Below, piece after piece: positions 1-64,000 of a stretch of DNA of 64,000 nt. Location of the stretch: positions 1 through 64,000 of the forward strand of contig LXFE01000167.1 of NCBI GenBank assembly GCA_001929475.1. The letters are read 5' to 3'. The notes beneath the pieces were generated by a model. The model made no database searches and was not told the DNA's origin. It worked only from the letters and a program-made list of their open reading frames with translations. Made by a program: the position numbers and the translations under genes. Source of the DNA: Neolecta irregularis DAH-3 (Eukaryota). The stretch's first letter is position 1. Every line of letters starts with the position of its first letter.

Positions 1-186
1 GTGCTGATACCGTCATCTGCCCGTTTGCCTCCCTATTGATCGGCTGGGTGGCGATGCCTGTGACAGCCCAGACTGGGGTGATCGGCTACCCTTGCTGCTG
101 CTTGTGCTGGTTCCGATACTTTGGCGGTGACGGTGGCGAGCTGGTGGGGGTTGCGACGTCGGGGAAAGTCGTGTCCCCACACTGAG

Positions 187-332
187 TGTCAGGAAATACC
201 GTTTGGGTATATCTTACCAATATGGCAACGGGAAGTATATAAAGGCGGAAGTTAGATATTCCTAGCCAAGTAAGAATACTTAGGCTAGTTATAACACTTG
301 GTCTTATCGTACTTCTAAGCGCATAGCTTACA
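187..332. mobile_element. Solo LTR (146 bp) of an LTR retrotransposon
   Basis: Starts TGTCAG, ends CTTACA (TG...CA, near-perfect terminal inverted repeat). Flanked by identical 5-bp CTGAG at 182-186 and 333-337. Internal TATATAAA near 236-243. Confidence 0.8.
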
Positions 333-690
333 CTGAGAGCCGTGTGCAGAGAAGAAGTTCTCCGAAGTGCACTTCGGTGAATCATAGTCCTAGCACTTGG
401 TCGATACGCGAAATTGAAGAAACATATTCAGAAAGTTGTTTCTTTCCTGGGAAAAGACCAGTGATATACGTTCCATGAGGCATAAAAGAACAAAGTGGCG
501 AGTCGGATATGTTCCTTGATTTTTCCCAGGGAGAGAAGTTTTACTACATAACTTGATGCAATATTCCGAGTTCCCATATCGTATACGATTTAGTTAACGA
601 GAGAGGGACATTGTCCGTCCCCAATGCCCCCATCTTAATAGACACTGTGTATAATAGTATGCGATTTATTGCCTGAGCTGACGGTGAGGC

Positions 691-879
691 TGCCAGCCTA
701 AGATTTTCACTTCTAATCCGGAGTTTGCTGGTTTCCTTAATATGGCGCTAGTGAAGAAGAACCGACATCTACGCGGCATCCATATCGAAGATTGCCTTCT
801 AGTTACGAGCACTGGATATGAGAATCTTACGTCTGCACTCAAGGAAGTTGAAGAAGTAGAGAAACTTGTGCAGGGGTGA
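691..879 (+). pseudogene. Isolated C-terminal fragment of an Xaa-Pro aminopeptidase/prolidase (M24B)
   Basis: Frame reads ...NPEFAGFLNMALVKKNRHLRGIHIEDCLLVTSTGYENLTSALKEVEEVEKLVQG*, resembling the GGVRIEDD.LVT..GYENLT..PK tail of prolidases. In-frame stops lie immediately upstream and no upstream exons are recognisable. Confidence 0.65.
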
Positions 880-1054
880 ACTTGATAAAGCGCAAGATTG
901 ATCACATCGCGGCAGTCAATCCACGCAAGTCTACTCGAATTATACGTAGCTTCTCAGAACCTCAGGCTTGACAGAATTATTTAATCGATCCATTAAATAT
1001 GTTACCAATTCCTCAACCAAACTCCAGATTATATATATCTCGCTTTTCAGGCTA

Positions 1055-4000
1055 TCAACATCTCAACATACGCAACATAATCAGTCCGTCTTCGCGAATT
1101 GCTTCTTGCTCTTTCTCGCTTTTCTGCGACACTTCAGCCTTGGAAAGTCCCATACATAATTGATAATCTTTTTCGCTTAACCATAACTAGATTGTCAGGT
1201 ACTTCTCGTAATAATTATATACGTCTAGATGGTCTGGATTGACACCTAATGGAAGTGAAGGTTGCTGAAGGTCCTTTATCTTGAATACCCTAGTGTCCAT
1301 TATCCGAAATGCTTCATCGAGAGACATTGATTGCATCAGATTGCTGTTAAACTCACAGCCTGGAAGGACTTCTGACCGAAGACGGAAGATAACTTGGAGA
1401 TTTGAGGGCAATCGCCAAGGAGCCAACAGAACCGATGTCGTGCACGTTTGGCGATGCTCTGCTTTCGTGACATACAATGAATAATTCTGTGGCAATTAGT
1501 AGACTACAGAGCAGCGACATACTCGGGAGAAATCCAAAGCTAGCTGAATATCTCCTCTCCGCTTCCGTGCTTCATCCCCGATGACTGTCATGATATCAAA
1601 GAATGAATCAATGACATGAATTGAATCAGCAGTAATGTCATCCATTCCAAATGGTGAAATTTCAGCAATCTATCGTTCAAGACCTAGTACCTTGAAAATG
1701 ACATACCTGCGTTCCACTGAATCTAAACAGTCTCGTGGCATATTGTCTGCATTCTCGTCGTGCTCTCCAAAAAGCTGCGCAAGCATACTTTCCGTCACCG
1801 AGAGCATCCCAGAAGTCTTCTGGTTCCTTGCCTTCATAACAAGATCGGACAGAATTCATCAAAGATAGTGCAAAGTCATGAGCAGCGATAATTTCTGATT
1901 CTTGACTTCCGCGACCGACCCAAACCCAAACAGCATCGTAGGACTTGAAAACATATGAATATGCGCTGCAGAGCGATGATACGTCAAGTTTCCTTTGGTC
2001 GATGAAAACGATCTGTGATGAAGATCGAATACAGAATAACGAAGCAGTCTGAACCTGGAAATCACGAGAACCATATTTAGTAATCAGGGTGTTTCCAACT
2101 ACGCTCAGAAAAGTCGGTGTCTCTTTGCCTTGATGTACGCGTACCTGATGTTTAGTCTGTTTATCATGCATTGATCAGTGAGTTACCAAGCTGGCACCTT
2201 GTTCCTCAGCAAAGGAATCAATATAACTGAAATCGCCATGTGCTCTATTCAAACCCAGCCACAGGAAAATAGATTGACCCTTTTGGGAATCCCCATGTGA
2301 AACGAGGTAGAGCAGAGTGTCATCTTCATAGACAGTGTTGAAGTTGGAAGATAGCCGTTCTCGCACGCCATCGATTAATCTCCATACCTGAACTTCAAAA
2401 CACCCTTCGGGATATATGAAATACTGGGGTCTCTGATTGTAGAGAAGTGAGATATCGATATTAGAATCATCTACTATCAGAGACGTTTCAGTGGTTGAAA
2501 TACCATCAGATAATTTTCCACCCAAAAAACTCGAAAGACGCTGGTATGAAGTTGATTGTCGAAACCTAAAGAGTTAGTTCATATTCGCCAACATAGTACT
2601 TTGAGAATGTTTTCCCAGATTTTGGTGACGTTCCTTTCGTAGGACTAGGTGATCGGGGTTTCTTCACAAGCTTTCTGGGCTTCAGTTTCTCGGGCGTATG
2701 TAAATATGCCTTATCGACACCGAGCTCAGGTATTTGCTGCGGTATACATTCTAACGAAACTTCAAAATTCCCCTCAGGAGATGTGTTTGACAAAGATACA
2801 CCTTGAAGGCTTAGTTCAGATGTGTAATTTTGCTCATATCGACGTGAATCATCACTAGCTGCTTCCAAGGCTTCGCTGTGATTGTTTTGATTGTCTTCAA
2901 CAGCTAACTCTGCTTCAAAGTGGGCCAACCTGTGCTTTGTGTTTGTATCAGGATTAAGCAAGTGTTCGACAGTCGAAATTTGGAGGTTGGGTACACGCCT
3001 TTTGGGGCCTCGAGGGCGATTCTTGTTTAAATGTTGGAGTCCAGCTGATAATGACTGTCCTGTTGATGGGATAGAGGATGACGAGCTGGTTTTGAAATTT
3101 CGAAGAGATGAATTTGAAGGAGCACTTTTACCCATCGCGATTATGCTGGACAAATTAGGATTGATTCGAGTGGCCAGCTTGTTGGCCCTAAAAGAGTTCT
3201 TCTGTGAGCAGAGTTGGTCTCCTGGATTGTCTTCAGGGTTACTGCGACGGTCTGACTCATTTTTTCCTTCAGTTCCAACTTCGGGGCCTTTAGTATTTGA
3301 GACAGATGATGAGAGAATATTGGGAATGCTGTCATGTGAATCCTTGACATGTTGCAAGTCTTTTCGCCTTCTTGCTTGAACCAAATAACCACCTTTTGGA
3401 TCCGGTGACTGTCCACTAGAGATCTCTGCATCGGCATCTAGATGATCAATGGCTTCATTCTTGCAGTCTTCTGAATTCTCACTGAGAGCTCTGCCTTGGG
3501 CGATTTTATTCGGGGGGAATCCCATGTCGAGATTCAACCGAGGCCTTTCACTAAATTTACATAGAGCTTCTGCGCCGAAAGTAGGGGACACATTTTCTGT
3601 CAGAGAATTTTCTGTTCTGGAAAATGTCGAGACTTCCTTCGGGACATTTGTATCCTCGAAAGATTTACTAATGCCCTTATAGCTTAACCCTTCGTTGCTC
3701 GTTGGCAAAAGTTGATCAGAGATACTGGCTTTCCGGGTCGCAACTTCATTGACTTCTTCAAGATTCGTTTTGGGACGGAGTGAGCTCTTCGCATTCTGCA
3801 GCCTTTCAAGCACGGGGTCGATACGTTTCTTGGGAGCTTTCTCAAAAGCATTGAGACTATTTTTCGCTGCTAACAGTCTTTGCTTGACTTCATCAACTCG
3901 GGGACCATTTATTTCTGCAGCCATTTTCTTTGATCCAAGTTTTGCCCGAGCAGCGAGCAGAGATTCCCTTAACGGATCGATTTTTTCAAAGGGAGGATCG

Positions 4001-6190
4001 GCCTTCAGTACCGATTTTCCAGTTTTCAGTTTCCCAGCCAAATCAAGTTCCGAACCTGACGTAGGCACTCGAGGAGATAACTTTTTAAAAGTAACTTTTT
4101 CAATTTCCGGGGAAGGAGTATTTCGATTGATTGTGGGCGACGTTTTGTTCATTGCTGAACCGCGAGGACTATCCGGCTTCTTTATCACCAATGTTTCACG
4201 TTTTAAGGCCGCATCCATCCAGGTATTTTTGGTCGGACTAAGACGTCTATGACTGACTTCAGGTGAGCGAATGGGTGTTGTTGGGGATTGAGGTCCTGGC
4301 GCTCGATTTGACACAGAAATTGACTCTGGTGGTGATCGCCGGAATCTCGAAAATTCGGGGGAGTCATAACGGCCAGCGAGTTTTCTCCGTCGAGTACTCT
4401 GCGAAGAATCGTGCATGGAGATGTTCGTGTATGTACTGTTTTCTGAAGTCGCCGAAGGTGGAGGTTCTGCAGTTGATGCAGCGCTTCGAGAATCATAAGT
4501 GGATCCGTGGTCGTGAAGTTCTTCTGATTTGGATTGAATTGTATAGTCCTCAACAAGCGTCAAGTCGGGCTGAGAGTTTGTTGGTAGTTCCTGCTTGTTG
4601 TCACCATAAATCTGAGATTCTCTTACATCCCGAGACAAACATGGCACCGATTGTTTACGACTAAATAGAGGAGAGGAAGATTTGAAAGATGCTCGATTGG
4701 GATTTGATTCTGCTCTTGCTCTTTGGATAGAGAAATCGATTGACCGCGAAGCCGATAGCGGCTCGACATCGGATCGATTGAGATACATTGGATTTGGTGA
4801 ATCTCGAGGGGTGTTCGAAAGGACATCCAGTGGGGATGCTGGACTCGCTGGAGCACTAATTCGACTTCTTATAGAAGAATCGGTACGCATTAATGCACTC
4901 GCGACAAATCCACCTGCACCCTTCGTTGGCGATATAGGACGATCTCTAGGGGTAATCCCTTGAATTGAACTACGAGGCGAACCAGTCAGGAATGACGGAG
5001 TATGAAATGTAGAAGAAACTGCTGGAGAAGTCGGAAGTGGACGACGAACAGGAGAGCCCTCTCCAGTTGTAAAGGTTGTACTGTCCCCTTGTGTAAGTGG
5101 ATATGACTTTAAAAATTAGTCCAAGACATTTCTATAAAAGTTTTACCAATTGATCCATCGCGGGACGATCTCTAAAACTCGAAAGGCTTTGACGCAACGA
5201 TAATGGACTATCAGGCAGAGCGGGAGTTCTCTCACGGCCACTCGATGGGTCTGCAACGGAAATTGGTCTTTCACGAGTCAAAGTCCTAGTAGGAGTTCTC
5301 GGAGTTGACGAAACACAGTCAAATGTCCCTGTGTTGGAACGTGGGCGATCATAAGGCGGGGGGCCTGGGAACACTCCGAATGGCTTTAGGACTGGAGTAT
5401 CGCCCAGTTCTAGAGCTTGGGCTATCTCTGGAGGTGGGACATATTCGCTTGCTTTGGATTGCTCTTCTTCGTAGGTTTGTTTGAGGGGCGAAGTCGGCTG
5501 CGAGCCTCGCGATGGAGGGTGCAGGACTGGAGTATTCGAAAGGCTTGACGTGGAACGTTGATTTTTTAAATCTCTTGATGGTGATTGACTGAAAGAATTA
5601 CGATTAGATTTCTAGACCTGTGAAAATCAATCTCTCAATTCAACATACAATGCCGCTTAGTCTCGCCAGGGAATCATGCCTGTGTTCTGCCAAAGATGAA
5701 GGCTCTTGGCTTTCTGCTACGACAGGAAGAGTTAGCCGATGACAAAAGATAATTTTTGAAGAGTACCAGCTGGAGTTGCTTTGGTTGGAGAGATGGATCG
5801 AGTACGCTCTTACAAAAATAAGGAACCTAAAGCAAGGAGAAGGTCTACCGGCTCTTCTCGCCTGTCGAGCTCTTCTTTCAGCAATAATGTCCTTGAAATC
5901 GGTTAATATCAACCCACTTGTCATATTTCATACCTGTTCAAGTTTTCTTTGCCTTTCTTCATCCTCTCGTTCTCGATCAGCCTGCAGACTTTTCACTTTC
6001 TCCATCCAGTCTTGCACTTGAGGGTCTTCAGATAATACAGAAGTTGCTCTTTTCTTTCCGCTGCTGGACAGTGGATTAGAACTACTTCCTAAGTTTCTGT
6101 CAGCCCTGAATCACCAGAATGCATACCCGATAAATCATGAGATATAAGGGATGATGATGATGGCTTGTCACTCTCTTGAAAGCTTTCCAT
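1055..6190 (-). CDS. DUF4045-type N-terminus, long Ser/Pro-rich region, gelsolin repeats and a villin-headpiece-like tail (about 10 introns)
   Basis: N-terminal DREREDEERQRKLEQ..IAERRARQARRAERTRSISPTK motif. Gelsolin-like segments QVWRL...IFLWLG, VHQGKETPTFLS and VWVWVGRGS...EGKEPEDFWDALG. Final exon 1055-1186. Confidence 0.8.
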
Positions 6191-6505
6191 CTAAGAAATC
6201 GCGTAGCAAAGAGAAAAAGATAAAGATAAAATAGGAGGATAGCTTCAATCGTAGGTGAATGGATGGAAATTAATTGTCGATGACTCGGTGCAGGATGCTT
6301 GATGTTGTCAGAATGTTAATATGTACCTGAACAAAATGCACAACATTATATATATTATACAAAATTTCTCTCTTAATTGTTTTGTATATTCAGATTCGAG
6401 TGATTGGGAATACCCTATAGGAGTGCTTCATTTTTATATGAATGGCTCGGACAAGATCGTGGATCATCGTCAACGAACTTGACGCCGCTTTGAATCACCA
6501 ATTCC

Positions 6506-8065
6506 ATGTCAATACCCAGCAGCAGAGAGAATTTCCGCTTCGAGAACTGGGCGAAAACGTTTGAATGCTATCCAGCTAGTTACTTTTCGCCCGCCTCCGA
6601 GAAAGAGGTTCTTGAGGTGATAATCATGTCTCCCAGAAATTTCACCGAGAATATAGATCCTCGCTGCGGCCAGAAGTAAGGGTAAAAAGATTCGTGTGGT
6701 TGGACGTGGACATTCTCCCAGCGATCTTCATTGTACAGCAGAGTGGATGGTTTCAATTGAGAGGCTCAATAAAGTCCTATCGGTCAATCAAAGTCGTAAG
6801 GAGGTTACAGTGCAAGCTGGAATCTATCTTCATGATCTTCACAAAGAACTAGATGAAAGATTATGGGCTATGCCAAATATAGGAAGTATATCGGAACAGA
6901 GTATTGCTGGTGCTATCGCAACATGCTCTCACGGTTCAAGTATGAGATACGGCGCGATCAGCGAACAGGTTGTTGAATTGGTTCTAATAACGGCCAACGG
7001 AGAGACAATTTCTTGTAGCCAACACCAGAATTCTACTATTTTCAAAGCAGCACTTGTCCATCTTGGAGCATTGGGTGTAATTGTACGAGTAACGTTGCGA
7101 GTCGTTGACAAGTTCAACTTGAGACAGATCAATACAATTGCCACAATAAACGAAATGCTTGAAATTTGGGAAGCAGGAGAACTGTGGACTTCGGCCGAGT
7201 ATGTCCGCTGCTGGTGGTTTCCGTACTCCGAACGCGTCTGCATTTCTCGGTTAAATCAAACTAAACAACAACCTTTCCGAAGCTCAAGATGGCTGAGCCT
7301 CGAAAACATCGCTTTTCAGACTTTTCAGAGTTTATTATATGCTACTAGGTTTATTCCATCTCTTATCCCAGCTCTCGAAAAGATCTCTTTCAGAGCTTCC
7401 TATGGTTGGAAGAGTGGATCTTCAACAACTCCTTTGACGGAGAAAAGTTACCAGGCGATGAACATGAATTGTTTATACTTGCAATACGTCGATGAGGTTC
7501 GCCTCGCCTGATATATCGGTTTTGATAGTCAGTGGTCAATCCCTATCTCCAACGGCCCTGAAGCAATTCGTCGGCTTAATTCATGGATCAAAGGAGATGC
7601 AAAAACAGCAGGATTGCCATTCGATCCGAAGAATGTTTATGTTCATGCCCCAATCGAGATCCGAGTCGGCAAACCGGACGATGCATATCTTAGTACATCA
7701 GGTGGTGTAGAAGTCTGCTGGATAGGTGTCATAATGTACAAGTATGAGAGTTTTTGACGACAATGTTAATTGCTAGACCTTATAATGCATCCATTCCATA
7801 CCGGACCTACTTCAAGGCGTTTGAGGCTTTGATGAGGTCATTAGGTGGCAGGCCTCATTGGGCAAAAGAGCATTGTCTTGGAAAAAAGGATCTTCAGAAA
7901 ATTTATCCCAAGCTGGATACGTGGCTTGAAGTTCGAAATCGCTTGGATCCAGATGAGATGTTTGCGAATGAATACATCCGTCGTCATCTTTTGGAAGAAA
8001 ACGACGAAACCGAAATACGAGAACGCCAAAGAAAGTTCAAAAGGTTGCGGCTTTCCAAGATTTAG
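6506..8065 (+). CDS. ALO1: D-arabinono-1,4-lactone oxidase / L-gulonolactone oxidase family FAD oxidase (3 introns)
   Basis: FENWAKTF, VVGRGHSPSDL (covalent FAD His), MPNIGSISEQSIAGAIATCSHGSS, C-terminal GGRPHWAK. Confidence 0.92.
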
Positions 8066-8736
8066 TTTTGTTTATGTATATATGTAAAAACAAAAAATTG
8101 TGTTGTGTTACTTCACAAAAACTAGTAGTTGCTCAGTGTTGGAGCTCCAAGTTGGCACAACTTTCTCACGACCTTAACATAATCAAACTACCACTTTACT
8201 CATCACCATAGACTGGTTTCGAATGGCAATTGATGGCTACCGTGCTCTTAAACCGATTTGAAAGTGAAACACCCGACACCGAAAAGGTCCACAACTCATC
8301 CAATGATGCTCCGCGGACTACGGGAGGGAGAAAAGTACGCAAGAAACATATGAAATAGGCTGAGATCAGGTCCTAGCTTTTAAGAGAAGCCTGAAAGCCC
8401 AGGCTTCGAATTTTCATCTGAGATTAACCAAAAATTATACTGGACATGTTCCAAAATCTAAAGCATGTAGCCTATAATATTCCCCTACTCTGACCAGATC
8501 CAGATATTACAATCAAGTCGTCATCTCACTGTTAGCTCCCGAGTGAGTCAGTTCGAGACAACAGCGGCCTTGGACGCACTAATCACTAAAAGCAAAGGGC
8601 CCAGGGGGTTTCCTGCAAGACAATTCCTCGATGGATTAAACAACCGGGATGAAATCCCTCCAAAGAAACCAGAAACCCCTAAAATAAGATACTCTGGGGT
8701 GATTATTAAGTCCTGTAATCATAAATTAAATTTTAG

Positions 8737-10382
8737 CTATTGGGAAATAGGACCACCATCAAGAATCGCATTGCACTTTGGGAAGACAAAACATCGAATA
8801 ATTCCCCTGCTTTTCAGGTATGTTGGTGTTTTTGGTCTTTTGGCTTACGATTAGATGTTCTCTCGTTCGAATTCATGTACCTCCGGAGAATCGGTGCATC
8901 GTACACCTACGGAGCACAGTTCAACACAAAGAAGTTCTCAATCGTCCCAGGGTGGATTCAGCGATGGAGGGGAAGTTTCATTCGACACAATCAAATTCTT
9001 GGATGTCCACTCAAGTCCCGTTAAAGCTCGGTTGATGAATTTGCCGTCACGAAATCCGCACAAACATGTCCCAGTTGCAGCCTCATTCTCATCACGAAAG
9101 TCTAACTGCACTGCGATTATTCATACCAACGAACCGTTCAATACATTAGAGACTATTCGTTTTCCAAAGAAACGCCCGAACTTGGAAAAAAGCGAATTCC
9201 GCGCGGACTCGCATGACAAGAGCCTACCGAGAAGCTTTCGTTCAGATTTAACTACTGAGATTCATGAAAACGAGCCGTTAAATACATTGGATACACAGCG
9301 AAAATGCTCTAAGTATTTACTCCGAGCTGATTTTGATCCTCGTTTATCTTCAACCAGCTCGATTTCTTTTTCCACTGCCTCTGATAACGAATATACATAT
9401 GATACCGCTCGACGAAGTGTGTTTCTAAGCACAAACAAGTCGGTCGATACTAAATCACTTCGCCGGACCTCTAGCGCATACGACCTTGACATCCTCAATG
9501 CCATCCCAGAAGAGAGAGATGTTGCACTGCCCCATAGGCGTTTGTCTAAAGGGAGATGTCCAGGAAGGTTGCATAATTATCTTCACAGGCGTGAAAATCC
9601 TTCCTTCATCGCAAATAATGACAGTCGCATTGATTTCTCAGGCTCGCCTCTTATTCTTGGCGACCTCTTGTCTGGGGATCTGTCGGTCATGCACGAATCA
9701 TATCTTACAGATTCGTCCTTCAATCTTTCCTTTATTGACGAGGGCTTCGGAGATGGTCCAGATAACTTCATTAAAAACGATTCAAACGTCCCTTCAGAGT
9801 GGGCTCAAAAACCCACACTAAATGAACCATTCAGTTCTAAACCCTTTTCCCCCTTTCCACCTCCTGCTAGACTTCCTCCCCCGATTACAAATGCACCATC
9901 TCCACGAGAGGACAATATTTCTGCGGCTCCCTCTCTTGTGTCCCGCTTTGTTCTCGCGGTAAAACATATCGAACCAGTTAAGGCTCATGTTGTACCCCCA
10001 TTGGTTACGACGGATTATGCATACACTTCAAAATCAAAGAATATTATCGAAAAAAACTTAGACAGACTTTATTTGAAGCTTTCAAGATTTACTGGAGGGA
10101 AGATATCGGGAAAATTCGAGGAAGAAGTGGTCGATTTCTCGCCGCCCGAGTATGAAGAGCAAAGTTATAAGTTATCCAAAGAAGTAGTTGAAAAGATTTT
10201 GAATTTTCCACAATTGTGTAGGTCTTTGACGATTTGAAGAATACGACGCTGATTCAGATGAATCTGTGGTTTTCCTGCAAAGCGTATCTTGGGTTCTCAT
10301 GGGTTCAGTTCTTTATTTTCAGATGATTAGGCTGTTTTGTATTCAGTTTGGCGTCGTATTACACGGTATAGAAATGGGTTAG
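8737..10382 (+). CDS. Hypothetical low-complexity Ser/Pro-rich protein with a predicted hydrophobic C-terminus; 5' end unresolved
   Basis: 460-codon exon 8855-10217, an upstream exon (..IKNRIALWE..) ending at a GTATGT donor, and intron 10218-10257 leading to a hydrophobic last exon. No family recognised. Confidence 0.6.
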
Positions 10383-10771
10383 AGTTTAAACGCGCATACT
10401 CATAAACATGGATTACATTCGCTGATACTTCACAAACAAACGACTGAGTGATAATATCAGAATTAGCTTGATAAAATCCGAAACTTGAAAATTAAACGAT
10501 GACATTGGGAAAATGGCTGTTCTTTTTTATTATTTGATCTCAGCTAGCTGTTTAGATAGGGGCTTTTCTGAAGCTCTCCTCTTTTCTCGTTCCCATTCGA
10601 CAGAGTAACCAAACTCCGACTGTTAGCAAAGATCAGAAAAGATGTTTTATGCTTTTAATTCCCATGAATCCCTTGGTCGCAGACGGAAATTCCTCATTAC
10701 AGCTGAGGTCCGCTCTTCATGGGCAAGCGAAATTTGAAAATACATTTCATCAATTATGAAAATTACGCCCT

Positions 10772-12636
10772 TCAAAATTCAAAGAATTCCCGAAAGATGT
10801 TCACATCTGTCCCTGTAATTGCCAACTCCGATAGATCACGACGATCTTGACACATGAACACCCGTCTTAAGGTTTCCCATAAGTTACTTGAAATATTAAC
10901 ACCGCCTGGTACATCGCCTCTCTGGTGTTGTGCGAGGGCTCCAAGTAAATGTTGGGCAGCCTTAATGGTTTCAGAAGATACAAGGTTGCAGGAATATACT
11001 TCTTCATAGCATCCGATGTTGATGCAACTCACACCGAGATTATATCGGGCTCGAACGAAAGACGGGCTGATTTCAAGAGCCTTGTGATAGGCATTAATGG
11101 CCTCTTCACTTCTCCCCGAGTTTGCCAATGTAGCTCCGAGGCGATTCCATAAAAGATGGTCCTATTCATCAATATCGCCCTAATAGATACAAGATATACA
11201 TTCGGTCTACTACTCAAAGCCGCAGTGAAACAGTCGACAGCTTTATCGTAACTCTCGCTACCGTAAAATAGCACACCCAGGCCAACTTGAACGTCTGCAT
11301 CCATCTGAGCACCATTTGGGCTTAATTGTGCAGCATGGATGAATTGAGAGGTGACGCGTTGATGCAGTTGATCTCTACCTTGACCTTTTGGTATTGATGT
11401 CGTTAATGAAGGATATTTGGCAACGATCCAAGACTCCAAGGTCATATATGCAGCAGAATCATATCCTTCGTTCGTATAGCTAACTGCAAGTCCCTGGAGG
11501 ATTAATGAGCGTAATGTTCATACTTCATACCATCATAGCTTGAAGGTTTGTAGACTCAAGATTGGTGGCCTTGTCCAAAGCCCGGATGGCAGGTTCTTCC
11601 TTCTCATTCTGAGCTTGAACTAACCCCAATTGAGTCCATGCTTCAGCTCTACCCATATCCTGTTGCACAGCAGCTTCGAAGCATAGTGCAACTTCGGAAA
11701 GACTCGCACCGCTTTCCATTAACCGTAGACCTTCGGCAAATGGATCGACACGATTCAAATACGGATTGTCGAGTTCGAATTGATAGTCCCCAAGATCAGG
11801 CTTTTCATTGATTGAAAATGCATGAAGATCCTCAATCCCCGAAAACGAGGGGTTATCCTGTTGAATCCCATTCCAGATGCTCTCGAAATCTCCATGAAAC
11901 TGCTGGTTCATAAGTTCATCTTGAGATTCTTCTAAGCCTTCCTGTCTTTCCTGTTGAGATTCTTTCTCTAGAGCATCAAAATGTTCTTCCCAATTCTGAT
12001 CCGTAAGTTCGACCAGTTTTTCTTTTCCTTTCCTTAAGGGTTCATGATAAGAAGGCAGCTGGGTCAGCTGGGATCCGAAGGCGCCTTGGAACGACGGAAG
12101 CATGCGATTTCCCGGCATAAAAGCCTGAGGAGCATAGTTCACTGTTGATGACAAACTGAATTCCTCACGCCAAGCGGGGTTTGAGATTTCGTGCAGAGGC
12201 GACATCGACGGAACTCTTTGACGAGATGCAGACTCCATATGAGCCGCCCTTTCTGGAGGTAGCATATGGCGATCATTTTGAAATTCAGAAGACCATTCTA
12301 TGTTATTAGATAGCGAAGATATCGAAAGCAGTCGTGCCTCGGCCAGTCTGTTGAATCGCCCGGATCTCTCTAGAGATTCCATCAAAGCCAAAAGCTGGTT
12401 TATCTCCGAAGAATAAAATCTGGAATCATGTCAAGCATTTCAAAGCAGCAGGTCGGTACTTGCTGGTCTTGCTGATTTACATTGTGTGGTGCAGACCGGA
12501 AAGATTTGTGGATACTGGTATTCTGAGGAACTAGTCGATCTTGTTGAAGCGAAGCGTCCCTCGCAGCATGCTTTGAGAGCTGGCTTAGCGGATTTGCAGC
12601 AGCTGAACAGGCGGCACCGGAGAATAGATCAGACAT
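10772..12636 (-). CDS. PEX5: Peroxisomal PTS1 receptor Pex5 (5 introns, one GC-AG)
   Basis: N-terminal MSDLFSGAACSAAANPL with the conserved Cys, WxxxF motifs (WSSEF, WREEF, WEEHF), TPRs ending LANSGRSEEAINAYHKALEISPSFVRARYNLGVSCINIG. Confidence 0.96.
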
Positions 12637-12856
12637 AATTCTGGTGGGCAAGTCTCAATATGATGGCGGAGACTGAAAGGTGGAGGCAGGAGCCACGGTA
12701 AAAAACCAGAACTCCCATTCAGTCATATTTACTCATGCTAATTTGTTTATTGCGTACTAGTTCTGCTAAAAGATGCCGGGCTCTTTTTTGTACATCCCTC
12801 AGTCCCGAGACTGCGCAGAAAGGATCAGTGTATAAAGAAAGTTCAAGTCAAGGGTT

Positions 12857-14417
12857 TCAAAGATGGATAAAGTCCTGGCGAAAGCTTGAATCTGTTTCAG
12901 ATTCTGACATTTGGTCCGAATCCACATCATCAACACTGGAACTTGACTCACTGTCATGGTCAGACTCTTTCTCACTCGAATTGGCATCAGCGCTTTCATC
13001 AACGGAAAGATCTGCCTGAACAGGACTGGCCAGCCATTCGATTGGCCGAATCACATTGTCGATCACCATTGGCATAATGGGATTCCGTCGAAGATTTCGA
13101 GCTCTCGCTACGTGAGGAAGCTTACACTTAGCATTCGGACATGTGCCCTTCCTGTCGAACTCTGGACATTCATGAACATGTCGATCCTTACACTGTGCAC
13201 CTTGTTCACAATAGCCGTTAGTCGCAAAGTCTCGGCAAACAGGAGCTGTAGGGTTGACATGAACATGTGAAAACTTGCATCCTAGATTGGTACAAGTCCC
13301 CCGAGCAAAGAAATTGCACATAGGGACTCGATGAGGTGTTGGAGCATGCGACAGATCACAGGAGGACCCTAAACTGCAAGTTCCCTTCAAGACCCGAGGG
13401 CAAAGAGCCGTTTTGTCAGCATCGTGAATATACTGACATGCCGAGCCTCGAGTGCACGTACCTAGAGAACGACGTTAGAACAATTCTATAGTGCTACGAT
13501 CGATGATCGTTGCAACTGTAACGATTGAATACCGGTCCGCGTAAAGAAACTGCACAATTTGGTTTCTTTATTGTTGAATGAACTGGGTTTTCAGCGTCCG
13601 CCTCTAACGATGTAGCGCACCTTTTTATCTTCCGATTGATAGCGCTAGCAAGAACAAGGTTTCCGCCTTTGCTACGAATATACTCCACGCCAGCCACGGT
13701 AACCCTCCTTGGAGTCAAAGTTGAAGCAGTAGAAGAATCAGAAAGATCAACTTGCCGTTTTTTAGGTTGAGCCATACCTTGAAGTCGAAGCAATTTGCTA
13801 CCACCAGCAGAGACGACATACTTGATTCCGTTTACTGTGACTTGATTTCGCGCTGAGTTTGCGAGATGCAAAGCCAACCTCTGCTTCTCACATTCTTTTT
13901 GATTCTTTTGCGCTGATTCAGTCTTTTGAATCGCCACTCTTCGAGCACTGGACTTTTCTTTGAAGACGTCTTGGCTGATAATTTGAAGATGGCGCTCACG
14001 TTTTTGCACCCAGCCACCTGTAGCAGCAGCAGAAGAATCTGGGGAAAAAGCCAGGTCTTGTTGCATTGCCGCATTCTTATTATTTGAAGTAACCCCTGAA
14101 GAGTTTTTCGTCAATACCAGGGAACGGTGTCGCGATACATTCGCCTGCAAAGGACGAAAGTAAGGTTTCTGCTGATTCATGGATCGTTGGGCTGCAGAGA
14201 TTGTGAGCTTTGGGCTGGAAGGTTACAGAAACGTGCAATGTGGATGGTAATAGCCTTGGTGCGCAATTAATGCAGCAGAAGCAGTAGGATCCTGAGCATG
14301 TTTGTGTCTGTTGATGGCACCTGAAAAGCCTTAGTAGATGGCTGGATCAGACTGAAACATGCCGGCCAGTGAAGCGATATGTCTTTTAAGTTCCTCTTCA
14401 TCGGCTCCAGTCATCAT
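12857..14417 (-). CDS. Tandem CCCH zinc-finger protein, Red5/ZC3H3-like
   Basis: N-terminus EEELKRHIASLAGAINRHKH after a GC-AG intron. Multiple C-x7/8-C-x4/5-C-x3-H fingers at the C-terminus. Confidence 0.8.
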
Positions 14418-14613
14418 AGCAATGCGAAACACGGTAAATGTGCAGCAGCTAAGGGCGGTGTGGTGGTGGAAAGGGGAGGTTGTGGATTCTCAAGTCATGC
14501 GCCGCGTTGTTTCATGAGTATGTCATATACTAAAATTGCAAAACTCCGCATCCTTCACTCCGGATTCGGCATTTGATAATCATCCATTACCTCTATCTGC
14601 AAGGTCATTATAC

Positions 14614-15779
14614 CTAGGAATGATTAACTTGCATGTTCATAAAGCAAAAGTACTTTTCCTTCCATATCCACGAGCGCCCAGGTTCCTTGTTTCCTTTTTC
14701 TTCTGCCATTCTATATATCAATAGGCGCCGACAACCTGGAGTACCGGTAGTAGTGCGCAGCTGCCTTCTTATCCGTCTTGCAGCCTATGCCGTTGAGGTA
14801 ACAGTATGCTTCGCGGTCAAGATTGGTAGGAACAACGGAAATCAAACCGACTTCAGCCATAGCATCTGCATCACCAAGGCGAGCAGCAACTTCATAGTGT
14901 TGCCTGGCAGCCACCTGATCCCTCTTGACTCCCTGAATGTCATGAGAAAATTACTCCAATTGATGAGTTTGCTCTACCCATCCATTTCTGTACGAATTAC
15001 CCAATTCATATATCGCAAGCGTTAAGGCACCTTTCCCGACTGTTGAACTGAGTGCAGTAATTTCGAAATCAGCGGCACTAGGCATTGGCAAATGTTAAGG
15101 CTTGGGAACTATAAACCTTTGAGCTGCTGCCTTGAGATATAGAAGCGCCTTGTCTGGGTCTGTGCGACATCCCCAACCATGACTAAGGGAATTTTTCAGT
15201 CCCGAAAAAAACAGATAATACCGTAACGAGAGGCCGTATAAAAGCTGCCCAAATGATGATACTCCTTCTCTCGCATTTGCAACTTGTCCAAACAGGCGCG
15301 TCGCCCTTTCTAAATCTAGCTTTTGTTAGCTTTAATTTGATATGGGACTAGCCTCCATGTTCATGGAAACAAATAGCCCTGTTCATCAATTGTTCAATGC
15401 TGAGATATTTGTCTTCTTCCTCCTCTTCACCCAGTCGCTTAAGATTCTCTAGATCTTCTTGCATAAAGGCATTATCGCTTATCACCTCGGATCGATTCAA
15501 TTTGGGCAATACTGAAGGCCCAGGTGAATGTGCAAGTATTGTCGCACGCTTCTCCCAATCCCTTTCTGTATCCCCACCAGACTCCAGACTGTGTGTACGT
15601 GACTTGAAAGACTTTACCAGTTCCGGCTTGGTAAAAATTGTGAATAGCGATCTCCGGTTTCGCATCTTCTTAGACTTGTCTGGTATCGCGATATCGTCCG
15701 GACCCAGGTCATCCTTGGATTTTGATTTTGACTTCGTGATACGGCGGGAGATCTTATTGAAAGGATTGCGGGTTGACAT
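14614..15779 (-). CDS. Sel1-like repeat protein, Dsf2/Nif1 family
   Basis: AICFHEHGDLERAT..., LLYGLSLRHGWGC, YEVAARLGDADAMAEVAYCYLNGIGCKTDKKAAAHYYR, terminal SWIWKEKY. Confidence 0.8.
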
Positions 15780-16167
15780 GTGGGTTAAGGGCGCCTATCA
15801 GTGCTTGTCCAAAAATTACTCCTAAAAATAAAAGCTGAGAACAGGGGACGATTTTATTAATTGTCACATTTCAGTTCATATCGGGCCGATATACCCACTA
15901 TAAAGATATTTGTGCTAAGAGATATAGAGGGGTGAATTGTCAAAGGGTGTGAATCAGGAACAGGCAACCTTTCTACAAGTTCATTTTACCGTAGAGTCTG
16001 TAATTTTGAAAAAGCTCCGTTAGGTATATTTTTGACAAATAAAATTTGTCTATAAAAAATGCATTGTAACTGTCGAAACGAACAAAACTAGGCGAAGAAC
16101 AATGCTATGACACCTTAGACCGTCATGAGTTGGAAACGCCACCCAAAATTAGAAACCACGTACTGCC

Positions 16168-19100
16168 TCAGAATCCATAGCTGAGTAGATCAATCCAGAT
16201 ATTCATGCCTTGGTGAGTTTCTGCTTTAAAAAAATAGGAATTATTGGCCGTATAAACTGCAAAGACATTCACTTTCTAGATCGTCAGTGTAACACTGGCT
16301 TCTAGAATATCTCACTTCTAGAATTGTCTCAAGCTCTCTTCTATTATCTGTTCGAGCCGACTCGATATTGATCATGAACTGGATATTCGTCTCTGCCTTT
16401 GTATCATATATATAAAGGTATGGCCTGCGGAGAACAAGCCACCGTTTAACCCAACTCTCCCGTATTTCGTCAGGCATTAAAAGATATCCTGAAAGAGATA
16501 CCTTACGACTGCAAAATCTTTAGTTTAGATAAAGCAATGTCATCGTACCTCTTGGAAACAAGGTGAGCGATACCGTTAGGCCTCGAAATCAGTGGCGGAA
16601 CAGCTGTGCGCGGGCTTTGAATTGTTGAAGCGCCGGAAGACTTCGGCCTTTCCATGATTGTCTGCTATATCAGAGTAATTCATTTTTAAGATCATACTGC
16701 TCTTTGACGCCTTACGAAAGATTTCCATATTCGTACACATCTTTGGACAAGTATATCTCTTTCTTCTACGGGAGTTTCGGGCAAGGTGATACGACATAAA
16801 TGTTGACGAGTAAACTCGGTCAATATAGCGAATGATGCTTTCTTTCGAAACTCTAAATAGTCTTCAATTAAGGACGTTCCCCTCGGTTTCCAGTCATTGA
16901 GAACCTCATCGCCATTTAGACGCTCATCGCCAGTATTTTTCCGCCATAGATCTTCTATAAATATAACAGGAGGAGGCTTGAGTATGACGCGATAAAGATA
17001 AGTAGATGATCTCAGTCGCCGGGAAGATGATATGAATCGCGATAGTCCAGATGGTGAATGACCACCGCGCGGTCGGATATGTACCGCAAAGTCCAAATTG
17101 AAATTTATCGGCTTAGACACTTTTTCCGAGACTGCAACCCAGGAAAGCGTTAAAATGACTTTCTCGCCGGAGTTAGTGGCTCGATCTAGGTAAGGTGATC
17201 CATGGACCGACGAATCCCAACCAATTATAATAATCGCAGCCATAGAGCCGTCGGAAGAGTATTTGACTGATATTGGAGATATAGAATTGAGATTAATTGA
17301 CTCCACTTGTTCGGTGCATCTCGACCTTCTTCCTTTTGTATCCCATAAACGAATATGGCCGATGCTCAGATTTATAAGATCATTTATAGGAAATTGAAGG
17401 CCAGACTGATGACTTAAGGTGAGAGCCAAGCGTCTTTGTGTGCCCTGATGAAGGTAGAATACCCCATCATCAGCTTGATTGCTGGTAATGACGTTTGTTG
17501 ACTTGTACTTTCCGTTAGTTGCGAGTTCCTTGATCTCTAATCGGGCCATCACATCGTGTCCTTCCTCTTTCTGATAACATGATTCTGGACGCCGCTCTTC
17601 GTCACTCGGATTAGGCAACCCATTTCCTTGGCGCATCTCATCCCATGATGACAATTTTTCGAGATGAAGATTTTTAACACGAGCAAATAATGCTAACCGA
17701 AGAGTTCGAGTGTCGAACCTTCCAGTATCCTCTACCATAGCTTGGATGGTATGGCGACTCTCAAACCTGATCGAATCTAATGCGCCCTTTCTAGCCGAAC
17801 TTGATGAACTCGCAATCACAAAATCAGAATATGAATTCGTAAGGCTTCTGAGATAGCACTGCATATGTACCTCTTCGAATTCGTTAGGAATCAGACCATA
17901 GATTTTACTGATTGATAGATCAATGGTACAGATCTGAGTTTTCTGCATATCTTGCAGAGTTGATTGACTGACGATTGTTATTGCTGGTACAATTGACAAC
18001 TCAACCATAGCGACGACCTGATATGTAAATGGAGAAATCAAAGGTAGTCGCATATCATGCGAGTTTTCAAGCGGGAGTAGGATTGGGATGTCAGTATACC
18101 CAACGAGTGTGAAAGCAGGTGTGGATCGCTCAAAAGCAGAAAATTCACTTTTGAAATGTTGCGCATACTCCGGACGATCTTTATACTGCCGCATTTTGCG
18201 CATTTTGTCAATCCAACCATGTAATTGTGCAATAGACCAAACGTATATGCTGTTCTTGCGATAATCCATAACTCGAACCAAGACACAACATTCATTTCGT
18301 ATACAGTCATCGATTTCAGAGCATATGATATCTTGGTCAAACCGCGACACCGGTACACGTCCTTCGGATATAGCAAATTGAAAGGAAAGTCGCTGACGCA
18401 GCTGATTTGCCAGAATCTGAGCTTCCTTTAAGAAAACGGCTTCTTCGAATAGAATTTCTGCGATACGGACGGTGCAAATTTTTCGCCATTTCGTTGCGAT
18501 CGGTCGAGCAATTTCTTTCTCTCGTACTGTTAGACGTGGAAGTTGACCTTTGTTGATATCTTCAAGTCGGGCCTCAAATTCTAATCTTTGTTCCTCTAAA
18601 TTTCGCTCCATTTCCTCGCGCATATCTATCAATTGCTCAAACATATCCTTCTTTTCCGCAATCTGCAGCCTTTCAATGTCTGTATTTCTAAGTTCCTCAT
18701 CCGGAAAGATTGGTAATGTAATTGTTGTCTCCAAAGAAAACTCGTCGTAGGTGCTTTGAGAGCGATAATTCTCTCGAAGAGCATGGGAAGAAGTAACAGA
18801 ATCATCATCGTCCGCAAGCGAATCCAGACGACTATCTGACCTGCGCTTTCGAAGCGTTCGGACTCTTTGCAAGTCTTCAAATAATTGATCCAGTTCGTCG
18901 TCTTTAAGAGTATTGATATTGGAATTTGGACCAAGCATTGACAGCGCAGCCTCTCTACGAGCGAAAAACCAATCGGGCTGGACAGAGGGATCGACATCAG
19001 AATTTGGAGGGGATGTTCGTTGCGGTGAATCAGAATCTATGTCATGTTCTGTGATGACGTTTCGAAGTGGACTCATGGTAGAATAACTTTGACTGATAGA

Positions 19101-21248
19101 ATGACGGACTTTACTTCTCTCAGCTCGAGCTTCCTCGGGATGATTGAATCTAAATATATGAAAATCTCCTAAAATGATGCGATAGCCGGATCGTAAACGA
19201 CGTTTCTGTGTACATCGCAATCCATTGACCATGACATTAGCTCCTTCATGAGGAAATAGAGTAACAATCCCATCAAGATTATCGAAATGACAATGTTCAC
19301 TCTTGATTTTAGAACCACTCAGGCGTATTTCCATTTCTGAGATGCTAGTAACATTTCCAACTCGGGTTATTCCACTTCGTATATTGTAGACTAAACATTC
19401 GGCAAGCAGTGGGTCATCGCTCAGATTAACCAAATGCGGCATCTTCTTGGGTGTGCTATAGGTCAAGCAGATTCTCTATAAAATATACCTCAGTCCAATG
19501 AAACCTTTCTCTATGCTAATTCCGAGATCCTCGAGCGCCTTCTCTCGCTCTTTCTGAATAATTTGAGTTTTCAGAAGCTTTTCTTCCCAAGTCTGATTTA
19601 ATTCTTTCATGAGTTTCTCTGAAGTTTCCATTTGTTCGGCAATTTCGGCTTTCGTGACTTTTCGAACAGTTCCGTCGATAGTTTGGAATGATATAACTTG
19701 CATTTCTGGTGATACCTGCATATCAAAGTTATCCTCGACAGACCCAGAGGCATATCGGCTTCGTAGAGCTGCCAATTCTTCTTTCAATTCTCGAATAACT
19801 TTAGCATTCGGATCCTCGTTGACAACTGCATGATTTCTGATCCTTTTCGCTGAATCTGCATAACGAAGCGTAGAAAGAGTTTCGTCGTAGTTGATCAAAG
19901 CAGGCGATAAGGCTGCAATGATAGTGGTTTTGCTACACTTTAAAAAACAATCAAGCCAAGGGTAAAGCGAACCTATTTCCTCCAAGACTGTCTTTAAGGA
20001 GCCAAGTGAGAACAGAATCACGATAAGGTACAAGAATTTCCTTCTTCTTTTTACCTCCGCTGGACTGGTCAGCCAATGCGGCGATGACCCGGCCGAGAGT
20101 CGATAAGGAACGGTTGATTTCGGCACCTTCTTTCAATCGCGCACCCTAACAAGTTTCAAGTCTGAGACTTTGATGATGGTACCTTTGCGCCTGTCGAATT
20201 GGCTCGTTCCGAACCCGCCAAATCAACTAGATTGATCCGGGAGACTTTCTCTGTATCCATGTTGGTTTCGGCATCGTGCCAGACCTGAGAGAGGGTAAGA
20301 GTGAAGACTGCATGTGAACGGCCTAGAGCATCGGTACTTTACTGCCGCAAGAAGGTTTACTTGAGGTTTCGTTCATCTTGGTAGCGGCCACTGTACGAGC
20401 TTTATTTCCCTCATCCATTAAATTCTCTATTTCTTCGAAAGAATTGACGGCCAGTTTGGACTATCTCCATTAGACGGATCGACAAATTGCTATTTACCAA
20501 ATCCTCAACGTACGGACCAAGCGCAGGATGTTCACGAACTTTCAAATTGCCTTTGTTGGTTGGGTTTAAGAGATCACGGACTTTCTCTGAGAGGTCAGTT
20601 ATGAATCCCATTTTTGCCTCACCATTGTAAATTTCCATGTAAGAAACTTCTACTGAAGCCTGGTAATCGACACTTGCCTTCAAGCGTCTGAGAGTAAGCA
20701 TTTACTCAATCCAATTACAAGTTCATACTTCCTGTTGAAAATCTCCATACAGATTCGCGGAATAATCCCCTTTTCTTCTCCGTATCCCATCATAGAATAT
20801 GACTTTCCGCTCCCGGTTTGACCATATGCAACTATGCAATTGTTGAATCCTTGGAATGCATTCTCCAAAAGCGACACTCCCAAATCATTGAACAATACAT
20901 CTTGAGAAGCTAAATGTCAAGTCAATCTAATTTCTCAACAGATAATACCATAATGAGGATCTTCCCTGTTGAAACTCCAATAAGACTTATCAAAAGTGAA
21001 AGATTTAGATGTTTCTGGATGGTCTTTAGTTTTGGGATCCGGAATCTCCCCCGCGTCGAGAATGGTTTGGTCTCCTTGCATCTGAATGCAACACTGAGCT
21101 CCAAGTGCAATTTCTAGATCACCATTAATGTCTCTGGCTACGATCCAAGAGATACCTCGTGAATTGAGTGGTCTAACTCGCACAACTGGAAATCAATATG
21201 TACCAAGAACGATCCGACTGGCATACCAACTTGGATATTGCTACTCAT
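16168..21248 (-). CDS. Kinesin-3 (Unc-104/KIF1A type): motor, FHA, DUF3694-like and PH domains (about 14 introns)
   Basis: [64 protein letters not shown] + FHA, C-terminal PH ([16 protein letters not shown]). Confidence 0.96.
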
Positions 21249-21665
21249 ATTGAGTTCTAAATTTCACTAAACGCAATTCAAAGAGTGACTAAAGCGACAA
21301 AAACAAGTGGAGAAATCTGCACTGAGATAATACCGGCCCCTTTTAAAGCGGGAAGCAAACGCCCAAAACGTATGCCAAGTCGTCAAACTCGAGTTTGTAG
21401 TCAATCCTCTACAACCATCACCGTATGACAATATCACGAATGTCTGAGATTGCAGCAGATCGACTAGATATAATCTGGTGGAAATTTAGAGAAGGGCTGG
21501 GGTCACAAATTTAAGCGATTTACTCCGATAGCTTCGATCCAACGGTATATGCAGATGCTTCGCCTGGGCTGACTGACAGTCCCATAAGCCGCCCTGTACA
21601 ATGTGTTATTCAATCTAACTGGAAAATTGAATACTAATGTGCAACGAAATGGATTACGGTCAACT

Positions 21666-24600
21666 CTACGGTATGCCAAACATCGATTTGAGATGTTTGA
21701 CGAGGCCCCATTCCTCCTTGGTGACATCATTTCGATAAAACTCCTTGAGTGTATCAATCGATTTACGACTGATTAATGAGTAGAGAACATCCGATTCATC
21801 CAGATGTCGTCCAAATAAAGGCTGACTTGAGCCTTCTATTTTAATGGCAACTCCTGCTCCGGCTTGGCCTTTCTTGACAGAATCTACCGTCTTGTGATTC
21901 ACTTCCATGCTTACTCTATAGTAAGGATCAGGAAGTAAGACAAAACTAGTGACTTACATCCTACCGAGCTCCATTGTAATCTTTTCATGAGTAACAGGGT
22001 CTATTTTTAGCGCACATATGGGTGTGCCGACCTTTAGCACACCTTCTGCTACATCAACGCCAAGAACGATTGGGTCCTTTTTATTGAAAACAGCAAGGGT
22101 TTTCAAAATACATGGGAATACCACCTGGTGAGCTGATTCCTTACGCCGAAGTTCCGTAATTTCTTTTTGATAGGCGGTAAAAGCATCGAATAGGTGGTAA
22201 ATGATATTTGCCGAAAATATCTTCACCCCAACTTCTTCCGCTAAAACTTCTGCGTCCTTGTCAACTTTGACATCGAAACACAATATAACTGCAAGCCTAA
22301 AATTCTGTCAAAATACGGATGACAGCCGTCATTTCATACTCTTTGGCTTTCTCGAGCATCGTTCCAGCTCTCATAATATCCTTCTTGTATACAGGACCAA
22401 TGTTAATCGCCGAAACTGGTATTTTACTGGTTCTCAGGAATTCGAGCAAAGCTTCGAGAGAACCAAGCGTTGATGCTTGAACGCATACACCACGTCCAGA
22501 AGTATCAATACGACTCATCAAATCTTGTAGGTCCTCCATGACTTCATCCTTCAAGTCTTCTTCGTCATCATCAGGTCCAACTACAAGCAATCGAGACCCG
22601 GCAATAGCTTTTTCGAGATCGTGAGCGGTAATCTTGACTCCCAAAGCAGCCTTGACTTCTTTGTGGTGGACGTAAGTTCCCTTAACTCGCATTTCTTTGA
22701 GAGGTTGAGGAGTCAGTAACGCACGGACATTCGTTGCAATTGCTCCATTTAGACCACAAAGCACAATACGATCACCTTCACGTAGGACACCGTTCGAAAG
22801 AACTACATCTATCGTCGTCCCGAGACCTTCAATAACTTTTACTTCAAGGACAGTGCACTCGAGTTCGGATAAGTACATCAATGTATCGCTCATACGATTT
22901 TGAGTGAGGCTGACAAGAAGCATCAGCATATCGGGTACGCCTTCGCCTGTAATAGCCGATGTTGGCACCAAAGAAACATTTTTTGCCATATTCTTGTTTT
23001 CCCAATAAACCTCTGAATTGAGACCTTGCTCAGCCAAAGCGACTTTGGTGTCAAGGAGACGCTTCTCGAACTCGTTCCTAACGGCTTGCGTCTGTTTGGA
23101 TAGAGATTCGCGAACAGCACAGTCAGGAGTTGCTTGCCACAGGTAAAGACGATCGATCTGAGATGTAAGAGCCAGAGTGAACGATGGTATATACTTTATT
23201 CAAAGCGACAATGAAGGGTGTCTTTTTATCTCTCAACAATCGTAATGATTCGATCGTCTGAGGTTCGAGACCGTGCATGATATCGATGACAAGGATTGCG
23301 ATATTGCACAACGATGAGCCACGAGTTCGAAGGTTCGTAAAAGATTCATGTCCCGGGGTATCAATGACCAGAAGACCAGGAACTTTATACTCTTGTTTCC
23401 CGTCCTAAAGCTTCGTCAGAACCCTATCTACTGCACGAACCTTATTGAGACAAAAGGTCTTCTTCTTGATTACATCCATTGGGAAATACGTTGCACCGAT
23501 TTGTTGAGTAATACCACCAGCTTCACCTTCTTGGACGTTCGTCTGACGGATCTTGTCGAGAAGTTTAGTTTTACCAGTATCGACATGGCCGAGAATACAG
23601 CATATGGGCGAGCGTAGATCATCTTTCGAGCGTGCTGCCAATGCTTCCTGGTGACGTTTCTGCTGTTAGAAGCATTCCTCAATGCAGACAAACCTCCCTG
23701 CGATCAGCAGCTTCGACCTTCCGCTGAGCTTCCATCTTCCGTGTTGTGGATTGTAGTACTTCGTCATCTTCAGAATTAGTACCGCTCTCGTCTTCATTTC
23801 CATCCTGGCCCTCGTCCTCGTCTTCACTGTGTGACTTCTCTTCATCGATATTATCGAGTGCTTTGGATAGAATAGGTTTTAAGGATTTCTCATTATCCGA
23901 GGGAATATCCCATGAATCTTTCACGTCATCATCACTCTGTATGCCAGCTTCCCAATCGTCTGCAACAATTATTTCATCCTGTTCGACCGGTTGTGCTATG
24001 ACAATGGCCTCGGACTGCTCGGGCGGGTTGGCAGCTTCTATCGCTATTTCTTTCACAGCAATTTCCGTTTGCTTAGCTCTATCACCCTTCTTTTTCCGCG
24101 AACCATAGGCAGGTCGCCTAGGCCTCAAATCCGCCGAATCTGCTTGTTCAAGACCAGCCACAATTATATTTCCTGCCTCAAGCATTTGTTCTTTTCGCCG
24201 TTCAGCCATCTTTTGTTGCTCTTTTTGTCTTTTCGTAAGATATTTTCCGGATGCTTTCAATTGCTCCTTCTTGGCCTAAACTTGTAAGACACGACTTTAT
24301 GTACTGAAGCATATCCTCTCGCGCTCCTTCTTGAGTTGTTTCTGTTCCTCGATCCGCTGAGCATCCTCGGCGGCCTTGCGTTCTTCCTCTTCTATACGCC
24401 TGATATTAGTTCATATCTTTCAGAAAGACGTCCAATTTCTCTTCTGCTTCGGCGCGCAGTCTCGCTTCCTCTGCCGCCCTTTGCTGCTCCACAAGTTTAC
24501 GCAGAGCACCGACAGGGGCTTTGGACTTTTTTGGAATAGGCTCGGTAGCCTTAGTCTTCTTCTTCTTCTTCTTCCTAGAGCATTAACAAAAACTGCGGTG

Positions 24601-25188
24601 ATATGACACACTTGGTTGAGGCTGTTGTACCTTCCTGTTCATCCCTAGAGGCACCCTCTTCATTTTCGGGTCTGTTGTTGTCAGTAATTTCAGACCCTGG
24701 CTCAGAAGCTTCTGTCTTCCGAGTCTCTCCCTTGACCTCTGTTATATATTTGTCGATTGGATCGCTTCTTGTAATCAAAGAATTCTTTTTCTCCATCTAT
24801 GCAAATCTCAATGTCTTGAAGAAAATTAACATACCTGTTCATTTTTCTTCGCCTTTTCTCTCTCCTTTTCCTTTTTCGATTTAATCCGAAATTCCGAACT
24901 CTCATCGCCATTTTGAATATTTGAGTGGGTTTCATCTTCAGATACGGGCGAGGATGCCTCTTCCAGTCGCTGTTGTTTCTTCGCTTTGCCCTTCTTAGAT
25001 CCTTTCTTTAAGGTTGACATGAGGCCTCCAAAGTCATCATCAAGTCGATCGGTGTCTTCTTGATGGTGCAAAATCGCGGCATTTGAATCAATGGGCCCTT
25101 TAGGTGTTTCTTGAAAAGCATCGTGGCCAAGATCCTCATCCCACCGATCCTCCAGGGCCTTCTTTCCCTTGGTTCCTTGTTTACCCAT
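21666..25188 (-). CDS. FUN12: Translation initiation factor eIF5B (about 9 introns, two non-canonical)
   Basis: [70 protein letters not shown]-terminal [14 protein letters not shown]. Confidence 0.97.
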
Positions 25189-25523
25189 GCTGGCTCTTTA
25201 CAACCAGCTGTGTGACGTTGCTTGAACAGCGAAATCTTTCCGTAACCGGCAGCAATGTTGCAACGAAACAAGATACATAGATAAATCCAATCGGGGGTAA
25301 AATTTATCCTAGTATACACTATCTGTATATACCTTCGTATAGATGAGCAAAAAGAACCGGGAGTTGGCTCGACCAAAAAAACGCCTCTATCAAATCTGAG
25401 CATTGCCTCAACCGGACGCCTGTCGGATGCATATCATACCGAGATCTGGTCACTAGCTGCCTGATTCAAACCCTCCAGTTAAATCGTCTCGGAAATTTTG
25501 GGAAATAACTTCGATTATCCCAT

Positions 25524-27616
25524 ATGGTTGGGTTCAGTCGTGGTACTGGCCAGAAACTAGGTTTGTTCTTGTCGCTATTGGCTACTCGGCCGATGTTTTG
25601 TCTTGGAGAATAGCATTTGATCTTGTCTAGGAACTGCTGTGAATATATGTGCAGCCATCCTTACGTTCGTAGCATGCGCTCTCTCCGCCATTTCAATGTG
25701 GTATCAACTCAAAAATTACCGAAAACCTCTCCTCCAGCGATTTGTCAATCGAATTCTCTTGATGTGAAGAGCATATAGTGTTAATCAAGCTTATTATCTT
25801 CAGGGTTCCTCTCTACGCAATTTGCTCGTGGTTTGCTCTTTCGTCATTTATTTTAGCCGATATTTTCGATCCTATCCGAGACATCTACGAGGTACGATCA
25901 ATCTGTGCGCTAAACTTACGATCGAGGCTTTCGTGATATATTGCTTCTTCAATCTGTTGATTAATTATCTCGGGGGCGAACGATCCGTCATTATAATGAA
26001 TTATGGAAGGCCGCCCATCAACCATCCATGGCCGTTGAATCACTTTTTCAACAAGGTTGAGATAGGTGACCCCCACACCTTCCTCGCAATCAAGCGGGGC
26101 ATTCTTCAGTATGCTTGGATGAAGCCAATTCTTGCGGTTGCGACTATCATTATGAAAGTTACTGGGACTTTTAAGGAAGGTTATATTGGCCTAACTTCTG
26201 GATATCTTTGGTCTGGGTTACTGTATAACGCTTCCGTGACTATATCTCTATATTCATTGGCGCTCTTCTGGGTATGCGAGAATCAGGACTTAAAGCCCTT
26301 CAGGTATTTGTTCGTCATTGTCCAGATCTTACCCATAGACCAATGCCCAAATTTCTCAACATAAAACTGGTAATATTTGCATCCTACTGGCAAGGATTTT
26401 TGCTTTCGATTTTGGTTTGGATCGGGTTTCTTCCCACAGTAAGTGAATACACTACTGATAACCTTGCTCGTGCGATTCAGGACGCATTGATTTGCATCGA
26501 AATGCCCTTATTCGCCATAGGTCATTGGTACGCCTTTTCATATAAAGATTACTGCGATGCATCTATATCATCAGCACGATTGCCATTCCGACATGCCCTT
26601 CGTGATTCTTTTGGACTAAAAGATGTCATTGAAGATACGAAAGACACTTTCCTCCGAGGACGACGGTATGGGTATAGGGCGTTTGATTCCAGCGAAGCTA
26701 TAAGGGCATATGAGGGTGCTGGGCGAAATGCTCGAATGTCTGAAGGACTGCGATATACCCGTGATGGTAAAGGAAAGTATTGGTTACCACCTCCAACAAG
26801 TTCAACCAGCCTTCTGTCTCGATTTGCCGGTTCCGGTTATACAGTTGCTGCGCCAGAGCATATTCGTAGGGCTTGCGAAGGCATACGAAGGGAGGGCAGG
26901 GAGACTGAAGACATCGAAACCAAATTGGACCAAGGTGACGAAGAATTGTTCAAAAAAGCCCGCACATTAGAGTTTGGAGATTACAATGTTCGAAAATTCT
27001 ATGATATAGACTTGCTAATGCGTAGTATCCTGTTATTCCTGTTCAAGAACCTTGGCAAGAATGGGCTGAGAGAGAAAACCATCGTCACGCTCGAGCATCC
27101 GCACAAGAAAATATCCGAAAAGGCGTAGATGCGAAGATCGTAGCTTCATTGAATAAGGGGAAAGGGAAAGCCCTAAAGCTTGACGATTCTGCCAAAATTC
27201 TTCCACTACGGAGTAATTCCACTTCATCGTCTGCGTCCGCACCATCCACTATGAGTACACCTTCAGAATTTGGAAAAATCGAGAAGGACGGACTGAGAGA
27301 TCTTGTATATAGTGATCCCGTGGAAGAGGAGCGGCTAAGGGTTCGAGGTCGAAAACAAGGACCATTGTTAGCTAATATAGATCCGAAAGTCTTCATTGAT
27401 GCTTTGGATGGAAGAGTTCAACATGGAAATGTAGACCCTTCAGAACAGCCCGCAAAGTTCGCCATCGGTAATTTTGGGGAGCTGATCGAAGAATCGACCG
27501 CTTTCATTTCAAAATCCGAACCACCGACATCCAGTTATAAAGTATCTTCTGATCCTTTTATCGCTGCCAGCTATGGGTCATTCAGAGAAGAACGGACAGC
27601 ATGGGAAAAGAAATAG
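25524..27616 (+). CDS. HFL1: TMEM184/OST-alpha family membrane protein, Hfl1-like (5 introns)
   Basis: QLKNYRKPLLQRFVNRILLMVPLY, RDIYEAFVIYCFFNLLINYLGGER, KRGILQYAWMKP, PKFLNIKLVIFASYWQG. Confidence 0.88.
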
Positions 27617-27713
27617 AATTATTTCAGAGGAGTTTGGGCATTTTGCATCATAATGGGGTTTGTCTTTATGTAGTGTCATTTTCTTTATTTCATACCCACA
27701 AATCTTGGTTGCA

Positions 27714-28399
27714 TTAGAAGCCTCTACCAACGCCCGACCAAACTCCCTTTATTAGTGCATCATCGCGTACATTTAGAAGTCCAGTTGATTTCTTTGTTTT
27801 GTTAGATTCTTCCACGGCAGCAGATATATCAGCAATATTTGTCTCTACTACCATCCCACCAGAAATAATTTCAGAGAGGACATGATGAACTTCTTCAAAA
27901 TTGAATATCTGAGCTTTTAGTTAATGCTGTTACGATGAATTTACCAGATCCAGCTCACAAACATTTTCAAATGAGCGATCTAGACTCTCCACGAAAACCT
28001 TTTTGTTTGAGTGAGCTACAGCTACAGCTTTGGCTTGTATTGTACCTGTATAAGATCCAGAACAGCCAGTTCGCATTCGCTCTCGTCTACCACAAACACA
28101 AAGTAAAGGGTGGCATAATGACGATATATCACTCGGACGTCTTCCCCTCCAATCAATTTACTTCCTTCCAAGAAGTTGCATGCTGATGCTAAGCGAGCTG
28201 AAACTAAGCCAAAAATCTCTTCAATCAACGATTTTTGTGTCTCAACGCTCTGAGAACGAGATCAGTCGAGCCTTGAAGGACAATTGAAGTACAATTGGTG
28301 TATAAAATTTTGTCAAGCGCGGTTGCCCGGATGTGTTGACTATTAAATATTAGTTGGAAGCTTGTAGGAATAAGCACGGATAATCACTGCATTAATCAT
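27714..28399 (-). CDS. APS3: AP-3 adaptor complex sigma subunit (4 introns)
   Basis: MINAVIILNTSGQPRLTKFY, ACNFLEG, VIYRHYATLYFVFVVDESECELAVLDLIQVFVESLDRSFENVCELDL. Confidence 0.92.
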
Positions 28400-28522
28400 A
28401 AGTGGATGGAGGTTATGGCAGACCCATCGAACCTAACCCTGTCTAACTCCTCTACCCGTCATGCTCCAATATTGAGTTTGCACGAACCGCGCTGAAAAAT
28501 CTTCTTGAGGTCTGAAGGATAG

Positions 28523-31500
28523 ATGAATCCGAATAAGCACCAACTTTTGCATCACACAATTGCAGCCTCCCCACAAATTAAATTTGCCTTATCTGGAGAA
28601 TTTCGGTACGACAGTCCACACGATCTCGTTCTTATAAAACACCACGCGATAGAGTTTTATGAACTGCAAGAAAGCGGAGAACTAATTTGTTTATCTAACC
28701 AGTTTCTGCCTTTTGGTATTCAAGATGCGAAAGTCTATCATCCTTCAACAGGAAGAAGCAACTTAGAACTAGGGTTACAACAGACGCAAGAAAAAGTTGA
28801 AATTGGGGAAGAAAGCTTCGATGTTGATATGATTGTATGTTCGACTGATACCGGAAAACTTCTCTACTTGACTTGGAATGATAATTTACCATGTCCTTCC
28901 AAATATGCCAATGGCGGAAAACTTCACCCTTTTGAATTAAGGGAAGACTCGTCATTTCACCAGGAGGGTTATTTTGAAATATATTGGGAGCTATGCTTGG
29001 GGCCCGTCGGCATGTTAGGTTCTTTAGGCAAGGAGGTTTCTGTGGATCCTCTGTAGGATGTCTTGGCGATAGAGCTCGACTAATTTTACAAGGTCACGAG
29101 CAGTAGCAGGTTCATTGAACATAGAACCCCTGAACTAATGATTCAGTATCTGCATGGGAGAGTTATGTTGCAATTCACATCCCGTTGAAATATACGAATG
29201 CAAAATCTCAACCCCTGCATGTCTCAAATTCTTTTTTGGATTCATTTTAATTGAAAGGTTATTGAGGTTGGTGATCTCATCTGGCACGCAGTATTTTTGT
29301 ATCCGCAGCCTGGGAGAGAAGAAAGATTACTGCTGGCTATATATATGACTGAGTATGTCTCTTAAGATATGCTTGAACTAAGAGGAGGGGCCATGACTAT
29401 TTGCGCCTGTTTGAATGGTTCGTCGGACGCCCAATTCACGAATTCCATCGAAAAGGAAGCTTGCCTCTGCAGCAAGGTATTGTCTCAAATATGTATAGGT
29501 GATGACAGGAGGAATGACTCGTCCGTTACATCTTTTATCGTTGGCATCTGAGCCAGAAGCTTTTGTGCTAATAACTGTCTTTGAGATCCAGACTGATTAA
29601 TTTCTAACGTCTAGAAAACAAAGATCTTTTCATTTACCGCGAAGGACATCATTTCTGGCAACATTGAGCCTCAAGAAGAACAATTATTACCGGACTCGAT
29701 CGGTATTCTTAATGCCATCTCACGTTGTCCAATGCCAAATCGAACATGGGAGTCTTTTTGGGCAATTTCAGACTTAGGGACTATAGTGAAACTCACTTTT
29801 GTCTCAGGAACACTTGATCGTGAAAGTTTAGCATTCCCTGCTTCGTTGGACAACAATTCACAACATATTCTTCCCGGTTCAGTGCTTGTTAGTATACCTG
29901 TGGACAGCCGAACGGTTGATATACTATTTGTAGGTGGAGATGCAAGCGATTCTGCGTTATACCTTCTCGAGCACGATTCTTTTGGCTCAAGTGGGCATCC
30001 AAATCTCATACATTTGTCAAGTATTCCAAGCTGGGGAGCTGTCCGCGACGCAGTGATAGCGCCCCCGAAGGATCCAGGTAATGAATTGTCTTCAAGGAAT
30101 CAGGCTCTTTTATTTGTCGCTTCTGGCTTTGATAACGCAGCAAGCGTTTCCAGATTGCAGATTGCCCATCAGGGCTCAGTAGTCCATGAGACAGAAATCC
30201 AGTAGGAAGCTCTCATTTCCCTCAATACTGATTATTAGGGCTGAGAATTTATGGTCATTGATACATGCAGAGCAGTCATTACTTATAATATCGACGCCTT
30301 GGGGCTCACAAGCCATGACTCGAAGTTGTTCGAACGAACTTGAAGGTTGTAGTGAGCGAGTGGGATTGTTGGAGGAGGAACCAACTTTAGCCGCAGAGAG
30401 CTGGAATACAATCCTTACTCAAATCACTCCTTCCCAAATCCGATTGAGCAAAGCGACCTTTGACGAACGCTCTCAAATGACCAAGATATCGTTGACTGAT
30501 ACATCTCGTCAATACCTCGTCGCTGATGTTTGCCAGGACTTGATTGTGGTAGTTATCAAGTCTACCCCCACCCCTAAACTCGCTATTGCCCGATCTGTAT
30601 GCGAAAGCGGGTATTTAGAAGATTCACCTCTGGTTTGACAATAAGAGCGCTGTTCATACAATGGACACAATGTACTGTTAAGTTAGAAGCCCAGCCATCG
30701 CTAGTACGGATATTTCTCTCTAACAGGTACGCATTCATTGTGAGCATCATACATCCTTAAACCATAGGTTTGAAAACCAGCATGATTATTGCATGGTTCT
30801 CGTGTCACTACACAATGGCGAAGTTCTGCTCTTTACAGTCTCTCGCCGTGACGTACCAGAACTGCATTTGTCTGCCAAAGAAATTCTCCATCACGGCATC
30901 GCAGCCCAGAGTGTCAGCCAATATCATCATAGGCCATCTATTATTGATCATGCAGCACTTCTCTCGAATCATTATCGTCAATTGCTAGTACTCGGGAGTC
31001 GCTCTGGAATCTTGATTCTTTGGGAACTTTTTAAAATCGACGGTTCTCTTCGCTAGATGCTTCAATGTTGACGTATCAGGGTTTCTAAAGTTTGGATCAC
31101 GCATAGAGAGAATGATTGATGGGAATCCTGTCCATCTCGATCCCTGCTACACATCGCGATATCAACCTTGGACGTCTTGTCTTGTAATGACGGCAGATAC
31201 CCAAATATTAAGACTGGATGGTCACTTGATAGCAATAGCGACTCTGATTATCCAACCTACCGGATTCGAAAAAGGACACCAAATGAACATTTGCGGAAAA
31301 TCGATATGCATGAACGAGCAAAAGTTTTTAAGGGTCACTCCATTTAAATTTGATGATGAAGATAACCGACATTATCAAAGCTTTGCATCTGTTTCCGAAA
31401 AAGATAATATTCGAACACTAAAATTTATCAAAATCAGGATGAGAAATACGATATTAGTGATGAAATTCTACCTTCCTATTAGTGTAGGTCATTCCACCGA

Positions 31501-32903
31501 GATAAGGTCAGAAGCACTTACGACGTAGAATCCTAAACGAATGATATATTCATCTCATCTCGATCTTCTTGTACTGTCTTTGAACCCATCATCGACCTCA
31601 GATCAAACTCTAGCCCAAGAGAGATTTGCTTTTCTAGATCCCCGGAGGTATGTAATACTAATTAGCCCCTGAAAATTCATTGATTAGTGGTCATTTTCTG
31701 ATGCAGCAGGAGGAAGGTCAACAAGCTATATGTTCTACAATCATAGGTCTGAATGACTTGATTACTTCTATGACAAGTGTGATATCTGCTCCGGTTGACC
31801 ACTAACTGCAAGTTTGTTCGATCTTATTGTCCGGATCTCTGGAAAATGTTTTAGTTGTGGGCCTCACAAACCAGTCCCGTAGTAAAATATTTCGGTGTCT
31901 AGTTTTCAATATAAGCCGAGGTGGTAGCCGAGTATATATGAATACTCTTGATGAGATTACCTGCAATGGCCTTGTGAGTGAAGTTGTCGGAATCGATGAA
32001 TATGGGTAGGTTTGTTCATTTCTTCGAGGAGGTTGAAAATAGAATCATCGCTATCTGCTCTGGATGCGATCTGATCTTTTATAGATGGATTTCAAGCCAA
32101 AACTCGTGTGTTGCCTTGCATTACCTTATCTAACGCGATAGCTTCCAACCTTTGCCTTGTGGTCCCTTCCGTCTGAGATCAGCAGTAATTCGTTTCCATT
32201 ATTCCGAAAACGTGTTATGTGCTGTATTGCCAAATGATCCTACCACGCTTTTCAAACTTCAAGTCGGTATTATGGGTGACGATGGAATCCCGACCATAAC
32301 CTTTTGCATGCATGAGGGGTAGATCATCCCGGCCTAATTTCGTCGAATAATTTCAAGATACTCGCTGGCGCCATCAAATGGAATTGCTCTTTCCTCTTGT
32401 GGCTCTGGGAATCTTGTTCAAGCAAACAGAAATGGCACAGTAATATTCTGGTCAAGTAATATATTAACAAATAAATTACTTTCTCACTATAAGATGTGCC
32501 CACTAATCAGGGTTTGTCAGATGAGGTCATTGAAATTCAATTGAAATCTCGAAGCATCGCAATTCTCCCGCGACCCGAACGGAGAGACATTCTTACAGTT
32601 GCAATCAATGGTGAAATCACACGGATCATATCGCTTTCTACTTTTCAGTATTACCTCTTGTCTCAGATAGAGAATGCACGTTCACAGGAAAATTCTCCCG
32701 AAAAAAGTCTTGGTATGTTTAAATCAAATTTGTCCTAACCTGAAGGTCATTCCAAGGATGGCGGTTTTTGGGTGGAGAATGGCGACTTTTTGGCTAGTAT
32801 AAGATTCAACTTTGAAACTGCAGCGTTGATAAAATCTTTGAGCAAGAACGAACAAGATGATGTAAACGAATTGAGAAAGGCGTTGGATTTTGTTTTTCCA
32901 TAA
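28523..32903 (+). CDS. Mms1/DDB1/CPSF-A-like multi-beta-propeller protein (many introns)
   Basis: LGKEVSVDPLSRAVAVSAWE, IWHAVFLYP, IPSWGAVRD, LFVASG...SVSRLQIAH, LLEEEPTLAA...ILTQITPSQIRL resemble the MMS1_N region. Internal exon structure only partly resolved. Confidence 0.7.
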
Positions 32904-32943
32904 AAATATCAGAAATTCATTGTAGGTACAGTACATATAATAC

Positions 32944-35847
32944 TCATTTGGCTGCCTCTGTTGAATCGTTGTTTCTTGTGTCAATAAAATCTCGTATACC
33001 AGGCTTTTTGATATTTATCCGGCCACCGAGTCGTCTCTTTCCAACTCTCCTTTCAAAATCAAGAATGCAAGAAATGACATCGGGGTATCTTACTTCGATG
33101 TGTCTCCTATTGGTTCGATTGAACATCCGGAATCCATAAATGGGAGCGCGAGTTTCTCCCCGTTTCCATCTTCGATACGCGGCTAATAGTTGTATCTTGG
33201 CCTCCGTGTTCAAGCGAGGAAAGGGCAAATTTGGCTTGCTCCATGTTGTTGTCGAAATATATCGGTTCAACTGACAATGGGCAAGCCAGAATGCCTTGAA
33301 AGCACTATGATCGTCCTGCGCCAGTGCGCTGATACTCAGATTTATTGCGAGATAATCCAATCTGCGATACGGTATACGAAAAGGAAACTTGGTACTACTT
33401 GGTGCTAGCCGCCCGGTAGATCTGCTTTTCAGGAAGACGTATAATGGATGCGATAAGGCATGTTTTTCTGCGCGGCAAATGTACGATGCAACAGCCGTTT
33501 CTTCGTTTTGGTATGGATAACGAATCAAAGATTTTACTCGTCGTCGAATATACAACCACATGAGATCGATAGCCGTTTCATCGCCCGCATCCACAAATCC
33601 TCGTAGTAACGCCGTCGCTGTTCGAAGTTGGACAGGAGGTTGGGCTCTTATCTGCGGGCTCCGATAAATGTTTGCCAACACTCTGCAAAACAAAATTCTT
33701 GAAGTCGATGTCCGTAAAACCGAAGAGTTTTTTGTTGAAGAAGGTATAAATGGAAAGGTGCTAAACGAAGAGTATGGATCTGTAAGGTCTAGTGTTCTTT
33801 CCCCTCTTCGTATTGAAATAAAAATTTCATGAATCCATTTAGGGAAGTTCACAGAGGTGAGATTAGGACGCATGAGTTGCCCTTGGGCAAGAGCAAAGAT
33901 CGCCAAAGCCATTACCGTAGGCGGTGTATTAGTCGCAGTCATTTTCAAATAGAGTGATCGAACTTTCTCAGGTTGACCAGCTCGAAGATAGGCTCCCATC
34001 ATGATTGCGTACATATTTCCATCTGGAAGTACAACGGATGTTTCGACAGATAAACCATCAAATAGCTCTTGAGCAGTTTCCAGTTCGTTGTTGTTACACA
34101 TGACTTCAAATAAAATTCCATAAGATTGAGCATCAGCCAAATAACCCTCCTTGACCATTTTTTCCATGTTACTGCGAAACTTTTCAACATCTTTGAGAGC
34201 GCAATCCGAACGCAATTTTATGAGCCACGTAGTTTTATCCGGTTCAACACCAAACAATTTACGAAAGTCGCCAAATAAGTCAGTGGTTTCTTTGTGCCAG
34301 CCACAATTGACATGACATTTGAGGTAACTATTGGCTGCATCGATAGAAAGGGGTAGATTGTGTGCATTAGCAATACGAAAAGCGTATTGGGCACTTTTCA
34401 AATGTCCTCTTGCGGCCGCCATCGACATTACTTTTTCAATTATTTCCATGGTAACAGGAACTTTGGTGGAAATGAGATTAGCCACTGTTCGTACGGCCGT
34501 ATCGATATCAAGCGTGGGTTCATAAATCCGGTCAAGGAGGTACTGAACGACGACCGTGGGGTCTAGGTTGTCGCTAATTATGCGGCGGATTACAGGCGTA
34601 GAATTTGCATAGAAATCATGGGCATACATGAGAGCAGCGAATGTTTCTGCATTAGGTTGGAGCGATTTAAATATTAATTCTTCGAAAACGGTGTTTACTG
34701 CATCGACTTCGCCTCGTCGTGAGTGGTATGCCATTGCCAGATTGAAAAACGGTACCGAAATGAAGTCTTTTACTTTTAGGAAATCATTAAATATATCTTT
34801 TACGAGGACTGGGTTATCTCGAAACATTGCGCAAGGGAGCATGGCGGTTAAAATATCAATGGGTCGAGAAACATGAGCACGTTTTCGAATACCTTGGTAA
34901 ATCTCTATACAGCGATCATGTAAAAGTCCAGCATCTAGCAACCTTGTTAAAATTTTAGTAGTGACTTTTATCTTGAGATTCCATTTGATAGATTCGCAAT
35001 AGTCGTGAATGCCAAGTAGGCTAAGTGGATCATGATTACAATCCTCTGCCAAGAATGAGATAAATGTTTCAAGCCAGAAACGACGAGCATCCGATGATGT
35101 CTGTGGATTTGCGGGTCCTCCAAGAGCAAAAGATTGTCGAAGAAAAGCAATCGGATCTTCAACGTTTTTAAAGATCAAATCGAGGTACATGTACCCGTCA
35201 TCCTTGAATTTTCTAGTCACACGGGTAACTAGAAAGCGAGCTGCTGTCTTTTCCCATAGGTGAATCGCTTCGATCAAGCGATTATTTTCGACTAGCCATC
35301 GAATCATGCTCTGAATTACACCATACTGGAGATCATCTAACTGGCGATTTTGTAAGAATTCATCTGTCAGTTTCAAAGCAATTGATCCCTGACCGATATT
35401 TTTAAGTGAAGTAATACGATATGTATCTTCAAGGGGAGTTCTATTCTGTGGATCAATTCGTTCAACCATAAAGATGATTCGTTGATAATCACGTTCTCGA
35501 CCTTCCTGGCGTAATAGTTCCAAGTATTGATGTCGAAGATCTGCAGGTATTGCATTGCCATCAGTTATTTTCGCAAAGATATTCCATCCATCGTATATTG
35601 GATTCCGAGATGTTTGTTGGAGAATTTCCGCCAATTCAGAGATATATTTTGCGTCGATCTTGGATGAAGTTATTGCGACGTTTGACGCGGTGATATTACT
35701 CCTTTGAGTAATAGTATCTTGTGATGGTGCACAGTCGGAAGTAAAACTCTTGCAATAAAAGGCTGCATGTGAAAAGTCCAAGGATACGGGATTCAGAGAG
35801 GTTGCGAGAACCAGCTTGATTTGAAGTTTTCGGGTATGTCGGAGCAT
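32944..35847 (-). CDS. Mitochondrial pentatricopeptide-repeat protein, possibly Pet309/Cya-5-like (single exon, 967 aa)
   Basis: PPR motifs such as FFNLAMAYHSRRGEVDAVNTVFEEL...PNAETFAALMYAH and YAIMMGAYLRAGQPEKVRSLYLKM. Basic N-terminal presequence. Confidence 0.8.
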   Translation of the reverse strand: MLRHTRKLQIKLVLATSLNPVSLDFSHAAFYCKSFTSDCAPSQDTITQRSNITASNVAITSSKIDAKYISELAEILQQTSRNPIYDGWNIFAKITDGNAIPADLRHQYLELLRQEGRERDYQRIIFMVERIDPQNRTPLEDTYRITSLKNIGQGSIALKLTDEFLQNRQLDDLQYGVIQSMIRWLVENNRLIEAIHLWEKTAARFLVTRVTRKFKDDGYMYLDLIFKNVEDPIAFLRQSFALGGPANPQTSSDARRFWLETFISFLAEDCNHDPLSLLGIHDYCESIKWNLKIKVTTKILTRLLDAGLLHDRCIEIYQGIRKRAHVSRPIDILTAMLPCAMFRDNPVLVKDIFNDFLKVKDFISVPFFNLAMAYHSRRGEVDAVNTVFEELIFKSLQPNAETFAALMYAHDFYANSTPVIRRIISDNLDPTVVVQYLLDRIYEPTLDIDTAVRTVANLISTKVPVTMEIIEKVMSMAAARGHLKSAQYAFRIANAHNLPLSIDAANSYLKCHVNCGWHKETTDLFGDFRKLFGVEPDKTTWLIKLRSDCALKDVEKFRSNMEKMVKEGYLADAQSYGILFEVMCNNNELETAQELFDGLSVETSVVLPDGNMYAIMMGAYLRAGQPEKVRSLYLKMTATNTPPTVMALAIFALAQGQLMRPNLTSVNFPKWIHEIFISIRRGERTLDLTDPYSSFSTFPFIPSSTKNSSVLRTSTSRILFCRVLANIYRSPQIRAQPPVQLRTATALLRGFVDAGDETAIDLMWLYIRRRVKSLIRYPYQNEETAVASYICRAEKHALSHPLYVFLKSRSTGRLAPSSTKFPFRIPYRRLDYLAINLSISALAQDDHSAFKAFWLAHCQLNRYISTTTWSKPNLPFPRLNTEAKIQLLAAYRRWKRGETRAPIYGFRMFNRTNRRHIEVRYPDVISCILDFERRVGKRRLGGRINIKKPGIRDFIDTRNNDSTEAAK

Positions 35848-36032
35848 CCGCGGTCTAGATAAACTGAAAATCTTTGATTTATGTTGCTAGAACAGCGATT
35901 AGCACAGATTCAAAAAGTAAAATTTACTGCATAGCACAACCAGCGTGAAAAAAAGGGTTCACAGTGAGCGCCAAGAGGACAACAGACGAGTCAATTCTTT
36001 TCTAGACATTTTTTTTTAATGTCACGTGGTAA

Positions 36033-39000
36033 ATGTCTTCCAATTCGTACTCGGATGAATATCGTCCTAAACAACCCGGACTCTCAAATTCTAAAATGAC
36101 CGCTTCAATGACATCTAGCATTTCCGACACAACTACATTTGGCCGTGACTTGACGATCGATCTGCGCGATGAACCAGTGGGATCCATGTCTATTTCTCCC
36201 AGTGGACGGGACGTGGTCCTTGCTTCGTATTTATCCTTGTTCAAGGTTTAAACTCTAATAAAGTAGGCGCAAAGGGTTGTATATAATCGATCTCGACAAT
36301 CCGTATGATCCACCGCGATTTCTGCGTCATCATACAACATGGGAAGTCGCCGATGTTCAATGGTCACCACATGCAAGTCGTCCCGAATACGTCGTCTCGA
36401 CATCCAATCAAAAAGCATGTGTATGGAATTTGTCTCGTCCATCAAGTAGAGCGATTGAACATGTTCTTCACGGTCACACGAGAGCAATCACAGATATCAA
36501 TTGGAGTGCATTTCATCCAGAGATGCTGGCTACCTGTGCCGTCGACAGTTTTATTAATTGTTGGGATTTACGAATACCTAGGGTTCCTGTACAGCAGTTT
36601 AGTGGACGGAGAGCAGCGGGCACACAGGTTAAATGGAATAGAGCCAATGTGCATGTTTTGGCGAGCAGTCATGATAACATTTTGCATATTTGGGATGATA
36701 GGGTACCTAATCTCTATTTAAACACAGCTTGATGAGAAGAAAGGTGCTCAACCAGTAAAATCGATCATTGCGCATGACGCTCGTATTTATGGAATCGATT
36801 GGAATAGAACGCGGGAGACGGGTATAGTTACTTGTTCATCGGACAAGTGTATTAAATTCTGGGATTATGGACAAAAAGAAGATGGCCCCGAGAGGATTAT
36901 TCGTACTGAATTTCCGCTTTTGCGAGCTCGTCATGTACCGTTTGGATGGGGAGTGATGGTGATGCCGCAGCGGGGAAGTCGAGATTTGTATATGTGGGAT
37001 AGAAGAGCTAGTGGAGACATCACCGGCGACCCTGTCGCAAAATTCTCTGGTCACAACGATGGAGTTCGAGAGGTGTGTTCTATAACTATTTTGCTAAGCC
37101 TAGTTTTTGTGGAGAATTCGAGGGGGAGAGCAAGTTGATCGGGATACACGAGAATTTCAACTAGTGTCTTGGGGGAAAGACCAGATGCTACGAATTAGAC
37201 CACTGGACAAGTCTATTCTTGCCGTTGGTAAAAATTCGATATGATTGTTTAAAATGTAGGCCATTGGACACAAGGAAAATGAACCTCCTCGGTTTCGGAA
37301 TACTCGTCTAGGGGCAGTTTACCAGTCATTCAAGATTGAACCACCTGATGAACAAGTCCGAACGACTCCGGTCGTCTTACCAAAGCGAGGCCGATTGTTT
37401 AAAAATAATACAGGGGCAAGTGTATCTATGACTAAATCTCGAGGTCAAACTCAAGAAGTGAGTCCTTTACTCTGGATGCGTGGAGTTCGAATGGGAAAAG
37501 CAGAAGATTGGGAAGGTCCCGAGAACTTTGGAGAAGAAATCTCTTGGTTTGAAATGCGATTTCCTCAAGTTAAGTTTGAAAAGGTAAAAGCTCTTCATAT
37601 CTTTTCTGACCAGAGATCAACGTTGCTGGTCGGACTTGTAGGATTGTGTTGCAAGGACCAGTGGGAGTTTGTTCTAAAGTTGTTTGTCTCCGGTTAAATG
37701 TTCAAGTACCGCCTGAATATCCCAAAGCGATGCCACGATTTGAAATCGAGCCGAGCGATGAATTAACAAAGGAGATGCATATCGAATTGATCAACAAGCT
37801 GTACAAAACGGCGGCAGGGAGCATTGAACAGGGTCGTCCATGCATCGAAGCGTGTGTCAAGAGTTTATTGGGGGAGAAAGCAGATGCAATTGAGAGCGAG
37901 GAAGAGGAATCCAGTAGTGATGAGAGTGCCGGTGATGTTCTTCCCGAAGCAAAAGTAGTCGTGCAAAGTTTTCCTCTTCCCAAGAAATGTGCCGCCATTT
38001 TTTGCGGGAATGGTACTAGTTACAAGTATAAAGCTAACTTTAGGAAAACTAGTTTGTTTTTTCCCGAAAAAGGAGACGGAGACATCGACAGGTCATCGTA
38101 CGAAACGGTCGGTGCTTACGCAACAGCGACAATTGGCGAGTTCTGATTTCATAAGCGAGTCTGCGACGTTTTCAGAAGAGGAGACGGACAGTGAAGGGGA
38201 TTTAGCCAAGGCGGGCACACTTACGATCCACGACCTTCCGCAGCCGCGAAAGCTGCCTACGTCTATTGAGGAGATTTCGTGGCTGCGTCGACGACCTGAA
38301 AAAACGATGGTTTCTATTTATGACTCTGGGGTTTATTTGCAAGAAAAGGAGTACCTGTCGCGGGAGTATATAATAGATGGACCAGCAGTGGACGTGTGCC
38401 GGCACAATGCTGGGATAGCGCAAAAGTATGGCCATTATGATATTGAGCAAGTTTGGAATTTGAGCGAGATGATTTTGAGGAAAAGGTTGCCTGGGGAGAT
38501 AGAACTGGGGATGGGGATAGCGGAGGAGGGTGGTGCTGTGCAATGGGGCAGCCATCCTCTTGGATGCGAGGTTGTGCAACAAATGTAGACTTTGTGTGAA
38601 CGATGCTGATTGCAGGTTTTCCTACTTTGAACGACTGGGGAATGTGCAGATGCTCGCCATGTTGTCGTGCGTGCTTATTCCAGGCAAGGGGCGGGATTCA
38701 GGGCGGGTTGCTGATCGGTACACGTTCCGATTCAGCTCGCCGAGCGCGGCACTTGTAGGGAATGAGCAGGAGGAAACCGAACCACCCAGCTCCGAGCGAC
38801 AGCGGCGGTCTGGGACGGGGAGCGTGCACATTTCGCGGACGAGCAGCCGGCACACGTCACCGACGACGCCGAAGCGGTCAAGTCCGTGGACGACGTTTGG
38901 CAGCCGGTATGAGGAGGCTGGGGTGACGATAAACATTGGGATGGAGAATGTAGAATGGTTTGAGCCGGGCGGGGAGACTGGGATGGAGAATGCAGAATGG

Positions 39001-39397
39001 TTGGAGCCGAGCGGGGAGGTTGGGAGCAAGTACCGGCGGTTCCGGGCAGAGTACAGCGAGATGCTGTACCGGTGGGGGCAGTACAGCCGGCGGGCGGAGA
39101 TGCTCAAGATTGACGGGGGAGACGACGAGGAGCGTGGGTTTGGGCGGCTCAAGGGGCGGCGGAATAGCCGGGAGGGTTTGGAGATAGTGCGGGCGAGCGG
39201 GGCGGGGCGGTGTGTGGTGTGCCTGCTGCGAATCCAGGGTGGGTTGTTATATACAATCATTGATAGGCTGACGGGCAGGGCTGGGCACAGTGTGTGTGTG
39301 GTGCGGGCACGGGCGGCATGTGGGGTGTGCGGAGGGCGAGTGGGCGATGGCCGAGTGCGCGCTGGGGTGCGGGTGCCGGTGTGAGGGGTTGGGGTAG
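36033..39397 (+). CDS. MTC5: GATOR2/SEACAT subunit WDR59/Sea3/Mtc5 (WD40, RWD, C-terminal RING)
   Basis: SMSISPSGRDVVLAS, WEVADVQWSPH, GHTRAITDINW, CRHNAGIAQKYG, WGSHPLG, NVQMLAMLSCV. After the last intron: CVVC...CVWCGHGRHVGC...CALGCGCRC. Confidence 0.92.
38941..39024 (+). repeat. 42-bp in-frame tandem duplication inside WDR59
   Basis: MENVEWFEPGGETG followed by MENAEWLEPSGEVG. Confidence 0.9.
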
Positions 39398-39509
39398 GGG
39401 TTAGACAAAGAGGGTTAGTGTAGGGTTAGGCGAAGAGGGTTAGTGTAGGGTTAGGCAAAGAGGGCTATGTATGGTTAGTATGGGGTTAGACAAAGAGGGC
39501 TAGCGTTAG
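39398..39509 (+). repeat. Degenerate tandem array of ~25-bp units, each with two telomere-like GGGTTAG cores
   Basis: AGGGTTAGTGTAGGGTTAGGC(G/A)AAG occurs twice near-perfectly, with further degenerate copies. It fills most of the WDR59-bZIP intergenic gap. Confidence 0.88.
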
Positions 39510-39516
39510 ATTTGCG

Positions 39517-39522
39517 CACGTG
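39517..39522. promoter_or_regulatory. CACGTG E-box (Cbf1-type bHLH site), about 43 nt upstream of the bZIP ATG
   Basis: Exact palindrome. Function inferred. Confidence 0.5.
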
Positions 39523-39564
39523 GCCTGCCTCGCTTGCAGTTCTCCCCAATACCAAACACTCCCC

Positions 39565-39963
39565 ATGGACATCCACGACTTTATCGGCAGCCTCAACCAG
39601 CTCCCACCCCTCACAGACTCCGCTCTTCCCCCGCTAAACAGCTCGGACATCGACAACCCTTCCCTCGACTTTTGGGCAAATACAGACTTTGCCCTCCCCG
39701 CCCTCGACTCCCCCCCTTTTCTTCCCCCGGAAAAGAAGAAACAGTCCCCCTCCTCAAGAACCCCCGCAGAGGAAGACCGCCGCAAGCGCAACACTGCTGC
39801 CTCCGCCCGCTTCAGAGTGAAAAAGAAACAGCGAGAGGCCCATCTAGAGTCCGCCGCAAAGGAAATGACTGACCGCATCGCCCTCCTCGAGTCCCGCGTC
39901 AAAGAGCTCGAGCTCGAAAACAAGTGGCTCAAAGATCTCTTGATCCAAAAAGATCAGAAATAG
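39565..39963 (+). CDS. Small bZIP transcription factor, MetR/Cys-3/Zip1 sulfur-regulator type (132 aa, no intron)
   Basis: EEDRRKRNTAASARFRVKKKQREAHLE...LESRVKELELENKWLKDLL, plus an N-terminal LDFWANTDF motif. Confidence 0.88.
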   Translation: MDIHDFIGSLNQLPPLTDSALPPLNSSDIDNPSLDFWANTDFALPALDSPPFLPPEKKKQSPSSRTPAEEDRRKRNTAASARFRVKKKQREAHLESAAKEMTDRIALLESRVKELELENKWLKDLLIQKDQK

Positions 39964-39995
39964 TCTTTTGTTTGTATATTTATGTGTAATTATAG

Positions 39996-41762
39996 TCAGT
40001 GTCTTCCCCAAAGCGACCCAAACAGCCCTCTTTCCCTCTCCGTGTCCCCTTTATCTCCCTCATACTGGATAAAATTCAACGCAATGTCCAAAAATATAGG
40101 CTTCATCGGAATAGGCTCAATCTTGGGTTCAAGCAAAACAAGTCGACTCTCGTTGATATCCTTGGGATACACCCCGAGGCGATCGTAAAGCGGTGCCTGC
40201 TCGTTACTTTGCCTTGTCCAATGGTGCCTCACCTCAACTTCCCCTCCAGAACTCTCCTCCAACACAAGCAAAGCTCGCATTCGTGCTGCTTCTCCACAAA
40301 TCTTTGTTTCTGCCCCTTCCATATCGGTATTGTGCTTCAATATCGGATCCGTGCTTCCCATAAAAGCTGAATACCTCTCTTTTGCTTGACAAAGATATTG
40401 TTTCGCCCTCTCAAAAAGGGCTAGCGCTTCACGTCGTGTCGCAGGTGCATCATACGATCGCGCAATGGCAGCACATCTTTTCTCAGCCCCGCCAAAAAAG
40501 CACATACCGTAAATGCTTGTAAAACATCGTTTTTCCTTCAAGCACTCCCGCTAACGAAAAATCACCAGCTACACCAGGGAGTAAATCACACTGTTCAATA
40601 CTCGAGATGATCGTTTCATATAACTTGACAACCTTCCTCTGCGTCCTCTGCGTCCTCCGAGTCGGGGATGTTAACAAATCCTCCACTAGAAGCAAATCTC
40701 GTTCAATTCGCTTCGAAATCCCATAATAGCTTGTATATGTAAGCGCAATTTGTAGTCGCTGTATCTTTTCTTCGTTTTGAAGAGATCTCTAGACTCTTAG
40801 CGGATTCATGTTTATACGCACCTCTTCCTCTTCAACTGCCCGTTGCACAGCATCTTGGGCTTCCGACAATGCTAAAAGCAGCCCGTCAAACGCTTGCGCT
40901 CTCGCCTTGGGACCCAAAGGTTCCATACATTCCACCTCGTATTGCGCCTTTTGCACTCTTGCAAGCGTCATTCCCACATCAGCATTATCCACTTGAACAG
41001 TCTTTCCCCTCCACGTAATCTCTGACACACTCGCAATCATCTCGCTCTCATCTAGAGGCTCAAGCACCCGTGGATCAAGCCTATCAATTCGACAAACAAC
41101 ATCTTTATCCTCGATTCCAAAATGCTCGGCTATTCCACTAATATCCCGCGAAGGAAGACCAAGTACATACGCACAATACCGAATATTGGGTTCCAACATT
41201 GATATCATACTCTTTACATTCTCACAAGACTCCAATTTATCGAGCGCAACTAGAATATTCCGACAATTACTAAACTCGCGCAACGAATCTTCTAGAGATC
41301 CCTTGACCGATTTATGCTGTGCGGAAAAATCGAGTAGGTAAGCCGATACTTGAATCACCGAAATATCATCTGAAAAACATTGTTCAACTAGTTCTTTTAA
41401 ATGTTTTGCGTGATATACTGCTTTTTGTAATTTTCGCACTACTCGCGATGGACGTTCCACAACGGGTTTTAAATCCATTGCGTAAGCCCAGCACCTCTCT
41501 GCGTCCAACAAGACAATCTCCAAGAACCTAGATCGCTTGGTGGAATGTTTAATGAGCGAGTATACCGTTTATCTTGGATAACTTTGTCAGCTGTAATTAA
41601 AAGTCTTTTTGCATCACGGCTTTTGACTTGAAGTGATTTCCTCAATGCTGCCCCTTTTCGGCCGCAGTAATGTCTGTATTTACGATAATCTTGTAATTGT
41701 AATCCATATGAATTCCTCGCTTCCGAGGTCAAGGACAGAACGTGAAAAAATGGCGGGGGCAT
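39996..41762 (-). CDS. SRP68: Signal recognition particle subunit SRP68 (4 introns)
   Basis: ARNSYGLQLQDYRKYRHYC, LLDAERCWAYAMDLK, LEPNIRYCAY, PKIEPIPMKPIFLDIALNFI, GLFGSLWGR. Confidence 0.93.
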
Positions 41763-41808
41763 GGAGGAAGGTTTCTACGATACGGTTTTCCGTTTCCTCT
41801 CCACTCTT

Positions 41809-43385
41809 ATGGATTTATTCTTCGTGTTTTTACAACTCTTGCATGGATTGGCATTTAGTTTTATCAATTGGAAAATCCCAACTGCGTACATGGTAACCAT
41901 TCAAATTGTAATTTTCTAATCCAGGACGAAATATTTCATGTCCCTCAAGCACAGAGATTCTGCCTCGCGGATTATTCATACGATAGAAAACTCACAACCC
42001 CACCGGGACTGTAAACTCCCCCTAAATATTTCAAGTTTAATATAATAGTTATCTTATTTCTCTCATTCTTGCCCGTATTTCAAATTCGTTATTTATACCG
42101 TTCGATCTCTGTGGAATCATTTGGCTACGTTTATTAAATTATATCATCGCATTCATAGCCTTTCCAATTCTTTTGAAAAAGATATATCGACAAATTCATC
42201 CCGATCAACCAAATCCAGTGATCAAACGATCAGCATACCTTGCGCTCTTCCCTCTAAACGCATTTTTTGGGTTCCTTTATTATACAGATGTTGGATCGAC
42301 TTTTTTGGTTATTTGGGCTTATTACCTCGGACTTAAAAAGAGGTATTGGCGGAGTATTTGTGTTTTTTCCTTTCTACGGGTAGAATTGATTTACCAGGTT
42401 GGGTTTATTAGTCTCTTGTTTCGACAGACGAATATAGCGTGGATTGCATTTATTGCCTTTATTCAGATTCTTCAGCGTGTATATAAAGAGACTTTATTTG
42501 CACGACATCCTCATCCAGGTATCCTTTTTTTTTAGGAAAAACAAAGGTTGACTAAACAGGACAGTGGATATCATCCTGGTTTCATCTCATTGTTGATATT
42601 CTGCGAAATTTAAATCAGTTAGTGGGGATCATCGCCCCGAACGCGGTCCTCGTGTCGGGGTTTGCATATTTCGTCTATATGAACAAGGGAATTGTGTTGG
42701 GTATACTTGTTCTCTTGAATTTTATCATACAAACCTCAAAGGCGACAAGGAAAATCATATTCCAGGCATCCATTTTCCTCAACTATTCTACCTATCGACA
42801 TATGTCGCAGCGCTTTCAGTACCAATATTACTCACCATCAATCTTGTCCCTCGATTCATAACTCGGAATTTTGGAGGTGTCGGTCGTGTTTTGACTACTT
42901 TTGGGTTCCTACTGGTAATGCTAATCGTAGTACATTTCAATACGTAAACACCTATGTGTTTCGAGTGTTAATTGTATAGTCGCGAACATCCTTTTCTTCT
43001 CGCGGATAATCGTCATTACGTTTTTTATCTATGGGCAAGAACAATTCGTCGGCACCCGCTTATACGTTATCTCGCCGTTCCATTGTATTACGCTTGCATA
43101 TGGACTGTTCTCAGGCCTCTGGCACAATCTAGTTCACTGTTCTTTATGACGGCCTTCATAGGAGCGTGTTCGTTGGTGCTGATACCCAGTCCCTTGTTAG
43201 AATTCCGATACTTTACGATCCCATATTATATTTGGAGACTCCATATTACCCCGCCTGAAAGATGGAGAATCCATTTAGAGGTTTCCTTTCATGTTTTGAT
43301 TAATTTGGCCACGGTATTGCTTTTCATCTATCGGCCTTTTGAATGGGCCCATGAACCTGGAATTCTACAAAGATTCATGTGGTGA
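41809..43385 (+). CDS. ALG10: Alpha-1,2-glucosyltransferase Alg10/Die2 (about 7 introns)
   Basis: [81 protein letters not shown]. Confidence 0.95.
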
Positions 43386-43431
43386 TGCGTTTTAAAATGA
43401 TGACCCAGGCAAATTCCCAGGGTGCTAATAA

Positions 43432-44117
43432 TTATTCTTCTTCCTTGAGCTGGTCTTCAGGAACCCAGTGTCCACAGCCTTTTGCTTTCATCAGATCAAA
43501 GGCTTTTTTCGCATACGCTAGCTTGTCTCGCCTCTCAGAATCGCCAGTGCTGGGTTGTAAAGCGATGTGAAGAGCAATAGCGCCAGCGTAATAATGCAAT
43601 TCTGGGTTTTCACTATATGGCAAGACTAGTAGTTGGCTGTGGTATCAGGCAAAATAATAAACAGAGCTCATACTCAAAGAGTTCCTCGAAAGCCTCTTTG
43701 AATTCTCCATGACTTATCCTCTGCCGAATTAATATAGGGAAAAAATGTTCCGCCTGGTGTTTAGGACTTGCTTGGAGGGCGAAGAGTTACCGTCATATTT
43801 TTCTGTTTTGCTTGAGATAGTGTAGGATATGCCGCGATTAGTCGTTGTATAAACTCTACGACCTTTTCCGGGGCGATGTTGCGCAGGATTTCCAGACCAA
43901 CGTCCCATACTCTTTTAATATCTGCATCTTTGCATCTCAATAACAATGCATAAGCGTGAAAAGCGGTTTCGTAGTTTCTTTTTAGCATCGATATGTGCAA
44001 AATGGAAGTCAAGACGGTAACATGGCGGGCTCTCAGATTCCTCTGAGGAGCTGAAGGAGTTCTAAGAACAGCGGCAGCTTTTCTATCTCCCCTAAAGAGT
44101 ACCGCAGCCGTGAACAT
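43432..44117 (-). CDS. RRN11: RNA polymerase I core factor subunit Rrn11-like
   Basis: HVTVLTSILHISMLKRNYETAFHAYALLLRCKDADIKRVWDVGLEIL and LPYSENPELHYYAG. Confidence 0.72.
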
Positions 44118-44192
44118 AAATCTAGATTTGAAAGGAAAGTGAGACGATTGTTAGTCCACTCCACCAAAACCATCCACTTCCCCAGTACCGCC

Positions 44193-45357
44193 ATGGATGC
44201 CTTCAAAAAGCTCAATCTAGACAGCGTCCAAACCCAGTTTTCGGGATTTGCTCCGTTTGCACAGCGCGCAAGGCAGTATGTCGGCGAAAAGATTGGTACT
44301 GCCGATGATGTGGTACTACTCTACAAATAGCAGAACCAACCAAAGAACGCGTACTGACTTATTCTAGACAGAGCTTCCAAAGGAATATCTCGATCTGGAA
44401 AAACGCGTAGATAACCTGCGACTTACCCATCAAAAGCTTTTGGCCATCACGTATGTTATTATCACTTCCGGCCTTTGATGGAATTATAAGAATAAAATGC
44501 TGACTTATAAGCTCCCAATACCAAAATGAAGGCTACGATTATCCTCCGAATCTCGTACGCACATCGTGCGCTTGGATTCTGACAATTTTAGCGAGAGTCA
44601 TTTGTTGATCTTGGCAAAACTATCAGCGGAAAGGTTCAAAGCTTGGCCGCAGCTCAAAGTGCCCAGGAGGCTCAGGAGGCTCTCGTTCGATCAACACCTA
44701 AAGGCCCACCAAAGACTCTAAACCATGCCCTTGCCCGTGCATCCCTAGCTGCTTCCGAGTCTATTGGCGGACAGGATTCGTTTTCTACAGCGCTTCAGAA
44801 ATATGCTGTCGCGCAACAGAAAGGCTAGACTTGATATGGCCACTATATACTGACAAACAGTCGGCGATGCTCGATTAGCTCAAGATTTGTTGATCACATC
44901 GCGATTCAATTCAGCTATCGCAGCTAGCTTGAACACCAACCTGCAATTTGCCCAGCGAGCGCGACGATCTGTTCAGAATGCGCGATTGACTCTTGATTCT
45001 GCCAAGAGTGTTGCCAAATCAGCTCGACCAGATAGAAAGAATGATGCTCGAATGGACGTCGAAAAAGCCGAAGACGACTTCGTTGCTGCTGTGGAAGAAG
45101 CCATGCAGGTTTTCCACGCTGCTCTTGATTCTCCCGAGCCGGTATGAACTCTCATCTCATTCTTTGCTGATCGCCAGCTACGAAATCTGGCTGACCTGGC
45201 CAAGGCCCAGTTGCAATTCCATAAAGAAACTACGAACGTATGTGATCATACTGTTATCTCATTAAAACAATAGATTCTTTCTGAAGTTGTTCCAGAAATC
45301 GAGGAGTTGCAAAACATCCAAGAAACTCACTTTCGAAACACCAGAAATGATCCTTAG
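44193..45357 (+). CDS. GVP36: BAR-domain protein Gvp36-like (6 introns, one GC-AG)
   Basis: TELPKEYLDLEKRVDNLR, YQNEGYDYPPNLRESF, PKTLNHALARAS, VQNARLTLD, EKAEDDFVAAVEEA. Confidence 0.88.
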
Positions 45358-45536
45358 GTCATGTGGATAAGCCGGGATTGGAAATACCTGCGATCTTTTT
45401 GTTGCCGTATAGTCGTCGATATGCTGGGATATGTTTTTCATCAGAATTTGATTCATCAGAATTGATATTTATGTTTCTACTTGATCCAACAACACCAACA
45501 AAGAATATAGCAGATATCCCAAATCCATGCGTAGGC

Positions 45537-47736
45537 TTATCGGCGATCAGTTTTGCCATTATTCCGTTTTCCACTAAAGAGATGTTTGGGTCGAACATTC
45601 GGAACGTGGCGATCAGCTTCACCGGCTCTAGCCATTCGATTGGCTTTCTTCTGTTGCATCCTGGATATCTTTTCCGCAATGCCTTTAGCTGTGAGGTCCT
45701 TGATGCCTGCTTCCCGCCGATTAGAACTGGGTTCCCGAACACGAGATCTCGAGGACATCCGTGACGCATCCCGCATAACAACTTCGGCGCCAGAAGGAGG
45801 CGCTGCATATCTTGAGCGAGATCGAGTGCGTTCCTCGATAGACCGTGAGCTGAGACCGATTTTTGAAAGATGACTCTTGAGATCTGACATTTTCTTGTGG
45901 ACGGCTTTTCGCGGAATAATCGCCCGATTTTTCAATGCTGATTTTTTATTCTGGGCGGCTCTTTGGATCATCGCATTCTTGTTTCGAATCATGTTTGCCT
46001 TGGCATGGAGAGCAGTCTGCTCTTCGTCGGACTTGAGGTTGTCAATGATTGGAGGTTGCTAGGATATAATACCATGTCCTGATCAGAATCGTAAAACCCT
46101 TTGCTCTCGAGTGCTTCTTCTTCTTCCTCAAGAGCAATAAGTCTTGCTTCAATATCAGGATCGATGAAATCTGCAACATTCTTTCCATCGAGAAGTTCAG
46201 GAATAGGATCATGCTTCCACTCGGGATATTCAAGAAGGTATTGCTCTAAAGAATGTTGGTTTTTTTATATTAGATATTAGGATCATACGTTTGAGATCAA
46301 CGTTATATACACCGGCACCACCGTTTGCTTCCTCGATTTCCCTAGCAAGAGGTTTTCTGAGTGAATTATCCTGACCCTTAGCAGTCCGTTTTTGTAAAAC
46401 GGCATCAGGGATGCAGGGAAGCCTTGGTTCATTGTCTCGAGCAACTGGTCTGGCGAGATGAATTTTATTGAGAACTCTGTTTATTTTGCTGCCTTTGAGT
46501 TTGGCTTCGACTCTGGACGCGAGAAGTTTATCACATGCCTGTATTGTGAGACTCTATATAGTCAACTTTAGATACCTTTGTGCGAACATCCATAACGCCT
46601 TCATCGGTGAAGCAACTGGTCTGCATAACTTCGACATCACCCATAGACAGGATTGAATCGAGAAGTTCTTTGCTTTGTGGGTCGAGATGTTCGATTCTCA
46701 TGACATCACACTTATTGATTACGAGGACAGTGACTTTGTTGGCAAACAGAGGTTTAATGCTTTGAAAGAGGTTGATCTGGGCTTCAATAGAGTATCCGCA
46801 CTGCTCGCTGAGGTCCATAAAGTATAGGATACAAGCGCGAAGATGTGCCAGAGCAGTGATACTCTGCATTTCGATTGTATTCATCTCTTCGAGAGGGTGG
46901 TCAAGAATACCTGGGGTATCGACAACCTGCCATCTGAGATATTTGTAATCCATATGGCCGACAAAAAGAGACTTTGTAGTAAAAGCATAGGGCTGAACAT
47001 CAACTTCGGCGCGAGTGATTTTGTTGATGAAAGAAGACTTTCCGACATTCGGATACCCACAGAGGATGAGGGTACGAGTGTTGGGATCGATGGAGGGAAG
47101 ACGAGATAGATGCTGGCGGACTTGTTCGAGATAAGCGAGAGGATCTTTCTGGCGCCTGATAATCGTAGCCATTCTACATATTGGTCATGGCAATGAAGGA
47201 GCAAGAGATACCTGCCAAGAGCTGCCCTTTTAAGCTGCTTACATCGGTACAGGGAATCGCCAAATTTCATTAAACGAACATAGTCTCTGGAGACTTGTTC
47301 AATGAGGTGCCTTGCGGTTGAAATTTGAGAGAGTGCGATTTTAAGGTGGTCTCTATCATAGAGAATGTTTATGAGATCTAAGATAAGAAGACACAGCGTA
47401 GGAGTAATATACCGGCATGGAAGGGGTGGCAATCGTTGAGCTTTGGAAACTGGTCGAGAATGGCGGACAGTTTTGCGGAAAAGGTATCTTGGGTGAATTT
47501 TACTTTGCGGGCATAGAAGGAGCGGATTCGCGAGATCTATAATGGGATAAGCTGGATCTCGGAGCAAAAAAAGGCAGCGACCTTGAAGTTCTTGTGGATG
47601 ATGGTGGGGGTCTGTGAGATCAGCATCGCTGTGGGGGAAGGCGGACCTTTCGCTGGGTACGGGAAAGCGCAATGTCGATAAAGGCTGTGGCAGGCGGGAC
47701 GGGCTGGATTGCAGAGAAAGTCTTTGGGGCAGCCAT
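45537..47736 (-). CDS. NOG1: Nucleolar GTP-binding protein Nog1 (60S biogenesis)
   Basis: [74 protein letters not shown]...TDRR*. Confidence 0.97.
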
Positions 47737-47791
47737 GGCGATTGGGGCACGAGCGGGATCCTGGTGGAGTTTTTTTTTCTCGGTGGGCCAG

Positions 47792-47797
47792 CACGTG
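47792..47797. promoter_or_regulatory. CACGTG E-box in the NOG1 / acyl-CoA dehydrogenase divergent promoter
   Basis: Exact palindrome in a 106-nt ATG-to-ATG gap, next to a poly-T tract. Confidence 0.45.
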
Positions 47798-47842
47798 CTA
47801 ATCTCAGTAGAGTTTGATCCGCCCCGCCCTCACCGCCATTGA

Positions 47843-49343
47843 ATGTTGAGTCGCACGCGCACGGCCGTGGCCAGGCCAGCAGCATCTGCAAAGCGCTGGT
47901 TCTCTGTCGCTAGGCGCGCAAGCACCGCCGTGCCCATACTGCAGTTCTCCGACGAAGAAACCGCCCTGCAAGAAACCGGTTTGTCGCATCCAGGCCCCAA
48001 TTAACCCGCCAGTCGCGCAATTCGCCGCCCGAGTCATCCAGCCCCGCGTCCAAGAGATGGACGAAAACGAAGCCATTGACAAGGAGGTCATTGCGGACCT
48101 CTTCCGCCAGGGAGTGTGTGTCTTCGCCGTCCTGCTTGTTGACGCTCGCAGCTCATGGGCATCGAAACACCCACAGCCCTTGGCGGCGCTGGAGCCTCCT
48201 TCACCTCTGCCATAATCGCCATCGAGGAACTGGCACGCGTCGATCCCAGTGTGTCCGTCATGTGCGATGTCCATGTGTGTCCCTGTTCTGCGCTGTTTTC
48301 TCCTCATCTCCTAGAACACACTCGTCAACACATGCTTCCGCAGCTATGCCTCTCAGGCCCTCAAAGAAAAATATCTCCCTCGGTTGTCCACAGAAAGTAT
48401 CGGCTCTTTCTGTCTTTCAGAACCCGCATCTGGCTCAGATGCCTTTGCCATGAAAGCGAGAGCAGAAAAGACCCCGGATGGCTACAAACTCAATGGATCC
48501 AAAATGTGGATCACAAATGCCGCCGATGCAGACATCTTCCTGATTTTCGCCAACCTCGATCCTAGCCAGGGCTACAAAGGAATCACATGTTTTGTCGCAG
48601 AAAAGGATTGGGGCATCAAAATCGCAAAAAAGGAAAGGAAGGTTGGTCGTTTTTCATTCTTCAATATTCTCAAGGTTAGCTTGGCATCCGTGCCTCATCA
48701 ACTTGTTCGATCCACTTTGATGATCTCCACGTTCCCAATGAAAACTTGCTCGGGAAGGAAGGTCAAGGCTACAAATATGCTATTGAGCTTTTGAATGAGG
48801 GTCGAATTGGAATTGCTGCCCAAATGACTGGCCTGGCTCTAGGTGCTTATGAGAAAGCCGTCTCATACTGCGTCAATGACAGACAGCAGTTTGGGCAATC
48901 AATCGGGGACTTTCAAGGAATGCAGTTTCAGTTCGCCCAAGCATACACAGAACTCGAAGCTGCTCGGTTACTCACATACAATGCAGCTCGACTGAAGGAG
49001 AACGGATTGCCTTTTGTCATTGCCGCTGCCCAAGCCAAGTATATCATTATCATAGAACGCATTTCTAATTTTCAGACTCTACTCGAGTCAGGTTGCGCAA
49101 AAGGTGAGCGGTCTGAGCATCGAATGGATGGGCGGTGTGGGGTTCACTCGAGAAACTGGGGTCGAGAAATTTTGGAGGTCAGGTCTCATCAATACTATGC
49201 AGACTAACAAGACCAGGGATTCGAAAATTGGTGCAATCTACGAAGGGACTTCTAATCTACAGGATGTCCCATGTTGAGTTTCAACTAACATGGGTAGGTT
49301 GCAGACGATTGCAAAACATATCAAGAAGACCTACACCAGATAA
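47843..49343 (+). CDS. Mitochondrial short/branched-chain acyl-CoA dehydrogenase (7 introns, last one GG-AG)
   Basis: Arg-rich presequence, [70 protein letters not shown]. Confidence 0.93.
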
Positions 49344-49535
49344 ACTGGGATATTCATTCATATAGTACACGTCGCAGGAATATATTTCATGACCACTTGT
49401 GTACTCTTAGCTGCCATAACTGACTCATTTGAGTGATGGGTGTATTTAGAGTCGTTGAGTTTTCGTGACGGCAACCTCCAGGAAATATTGAGAAATATTT
49501 TTCGCCCTTCAAATAATTCCACAGGCCGGGCCTGA

Positions 49536-51823
49536 ATGCTTCGCCGAAACCAGAATTCTGCATCTTATTTGCGAACAGCCTTATCCATTCTCTACCCTCT
49601 AGTTTCTCCTACCTCGTTTGTTTGTTCAAAATGTCAACGCCGGTCCCGTTCAACTCAAAAATTGTCAAAGTCTTCCTTACTCCTGAGAAACATCAAGGCT
49701 CTCGAAGACAAGATTGAAAGTCTACAGGAACGTCTAAAGTTACATGAGAAGACACAAAAGATCGAACTCGAGGTATAATTTTCCACTCGAAAAAATCAAA
49801 CATTTTTGTAGACTGCAAATCTTTTGATAACCGATGAAGCACTAGACCAAGCATATGCAACTCTGAATGCTTCCAAATCTCAACAAGTTCCTGCTTTGCC
49901 GCAGCCTTTTGGGGACACAAAAGTTGCAATGCTGATAAGAAATCGTTTGAAGACTTGTTTCGACTTTTCGACCTCTGGGGATCCGGATTGGATACCATTT
50001 TTCGACCTTCTTGCCCAAAACGATGGGTTTAAAGGACTCAATATCGATCAAGTAAATCGGTTTCTTCATTATGTCCCATCGATGGAAAGAGGTAGTTTGG
50101 TAGACATTTCTCTTCAGATGTTGAAGGTATGGATTGTGGTTTTATGCGATCTCAACCCTCCTAGTCTCAAAAGCTAGAACCTGATATACTTACCCACGAT
50201 CTTTTCCTTGATGGATTAGCGGAATCAAAGCAGGTTTGCAAAGCTGAACAAATGTTCAGGGCATTGAAAAAAGGTATTATTTGAAACTGCAATCTTGGCC
50301 TAATCTCTAGGATCGTTAACACCCACTATATATACATATGCACATATGTTGAAGTTGTATTCAAGAATTCCCGACTTAAAATCAGCTTCCAGACTATTCA
50401 ACGAAATGCAAGAAGCGCAAGTAACGCCAAATTTAGTATGCCTTCACCAATTGTTGATCTAATGCCATAGACGGCTTATACTACACTGATTGCTACAGCT
50501 ATTCGAGCAAAGTATCCTCAAGAAGCTTGGAAAATTTTTGACCTCGTAAAATTTCGCGGCGGCAGCGATCTTCCAGACGACAAAACTTATTCATTAATGA
50601 TTCACGCATGTGCTCAAACCGGCGAAGCTGAACGAGCTTTTGATCTTTTGGAAGAAATGACAACACGTCCCTTGAACCCGCTGACACCAACTAATCAAAC
50701 TTTCAATGCTTTGCTTCATGCATGCGCTGTACGTAAAGACTACTTTCATGAGGTTTGGAAAGTAGTCGATCGTATTCAGGAATCTGGCTTCAAGCTCGAT
50801 TTGTTCACATGGAACAGCTTGTTGCAGGCATGCGGAAAAAATGGAGAACTGGACCGAGCGCGAATTATCCTCCGCAAGATGACGGAAATGTATGCTTCCG
50901 TAACGATTCATTCAGCTGGCTGAAAGAACAGGGGCCGTGTCGATCCAAATTATGCTCCAAATGAAATATCATATCAGCACATTTTTCGCGCCTATGCCAC
51001 TACTAAAGGTGAACTAAAGAAAAGCACGAGAAGAAAAGCTGCCAAGGCCACTTCTCCGAGTGTAATTTTTCATATTACGAAATCTCAAGGCCAGGTCGAT
51101 CTCATTCTAATTTTCGCAGAGCAGTCACCAACAACGCAAGGCGATATTATCGAAGAATCGTGGCAGGTATATCAGTACATACAACAGACTCACCCCGAAT
51201 ACATTTCAACACAGCTGACCAACGCCCTCCTCTCTGTTCCAGTCTCACATCAACTCTTTTCCAAATTCAAGCAGTACTATGATATTCTTTATTCTGATAA
51301 TCCATTGAACCACCTTCCAATGAGAAATGCATATACATATGACATTGCTTTGCAAGCAGCATATGGTGCCAAGGCAGAAATATTTGCCCAATCCATATGG
51401 GATGCTCGGGGACATTGGAGGAGAAGGGAAAAACAATCACCTACAATATCTAAGGAGGAGCTTTACAAGAAAGACTTTGATGCGGCTCGAACGATGATTG
51501 GAACACTGTCACGATGTAACAATCTTGATGAAGCTTGCAAACTACTCCGATCAAGCGAACGGTTATTTGCTTGGACACGAAGTCACTTGACCACGATGTA
51601 TGTCAAATCCGTGCAAAACAACCATCAAGAAGCTCGGCAACTAGTCTTGCGAGTGGTCAATTCTAGACCACAATCCGAAGAAGAGATTGTTCAAGGACCT
51701 AAATGGGCTATATGGAAACGATCACGATCACATTCTGTGGCTTCACCACCTGAAGAAAAATCGCGCAGACCTTTGAGGAAGAACAACAGACTCCAAAGTG
51801 GAATTTCGCTAGAATTCATGTGA
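49536..51823 (+). CDS. Mitochondrial PPR protein, Ccm1/Dmr1-like
   Basis: TYSLMIHACAQTGEAERAFDLLEEM...TFNALLHACAVRKDY...TWNSLLQACGKNGELDRAR. Confidence 0.75.
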
Positions 51824-52019
51824 ATCGCTATTGGTGCTATCGAGTGAAGCAGAAGGGGAGAGCTGTGTTTATGTAGGAGGGGATCAAATCCGGCCTCGAT
51901 TATGTCCGAATAGATCGTCGATGGACGCCCAACTTCCTGGATTGTCAATTTGTCAACATCCGCTTTTGGACTTGTCGCTTTTTTCATTCTATCCGACATC
52001 GACTAGTAAATTTTAAGTT

Positions 52020-54009
52020 ATGGGACTTTTTCCAAGGCGCAAGAGTCATGCCACTCTACCAAAGATCCAAGCGGAGGCACAATCACCAAATCGATCTCCC
52101 TCAATATCTTTATTATCAATCAAAAGGTCTGGTAGCGACCCGCCTTTTCACACTCCATCAACAAGTCCTGTATCCACATCTTCGCCTCGGATTCTTTCCC
52201 AAGGGACCCCTTTGAAACCCAAATTAATGAGCTTGAAACGAGGCAGTTTGAGACTTGCTAGAAGAGCAGCCGTTTCCACATCTAATTCTACAAATTCACC
52301 AACTACTAGTCGAAGAAGTTCGAGAATCAGTTTGGGATCACTTCGTCCCTTGTCTATTGGAAGAGACCCTCGAGAATCGAAACATGGCGATCCCTCTTCC
52401 CAGATTTCCCCAACAAAGATGATCCTTGATGCATCCCAGGCCATTTTAAATGCTGTTGTGGAAATCCCTTTGGCGCCAGATCTTTTAGACGTTACTAGTG
52501 ATTATACGGTTCCAAATCCAAGTAGCGATACTCCAGCCACCCCAAGTTTTCCCGTCTCCAAAGTAGACATCCAGAAGCCTTTAGAACATTTGGAAACCGA
52601 CCTCTTCATTAAACCTCTTTTTCCTGTTATCGAACAGGACCCGATTCTAGAGCAAGAATCGACTTCAGAAAACACGAAAATAGCCTCACAGTATGAGATT
52701 CAAGATCAAAACACGAACATTCTGTCACAGGAAGAGACTCAAGATCAAGATATGAAAATAGTGTCCCAGGATAAAAACACGAAAATGGTGTCACAGGAAG
52801 AGAGTCAAGATGAAAACACCGAAATTCCTCAGCGCAGTTGCACAGTGATCGCTAGTCCTTCTGGAGTTTTCAGCAAAGGACAACTAAATGGAAGATCTAC
52901 ACCTAAATCTAGGTCCCGCTTTCATATATGCTCTGGGAGACTAGAGCGAAGATCTTCTTTAAGTCAAATATGGCCTATGGAATCTCAACGCCCTCTCTTG
53001 GTGCGTAGAAACAGTGCTCCACCGGCGAAGGCGGCCAGTCTTCTTACTCACCCAGTAACTCAGGCCAATGTTGAAAACACATCTACTTCAAGTATTGGAG
53101 CAACTGACGCCCACTTTTCAACAGTAAACTTTTACCAATACGCAATTTGTAAGGGGTATTATATGAGCATGTTTACGTTGTTCCTGAGTTTCTAGAAGAG
53201 TAACCTTTTCACCCGGATACAAGGTGTTAGAACGGTCGGGGTCCAGGATACTTGATGTTACTGTGAACGGCCAGTGTAAGTGTTTCCAAGATGTTTTGCT
53301 AATTTTTGAAGCGCATTCATTCTTTTTATCAGCCGCGATATATCATCCCCACTCACAAATTTATGCTGTGACAATAGGACCCATCCTCGATCCTTCGCAT
53401 AGGCCTTCAAATTTCATGCGTTTTGATTCAGTGCAAGATCTTTCTCGACTTCCGTATGAAGATAACTTCTTTGACTTGATTTCTGCGAGACGTCTATATT
53501 CGATGGTACAGAAAGGTGAATGGAAACCTTGCTTGAAGGAATTCCTTCGTGTGTTGCGACCTGGAGTAAGTAATTTGGATTTCTTGTACCTAATCGATTA
53601 GGGATACCTGGAAGTAGCTTGCGTGGATGTTCACTATGTCAATCGAGGGCCCAAAGTGCGCGAATACAACCGTCGTTTTTCGGCAGCGCTTCTAAAAAAC
53701 AACGTTGAGCCCAATCCATCACGCCATCTTACTGCTTTCATGAATAGTGTTGGCTTTGTCGCTGTTCATAGAGTATTGATGGGATTGCCTATTCAATGGG
53801 GTGGCCGTCTCTCGGATTTAATGAGTCGATCGAGTGATTTAATCATACGAGAATGGGAGGAGTGTGATAGGTATAAAAACATTTGGGAACCACATGAAAC
53901 GTGGGAATTTCGGTGTCAACAAATACGGATCGAGTGTCTCTCAAACAGAATCTGTCGACCCTGGATCTTTGCCTATGGCGTGAAGCCTGAGAAATATGAA
54001 ACAATATAA
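52020..54009 (+). CDS. Long disordered N-terminus plus a class I SAM-methyltransferase-like domain
   Basis: SRILDV, DLSRLPYEDNFFDLISARR, EWKPCLKEFLRVLRPGGYLE. Confidence 0.75.
52651..52830 (+). repeat. Imperfect coding tandem repeat (about 9-13 aa units, QD.NT.I.SQEE)
   Basis: ENTKIASQYEIQDQNTNILSQEETQDQDMKIVSQDKNTKMVSQEESQDENTEI. Confidence 0.8.
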
Positions 54010-54019
54010 ACATGGTATT

Positions 54020-54034
54020 TTAGGGTTAGGGTTA
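54020..54034 (+). repeat. Short interstitial TTAGGGTTAGGGTTA
   Basis: Two and a half perfect TTAGGG units 10 nt downstream of a stop codon. Confidence 0.6.
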
Positions 54035-54334
54035 ATTGACCGAGTTAAAATTGATAAAAGTATAATATCATCCTCAGATCGTGAATGTTGGAGGGTTTTT
54101 CAATCTGAGAATAGCCGAGGATAACGAGCTCGACGAGCCGAGCGCAACGGTACTAAAATCGTTGCGATCTAAGGAAAATCGACAGGCCTGAAGCATTTGA
54201 AAGTAAACTACTTAGATTGAACTTCAGGACATGAAAAATGAACGTTTTTTCATCGGACGAAATCCGAAAATAAGGAGTTCGCCAGATCAGATCAAAATTG
54301 AGAAGTTATAATTGATAAAAATAATGAAATATAA

Positions 54335-54520
54335 GTCAGCCTCATCCCTAACAAAGAGAGTGGCAATACCGTTGACACTTGATCGATCTCTCTTTCCGCA
54401 AGAAGAGCTCTAAAGCTCAAAGAGGAAGTCAACCTCGTCACTGACAAACAGAGCAGTAATATCCTCACAGCGCGATCGATCGAATGCTCTGCAAGAAGAG
54501 CTAATGAGCTCAATGAGGAG
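54335..54520 (+). pseudogene. Decayed 2 x 93-bp (31-codon) repeat ORF relic
   Basis: VSLIPNKESGNTVDT*SISLSARRALKLKEE versus VNLVTDKQSSNILTARSIECSARRANELNEE. The TGA at 54380 aligns with CGA in copy 2. Confidence 0.5.
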
Positions 54521-55260
54521 ATGTGCGGAACGGATGGGGGTCCGTAGAGGAAGGAGCGAATAGGCAGCAGCGAACTGCGCCTCGAGGAATTACTACTTAA
54601 GTAGGTCCACGTCTGGCTAGCAGAGGGACTTTAATCCTGTAAATTGATTATAAAAGGAGTTGTTACCTTCACTCAAAGTAGCTGCCGCACTATCAACATA
54701 CCAACCTAAGTCCACGAGCGACAAAAAGGAACACCTGAACGCTCACACTGGTGAAAATATTTCTAACAGTATCCTCAAACACATATTACGTGTATGCTTT
54801 TTGTGTAACTATATATCATATCAAAAATTTCCATGATTTCTGAACGTTTGCAGACTTGTATAACCTAGTGACATTTGTGTAACCATGTGTGATATTAAAT
54901 ATGATCGAGATTTTGAGAATGGTTGCTAAGCTGAAAAAGTGTAGGGCATTCAACTTAGAACCAATCTATAATATAAGTAGATACAAGAGAAAATGTAAGA
55001 TGCAGCTAAGAATGACAACTATATGACAAAGAAAGGCCCTGAGTTAATCTAAGGGTAAGAACAACAACACAATAAGTGAATAGCATAATAGAGTAATAGA
55101 AGTAGAGAGGAAGAAATACTATTCAGTATATGAGGTCACACCTATAGTTTCCCGGAATAATATATCACTCACCCACTGACTATAACAAGGCTGTTTTTTT
55201 CAAATACATAAGCAGGCCATTTTCCTACTAAAGGGGATAATCTTCATCATTTGTGGACGC

Positions 55261-57003
55261 TCAAAGAGCACGCCCACCTAAAATTTCCACTTTTAGCTTT
55301 GCCATAGCTTCTTTGTAAAGTGTCGGACACCTTTCGTCAATTTTGCCATCTGCCCATTCTACCTCGTTACTTCTTCCAATGCCATTGACGATAGACTGCT
55401 CGACCCATTTCTCCTGACCTTTTTCTACCAAGGTCAAAGCCAACCCATCTTTTCCAGCTCGAGCAGTCCTTCCAACACGATGCACATACTGTCCGATATC
55501 TCGGGGCAGGTCGTAGTTGATCACGCGTTGTACTTGTAAATCGATTCCTCGTGCCATTAAATCGGTGCATATTAAAACATGAATTGAACCGCCAGAAAAT
55601 TTTGATAGAAGCGGTTTTCGTGATGCATTATCAGAGGAATACAGCCCTGACTGAATATCGCAATATGAAAGCAACTTGTGGAGGCGGGAGGCTGTATCGG
55701 TCGACTTTGCAAATACCAGAACAGATGGCTGATTTTGTAGAAGGCTAAACAGATGTAGGGGTTTTGCATCCGTTGACACTCTGTAAAACTTTTCGCATAA
55801 GGTAGATGGAAGATACGATATTAGGTCGTCATCTTTCATTCTGACATCTGAGATTATCATCCTCGGGAATGAGAGTTTCAAGCCCGTTAAGCTTTCAAGA
55901 TTTCGAGTTTGAGTGGCAGAAAATATCATTTTTCTACATTTTAAAGAATGTGGGTTGGAGAGAATAGTATCATCAAATAGAGTCAAAAATGATTCAGATA
56001 CCACTGAGTTTGATGAGAGCGATGGCGAGTGGATTGCCGAGATGACGATGGCGACCCAATTTTGAAATCGTGAGTGTAGCAAACGATCTGCTTCGTCAAT
56101 GATTAAGTACTGGAGATGCTGAAGCGAGAAGAAAGGAGTCGATTCAATATGGGAAACAAGGCGTCCTGGCGTTGTGATGACTATATCGAGACTTCAGATC
56201 AGCCAAGGATACTGATGATGTAAAAAACCCAGGGAAAGACTCTTGCTCCGTGACAAAAGACTTAATTCCAAAAGTGCCAACCTAAAACATTAACTGCAAC
56301 TACAAAAGGAGATAATACAAGTAATCCACTTCCTCCAGCGAAAAACTCCATTACTCGATGAATTTGCATAACGAGTTCCTTCGTAGGAACCAGAATCAAA
56401 GCACGTATCCTGGGGACAGTCCGACTGGACAACGCCTAATGTCATCAGCAACTGTGTTTCTGTAAGAAGTCTCGCTTCAATAACAGGAATCCCATAACTC
56501 AGTGTTTTACCACTACCTGTTGGTGCACAAATACACAAATCTCCTGGCTCTTTCAGCAAATTCCACACTTTTGCCTGCACTGCGAATGCAAATTCCAGCT
56601 TTTCTTGCCTCAGCCTTGATAATAACCGGGACGAGATAGCAAGATCAGAAAAAAGTATGGGTTCATTTGCATCTAGAATAATCGGATGGCGAAGCCACTC
56701 TGGCAGACCTGCCGAGCTATCAAGTTTTACGAATGCAGCTTGAGATGACTCGAGAGATAAATCTGGAAACGCTTCAAGATCACCGCTCGGTGCTGTCTCC
56801 TGTTCAGCCTCAATTGTTTTGGGTTCCTTGGCAATTTTCTCTTGCTGAGATGAATGAAATTTCGCGGTTTGAGCATCTGAAAGCCCATTGTCGTCAACTT
56901 CTACCTCTTGGTCTCTATTTCCATCGCCATAGTCCTTTCGCTTCCTCTTTTGATTCAGTTTGTGCGGAATCTTCTTGTCTTTGGTTTTCACTGATGCAGC
57001 CAT
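55261..57003 (-). CDS. DBP6: DEAD-box RNA helicase Dbp6/DDX51 (3 introns, one GC-AG)
   Basis: [72 protein letters not shown]. Confidence 0.9.
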
Positions 57004-57084
57004 CTATTCTTCTTCACAAAGAAGCGTAAATGAGATGGATGCTATTGGCTTTTCATGACATCCCCAACCGACATCTGGTTTCCC

Positions 57085-57092
57085 TCACGTGA
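57085..57092. promoter_or_regulatory. TCACGTGA element, followed by ATTGG (CCAAT box), in the DBP6/SDA1 divergent promoter
   Basis: 8-bp palindrome near the middle of a 150-nt ATG-to-ATG gap. Confidence 0.55.
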
Positions 57093-57153
57093 TTGGTAAC
57101 TCGCCTCTAAAATATTTCCTATCGGCCAAGGACCTTGCCATTGATTCGACGGA

Positions 57154-59476
57154 ATGGTCAAACGTTCTCGTGCAGCGTTGTTGCCGACGAACCTACCGCA
57201 TCTACAGAACCTCACAAAGCGAGATCCACTATCATATACTGAAGAATTTCGTCAACAATGGAATCACTACTTAGCGACTCTAGATGTTTTCCTTGCAAAC
57301 CCCACAGAAAACGCCGATAGTTTCGCTGAAGTCGTAGGCTTCATCGCACAGGTAGCTACTTGCTTTCCTGTGGAAACATCAGACTTTCCTCATGATCTTG
57401 TACGTTTGCTCAAAACACACCATGAAATGCTACTACCAGAACTGCGCGAAAAACTTGTCAAATCTCTCGTAATGCTGCGAAATAAAGGGGTGATAGATTC
57501 CCTCACTCTCTTGCAGTCACTTTTCCCTCTTTTAATCGCTACCCATTCAAAGACACTTCGTCAGCATCTCTATGCGACTATCTCCTCAGATATCCGAACT
57601 TCAAACTCGAAGGCCAAAAACCATAAACTCAACGGAACCATCCAGAGCATGTTGTTTAATCTTCTCGCAGAGCAAATTCCCTCTGGGGTTTGGGCGACAA
57701 AGCTTGTCAGGGAGATGTGGAGGAGAAATATCTGGAATGATTCCCGAACTGTGGAAATTATGAAAGAAGCTTCGCTGCATTCTAATACAAGGATTGTGGT
57801 GGGTGGGGTGCGATTCTTTTTGGGACATGATGAGGAGGAAAGCGATGAAGAAGAAGATTCTATCGACGTTAAACGGCTTATCCATCAGGCTGGCATCAAT
57901 AAGAAAAATCACGGTCGCGATAGTAAAATTTCCAAAGCAATTGCTACTGTCAAAAAAGGACCACCCTTACTCTTCCTTTGCTAACAATGCAGCGTGAGAA
58001 GAAGAAAAATAAAGGCGATCTATTCAACTTCTCTGCCTTACACATATTAAACAATCCTCAAGGATTTGCAGAGTCTTTATTCACAAAGCACCTATCGAAG
58101 TCTACAAAACTGTCATTAGAACATAGACTTCTTGTTCTACAACTTCTATCACGATTAATCGGCGTTCACAAACTTACCATATTAGGTGTATATTCGTATC
58201 TACAAAAGTAAGCACTCATAGCAGATGTTAACTTATATCAATAGATATCTCACTCCTCACCAACGAGATGTCACTCATTTTCTTGCTTGCGTAGCTCAGG
58301 CGAGCCACGAATTTATTCCACCTGATGTTATTAGTCCTGTTATTAGAAAAATTGCGGATGAATTTGTCACAGGCGGTGTTGCTAGCGAAGTCGTCTGTGC
58401 TGGGTTTGCTGATTTTCAAATTCACAATTGACAGAAGCCTGAATGCAATTAGAGAGATTTGTGCCCGTTCGCCTTTGTCCCTTTCCGAAGATATGTTGCA
58501 GGATCTCACTGAATACAAGTCTTCGAAGGATAAAGGTGTGATGATGGCTTCGCGAAGCTTAATTGGGCTCTATCGAACGGTTGCTCCGGAAATGCTCAAG
58601 CGGAGAGACCGAGGGAAAATAGTTAGCATGGGAATGGAAAATAGTGCCGCAAATTGGAGGTTTGGGGATGAGCGTGGCGTTCAAAGGGGTATAGATGGAT
58701 TGGAACTTCTCGAGACAGAAGGTATTGAAGCTGAAATCGATGACGAAAAAGGTAAGAACATTGTTTCCTATTAATTCTAACTGTAGGATGGGAAAAGTGG
58801 AATGTTGAAAAAGATGCAAGCGATAGCGATGGGTCAAGCGGCTGGATCAATGTCGGAAGTGACAACATTGATATCAATATTTCGGACAGTGACGATGAAA
58901 CACAAAATGCTGAAGGCGATCAAGATACCGAGAGCAATGTGAAGCTAACAGGAACTGAAGGGCTTCACAGTATCGCAACAACGAGGGTATCTGGTCCATC
59001 CTTGATAGGCTAATCATAGATACTCACACCTGCCGATTTTGCAAGACTGTCTGAGCTCCGTGAAAAGTCTGCCGTCGATAGGCAGTTAGGAAAGCCTTCC
59101 AAGTAATTTTCTTTCGTATTTATTACTTATTCATCAGGCGTCTACCGGAATTAGAATTTGTGGATAACACAGCTATTGAGGGCCCTCGAAAGAAAGTCAG
59201 AGCGACATATGCTGAGCGAATGCAGAGTGTACAAGAAGGGCGAGAAGGCCGGGAGAAGTTCGGTAGTCGAAAAGGAAATCGAGAAGAGAACGGCAGGAGC
59301 ACCACTAATCGACAAAAAGCATTGTTTCCCCATTCTTAGTCTGCTAACGGTGTCAGGCCCGTAAGAAGAACTTCATGATGATTGTGCACAAGAAGGAAGT
59401 CAAAGGCAAAGTAAAGGTATCGCTTATGGATAAACAAAAAGCCCTGCGAGATCATAAAGTGAAGAAGTCGAAATAG
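57154..59476 (+). CDS. SDA1: Sda1, 60S subunit biogenesis protein
   Basis: MVKRSRAALLPTNLPHLQNLTKRDPLSYTEEF, FNFSALHILNNPQGFAE, YLTPHQRDVT, STTNRQKARKKNFMM. Confidence 0.96.
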
Positions 59477-59566
59477 ACGACAGTTATTATTATACATGCA
59501 CAAAAATGAAACCACCAGTAGACTCTTGAAATTTGTCTATAGCTTTATTTTGCTTTCGGCGTTTTA

Positions 59567-61948
59567 TCAACGCCTTAACGACTTTTTCTGAGGTTTCTTT
59601 TTAGAATCCGTTCGATCACATGTTGTCTTCTTGTAGCTTCGTTTCTCCACAGCAAGCATCTTCTTCCGTTTCTTGCTGCTCAATTTTTCTTTCGACTTCG
59701 TAGGACCATTTACTTTCGCTAAGGATTAGTCCACGAAAAGTAAGATGTGAGACCATCGGAGACTTTCTTATCGTTTGCTTTTAAAAACCATGTCCTTGCA
59801 GGGCGACTCCTTATCTCGGCTTCATGTTTGACGAAATTCTCACCCTTCTGAAGCTCCATTTCGGCCTGGCAAAGCTATATGTTGGTTAATTTCTTGTAGA
59901 GTTTAGAATACAGCCTTCTCTTCTTTCTCTTCCACTAAAGTTGCGTCCACATCTTCCGCCAACTTTGCTAAACGGACAGCCCATTTTTCCAGTCCCGTTG
60001 CATCCAGAGTTCGACTTCTGACATCGCCCTTTTGAGCGTCGGCGCTCTTGACTGCAAGTTTAACAATTTTACGGTCAGCTTCCCCAGCAAGGGTAACCGC
60101 GCAACCATTTCGTCCAGCTCGAGCAGTTCGACCCACCCTATGGAGATACATATCGTGTGACTGCGGTGCCTCGTAGTTAATGACAACATCAATCCCTTTG
60201 ATATCGAGACCACGCGATGCAAGATCGGTGGCGAGCAAAAAGTCAACTCTCCCATCTCGGAACTGCTCTAATGCAGTAACTCGTTGTTCTTGGGATAGAG
60301 AACCGTGGAGATCGGCAGCCTTAAACCCCAAAAGTCCAAAAATAATGCGCATACGGTGAGCCATAACTTTGGATCTGAAAAAGACAAGAACTCTATTCTT
60401 GTAGATAGATGAAGCAAGCAACAAAAGCATGGCCGAACGCAAGTGTTCTTTCTGCGGTCTTATTCGAATGAATTCCTGGGTTAAAGAGGAGGCAACACTA
60501 TGCTTGGGATCGACGAGCAGACGGACAGGCTTATTGAGAGAAAGTCGAATAAGGCTGTCAATCTGCCAGGATTAGTACGCGACTATGAACACCCGCTGGT
60601 ACATCTTCTGTCATTGTCGCAGAGAATAACATTGTCTGCCGCGACTTGGGACAAAGTCGTATGATTTCGTCAAGTTCTTTGGCAAAACCATCCTCAAGCA
60701 TCCTTTAGACTTGAGTAAATTCTTGAGAAGATTACATACCGATCGGCTTCGTCTATGACCATGATTTCGATATTTTCGATCGTAAAGCCGGTCGAGTTGC
60801 GAGCATGATCAATAAATCGTCCAGGAGTGGCAATAACAACGTCTGGCTTTTTCCGCAAGTCAAGCTCCTGAGTCTTTAGAGACAGCCCGCCCAAAATGTC
60901 AGTTTCTACGGGAAACTTGGTAACAAACCCACACAAAGGCAGAAAGTCACATCGGTGTAAGTGGCTAGACGAATAGCTACACTGTGGCATTGCATAGCCA
61001 ACTCTCGGGTTGGGCACATGATCAATACCCTTGAAGTGGGTACTTTCTTGGGCCGGTATAAGAGCCGTTCAAGTATGGGGACAATGAAAGCTGCAGTTTT
61101 CCCAGAACCTGTGACTGCACCACCCACAACATCTTTCCCAAGAAGTGCAATAGGTATAGTCTTCTGCTGAATTACCGTCGGTGTAGAGAAACCAACAGAG
61201 GATAGACCCTTCAAGATTGGTCTCGATAAATTCATATTGTTGAAGGATGTAACCGTGACATTGCTATCTTCGGATGGACCTGCAAAGTACTCCTGTCTTC
61301 GCGCGGTTTCTTCTGCAGTTTCAGGTTCTGATCCTGAAGCAATGTCATCAGGATGTTCGAAGGGAACTGCTATTGACCCATCAGAGTCCGAGTTACGATC
61401 TTCGTCGATATCTTCTTCCGAAATTTCATCAGGTTCATCCCTAGTTTTGACGCCCATTCCAAACCCGTCTGCCGCTAAGCCATTAGATTAATTCAAATAT
61501 TGTTCATGCCGATATCTTCATCATCAAGAGCAAAGTTTCCAAATGCCTCGCTCTCATCTTCCCATTCATATGATATCTCATCACTAACTTCTGGACCGTG
61601 TTCTTCAACAGATTCTATGAGGAGATGTGTTCCTTGAGCTGATCGATGTCGCTTAATGATGTCCTCGATGTTGATATCTTTTTTTCTCTTGGTCTTCATT
61701 GCATCCTTTGCCTTATCAAATCCCCACTCCTGCATAGTCCCTAGATCCTGTCTTCCATATCCCGCAGCATCGAAGTCAAAATCTAGGTCGATATCTGCAC
61801 ATTTTCTCTTCTTGGTGGCATTTTCCTCAGGGAGCACTTCATGGCTCGAGTCCTCGCTTGCAGATAGCTCGGACTCTTCGTCGTCCTCTATAGTCAAAAC
61901 AAAGTCATCAGCCTTTGCGCGCAGTTTTCTGGACGTATTTGTAGACAT
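59567..61948 (-). CDS. DRS1: DEAD-box RNA helicase Drs1/DDX27 (one GC-AG and one apparent GT-GG intron)
   Basis: [77 protein letters not shown]. Confidence 0.95.
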
Positions 61949-62094
61949 TAATGGAAACTAGCATGAATTTTATTTTTGTTTCAAGTCTCGGTTTGGTCAC
62001 GCCGAATTGTCTACAACATCGAACTTTGGCAGAGAAGGAAACACTCATAGCTTCAGGCTAACAAAGCCTTCCGATCATCCTCGGATTCTTATTC

Positions 62095-64000
62095 ATGGAG
62101 AAATTCCAACTGCTCCCTTCGGATATCGAGTCTAAGCTGCTCGAGCTAGAGTACGATTTTCAGCAAGGCGACATAACCGAGCAAGGCTACAAAAAAGTAC
62201 ACGTATCTGTACAAGCTTTCGTACTCACATACAGCGGAAATCCGCTCTTCTTTTATCTGTAAAGGAGGACCCCGTAATTGCGGCTGGTGAGGGACAAACC
62301 AATTTTTCAAATGACAGCAACAGTACGAGCACGGTATTTCAACATCTAATTGCTTCTCATTGCTGACTGCCTCTAGGATTTCGCCCAAGCCTCTCCTAAT
62401 AACCGCCCAGTATCCCATCTGTCTCTGGAGATGCCTGATTATCGTTTCAACCCTAGCACCTTTGATCTTCGTTTGTAAATCTTCCTATCAAAGGTCTTAC
62501 GAGAAAGAATTTGATGACAATGACTTGACCTATAATCGCATTCATAACACCTATACTGAACGCGCAAGAACTGAAGACTACGAAGAGATCGACGACGATA
62601 ACAGTAATTCTCGTTATATAGCTAGCATACTGAAATTTTTATAGCAGTGGCCTACCAGCGTAAAATATTCGAAGGCTCTCCTCACAAAGGCATTCTTAAT
62701 ATCCTTGAACCACGAGACATCCCATTCTCAATCTTCGATCCTCATAATGAAAATATCCCCTTGTCGAAATTTGACAACCTAGCTGCGATATTGCGTTATA
62801 GGGGTCAAACAATACCCAAGAAACCTGCTTTTCTAGTTCTAGATTCAAAAGGAAAAGAGGTTCACACAATGACATGGGAAAAGATTGCATTGCGTGCAGA
62901 AAAGGTTGGTCACGTTATTCGGGAAAAGAGCGGCCTATATCGAGGTGATCGTGTGGCCCTAGTTTATCGCGATAGTGAAGTCGTTGAGTTTGTCGTTGCC
63001 CTTCTTGGTTGCTTCATTGCGGGAGTAGTAGCGGTCCCAGTCAATAAACCAGAAGACTACGAGGAGCTGAACTTTATTCTTACCTCTACACAAGCACACT
63101 TGGCTCTGACAACTGACAACAACTTGAAGGCTTTCCAACGGGGATTGAGTGCTGCCAAAATACCATGGCCCAGAGGAGTCGAGTGGTGGAAAACAAACGA
63201 TTTTGGCAGTTTCCATCCTAAGAAGAAGGAAGAGCTTCCTGTATTTTATCGAAAAGTAGCTTTTCGCTAATACCAAGGCACTACAAGCTCCTGAACTTGC
63301 ATACATTGAATTTTCAAGATCTCCTACGGGCGAACTACGGGGTGTTGTGATATCTCATCGGACTATCTTGCACGCTATGTCTAGCTTATTGGCTGTAATA
63401 TTTTCTGTTCCAGGACAGAAACAAGACTCGCCAGCAGAACATATGCGTGATAAACACGAAAACCCTGTTATTGGTACTGGGAGCGGAGAAGTACTAGTGA
63501 CGTATCTCGATCCCCGCCAAAGTGTCGGAATTCTCTTTTCAGTACTTATGACTGTTTATGGTGGATACACGACAGTATGGACAAAACCTGGAGCTGTGGC
63601 AACTCCAGGTCTTTTTGCCAATATTGTTACGCGATATAAAGGTTTGAGCCATCAATTCGCATAGTCTCGTTTGACTCCAAGCATCCCTTGTTTTGGCTGA
63701 TTATCCGGGGTTGAAAACAGTGGCATACAACTACCAGAACGATCCATTAACCACTCGGAATTTCTCTAAGAAGCATCCTGTCGACTTTTCTTCAGTTCGC
63801 CTGTGTTTCATCGACTGCCAAAATGTAGATCCTGAGTTTCACGAAATCCTTGCCGATCGATATTTTAAGCCGCTCGGAAATCATCGTGCGTGGGACATTG
63901 TTGCGCCAATGCTCTGTCTTCCAGAGCATGGCGGCATGGTTATAACAGTCAGAGATTGGCTCGGGGGCCAAGATCGCATGATGCCGGACGGCCCAGCACT
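62095..64000 (+). CDS. DIP2/CPS1-type protein (DMAP1-binding N-terminus, acyl-AMP ligase-like domain); runs off the window
   Basis: LLELEYDFQQGDITEQGYKK, LEPRDIPF, FDNLAAILRYRG, TWEKIALRAEKV, GLYRGDRVAL, LAYIEFSRSPTGELRGVVISHRTI. Confidence 0.9.

Follow-up and report, generated by a model that had tools for sequence, protein, structure and literature searches.

The window, i.e. the entire 64-kb stretch of N. irregularis DAH-3 DNA that was analysed, carries conserved and mostly essential genes, including those for eIF5B, DRS1, SDA1, PEX5, an acyl-CoA dehydrogenase, a DEAD-box helicase and a BAR-domain protein. Based on homology and gene finding, ten introns in these seven genes were firmly placed at borders that do not meet the GT-AG rule, alongside ~145 predicted GT-AG introns (Table 1). 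The firm set comprises five GC-AG, three GG-AG, one AT-AG and one GT-GG intron, each with one deviant base (donor +2 T to C or G, donor +1 G to A, or acceptor -2 A to G). Non-canonical introns thus account for 10–13 of ~155 introns in this one window (about 6–8%), and GC-AG introns for five firm cases (3%) or up to eight (5%) when the open candidates are included. An initial annotation had reported at least 13 non-canonical introns among 130–150. Its denominator agrees with the 145 GT-AG introns predicted here; ten of the non-canonical introns were confirmed by homology, and the remainder fell short of that level. The five non-GC sites it had located have the sequence described, and each is backed by residue-level homology. 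Eight GC-AG introns had been claimed without positions; nine candidates were found, five of which are firm, three remain candidates and one was refuted.

Table 1. Positions of the non-canonical introns placed in the window, of the candidates and of the canonical NOG1 intron.
Position	Strand	Class	Status	Length (nt)	Gene	Details
8463..8503	+	GC-AG	candidate	41	unknown family	picked by gene finder; 94th percentile
12298..12337	-	GC-AG	firm	40	PEX5	
15316..15352	-	GC-AG	candidate	37	Sel1-repeat gene (weak Sel1 match)	picked by gene finder; 83rd percentile
24276..24314	-	AT-AG	firm	39	eIF5B	ATATGC...CTTAC...TTTAG; in-frame stop inside
24400..24433	-	GG-AG	firm	34	eIF5B	GGACGT...AACTAAT...CAG
29459..29498	+	GC-AG	candidate	40	RSE1/DDB1/CPSF1-family gene	
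44824..44860	+	GC-AG	firm	37	BAR_2-domain gene	phase 1
47537..47581	-	GT-AG	canonical	45	NOG1	chain 8esq_b
49262..49297	+	GG-AG	firm	36	acyl-CoA dehydrogenase	GGATGT...AACTAAC...TAG; slide-equivalent GA-GG 49263-49298
56436..56475	-	GC-AG	firm	40	DEAD-box helicase	directly 3' of motif I
57958..57992	+	GG-AG	firm	35	SDA1	GGACCA...GCTAAC...CAG
59319..59356	+	GC-AG	firm	38	SDA1	C-terminus
60891..60928	-	GT-GG	firm	38	DRS1	phase 1; GTTTGT...AACTGAC...TTTTGG; slide-equivalents GG-TG and TT-GG
61475..61509	-	GC-AG	firm	35	DRS1	

The length and place of each gap were derived from homology, which is precise to within ~2 nt only, and the terminal dinucleotides quoted are those of the placement closest to GT-AG within this slack; an aligner blind to dinucleotides often shifted the gaps by 1–2 nt, to borders unlike splice sites. 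At all five non-GC sites, a gap-free match to conserved residues of homologues was obtained only with a gap of that length and place. Predicted canonical introns had a median length of 37 nt (5–95% range 32–44 nt), a CTRAY branch site 6–11 nt from the 3' end (median distance from the branch A 8 nt) and some signal at donor positions +3 to +6. The typical length and the branch-like motif at the usual spacing that had been noted for the deviant introns were found again: the ten firm introns measure 34–40 nt, and in the nine that were scored the branch A precedes the 3' end by 6–9 nt. The intron model was trained on this analysis's own predictions (20 training introns were seeded from the ORF-junction listing, which is too noisy for other use); scores were computed without the terminal dinucleotides and are given as percentiles relative to the 145 predicted canonical introns. 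The nine scored firm sites ranged from the 13th to the 97th percentile, with six at the 70th or above, and four scored canonical alternatives fell at percentiles 0–4. The true canonical intron of NOG1 likewise reached only the 4th percentile, so that a low model score cannot dismiss a canonical alternative.

The two introns of eIF5B lie close together and were judged jointly. The acceptor of the GG-AG intron (24400) has no GT donor in frame, and all 12 in-frame GT-AG alternatives around this intron remove at least three codons of a conserved motif. The motif starting directly after the acceptor is present in 83 of 120 homologues. A 34-nt gap 2 nt from 24400-24433 was returned by five of eight spliced alignments, with a nearby variant in the other three, and the intron scored at the 86th percentile. 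For the AT-AG intron (97th percentile), five of the eight spliced alignments gave a 39-nt gap 2 nt from 24276-24314; both in-frame GT-AG alternatives score -6 or lower and delete at least four codons. Only with both gaps removed is the spacing to the next conserved motif (28 + 9 = 37 residues) like that of homologues. A single canonical intron of 154 nt (24276-24429) was rejected, since the exon that it skips is conserved.

Removal of the GG-AG intron in the acyl-CoA dehydrogenase gene creates a junction 15-mer that is identical in two homologues and a 3-residue spacer found in 39 of 40 motif-bearing homologues. The GT-AG alternative 49266-49304 leaves a 2-residue spacer, which is matched by none of the 40, and scored at the 4th percentile as opposed to the 94th. 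In SDA1, the junction at the GG-AG intron continues the numbering of chain 8pv4_CR without a break (280, 281, 282), where the upstream exon ends at residue 280 and the downstream exon reaches 282 with its second residue. The final four residues of the upstream exon are identical in chain 5jcs_r, and three of these would be lost with the canonical alternative GT-AG 57949-57992. Downstream of the GC-AG intron in the same gene, 39 amino acids match positions 9–45 of the 46-position SDA1_C profile (E 3.9e-11); the stop of the upstream frame falls within the gap, and in-frame GT-AG alternatives delete 32–37 codons. Two public proteins, P0001 (DRS1) and P0391 (PEX5), are 100% identical to the window. 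Splicing of DRS1 at the GT-GG borders yields a 7-residue spacer, the length present in 115 of 119 homologues, and all seven residues of the window's spacer occur at the respective homologue columns. A slide-equivalent of this gap was obtained in five of seven spliced alignments; the other two kept the donor and placed the acceptor 3 nt upstream. The public model P0001 uses GT-AG 60916-60950 instead, which produces eight unrelated residues; a 55-nt GT-AG alternative is out of frame. The GC-AG intron 61475-61509, for which there is no in-frame GT-AG alternative, links an upstream exon matching Saitoella DRS1 and absent from the public model.

Three further GC-AG introns were firmly placed. In the DEAD-box helicase, the DEAD profile match at positions 2–36 ends at the penultimate residue of the upstream exon and resumes (42–73) at downstream residue 6. 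Along chain 3dkp_A, the numbering is continuous from 88 (penultimate upstream residue, where the match ends) to 99 (downstream residue 10, where it resumes). The final residues of the upstream exon match chains 2pl3_A and 6l5l_A, and the top GT-AG alternatives score 0.7 or less. In the BAR_2-domain gene, the profile match extends to position 160 at the penultimate upstream residue (76 of 77) and restarts from 164 at downstream residue 2; when the split codon is counted in, the profile is therefore gapless across the intron. No in-frame GT-AG alternative exists at this site, and the same applies to the PEX5 intron (97th percentile), whose borders are exactly those of the junction in P0391. The frame restored by its removal is aligned by two Saitoella homologues and one Tuber homologue.

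The remaining GC-AG candidates were less well constrained. For 8463-8503, GT-AG 8448-8503 is an in-frame alternative, and the profile search returned no family match for the surrounding gene; for 15316-15352, the in-frame alternative is GT-AG 15316-15370. At 29459-29498, models restricted to canonical introns break the RSE1/DDB1/CPSF1-family gene in two at 29365/29514, a split flanked by its first and second beta-propellers. GC-AG 47537-47575 was refuted, as NOG1 is fitted by the canonical intron 47537-47581 instead: on chain 8esq_b, the first exon reaches residue 29 and the third begins with residue 40, so the middle exon needs 10 residues (canonical model) and not 12. Canonical GT-AG solutions were also found for the spots 5717-5766 and 14933-14977.

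The gene finder was run with a calibrated intron penalty. When one extra intron class was permitted at a time, GC-AG gave the highest score gain among 255 classes (74.7 bits; second-best class 58.6 bits, mean ~13–15), in a test in which unrelated classes also patched the same trouble spots (mean ~3 'introns' per class). Eight GC-AG introns were picked in this way, including the one later refuted in NOG1. With a uniform penalty of 8 bits on all non-canonical classes, 49 non-canonical calls were obtained, mostly noise; at 12 bits, there were nine, three of which belonged to one-mismatch classes. Two further calls of the 12-bit run paired a GC donor with an acceptor lying 3 nt beyond an AG: the firm site at 44824 and 10620-10652, which was dropped because it was unsupported by conservation. 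A signal-only scan of the window showed no enrichment of any class (~2.7 intron-like matches per class, sense and antisense alike), and a simple motif scan by donor class was uninformative because donors are weakly conserved. Within the window, there were no Rfam matches at all, to snRNA genes included, and no splicing-factor gene relevant to 5' splice-site choice was identified.

For the window, it is established where the borders of these introns lie (to ~2 nt), that workable GT-AG alternatives are lacking and that non-canonical introns exceed what is normal for fungi. At a fungal non-canonical rate of 1.3%, ten cases among ~155 introns have P = 4e-5, and the five non-GC cases at a rate of 0.3% have P = 1e-4; these values describe a window chosen for looking odd, and the rate may therefore not extend genome-wide. 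We infer that splicing does occur at the non-canonical borders, because only removal at these borders gives conserved proteins. The best reading, to which we assign a probability of about 0.72, is that these are ordinary short U2-type introns with one deviant terminal base each that are still removed at the borders given. Since the conserved proteins can be encoded only by exact removal, some tolerance of deviant intron termini in N. irregularis is the simplest reading of the sequence; to this extent the relaxed splice-site recognition proposed in the initial annotation is upheld. The major spliceosome would then remove introns in which one of the terminal bases deviates, and recognition would rest on the remaining, unusually regular signals, i.e. 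the length of 32–44 nt, the spacing of the branch site and donor positions +3 to +6. Either an altered spliceosome or the fixation of slightly harmful mutations could underlie this tolerance. Changes in Prp8 or in the U1 or U6 snRNA, coupled with a ruler based on intron length, are proposed as a hypothetical cause; the narrow length range and the fixed branch-to-3' distance are compatible with a ruler and do not constitute a test of one. On an equal footing, the deviant sites may have become fixed by drift as slightly harmful mutations that an ordinary spliceosome processes less efficiently.

An improbable rival to removal at these borders is that splicing takes place at neighbouring canonical sites, or the introns stay in the transcript, along the lines of the public DRS1 model, so that the proteins differ from those of relatives at these points. 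In-frame GT-AG alternatives do exist at seven of the ten firm sites, one GC-AG candidate (47537-47575) proved to be canonical, and weak-looking canonical introns do occur. However, every one of the in-frame alternatives deletes or replaces conserved residues, turning homologue-matching sequence into intron (the DRS1 spacer with 7/7 residues, the dehydrogenase 15-mer and the shared exon-final four residues of SDA1), the other three firm sites have no such alternative at all, and retention runs into in-frame stops. Use of nearby canonical sites, which the initial annotation had listed among the outcomes that would speak against its claim, is an improbable solution.

Slightly less probable still is that assembly errors, or minor alleles from wild fruiting bodies, account for the deviant bases, with expressed alleles conforming to GT-AG. 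The genome was obtained from field-collected fruiting bodies and has an N50 of 16 kb, albeit at 199-fold coverage (PMC5309816, as far as accessible). To produce 10 hits in ~620 terminal positions, an error rate of ~1.6% per base would be needed, and stops and frameshifts would then be expected across the 48 kb of coding sequence; instead, frames of 849–980 codons are open, exons match homologues without shifts, and the public PEX5 model already contains one GC-AG junction. Other machinery is very improbable, be it the minor (U12-type) spliceosome acting on the AT-AG intron or an excision guided by structure, of the kind seen in euglenid non-conventional introns. The donor of 24276-24314 has what we take to be a similarity to the U12-type consensus; against this, a survey found no convincing minor introns in Ascomycota (PMC10639083, accessible part), and in the nine scored firm sites the branch motif and its spacing are of the local U2 type. 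The ten introns and their flanks fold inconsistently (z -2.39 to +1.74, five of ten above zero), and euglenid-type end pairing or hairpins were rejected for want of a common stable structure among them; nested twin introns would be excluded by size alone.

We consider the chances even that, across the whole genome, some 5–10% of N. irregularis introns are removed at non-GT-AG borders, including those with donor +1 A and an AG end or with acceptor -2 G. N. irregularis would then be the first fungus whose major spliceosome is relaxed, and introns of 32–44 nt may be measured from the branch site. In model yeasts, changes to donor +1 A or acceptor -2 G reportedly stall splicing. The GT-AG rule is among the firmest in eukaryotic gene structure, and lineages that bend it, which to our knowledge comprise a few animals and protists to date, have revealed which parts of the spliceosome enforce it. 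If confirmed, a fungus that bends the rule near the yeast models would offer a tractable comparison for splice-site proofreading. Neolecta gene models restricted to GT-AG and GC-AG would be wrong at such sites; in the public DRS1 model, N-terminal exons are lost and a conserved helicase segment is replaced, and errors of this kind would be carried into comparative studies based on the public Neolecta proteome. RNA-seq data of N. irregularis are public (GSE300630; PMC13263728, accessible portion). Unusual splice sites in Neolecta are not mentioned in the accessible parts of PMC5309816, PMC8476143, PMC7072748, PMC10878826, PMC6292966, PMC13263728 and bioRxiv 2019.12.16.879015; the main text of PMC5309816 contains no word beginning with 'intron' or 'splic', and its supplementary methods may cover annotation and intron statistics.

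The five firm GC-AG cases resemble GC-AG introns of the major spliceosome in their GC donor, AG acceptor and otherwise normal U2-type signals. Such introns make up less than 1% in model organisms, and fungal introns are 98.7% GT-AG overall (PMC7072748, accessible part), as compared to 3% (up to 5%) GC-AG in this window. The AT-AG intron is like U12-type introns in having A at +1 and differs from them in its length of 39 nt, its AG end and its local U2-type branch spacing. In Saitoella complicata, the cyanase gene as modelled by hand requires a 51-bp intron that lacks a canonical 3' acceptor (PMC6292966, in the part available), a single anecdote resting on a gene model, whereas a rate was obtained for the window. 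The tunicates Oikopleura and Fritillaria are alike in combining many non-GT donors, served by one spliceosome, with compact genomes and short introns, and U2AF and snRNA m6A are named there as causes; however, they are animals, in some of whose genomes 95% of introns break the rule, whereas Neolecta is a fungus with ~6–8% in the window (PMC13326754, accessible part). The copepod Eurytemora affinis, also an animal, likewise has non-GT donors, of the GA-AG type (PMC7072748, in the same part). Unlike in the tunicate and copepod cases, the spectrum in the window is led by GC, followed by GG, AT and the GG acceptor.

Ten introns of the window that deviate from GT-AG are supported by homology at the residue level (referred to here as firm), five of them GC-AG and five with GG-AG, AT-AG or GT-GG termini. 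All junction results are based on DNA sequence, homologues and profiles. Genes were predicted with a purpose-written gene finder that combined a 3-periodic Markov coding score with an intron model (donor context, branch motif, branch-to-3' distance and length), trained iteratively on the finder's own GT-AG predictions. Restricted to GT-AG introns, it returned 27 genes with 145 introns, the coding sequence totalling 48,069 nt; the intron count matches the 130-150 estimated by eye in the initial annotation. The predicted introns form a notably uniform set, with a median length of 37 nt (5-95% 32-44, range 30-61), a median of 8 nt (6-11) 3' of the branch A in a CTRAY-like site, and acceptors reading TAG (75), CAG (42), AAG (27) or GAG (1); donor conservation past GT is weak, with the top hexamer, GTATGT, in just 11 of 145. 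The G+C content (42-50% per 4-kb bin) agrees with the value of 44% given for the published assembly of 14.5 Mb at 199-fold coverage (PMC5309816, available text). In PEX5, the public model has a canonical first intron of 40 nt (12420-12459, minus strand), which the canonical-only models missed, picking a 65-nt or 56-nt intron instead; the gene finder thus errs at weak sites.

The initial annotation had proposed five non-GC introns, and each was borne out by conserved residues or spacings. In eIF5B (minus strand), the frame upstream of 24433 reaches a stop within the GG-AG gap 24400-24433, and the following exon, in a different frame, opens with a motif present in 83 of the 120 homologues listed. 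No GT in phase with acceptor 24400 exists at any position, and all 12 in-frame GT-AG alternatives lose at least 3 codons of the conserved motif. Homologues have 37 residues between this motif and the next conserved one, a spacing reproduced in the window (28 + 9) only when the AT-AG intron 24276-24314 is excised too. A single 154-nt GT-AG intron across both gaps was rejected, as it would remove the conserved exon. The top eIF5B match by E-value (P0121, 1678 aa; 6.7e-234, 67% identity) belongs to a chytrid assembly in which its source marks it as unverified contamination; N. irregularis eIF5B itself is absent among the 120 matches listed.

In SDA1, the exon ending at 57957, before GG-AG intron 57958-57992, closes on residue 280 of structure chain 8pv4_CR and the second residue of the next exon is 282, so that numbering is unbroken; chain 5jcs_r shares the four residues that end the upstream exon, and the alternative GT-AG intron 57949-57992 was rejected since it would render three of them intronic. 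Excision of 49262-49297 (GG-AG) from the acyl-CoA dehydrogenase gene (plus strand) yields a 15-mer identical in two homologues and the 3-residue spacer found in 39 of 40, whereas the rejected GT-AG 49266-49304 yields a 2-residue spacer found in none of the 40. A 478-aa relative of this enzyme (P0242), aligned to 49217-49340, carries an 11-residue insert exactly at the position of the GG-AG intron, apparently an in-frame intron left unspliced in the gene model of another species.

The DRS1 exon 59906-60571 (minus strand; 222 aa) is 100% identical to the public N. irregularis ATP-dependent RNA helicase drs1. In 115 of 119 homologues a 7-residue spacer precedes a conserved GG motif, and the window encodes seven such residues, each found at its column, only with the GT-GG intron 60891-60928 removed. 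Dinucleotide-blind spliced alignment selected the slide-equivalent of this intron with five of seven homologues; the other two kept the donor and placed the acceptor 3 nt upstream. In the DRS1 region 59570-61957 (minus strand), the public model (P0001; 568 aa) uses GT-AG 60916-60950, rejected here because it puts eight unrelated residues at the spacer. That model takes the internal Met at 61457 as its start and omits the conserved upstream exon(s) at ~61510-61810; both this loss and the replaced 7-residue helicase segment arise because it avoids the GT-GG intron and GC-AG 61475-61509.

The latter intron, for which there is no GT-AG alternative, connects a conserved DRS1 exon and is one of five that conservation made firm among nine GC-AG candidates. 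SDA1 59319-59356 must be removed to reach the SDA1_C domain; 56436-56475 lies just past helicase motif I and leaves numbering unbroken in structure chain 3dkp_A; 44824-44860 keeps the BAR_2 profile continuous, with no GT-AG alternative; and 12298-12337, in PEX5, whose exon matches the public N. irregularis record, is a junction used by that model (P0391) and backed by Saitoella and Tuber homologues. Another of the nine, 47537-47575 in NOG1, was refuted: the middle exon must be 10 residues, so the intron is canonical 47537-47581, and its low score indicates that weak-looking canonical introns occur in this genome. When one extra intron class was allowed at a time (255 classes), GC-AG gave the top gain (74.7 bits from 8 introns; runner-up 58.6 bits, class means ~13-15). 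The RSE1/DDB1/CPSF1-family double beta-propeller gene (28523-32903, plus strand) is split into two predicted genes near 29365-29514 by canonical-only models.

Candidate introns and associated features in the window
Feature	Position	Strand	Remarks
Candidate GC-AG intron	8463-8503		
Candidate GC-AG intron	15316-15352		
Candidate GC-AG intron	29459-29498		within RSE1/DDB1/CPSF1-family gene
Canonical NOG1 intron	47537-47581	-	45 nt; 4th percentile of intron model
Micro-exon, acyl-CoA dehydrogenase	49217-49261	+	45 nt; between canonical intron 49178-49216 and GG-AG intron

Homology pins the length of each gap, and its position to ~2 nt; the names GG-AG, AT-AG and GT-GG denote the placements nearest GT-AG, and none of the five sites has a same-length GT-AG placement. 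The dinucleotide-blind aligner often placed gaps 1-2 nt off, gaining one residue, at borders that were nothing like splice sites. Ten firm sites among ~155 introns exceed the 1.3% reported for fungi (PMC7072748, available text; P = 4e-5), as do the five non-GC cases an assumed 0.3% (P = 1e-4), although the window was picked for its odd look and its rate may differ from that of the genome. Nine firm sites and four canonical alternatives were scored without terminal dinucleotides; relative to the canonical introns, the former ranked at the 13th-97th percentile (six at or above the 70th) and the latter at the 0-4th. A signal-only scan found no class in excess (~2.7 hits per class, sense equal to antisense), null classes fixed the same trouble spots in the class test (mean ~3 'introns' each), and a uniform 8-bit penalty produced 49 non-canonical calls, mostly noise. 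Together with the low NOG1 score, these results mean that it is the residue-level tests, rather than the intron model, that carry the case.

Random sequence error or decay is very unlikely as the source of the deviant termini: hitting 10 of ~620 terminal positions implies a change of ~1.6% per base, a rate at which frames of 849-980 codons would not stay open nor homologue matches remain free of shifts. Nested introns would be excluded by size. For AT-AG 24276-24314, a minor-spliceosome origin is unlikely, given that its branch site is spaced as in the local U2-type introns and that Ascomycota are not known to have convincing minor introns (PMC10639083, available text). Against structure-guided excision, folding of ten introns with their flanks gave z of -2.39 to +1.74 and no shared structure.

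Judged from sequence, the firm sites are most likely U2-type introns with one substitution each at a normally invariant base, excised nonetheless. In model yeasts, +1 A with an AG end, and -2 G, block or stall splicing, which implies some tolerance here. The information missing from the deviant termini could come from the narrow length range and the fixed branch spacing, and a change in U1, U6, U2AF or Prp8 might contribute; the 64-kb window yielded no snRNA, nor any factor bearing on 5' splice-site choice among its genes.

The main text of the N. irregularis genome paper leaves introns unmentioned (PMC5309816), and no statement on unusual splice sites in Neolecta was found in the literature passages searched. 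RNA-seq data for the species are listed under GSE300630 in a 2026 paper (PMC13263728, available text). In the literature covered, the closest known cases of non-canonical splicing are those of tunicates (PMC13326754) and a copepod (PMC7072748), and in Saitoella one hand-built gene model has a non-canonical acceptor (PMC6292966).

Follow-up and report, generated by a model that had tools for sequence, protein, structure and literature searches.

The 64,000-nucleotide stretch of Neolecta irregularis DAH-3 DNA analysed here (contig LXFE01000167.1, positions 1 to 64,000; hereafter the window) carries genes for a kinesin, for a CCCH zinc-finger protein and, on the minus strand, for the translation factor eIF5B. 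Rfam returned 0 families and ARAGORN 0 tRNAs in the window. Within the eIF5B gene, two neighbouring tiny introns begin with GG and AT, not with GT, and yet are exactly removed.

The eIF5B gene and its two odd introns

The eIF5B model (Table 1) comprises 10 exons and 9 introns of 34-43 nt, and its 3180 nt of codons translate into 1060 amino acids plus stop without an internal stop. The G domain, domain 2 and IF-2 follow one another in order and identity to known homologues is high, which places the product in the eIF5B/IF2 family. Specifically, in Pfam searches with single exons, IF-2 passed the cut-off of its profile and so, narrowly, did GTP_EFTU (26.6 bits, cut-off 26.5), and GTP_EFTU_D2 reached an E-value of 2.2e-06 on its single exon at 28.5 bits, under its 30.3-bit cut-off. 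The GTPase-domain exon shows 76-79% identity to fungal eIF5Bs from match P0029 on, with 67% for the top match, P0028. Protein searches returned Neolecta's own kinesin and CCCH proteins for their genes, the named N. irregularis kinesin mapping to the window through exact peptide matches, and no Neolecta eIF5B was among the matches when pieces of eIF5B served as queries and only proteins longer than the query were considered.

Table 1. Features of the eIF5B gene, listed in the direction of transcription
Feature	Position in window	Strand	Evidence
eIF5B coding region	21666..25188	(-)	contig joints and homologue junctions
Canonical GT-AG intron, 38 nt, GTATGT	24797..24834	(-)	X2 contig joint
Canonical GT-AG intron, 37 nt, GTGTGT	24575..24611	(-)	X2 contig joint, cut 1 place further right
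Exon, 141 nt, ends ...GAGAAATT	24434..24574	(-)	X2 piece 24433-24573 as placed, 1-nt ambiguity, 0 mismatches
Intron, 34 nt, GG..AG, donor GGACGT, phase 2	24400..24433	(-)	absent from X2 contig
Putative branch-site motif CTAAT, branch A 6 nt from intron 3' end	24405..24409	(-)	sequence
Exon, 85 nt, (L) + 28 residues	24315..24399	(-)	X2 piece 24315-24398; aligns to 5/5 homologues
Intron, 39 nt, AT..AG, donor ATATGC, phase 0	24276..24314	(-)	absent from X2 contig
Putative branch-site motif CTTAC, branch A 9 nt from intron 3' end	24284..24288	(-)	sequence
Exon, 582 nt, starts GCCAAGAAGGAG (AKKEQLK...)	23694..24275	(-)	X2 piece 23694-24275, 0 mismatches
Canonical GT-AG intron, 34 nt, GTTTGT	23660..23693	(-)	X2 contig joint
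Canonical GT-AG intron, 36 nt	23440..23405	(-)	inferred: fungal eIF5B tblastn and sequence reading
Canonical GT-AG intron, 37 nt	23194..23158	(-)	inferred: fungal eIF5B tblastn and sequence reading
Canonical GT-AG intron, 43 nt	22339..22297	(-)	inferred: tblastn and sequence reading; IF-2 profile continuous across
Canonical GT-AG intron, 42 nt	21957..21916	(-)	inferred: fungal eIF5B tblastn and sequence reading

On the minus strand, the first pair of junctions reads ...GAGAAATT/GGACGT...CTAATATCAG/GCGTATA and the second ...GAGAGG/ATATGC...CTTACAAGTTTAG/GCCAAG, with slashes marking the boundaries. The 5' ends, GG (24433-24432) and AT (24314-24313), are neither the GT nor the GC of U2-type introns, and the 3' ends, CAG and TAG, are the usual pyrimidine followed by AG. 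At 34 and 39 nt, both introns have a length typical of the genome's introns, as judged from the 33-43 nt of the 20 taken as verified. The initial annotation had placed a GG-AG and an AT-AG intron on either side of the 85-nt eIF5B exon and read an in-frame TAA in each of them; the open reading frames 24406..24582 and 24297..24410 indeed end at these stops, and the two introns themselves are borne out by the joints of an assembled contig and by homologue alignments, as set out below.

Exact removal of both introns

Two sequencing runs, X1 and X2, cover the region. An intron-less X2 contig of 9106 nt matches positions 23600-25138 with 0 exon mismatches over 1.5 kb and with 5 joints, three of which are plain GT..AG (Table 1). 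The remaining two skip 24276-24314 (39 nt, AT..AG on the minus strand) and, as placed, 24399-24432 (34 nt, GA..GG). The contig by itself leaves each placement ambiguous by 1 nt: a shift of the former to 24277-24315 gives GA..TA, a shift of the latter to 24400-24433 gives GG..AG, and GA..GG and GA..TA are equally compatible with the joints. Since AG closes every one of the 20 introns taken as verified, the AG-ended placement is preferred for both. The four introns within 21916..23440 lie outside the X2 contig match and are placed by homology and by reading of the sequence.

Both runs carry the label 'DNA?', which the tool assigns by guessing, and neither is recorded as RNA; we infer that the contig is cDNA because its five gaps are intron-sized and restore the frame. 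Both odd stretches are missing from this cDNA-like contig, and once they are taken out the reading frame is open again and encodes the conserved protein; with the contig taken as cDNA, the two stretches are absent from the mature mRNA and their exons precisely joined. Taken at its label, X2 would instead be truly DNA, and the joined form would then exist as DNA, either because the gene has a retrocopy or because DNA is eliminated in a programmed way. Such an origin is improbable in the extreme: each of the 5 skipped pieces has a length of 34-39 nt, restores the frame on removal and contains a branch-like motif, and three of them run from GT to AG, which is the signature of spliceosomal introns. 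Furthermore, the 9106-nt record extends far past the eIF5B match, and the 20,248 contigs of X2 add up to about 11-12 million letters, which looks transcriptome-like for a 14.5-Mb genome.

The same contigs bear on whether the odd donors are artefacts, be it an assembly or sequencing error, a minor allele beside an expressed GT allele, or a template switch of the reverse transcriptase. Run X1 supplies a genomic contig with a word depth of 426 that agrees with the window at every letter (0 differences), and no second X1 contig was matched to the stretch; X1, the sole DNA run with the stretch, may however be the window's own source and would then not be independent, and contigs lose rare variants, as they are also blind to splicing efficiency and intron retention. 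Against an allelic difference, the cDNA-like contig shows 0 differences in its exons, and two alleles that differ at the two donor sites alone would be odd. Template switching is named in the literature seen here as a source of false non-canonical junctions, but the microhomology of 1 nt per joint is insufficient for it, and the removed pieces have putative branch motifs, YAG ends and in-frame stops, with a removal that fits the homologues to the residue. An antisense transcript offers no explanation either, as the plus-strand ends are not GT..AG. An artefact of any of these kinds is therefore very improbable, and the earlier view that two consecutive odd donors are unlikely to be independent errors is upheld by the X2 contig, which joins exactly there, and by the homologue alignments.

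These alignments were made in two ways. In tblastn, 5/5 fungal eIF5Bs align through a 19-residue segment and resume at AKKEQLK, with a gap of 13 residues in between that coincides exactly with the 39-nt intron, and the junction EEKL/RIEE across the 34-nt GG-AG intron agrees with the homologues. In the wider comparison, 143 of 147 eIF5B homologues gave a match, and the model that follows the cDNA-like contig was top-scoring in 140/143; both junctions were spanned by 138 of 142 high-scoring pairs, 127 of them gap-free within 4 residues of both. The spliced product is thereby the conserved eIF5B segment it had been taken for.

The initial annotation had further stated that the nearby GT dinucleotides are in the wrong phase. 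This does not hold as worded, since three in-phase canonical combinations exist: GT 24429 with AG 24387 (43 nt), GT 24429 with AG 24276 (154 nt), which skips the 85-nt exon, and GT 24304 with AG 24254 (51 nt). The X2 contig, however, uses none of the three. Exon skipping or re-phasing at canonical sites, named from the start as an outcome that would speak against the two introns, is accordingly seen in the contig in neither form. The two options from GT 24429, the only ones scored, fit the homologues worse than the contig-based model: the 43-nt alternative was best in 3/143 homologues and the exon-skipping model in 0. A canonical pair of GT 24429-AG 24400 (30 nt) and GT 24304-AG 24276 (29 nt) was rejected, as it jointly shifts the frame into a stop. 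Listing canonical alternatives is in itself indecisive, with 33 and 17 in-phase GT/GC options for the two contig-proven odd introns.

Splice signals and the machinery that reads them

The 20 introns taken as verified are the 9 of eIF5B (5 from the contig, 4 from homology) and 11 of the public kinesin model. All of them measure 33-43 nt, and the kinesin introns are GT-AG in 11/11 cases. The putative branch motifs of the odd introns, CTAAT at 6 nt and CTTAC at 9 nt from the 3' end, resemble those of canonical neighbours: CTAAT recurs as the predicted branch motif in many of the other introns predicted for the window, and CTTAC near the 3' end also occurs in two canonical introns of eIF5B (23194..23158 and 21957..21916) and in the kinesin intron 20728..20688. 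Each odd donor fits 5/10 positions of the U1-complementary consensus as commonly given, compared to 4-7 for the 18 GT donors, and 5' sites thus appear to be generally weak here.

A purpose-built gene finder, which in its refined run recovered 17/20 known introns and predicted 165, extends this picture to the whole window. Its tally is limited to 99 introns with both flanking exon scores >=4 and a length <=50 nt, the other 66 being poorly flanked. Their donors are 85 GT, 6 GC, 3 GG, 2 GA, 1 AT, 1 TT and 1 AC, and 2 of the 8 predicted introns with neither GT nor GC are the eIF5B pair. Two further candidates have a canonical alternative: a GT donor is located 1 nt upstream of the TT donor at 37570, and the GA-AG intron 13501..13462 is disfavoured, since the F-x5-C that homologues show before the second cysteine is reproduced by a 55-nt GT-AG intron at 13516..13462. 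The remaining predicted donors, GG at 27878 and 56922, AC at 59623 and GA at 59767, fall in sequence that is either of low complexity or weakly scored. Among the 99 tallied introns, no non-GT/GC donor was verified outside eIF5B. Elsewhere in the window the gene finder uses the donors GTATGC (3 introns), GTACGC, GTACGA and GTACGT, of which only GTACGA (16548) belongs to an independently supported model.

Because GTACGT and GTATGC are predicted as normal donors, each odd donor is one substitution away from a predicted one, and GGACGT may have arisen from GTACGT and ATATGC from GTATGC by a change of one base each. Both introns are probably ordinary, very short U2-type introns, each with a point-mutated 5' dinucleotide, that are still accurately removed; the major spliceosome is preferred as their reader because the donors are one base from predicted ones, the branch-site motifs are ordinary and the ends are YAG. 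Recognition would then proceed through the fixed length (33-43 nt), the putative branch motif near the YAG end and donor positions +3 to +6, all of which the canonical introns nearby have as well.

The AT-AG intron also resembles introns of the minor spliceosome, of which it could be a U12-type member or a relic. It shares with them its termini and a putative branch motif near the 3' end, has no pyrimidine tract, and its donor ATATGCTT fits 7/8 positions of the U12-type consensus ATATCCTT as commonly given. Measured against RTATCCTT, however, ATATGCTT has G for C at +5, a core position of the U12-type donor. Its motif GTCTTAC, 9 nt from the end, does not match the U12 branch site, usually described as TCCTTAAC-like at 10-15 nt, and canonical GT-AG introns of eIF5B and kinesin have CTTAC equally far from their 3' ends. 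The donor's resemblance is explained by ATATGC being one substitution from GTATGC, the donor predicted three times as a normal one in the window. AT-AG is a recognised non-canonical U12 subtype according to published accounts, but a survey of >3000 genomes reports that neither Ascomycota nor Basidiomycota have convincing minor introns and that both have lost most minor snRNAs. A U12-type origin is accordingly very unlikely.

In turn, the AT donor could be converted before splicing, as the initial annotation had suggested, if A-to-I editing of the pre-mRNA changed it to IT, which is read as GT. This proposal has precedents: consistent A>G mismatches are reported at human AT-AG sites in C14orf37, NUP210 and CRYZL1, where, as in Neolecta, the donor is AT in the genome and the acceptor AG, and sexual-stage A-to-I mRNA editing is reported from filamentous ascomycetes. 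Fungal mRNA editing, however, is described as strongly favouring U at -1 and hairpin loops (PMC11156358), and the Neolecta site departs from these human cases in offering an unfavourable context for it. The donor A is preceded by G (AGG/AUAUGC) and is placed by the predicted minimum-free-energy fold in a stem, not in a hairpin loop, within a region that folds no better than shuffles (z +1.30; 184/200 shuffles at least as stable). The Tad3-Ame1 interaction needed for editing is, furthermore, reported to have originated in Sordariomycetes, and Neolecta belongs to Taphrinomycotina. The GG donor is beyond repair by editing, so that a second mechanism would still be needed. Taken together, editing of the AT donor is very unlikely.

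The reading as mutated U2-type introns leaves one mechanistic difficulty. Yeast genetics leads one to expect that A at +1 combined with a 3' G hinders the second catalytic step, and an unaided U2-type AT-AG intron is awkward for that reason. The exon between the two introns is unusual in composition (72.9% purine, 14.1 GAR per 100 nt): of 1882 background exon windows, 0.21% reach its purine and 0.11% its GAR content. It might conceivably serve as a splicing enhancer between both introns, which would provide a common cause for two weak donors tolerated side by side; the two canonical introns just upstream, however, sit in similarly charged coding sequence. That the Neolecta major spliceosome, on ultra-short introns that length, branch site and YAG would chiefly define, accepts A+1 with a 3' AG, as well as G+2, unedited, and that the GAR-rich exon confers tolerance on both donors, is a tentative and rather doubtful proposal.

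Relatives elsewhere and consequences for gene models

Both intron classes are already known, each making up about 0.02% of the introns in one curated annotation of a fungus, and the eIF5B pair adds further examples. Specifically, the hand-curated annotation of Ganoderma lingzhi is reported to hold 20 GG-AG and 21 AT-AG beside 89,855 GT-AG introns, and human examples are described in CPSF3 (GG-AG) and ACTR10 (AT-AG), the latter with an AT recently derived from GT. The Neolecta introns share with the reported ones the terminal dinucleotides and the single mismatch to GT-AG in an otherwise U2-like context. They differ from the human and Ganoderma cases in that the two classes are neighbours, on either side of a single 85-nt exon in the gene for an essential translation factor, in their lengths of only 34 and 39 nt, and in that the joined form is the assembled one; the human CPSF3 site is reported as testis-specific and 76% of human non-canonical sites as alternative.

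The GA-AG introns described from Oikopleura dioica and Eurytemora affinis, whose genomes are compact and show a relaxed 5' dinucleotide throughout, likewise have a donor other than GT and an ordinary AG acceptor, and may offer a model for a spliceosome that is tolerant at +1/+2. In that report, GA-AG makes up 3.2% of supported splice-site combinations in one of the two species, and minor non-canonical sites about 10% overall. These introns nevertheless differ from the Neolecta pair by their numbers (thousands, compared to a window in which eIF5B holds the only verified cases) and by their conserved AG/GAA context.

For gene annotation, the eIF5B pair has direct consequences, as predictors restricted to GT and GC cannot model this gene correctly and would truncate it, split it, drop it or skip a conserved exon. 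Should the AT-AG intron, furthermore, prove to be of U2 type and to be spliced constitutively and without editing, in a gene that is essential and single-copy, it would provide a natural test of the rule by which G+1 and the 3' terminal G pair during the second catalytic step, and of the extent to which other signals compensate in introns of about 35 nt. These considerations give reason for a junction census that admits non-canonical sites in Neolecta, an early-diverging and intron-rich ascomycete. No paper on Neolecta splice signals was among the full-text matches listed, and in the main text of the Neolecta genome paper the terms intron, splice, splicing, RNA-seq, transcriptome and gene model have 0 occurrences.

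If the spliceosome of Neolecta does tolerate such donors, a share of its genes would contain introns of this kind and be missing or mis-modelled in public data. The lack of a Neolecta eIF5B among the protein matches, together with the public CCCH model and its 100-nt intron, hints at mis-annotation. The public CCCH model is a second one in the window to be distorted by intron choice: the intron in question, an outlier in length, removes a zinc finger from it.

Removal of two non-canonical introns from eIF5B

The minus-strand stretch 23900-24800 holds the Lys/Glu-rich N-terminal coding part of eIF5B, interrupted by short pieces with in-frame stops. The initial annotation had placed two consecutive introns with GG and AT donors around an 85-nt exon, an observation that is confirmed here, and its main interpretation, that both are genuine introns, is supported. 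Specifically, the window reads GAGAAATT/GGACGTCTTTCTGAAAGATATGAACTAATATCAG/GCGTATA across the GG-AG intron (24433..24400) and GAGAGG/ATATGCTTCAGTACATAAAGTCGTGTCTTACAAGTTTAG/GCCAAG across the AT-AG intron (24314..24276), with the claimed in-frame TAA present in both; the 34-nt intron shifts the reading frame and the 39-nt intron preserves it. A genomic run, X1, yields one contig with the same donors and 0 differences from the window at a word depth of 426, although X1 is possibly the window's own source and thus shows only that an independent assembly of maybe-identical reads agrees.

A second run, X2, provides a single contig of 9106 nt, which aligns to 23600-25138 as six pieces with five joints (see table) and 0 other differing letters. 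X2 is labelled 'DNA?', and no run recorded as RNA contains the eIF5B gene; we infer that it is transcript-derived and treat it as cDNA because its five gaps are intron-sized, frame-restoring and accompanied by branch-like motifs. Gaps that are GT..AG-like, branch-bearing and frame-restoring do not fit an origin of the joined form at the DNA level. An artefact is likewise unlikely, because the exons show 0 differences, microhomology amounts to just 1 nt per joint and the homologue fit is residue-exact. Where one ambiguous base allows two placements, GG-AG and AT-AG were chosen because every one of the 20 introns regarded as verified ends in AG.

The homologues agree with these joints. In tblastn against the window, five of five fungal eIF5Bs show a 13-residue gap precisely over the AT-AG intron, in the order KKERER, gap, AKKEQLK. 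Furthermore, a 99-residue region of the cDNA model (the product spliced as in X2) and of two canonical alternatives was compared with 147 eIF5B proteins, 143 of which gave a match. For 140 of these the highest score belonged to the cDNA model, which bears out the claimed match to a conserved eIF5B segment, as against 3 for GT 24429-AG 24387 and 0 for exon skipping. The three models averaged 87.9, 79.3 and 53.3 bits, in that order. Both junctions were spanned by 138 of 142 HSPs, in 127 without a gap within 4 residues of either.

The statement that nearby GTs are in the wrong phase stands only in part. In-phase canonical pairs do exist near both introns, for example GT 24429 with AG 24387 (43 nt), GT 24429 with AG 24276 (154 nt, an in-frame skip of the 85-nt exon) and GT 24304 with AG 24254 (51 nt), but X2 uses none of the three, and the 43-nt and 154-nt alternatives, the only ones scored, fit the homologues worse. 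The 154-nt minus-strand excision would give a hypothetical in-frame isoform lacking 27 residues.

The script-built spliced product (CDS 25188..21666, minus strand) is 3180 nt long and encodes 1060 residues free of stops. Single exons match the Pfam families GTP_EFTU, GTP_EFTU_D2 and IF-2, and the positions of the IF-2 profile are continuous over intron 22339..22297.

Introns and predicted introns of the window
Feature	Position	Strand	Description
eIF5B intron	23440..23405	-	GT-AG, from homologue junctions
eIF5B intron	23194..23158	-	GT-AG, from homologue junctions
eIF5B intron	22339..22297	-	GT-AG, from homologue junctions
eIF5B intron	21957..21916	-	GT-AG, from homologue junctions
X2 skipped piece	23660-23693	-	34 nt, GT..AG
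X2 skipped piece	24276-24314	-	39 nt, AT..AG; GA..TA if moved 1 ambiguous base
X2 skipped piece	24399-24432	-	34 nt, GA..GG as placed; GG..AG if moved 1 ambiguous base
X2 skipped piece	24575-24611	-	37 nt, GT..AG
X2 skipped piece	24797-24834	-	38 nt, GT..AG
Predicted GC-AG intron	8463-8497	+	gene finder only
Predicted GC-AG intron	12420-12463	-	gene finder only
Predicted GC-AG intron	14192-14236	-	gene finder only
Predicted GC-AG intron	15316-15352	-	gene finder only
Predicted GC-AG intron	61475-61509	-	gene finder only

Nature of the odd donors

Apart from their donors, the two introns are typical of their surroundings. In the public kinesin model there are 11 introns of 33-41 nt, each of them GT-AG; adding the nine of eIF5B brings the introns regarded as verified to 20, with lengths of 33-43 nt. 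Introns at 16171-25188 (minus strand) are thus extremely short and uniform in length. Donor conservation is weak (commonest bases among the 20: +3 A in 14, +4 T in 10, +5 G in 14), and branch-like motifs (CTAAC, CTAAT, CTGAC, TTGAC, TTAAT, CTTAC) occur near the 3' end; in eIF5B, whose nine introns were read by eye, they stand 6-11 nt from that end. The odd pair, of 34 and 39 nt, carries the putative branch motifs CTAAT and CTTAC and ends in CAG and TAG. CTTAC departs from the usual fungal CTRAY, and is also found in the canonical introns 23194..23158, 21957..21916 and 20728..20688; it is a frequent branch-like motif at 16171-25188 (minus strand).

The donors themselves, GGACGT and ATATGC, are one substitution away from GTACGT and GTATGC. 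Donors predicted elsewhere in the window include GTATGC (three times), GTACGC, GTACGA and GTACGT, of which only GTACGA (16548) sits in an externally supported model. Each odd donor matches the U1-complementary consensus at 5 of 10 positions, compared with 4-7 for the 18 GT donors. The most plausible reading is that both are U2-type introns in which the first or second base has mutated.

U12-type splicing of the AT-AG intron is disfavoured: its donor ATATGCTT is similar to the U12-type consensus ATATCCTT, but has the wrong base at +5, and the resemblance can be attributed to descent from GTATGC. Additionally, minor introns and most minor snRNAs are reportedly missing from Ascomycota, in which Neolecta is placed within Taphrinomycotina. 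Repair of the AT donor by A-to-I editing of the pre-mRNA, the alternative offered initially, has reported human precedents and is also disfavoured. Here base -1 is G and the target A lies in the stem of a predicted, insignificant fold, whereas fungal editing is described as preferring -1 U and loops (PMC11156358); the fungal editing complex reportedly arose in Sordariomycetes, and the GG donor would still need another explanation.

The exon between the two introns may act as a shared enhancer. Of its bases 72.9% are purines, and it has 14.1 GAA/GAG per 100 nt; among 1882 exon windows from the rest of the window, only 0.21% reach this purine share and 0.11% this GAR density. Purine-rich GAR runs are classic exonic splicing enhancers, and such an exon might plausibly enable recognition of both flanking 5'-defective introns, as a permissive condition rather than a cause, because similar sequence also surrounds the two canonical introns immediately upstream.

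Frequency of non-canonical introns

A purpose-written dynamic-programming gene finder, which recovered 17 of 20 known introns, predicted 165, of which 99 are well flanked (85 GT, 6 GC, 8 other). Two of the eight are the eIF5B pair. For a TT donor at 37570, a GT lies a single base upstream; GA-AG 13501..13462 is disfavoured, since a 55-nt GT-AG intron gives the homologue spacing F-x5-C instead; and four are candidates only, in weak or low-complexity sequence. Among the 99, no non-GT/GC donor outside eIF5B was verified. If real, 6 of 99 GC-AG would be several times the usual fungal share of 1-2%. One of the GC-AG introns, 44824-44860 (plus strand, GCTAGA, 37 nt), in a BAR_2 (Gvp36-like) gene, is supported by Pfam profile positions running from 160 in the upstream exon to 164 in the downstream exon, with no in-phase GT alternative.

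Both dinucleotide classes are already known, and rare, in fungi and humans. In a hand-curated Ganoderma lingzhi annotation, 20 GG-AG and 21 AT-AG introns are reported against 89,855 GT-AG (~0.02% each). The Neolecta genome paper reports 14.5 Mb at 44% GC, with which the window is consistent, from sequenced fruiting-body DNA and RNA; its main text contains none of the words intron, splice or splicing. A later paper gives 4202 introns across 1211 orthologues, so the genome is intron-rich. At ~0.02%, an adjacent pair would, as a rough inference, be expected far less than once among roughly 19,000 introns (itself a rough estimate from published gene count and intron density); therefore either the Neolecta rate is higher or the pair is not independent. 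What is mildly unusual is the adjacency, the essential gene, the ultra-short introns and the apparently unedited AT-AG; the practical consequence concerns annotation of the Neolecta genome.

Neighbouring genes and public models

The Neolecta eIF5B protein was absent from protein-search matches with eIF5B exons, limited to proteins longer than the query; the kinesin and CCCH proteins did come up in searches for their own genes. In the public annotation, eIF5B could be absent, divided or of a length beyond the range searched, with the two odd introns as a possible reason.

A query with a kinesin exon retrieved 'Kinesin-like protein unc-104 [Neolecta irregularis DAH-3]' (P0148), whose residues 8-1541 map to 21186..16171 (minus strand) as exact peptide matches. 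On the strand of eIF5B, this kinesin-3 (unc-104-like) gene lies ~480 nt beyond the eIF5B stop. With its 9106 nt, the X2 contig has the length to reach into the kinesin gene, so transcripts may overlap or read through.

The public CCCH zinc-finger protein P0268, of 407 aa, matches 12860-14180 (minus strand) exactly, in two exons. With the kinesin matches, this assigns the window to Neolecta irregularis, or to a source of identical sequence. Its GT-AG model intron, 13532..13433, is an outlier at 100 nt against 33-43 nt elsewhere, and deletes the greater part of the first finger (CTRGSACQ within CTRGSACQYIHD), where 81 of 143 CCCH homologues have C-x8-C-x5-C-x3-H. The 55-nt GT-AG intron 13516..13462 gives the best fit to homologue spacing, the other option being the 40-nt GA-AG intron.

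At 39386-39478, a 25-nt tandem unit is repeated 3.7 times and contains GGGTTA twice, giving it a telomere-like look; it lies within a locally GC-rich stretch (55.7% at 38001-40000) that also carries long, overlapping ORFs on either strand.
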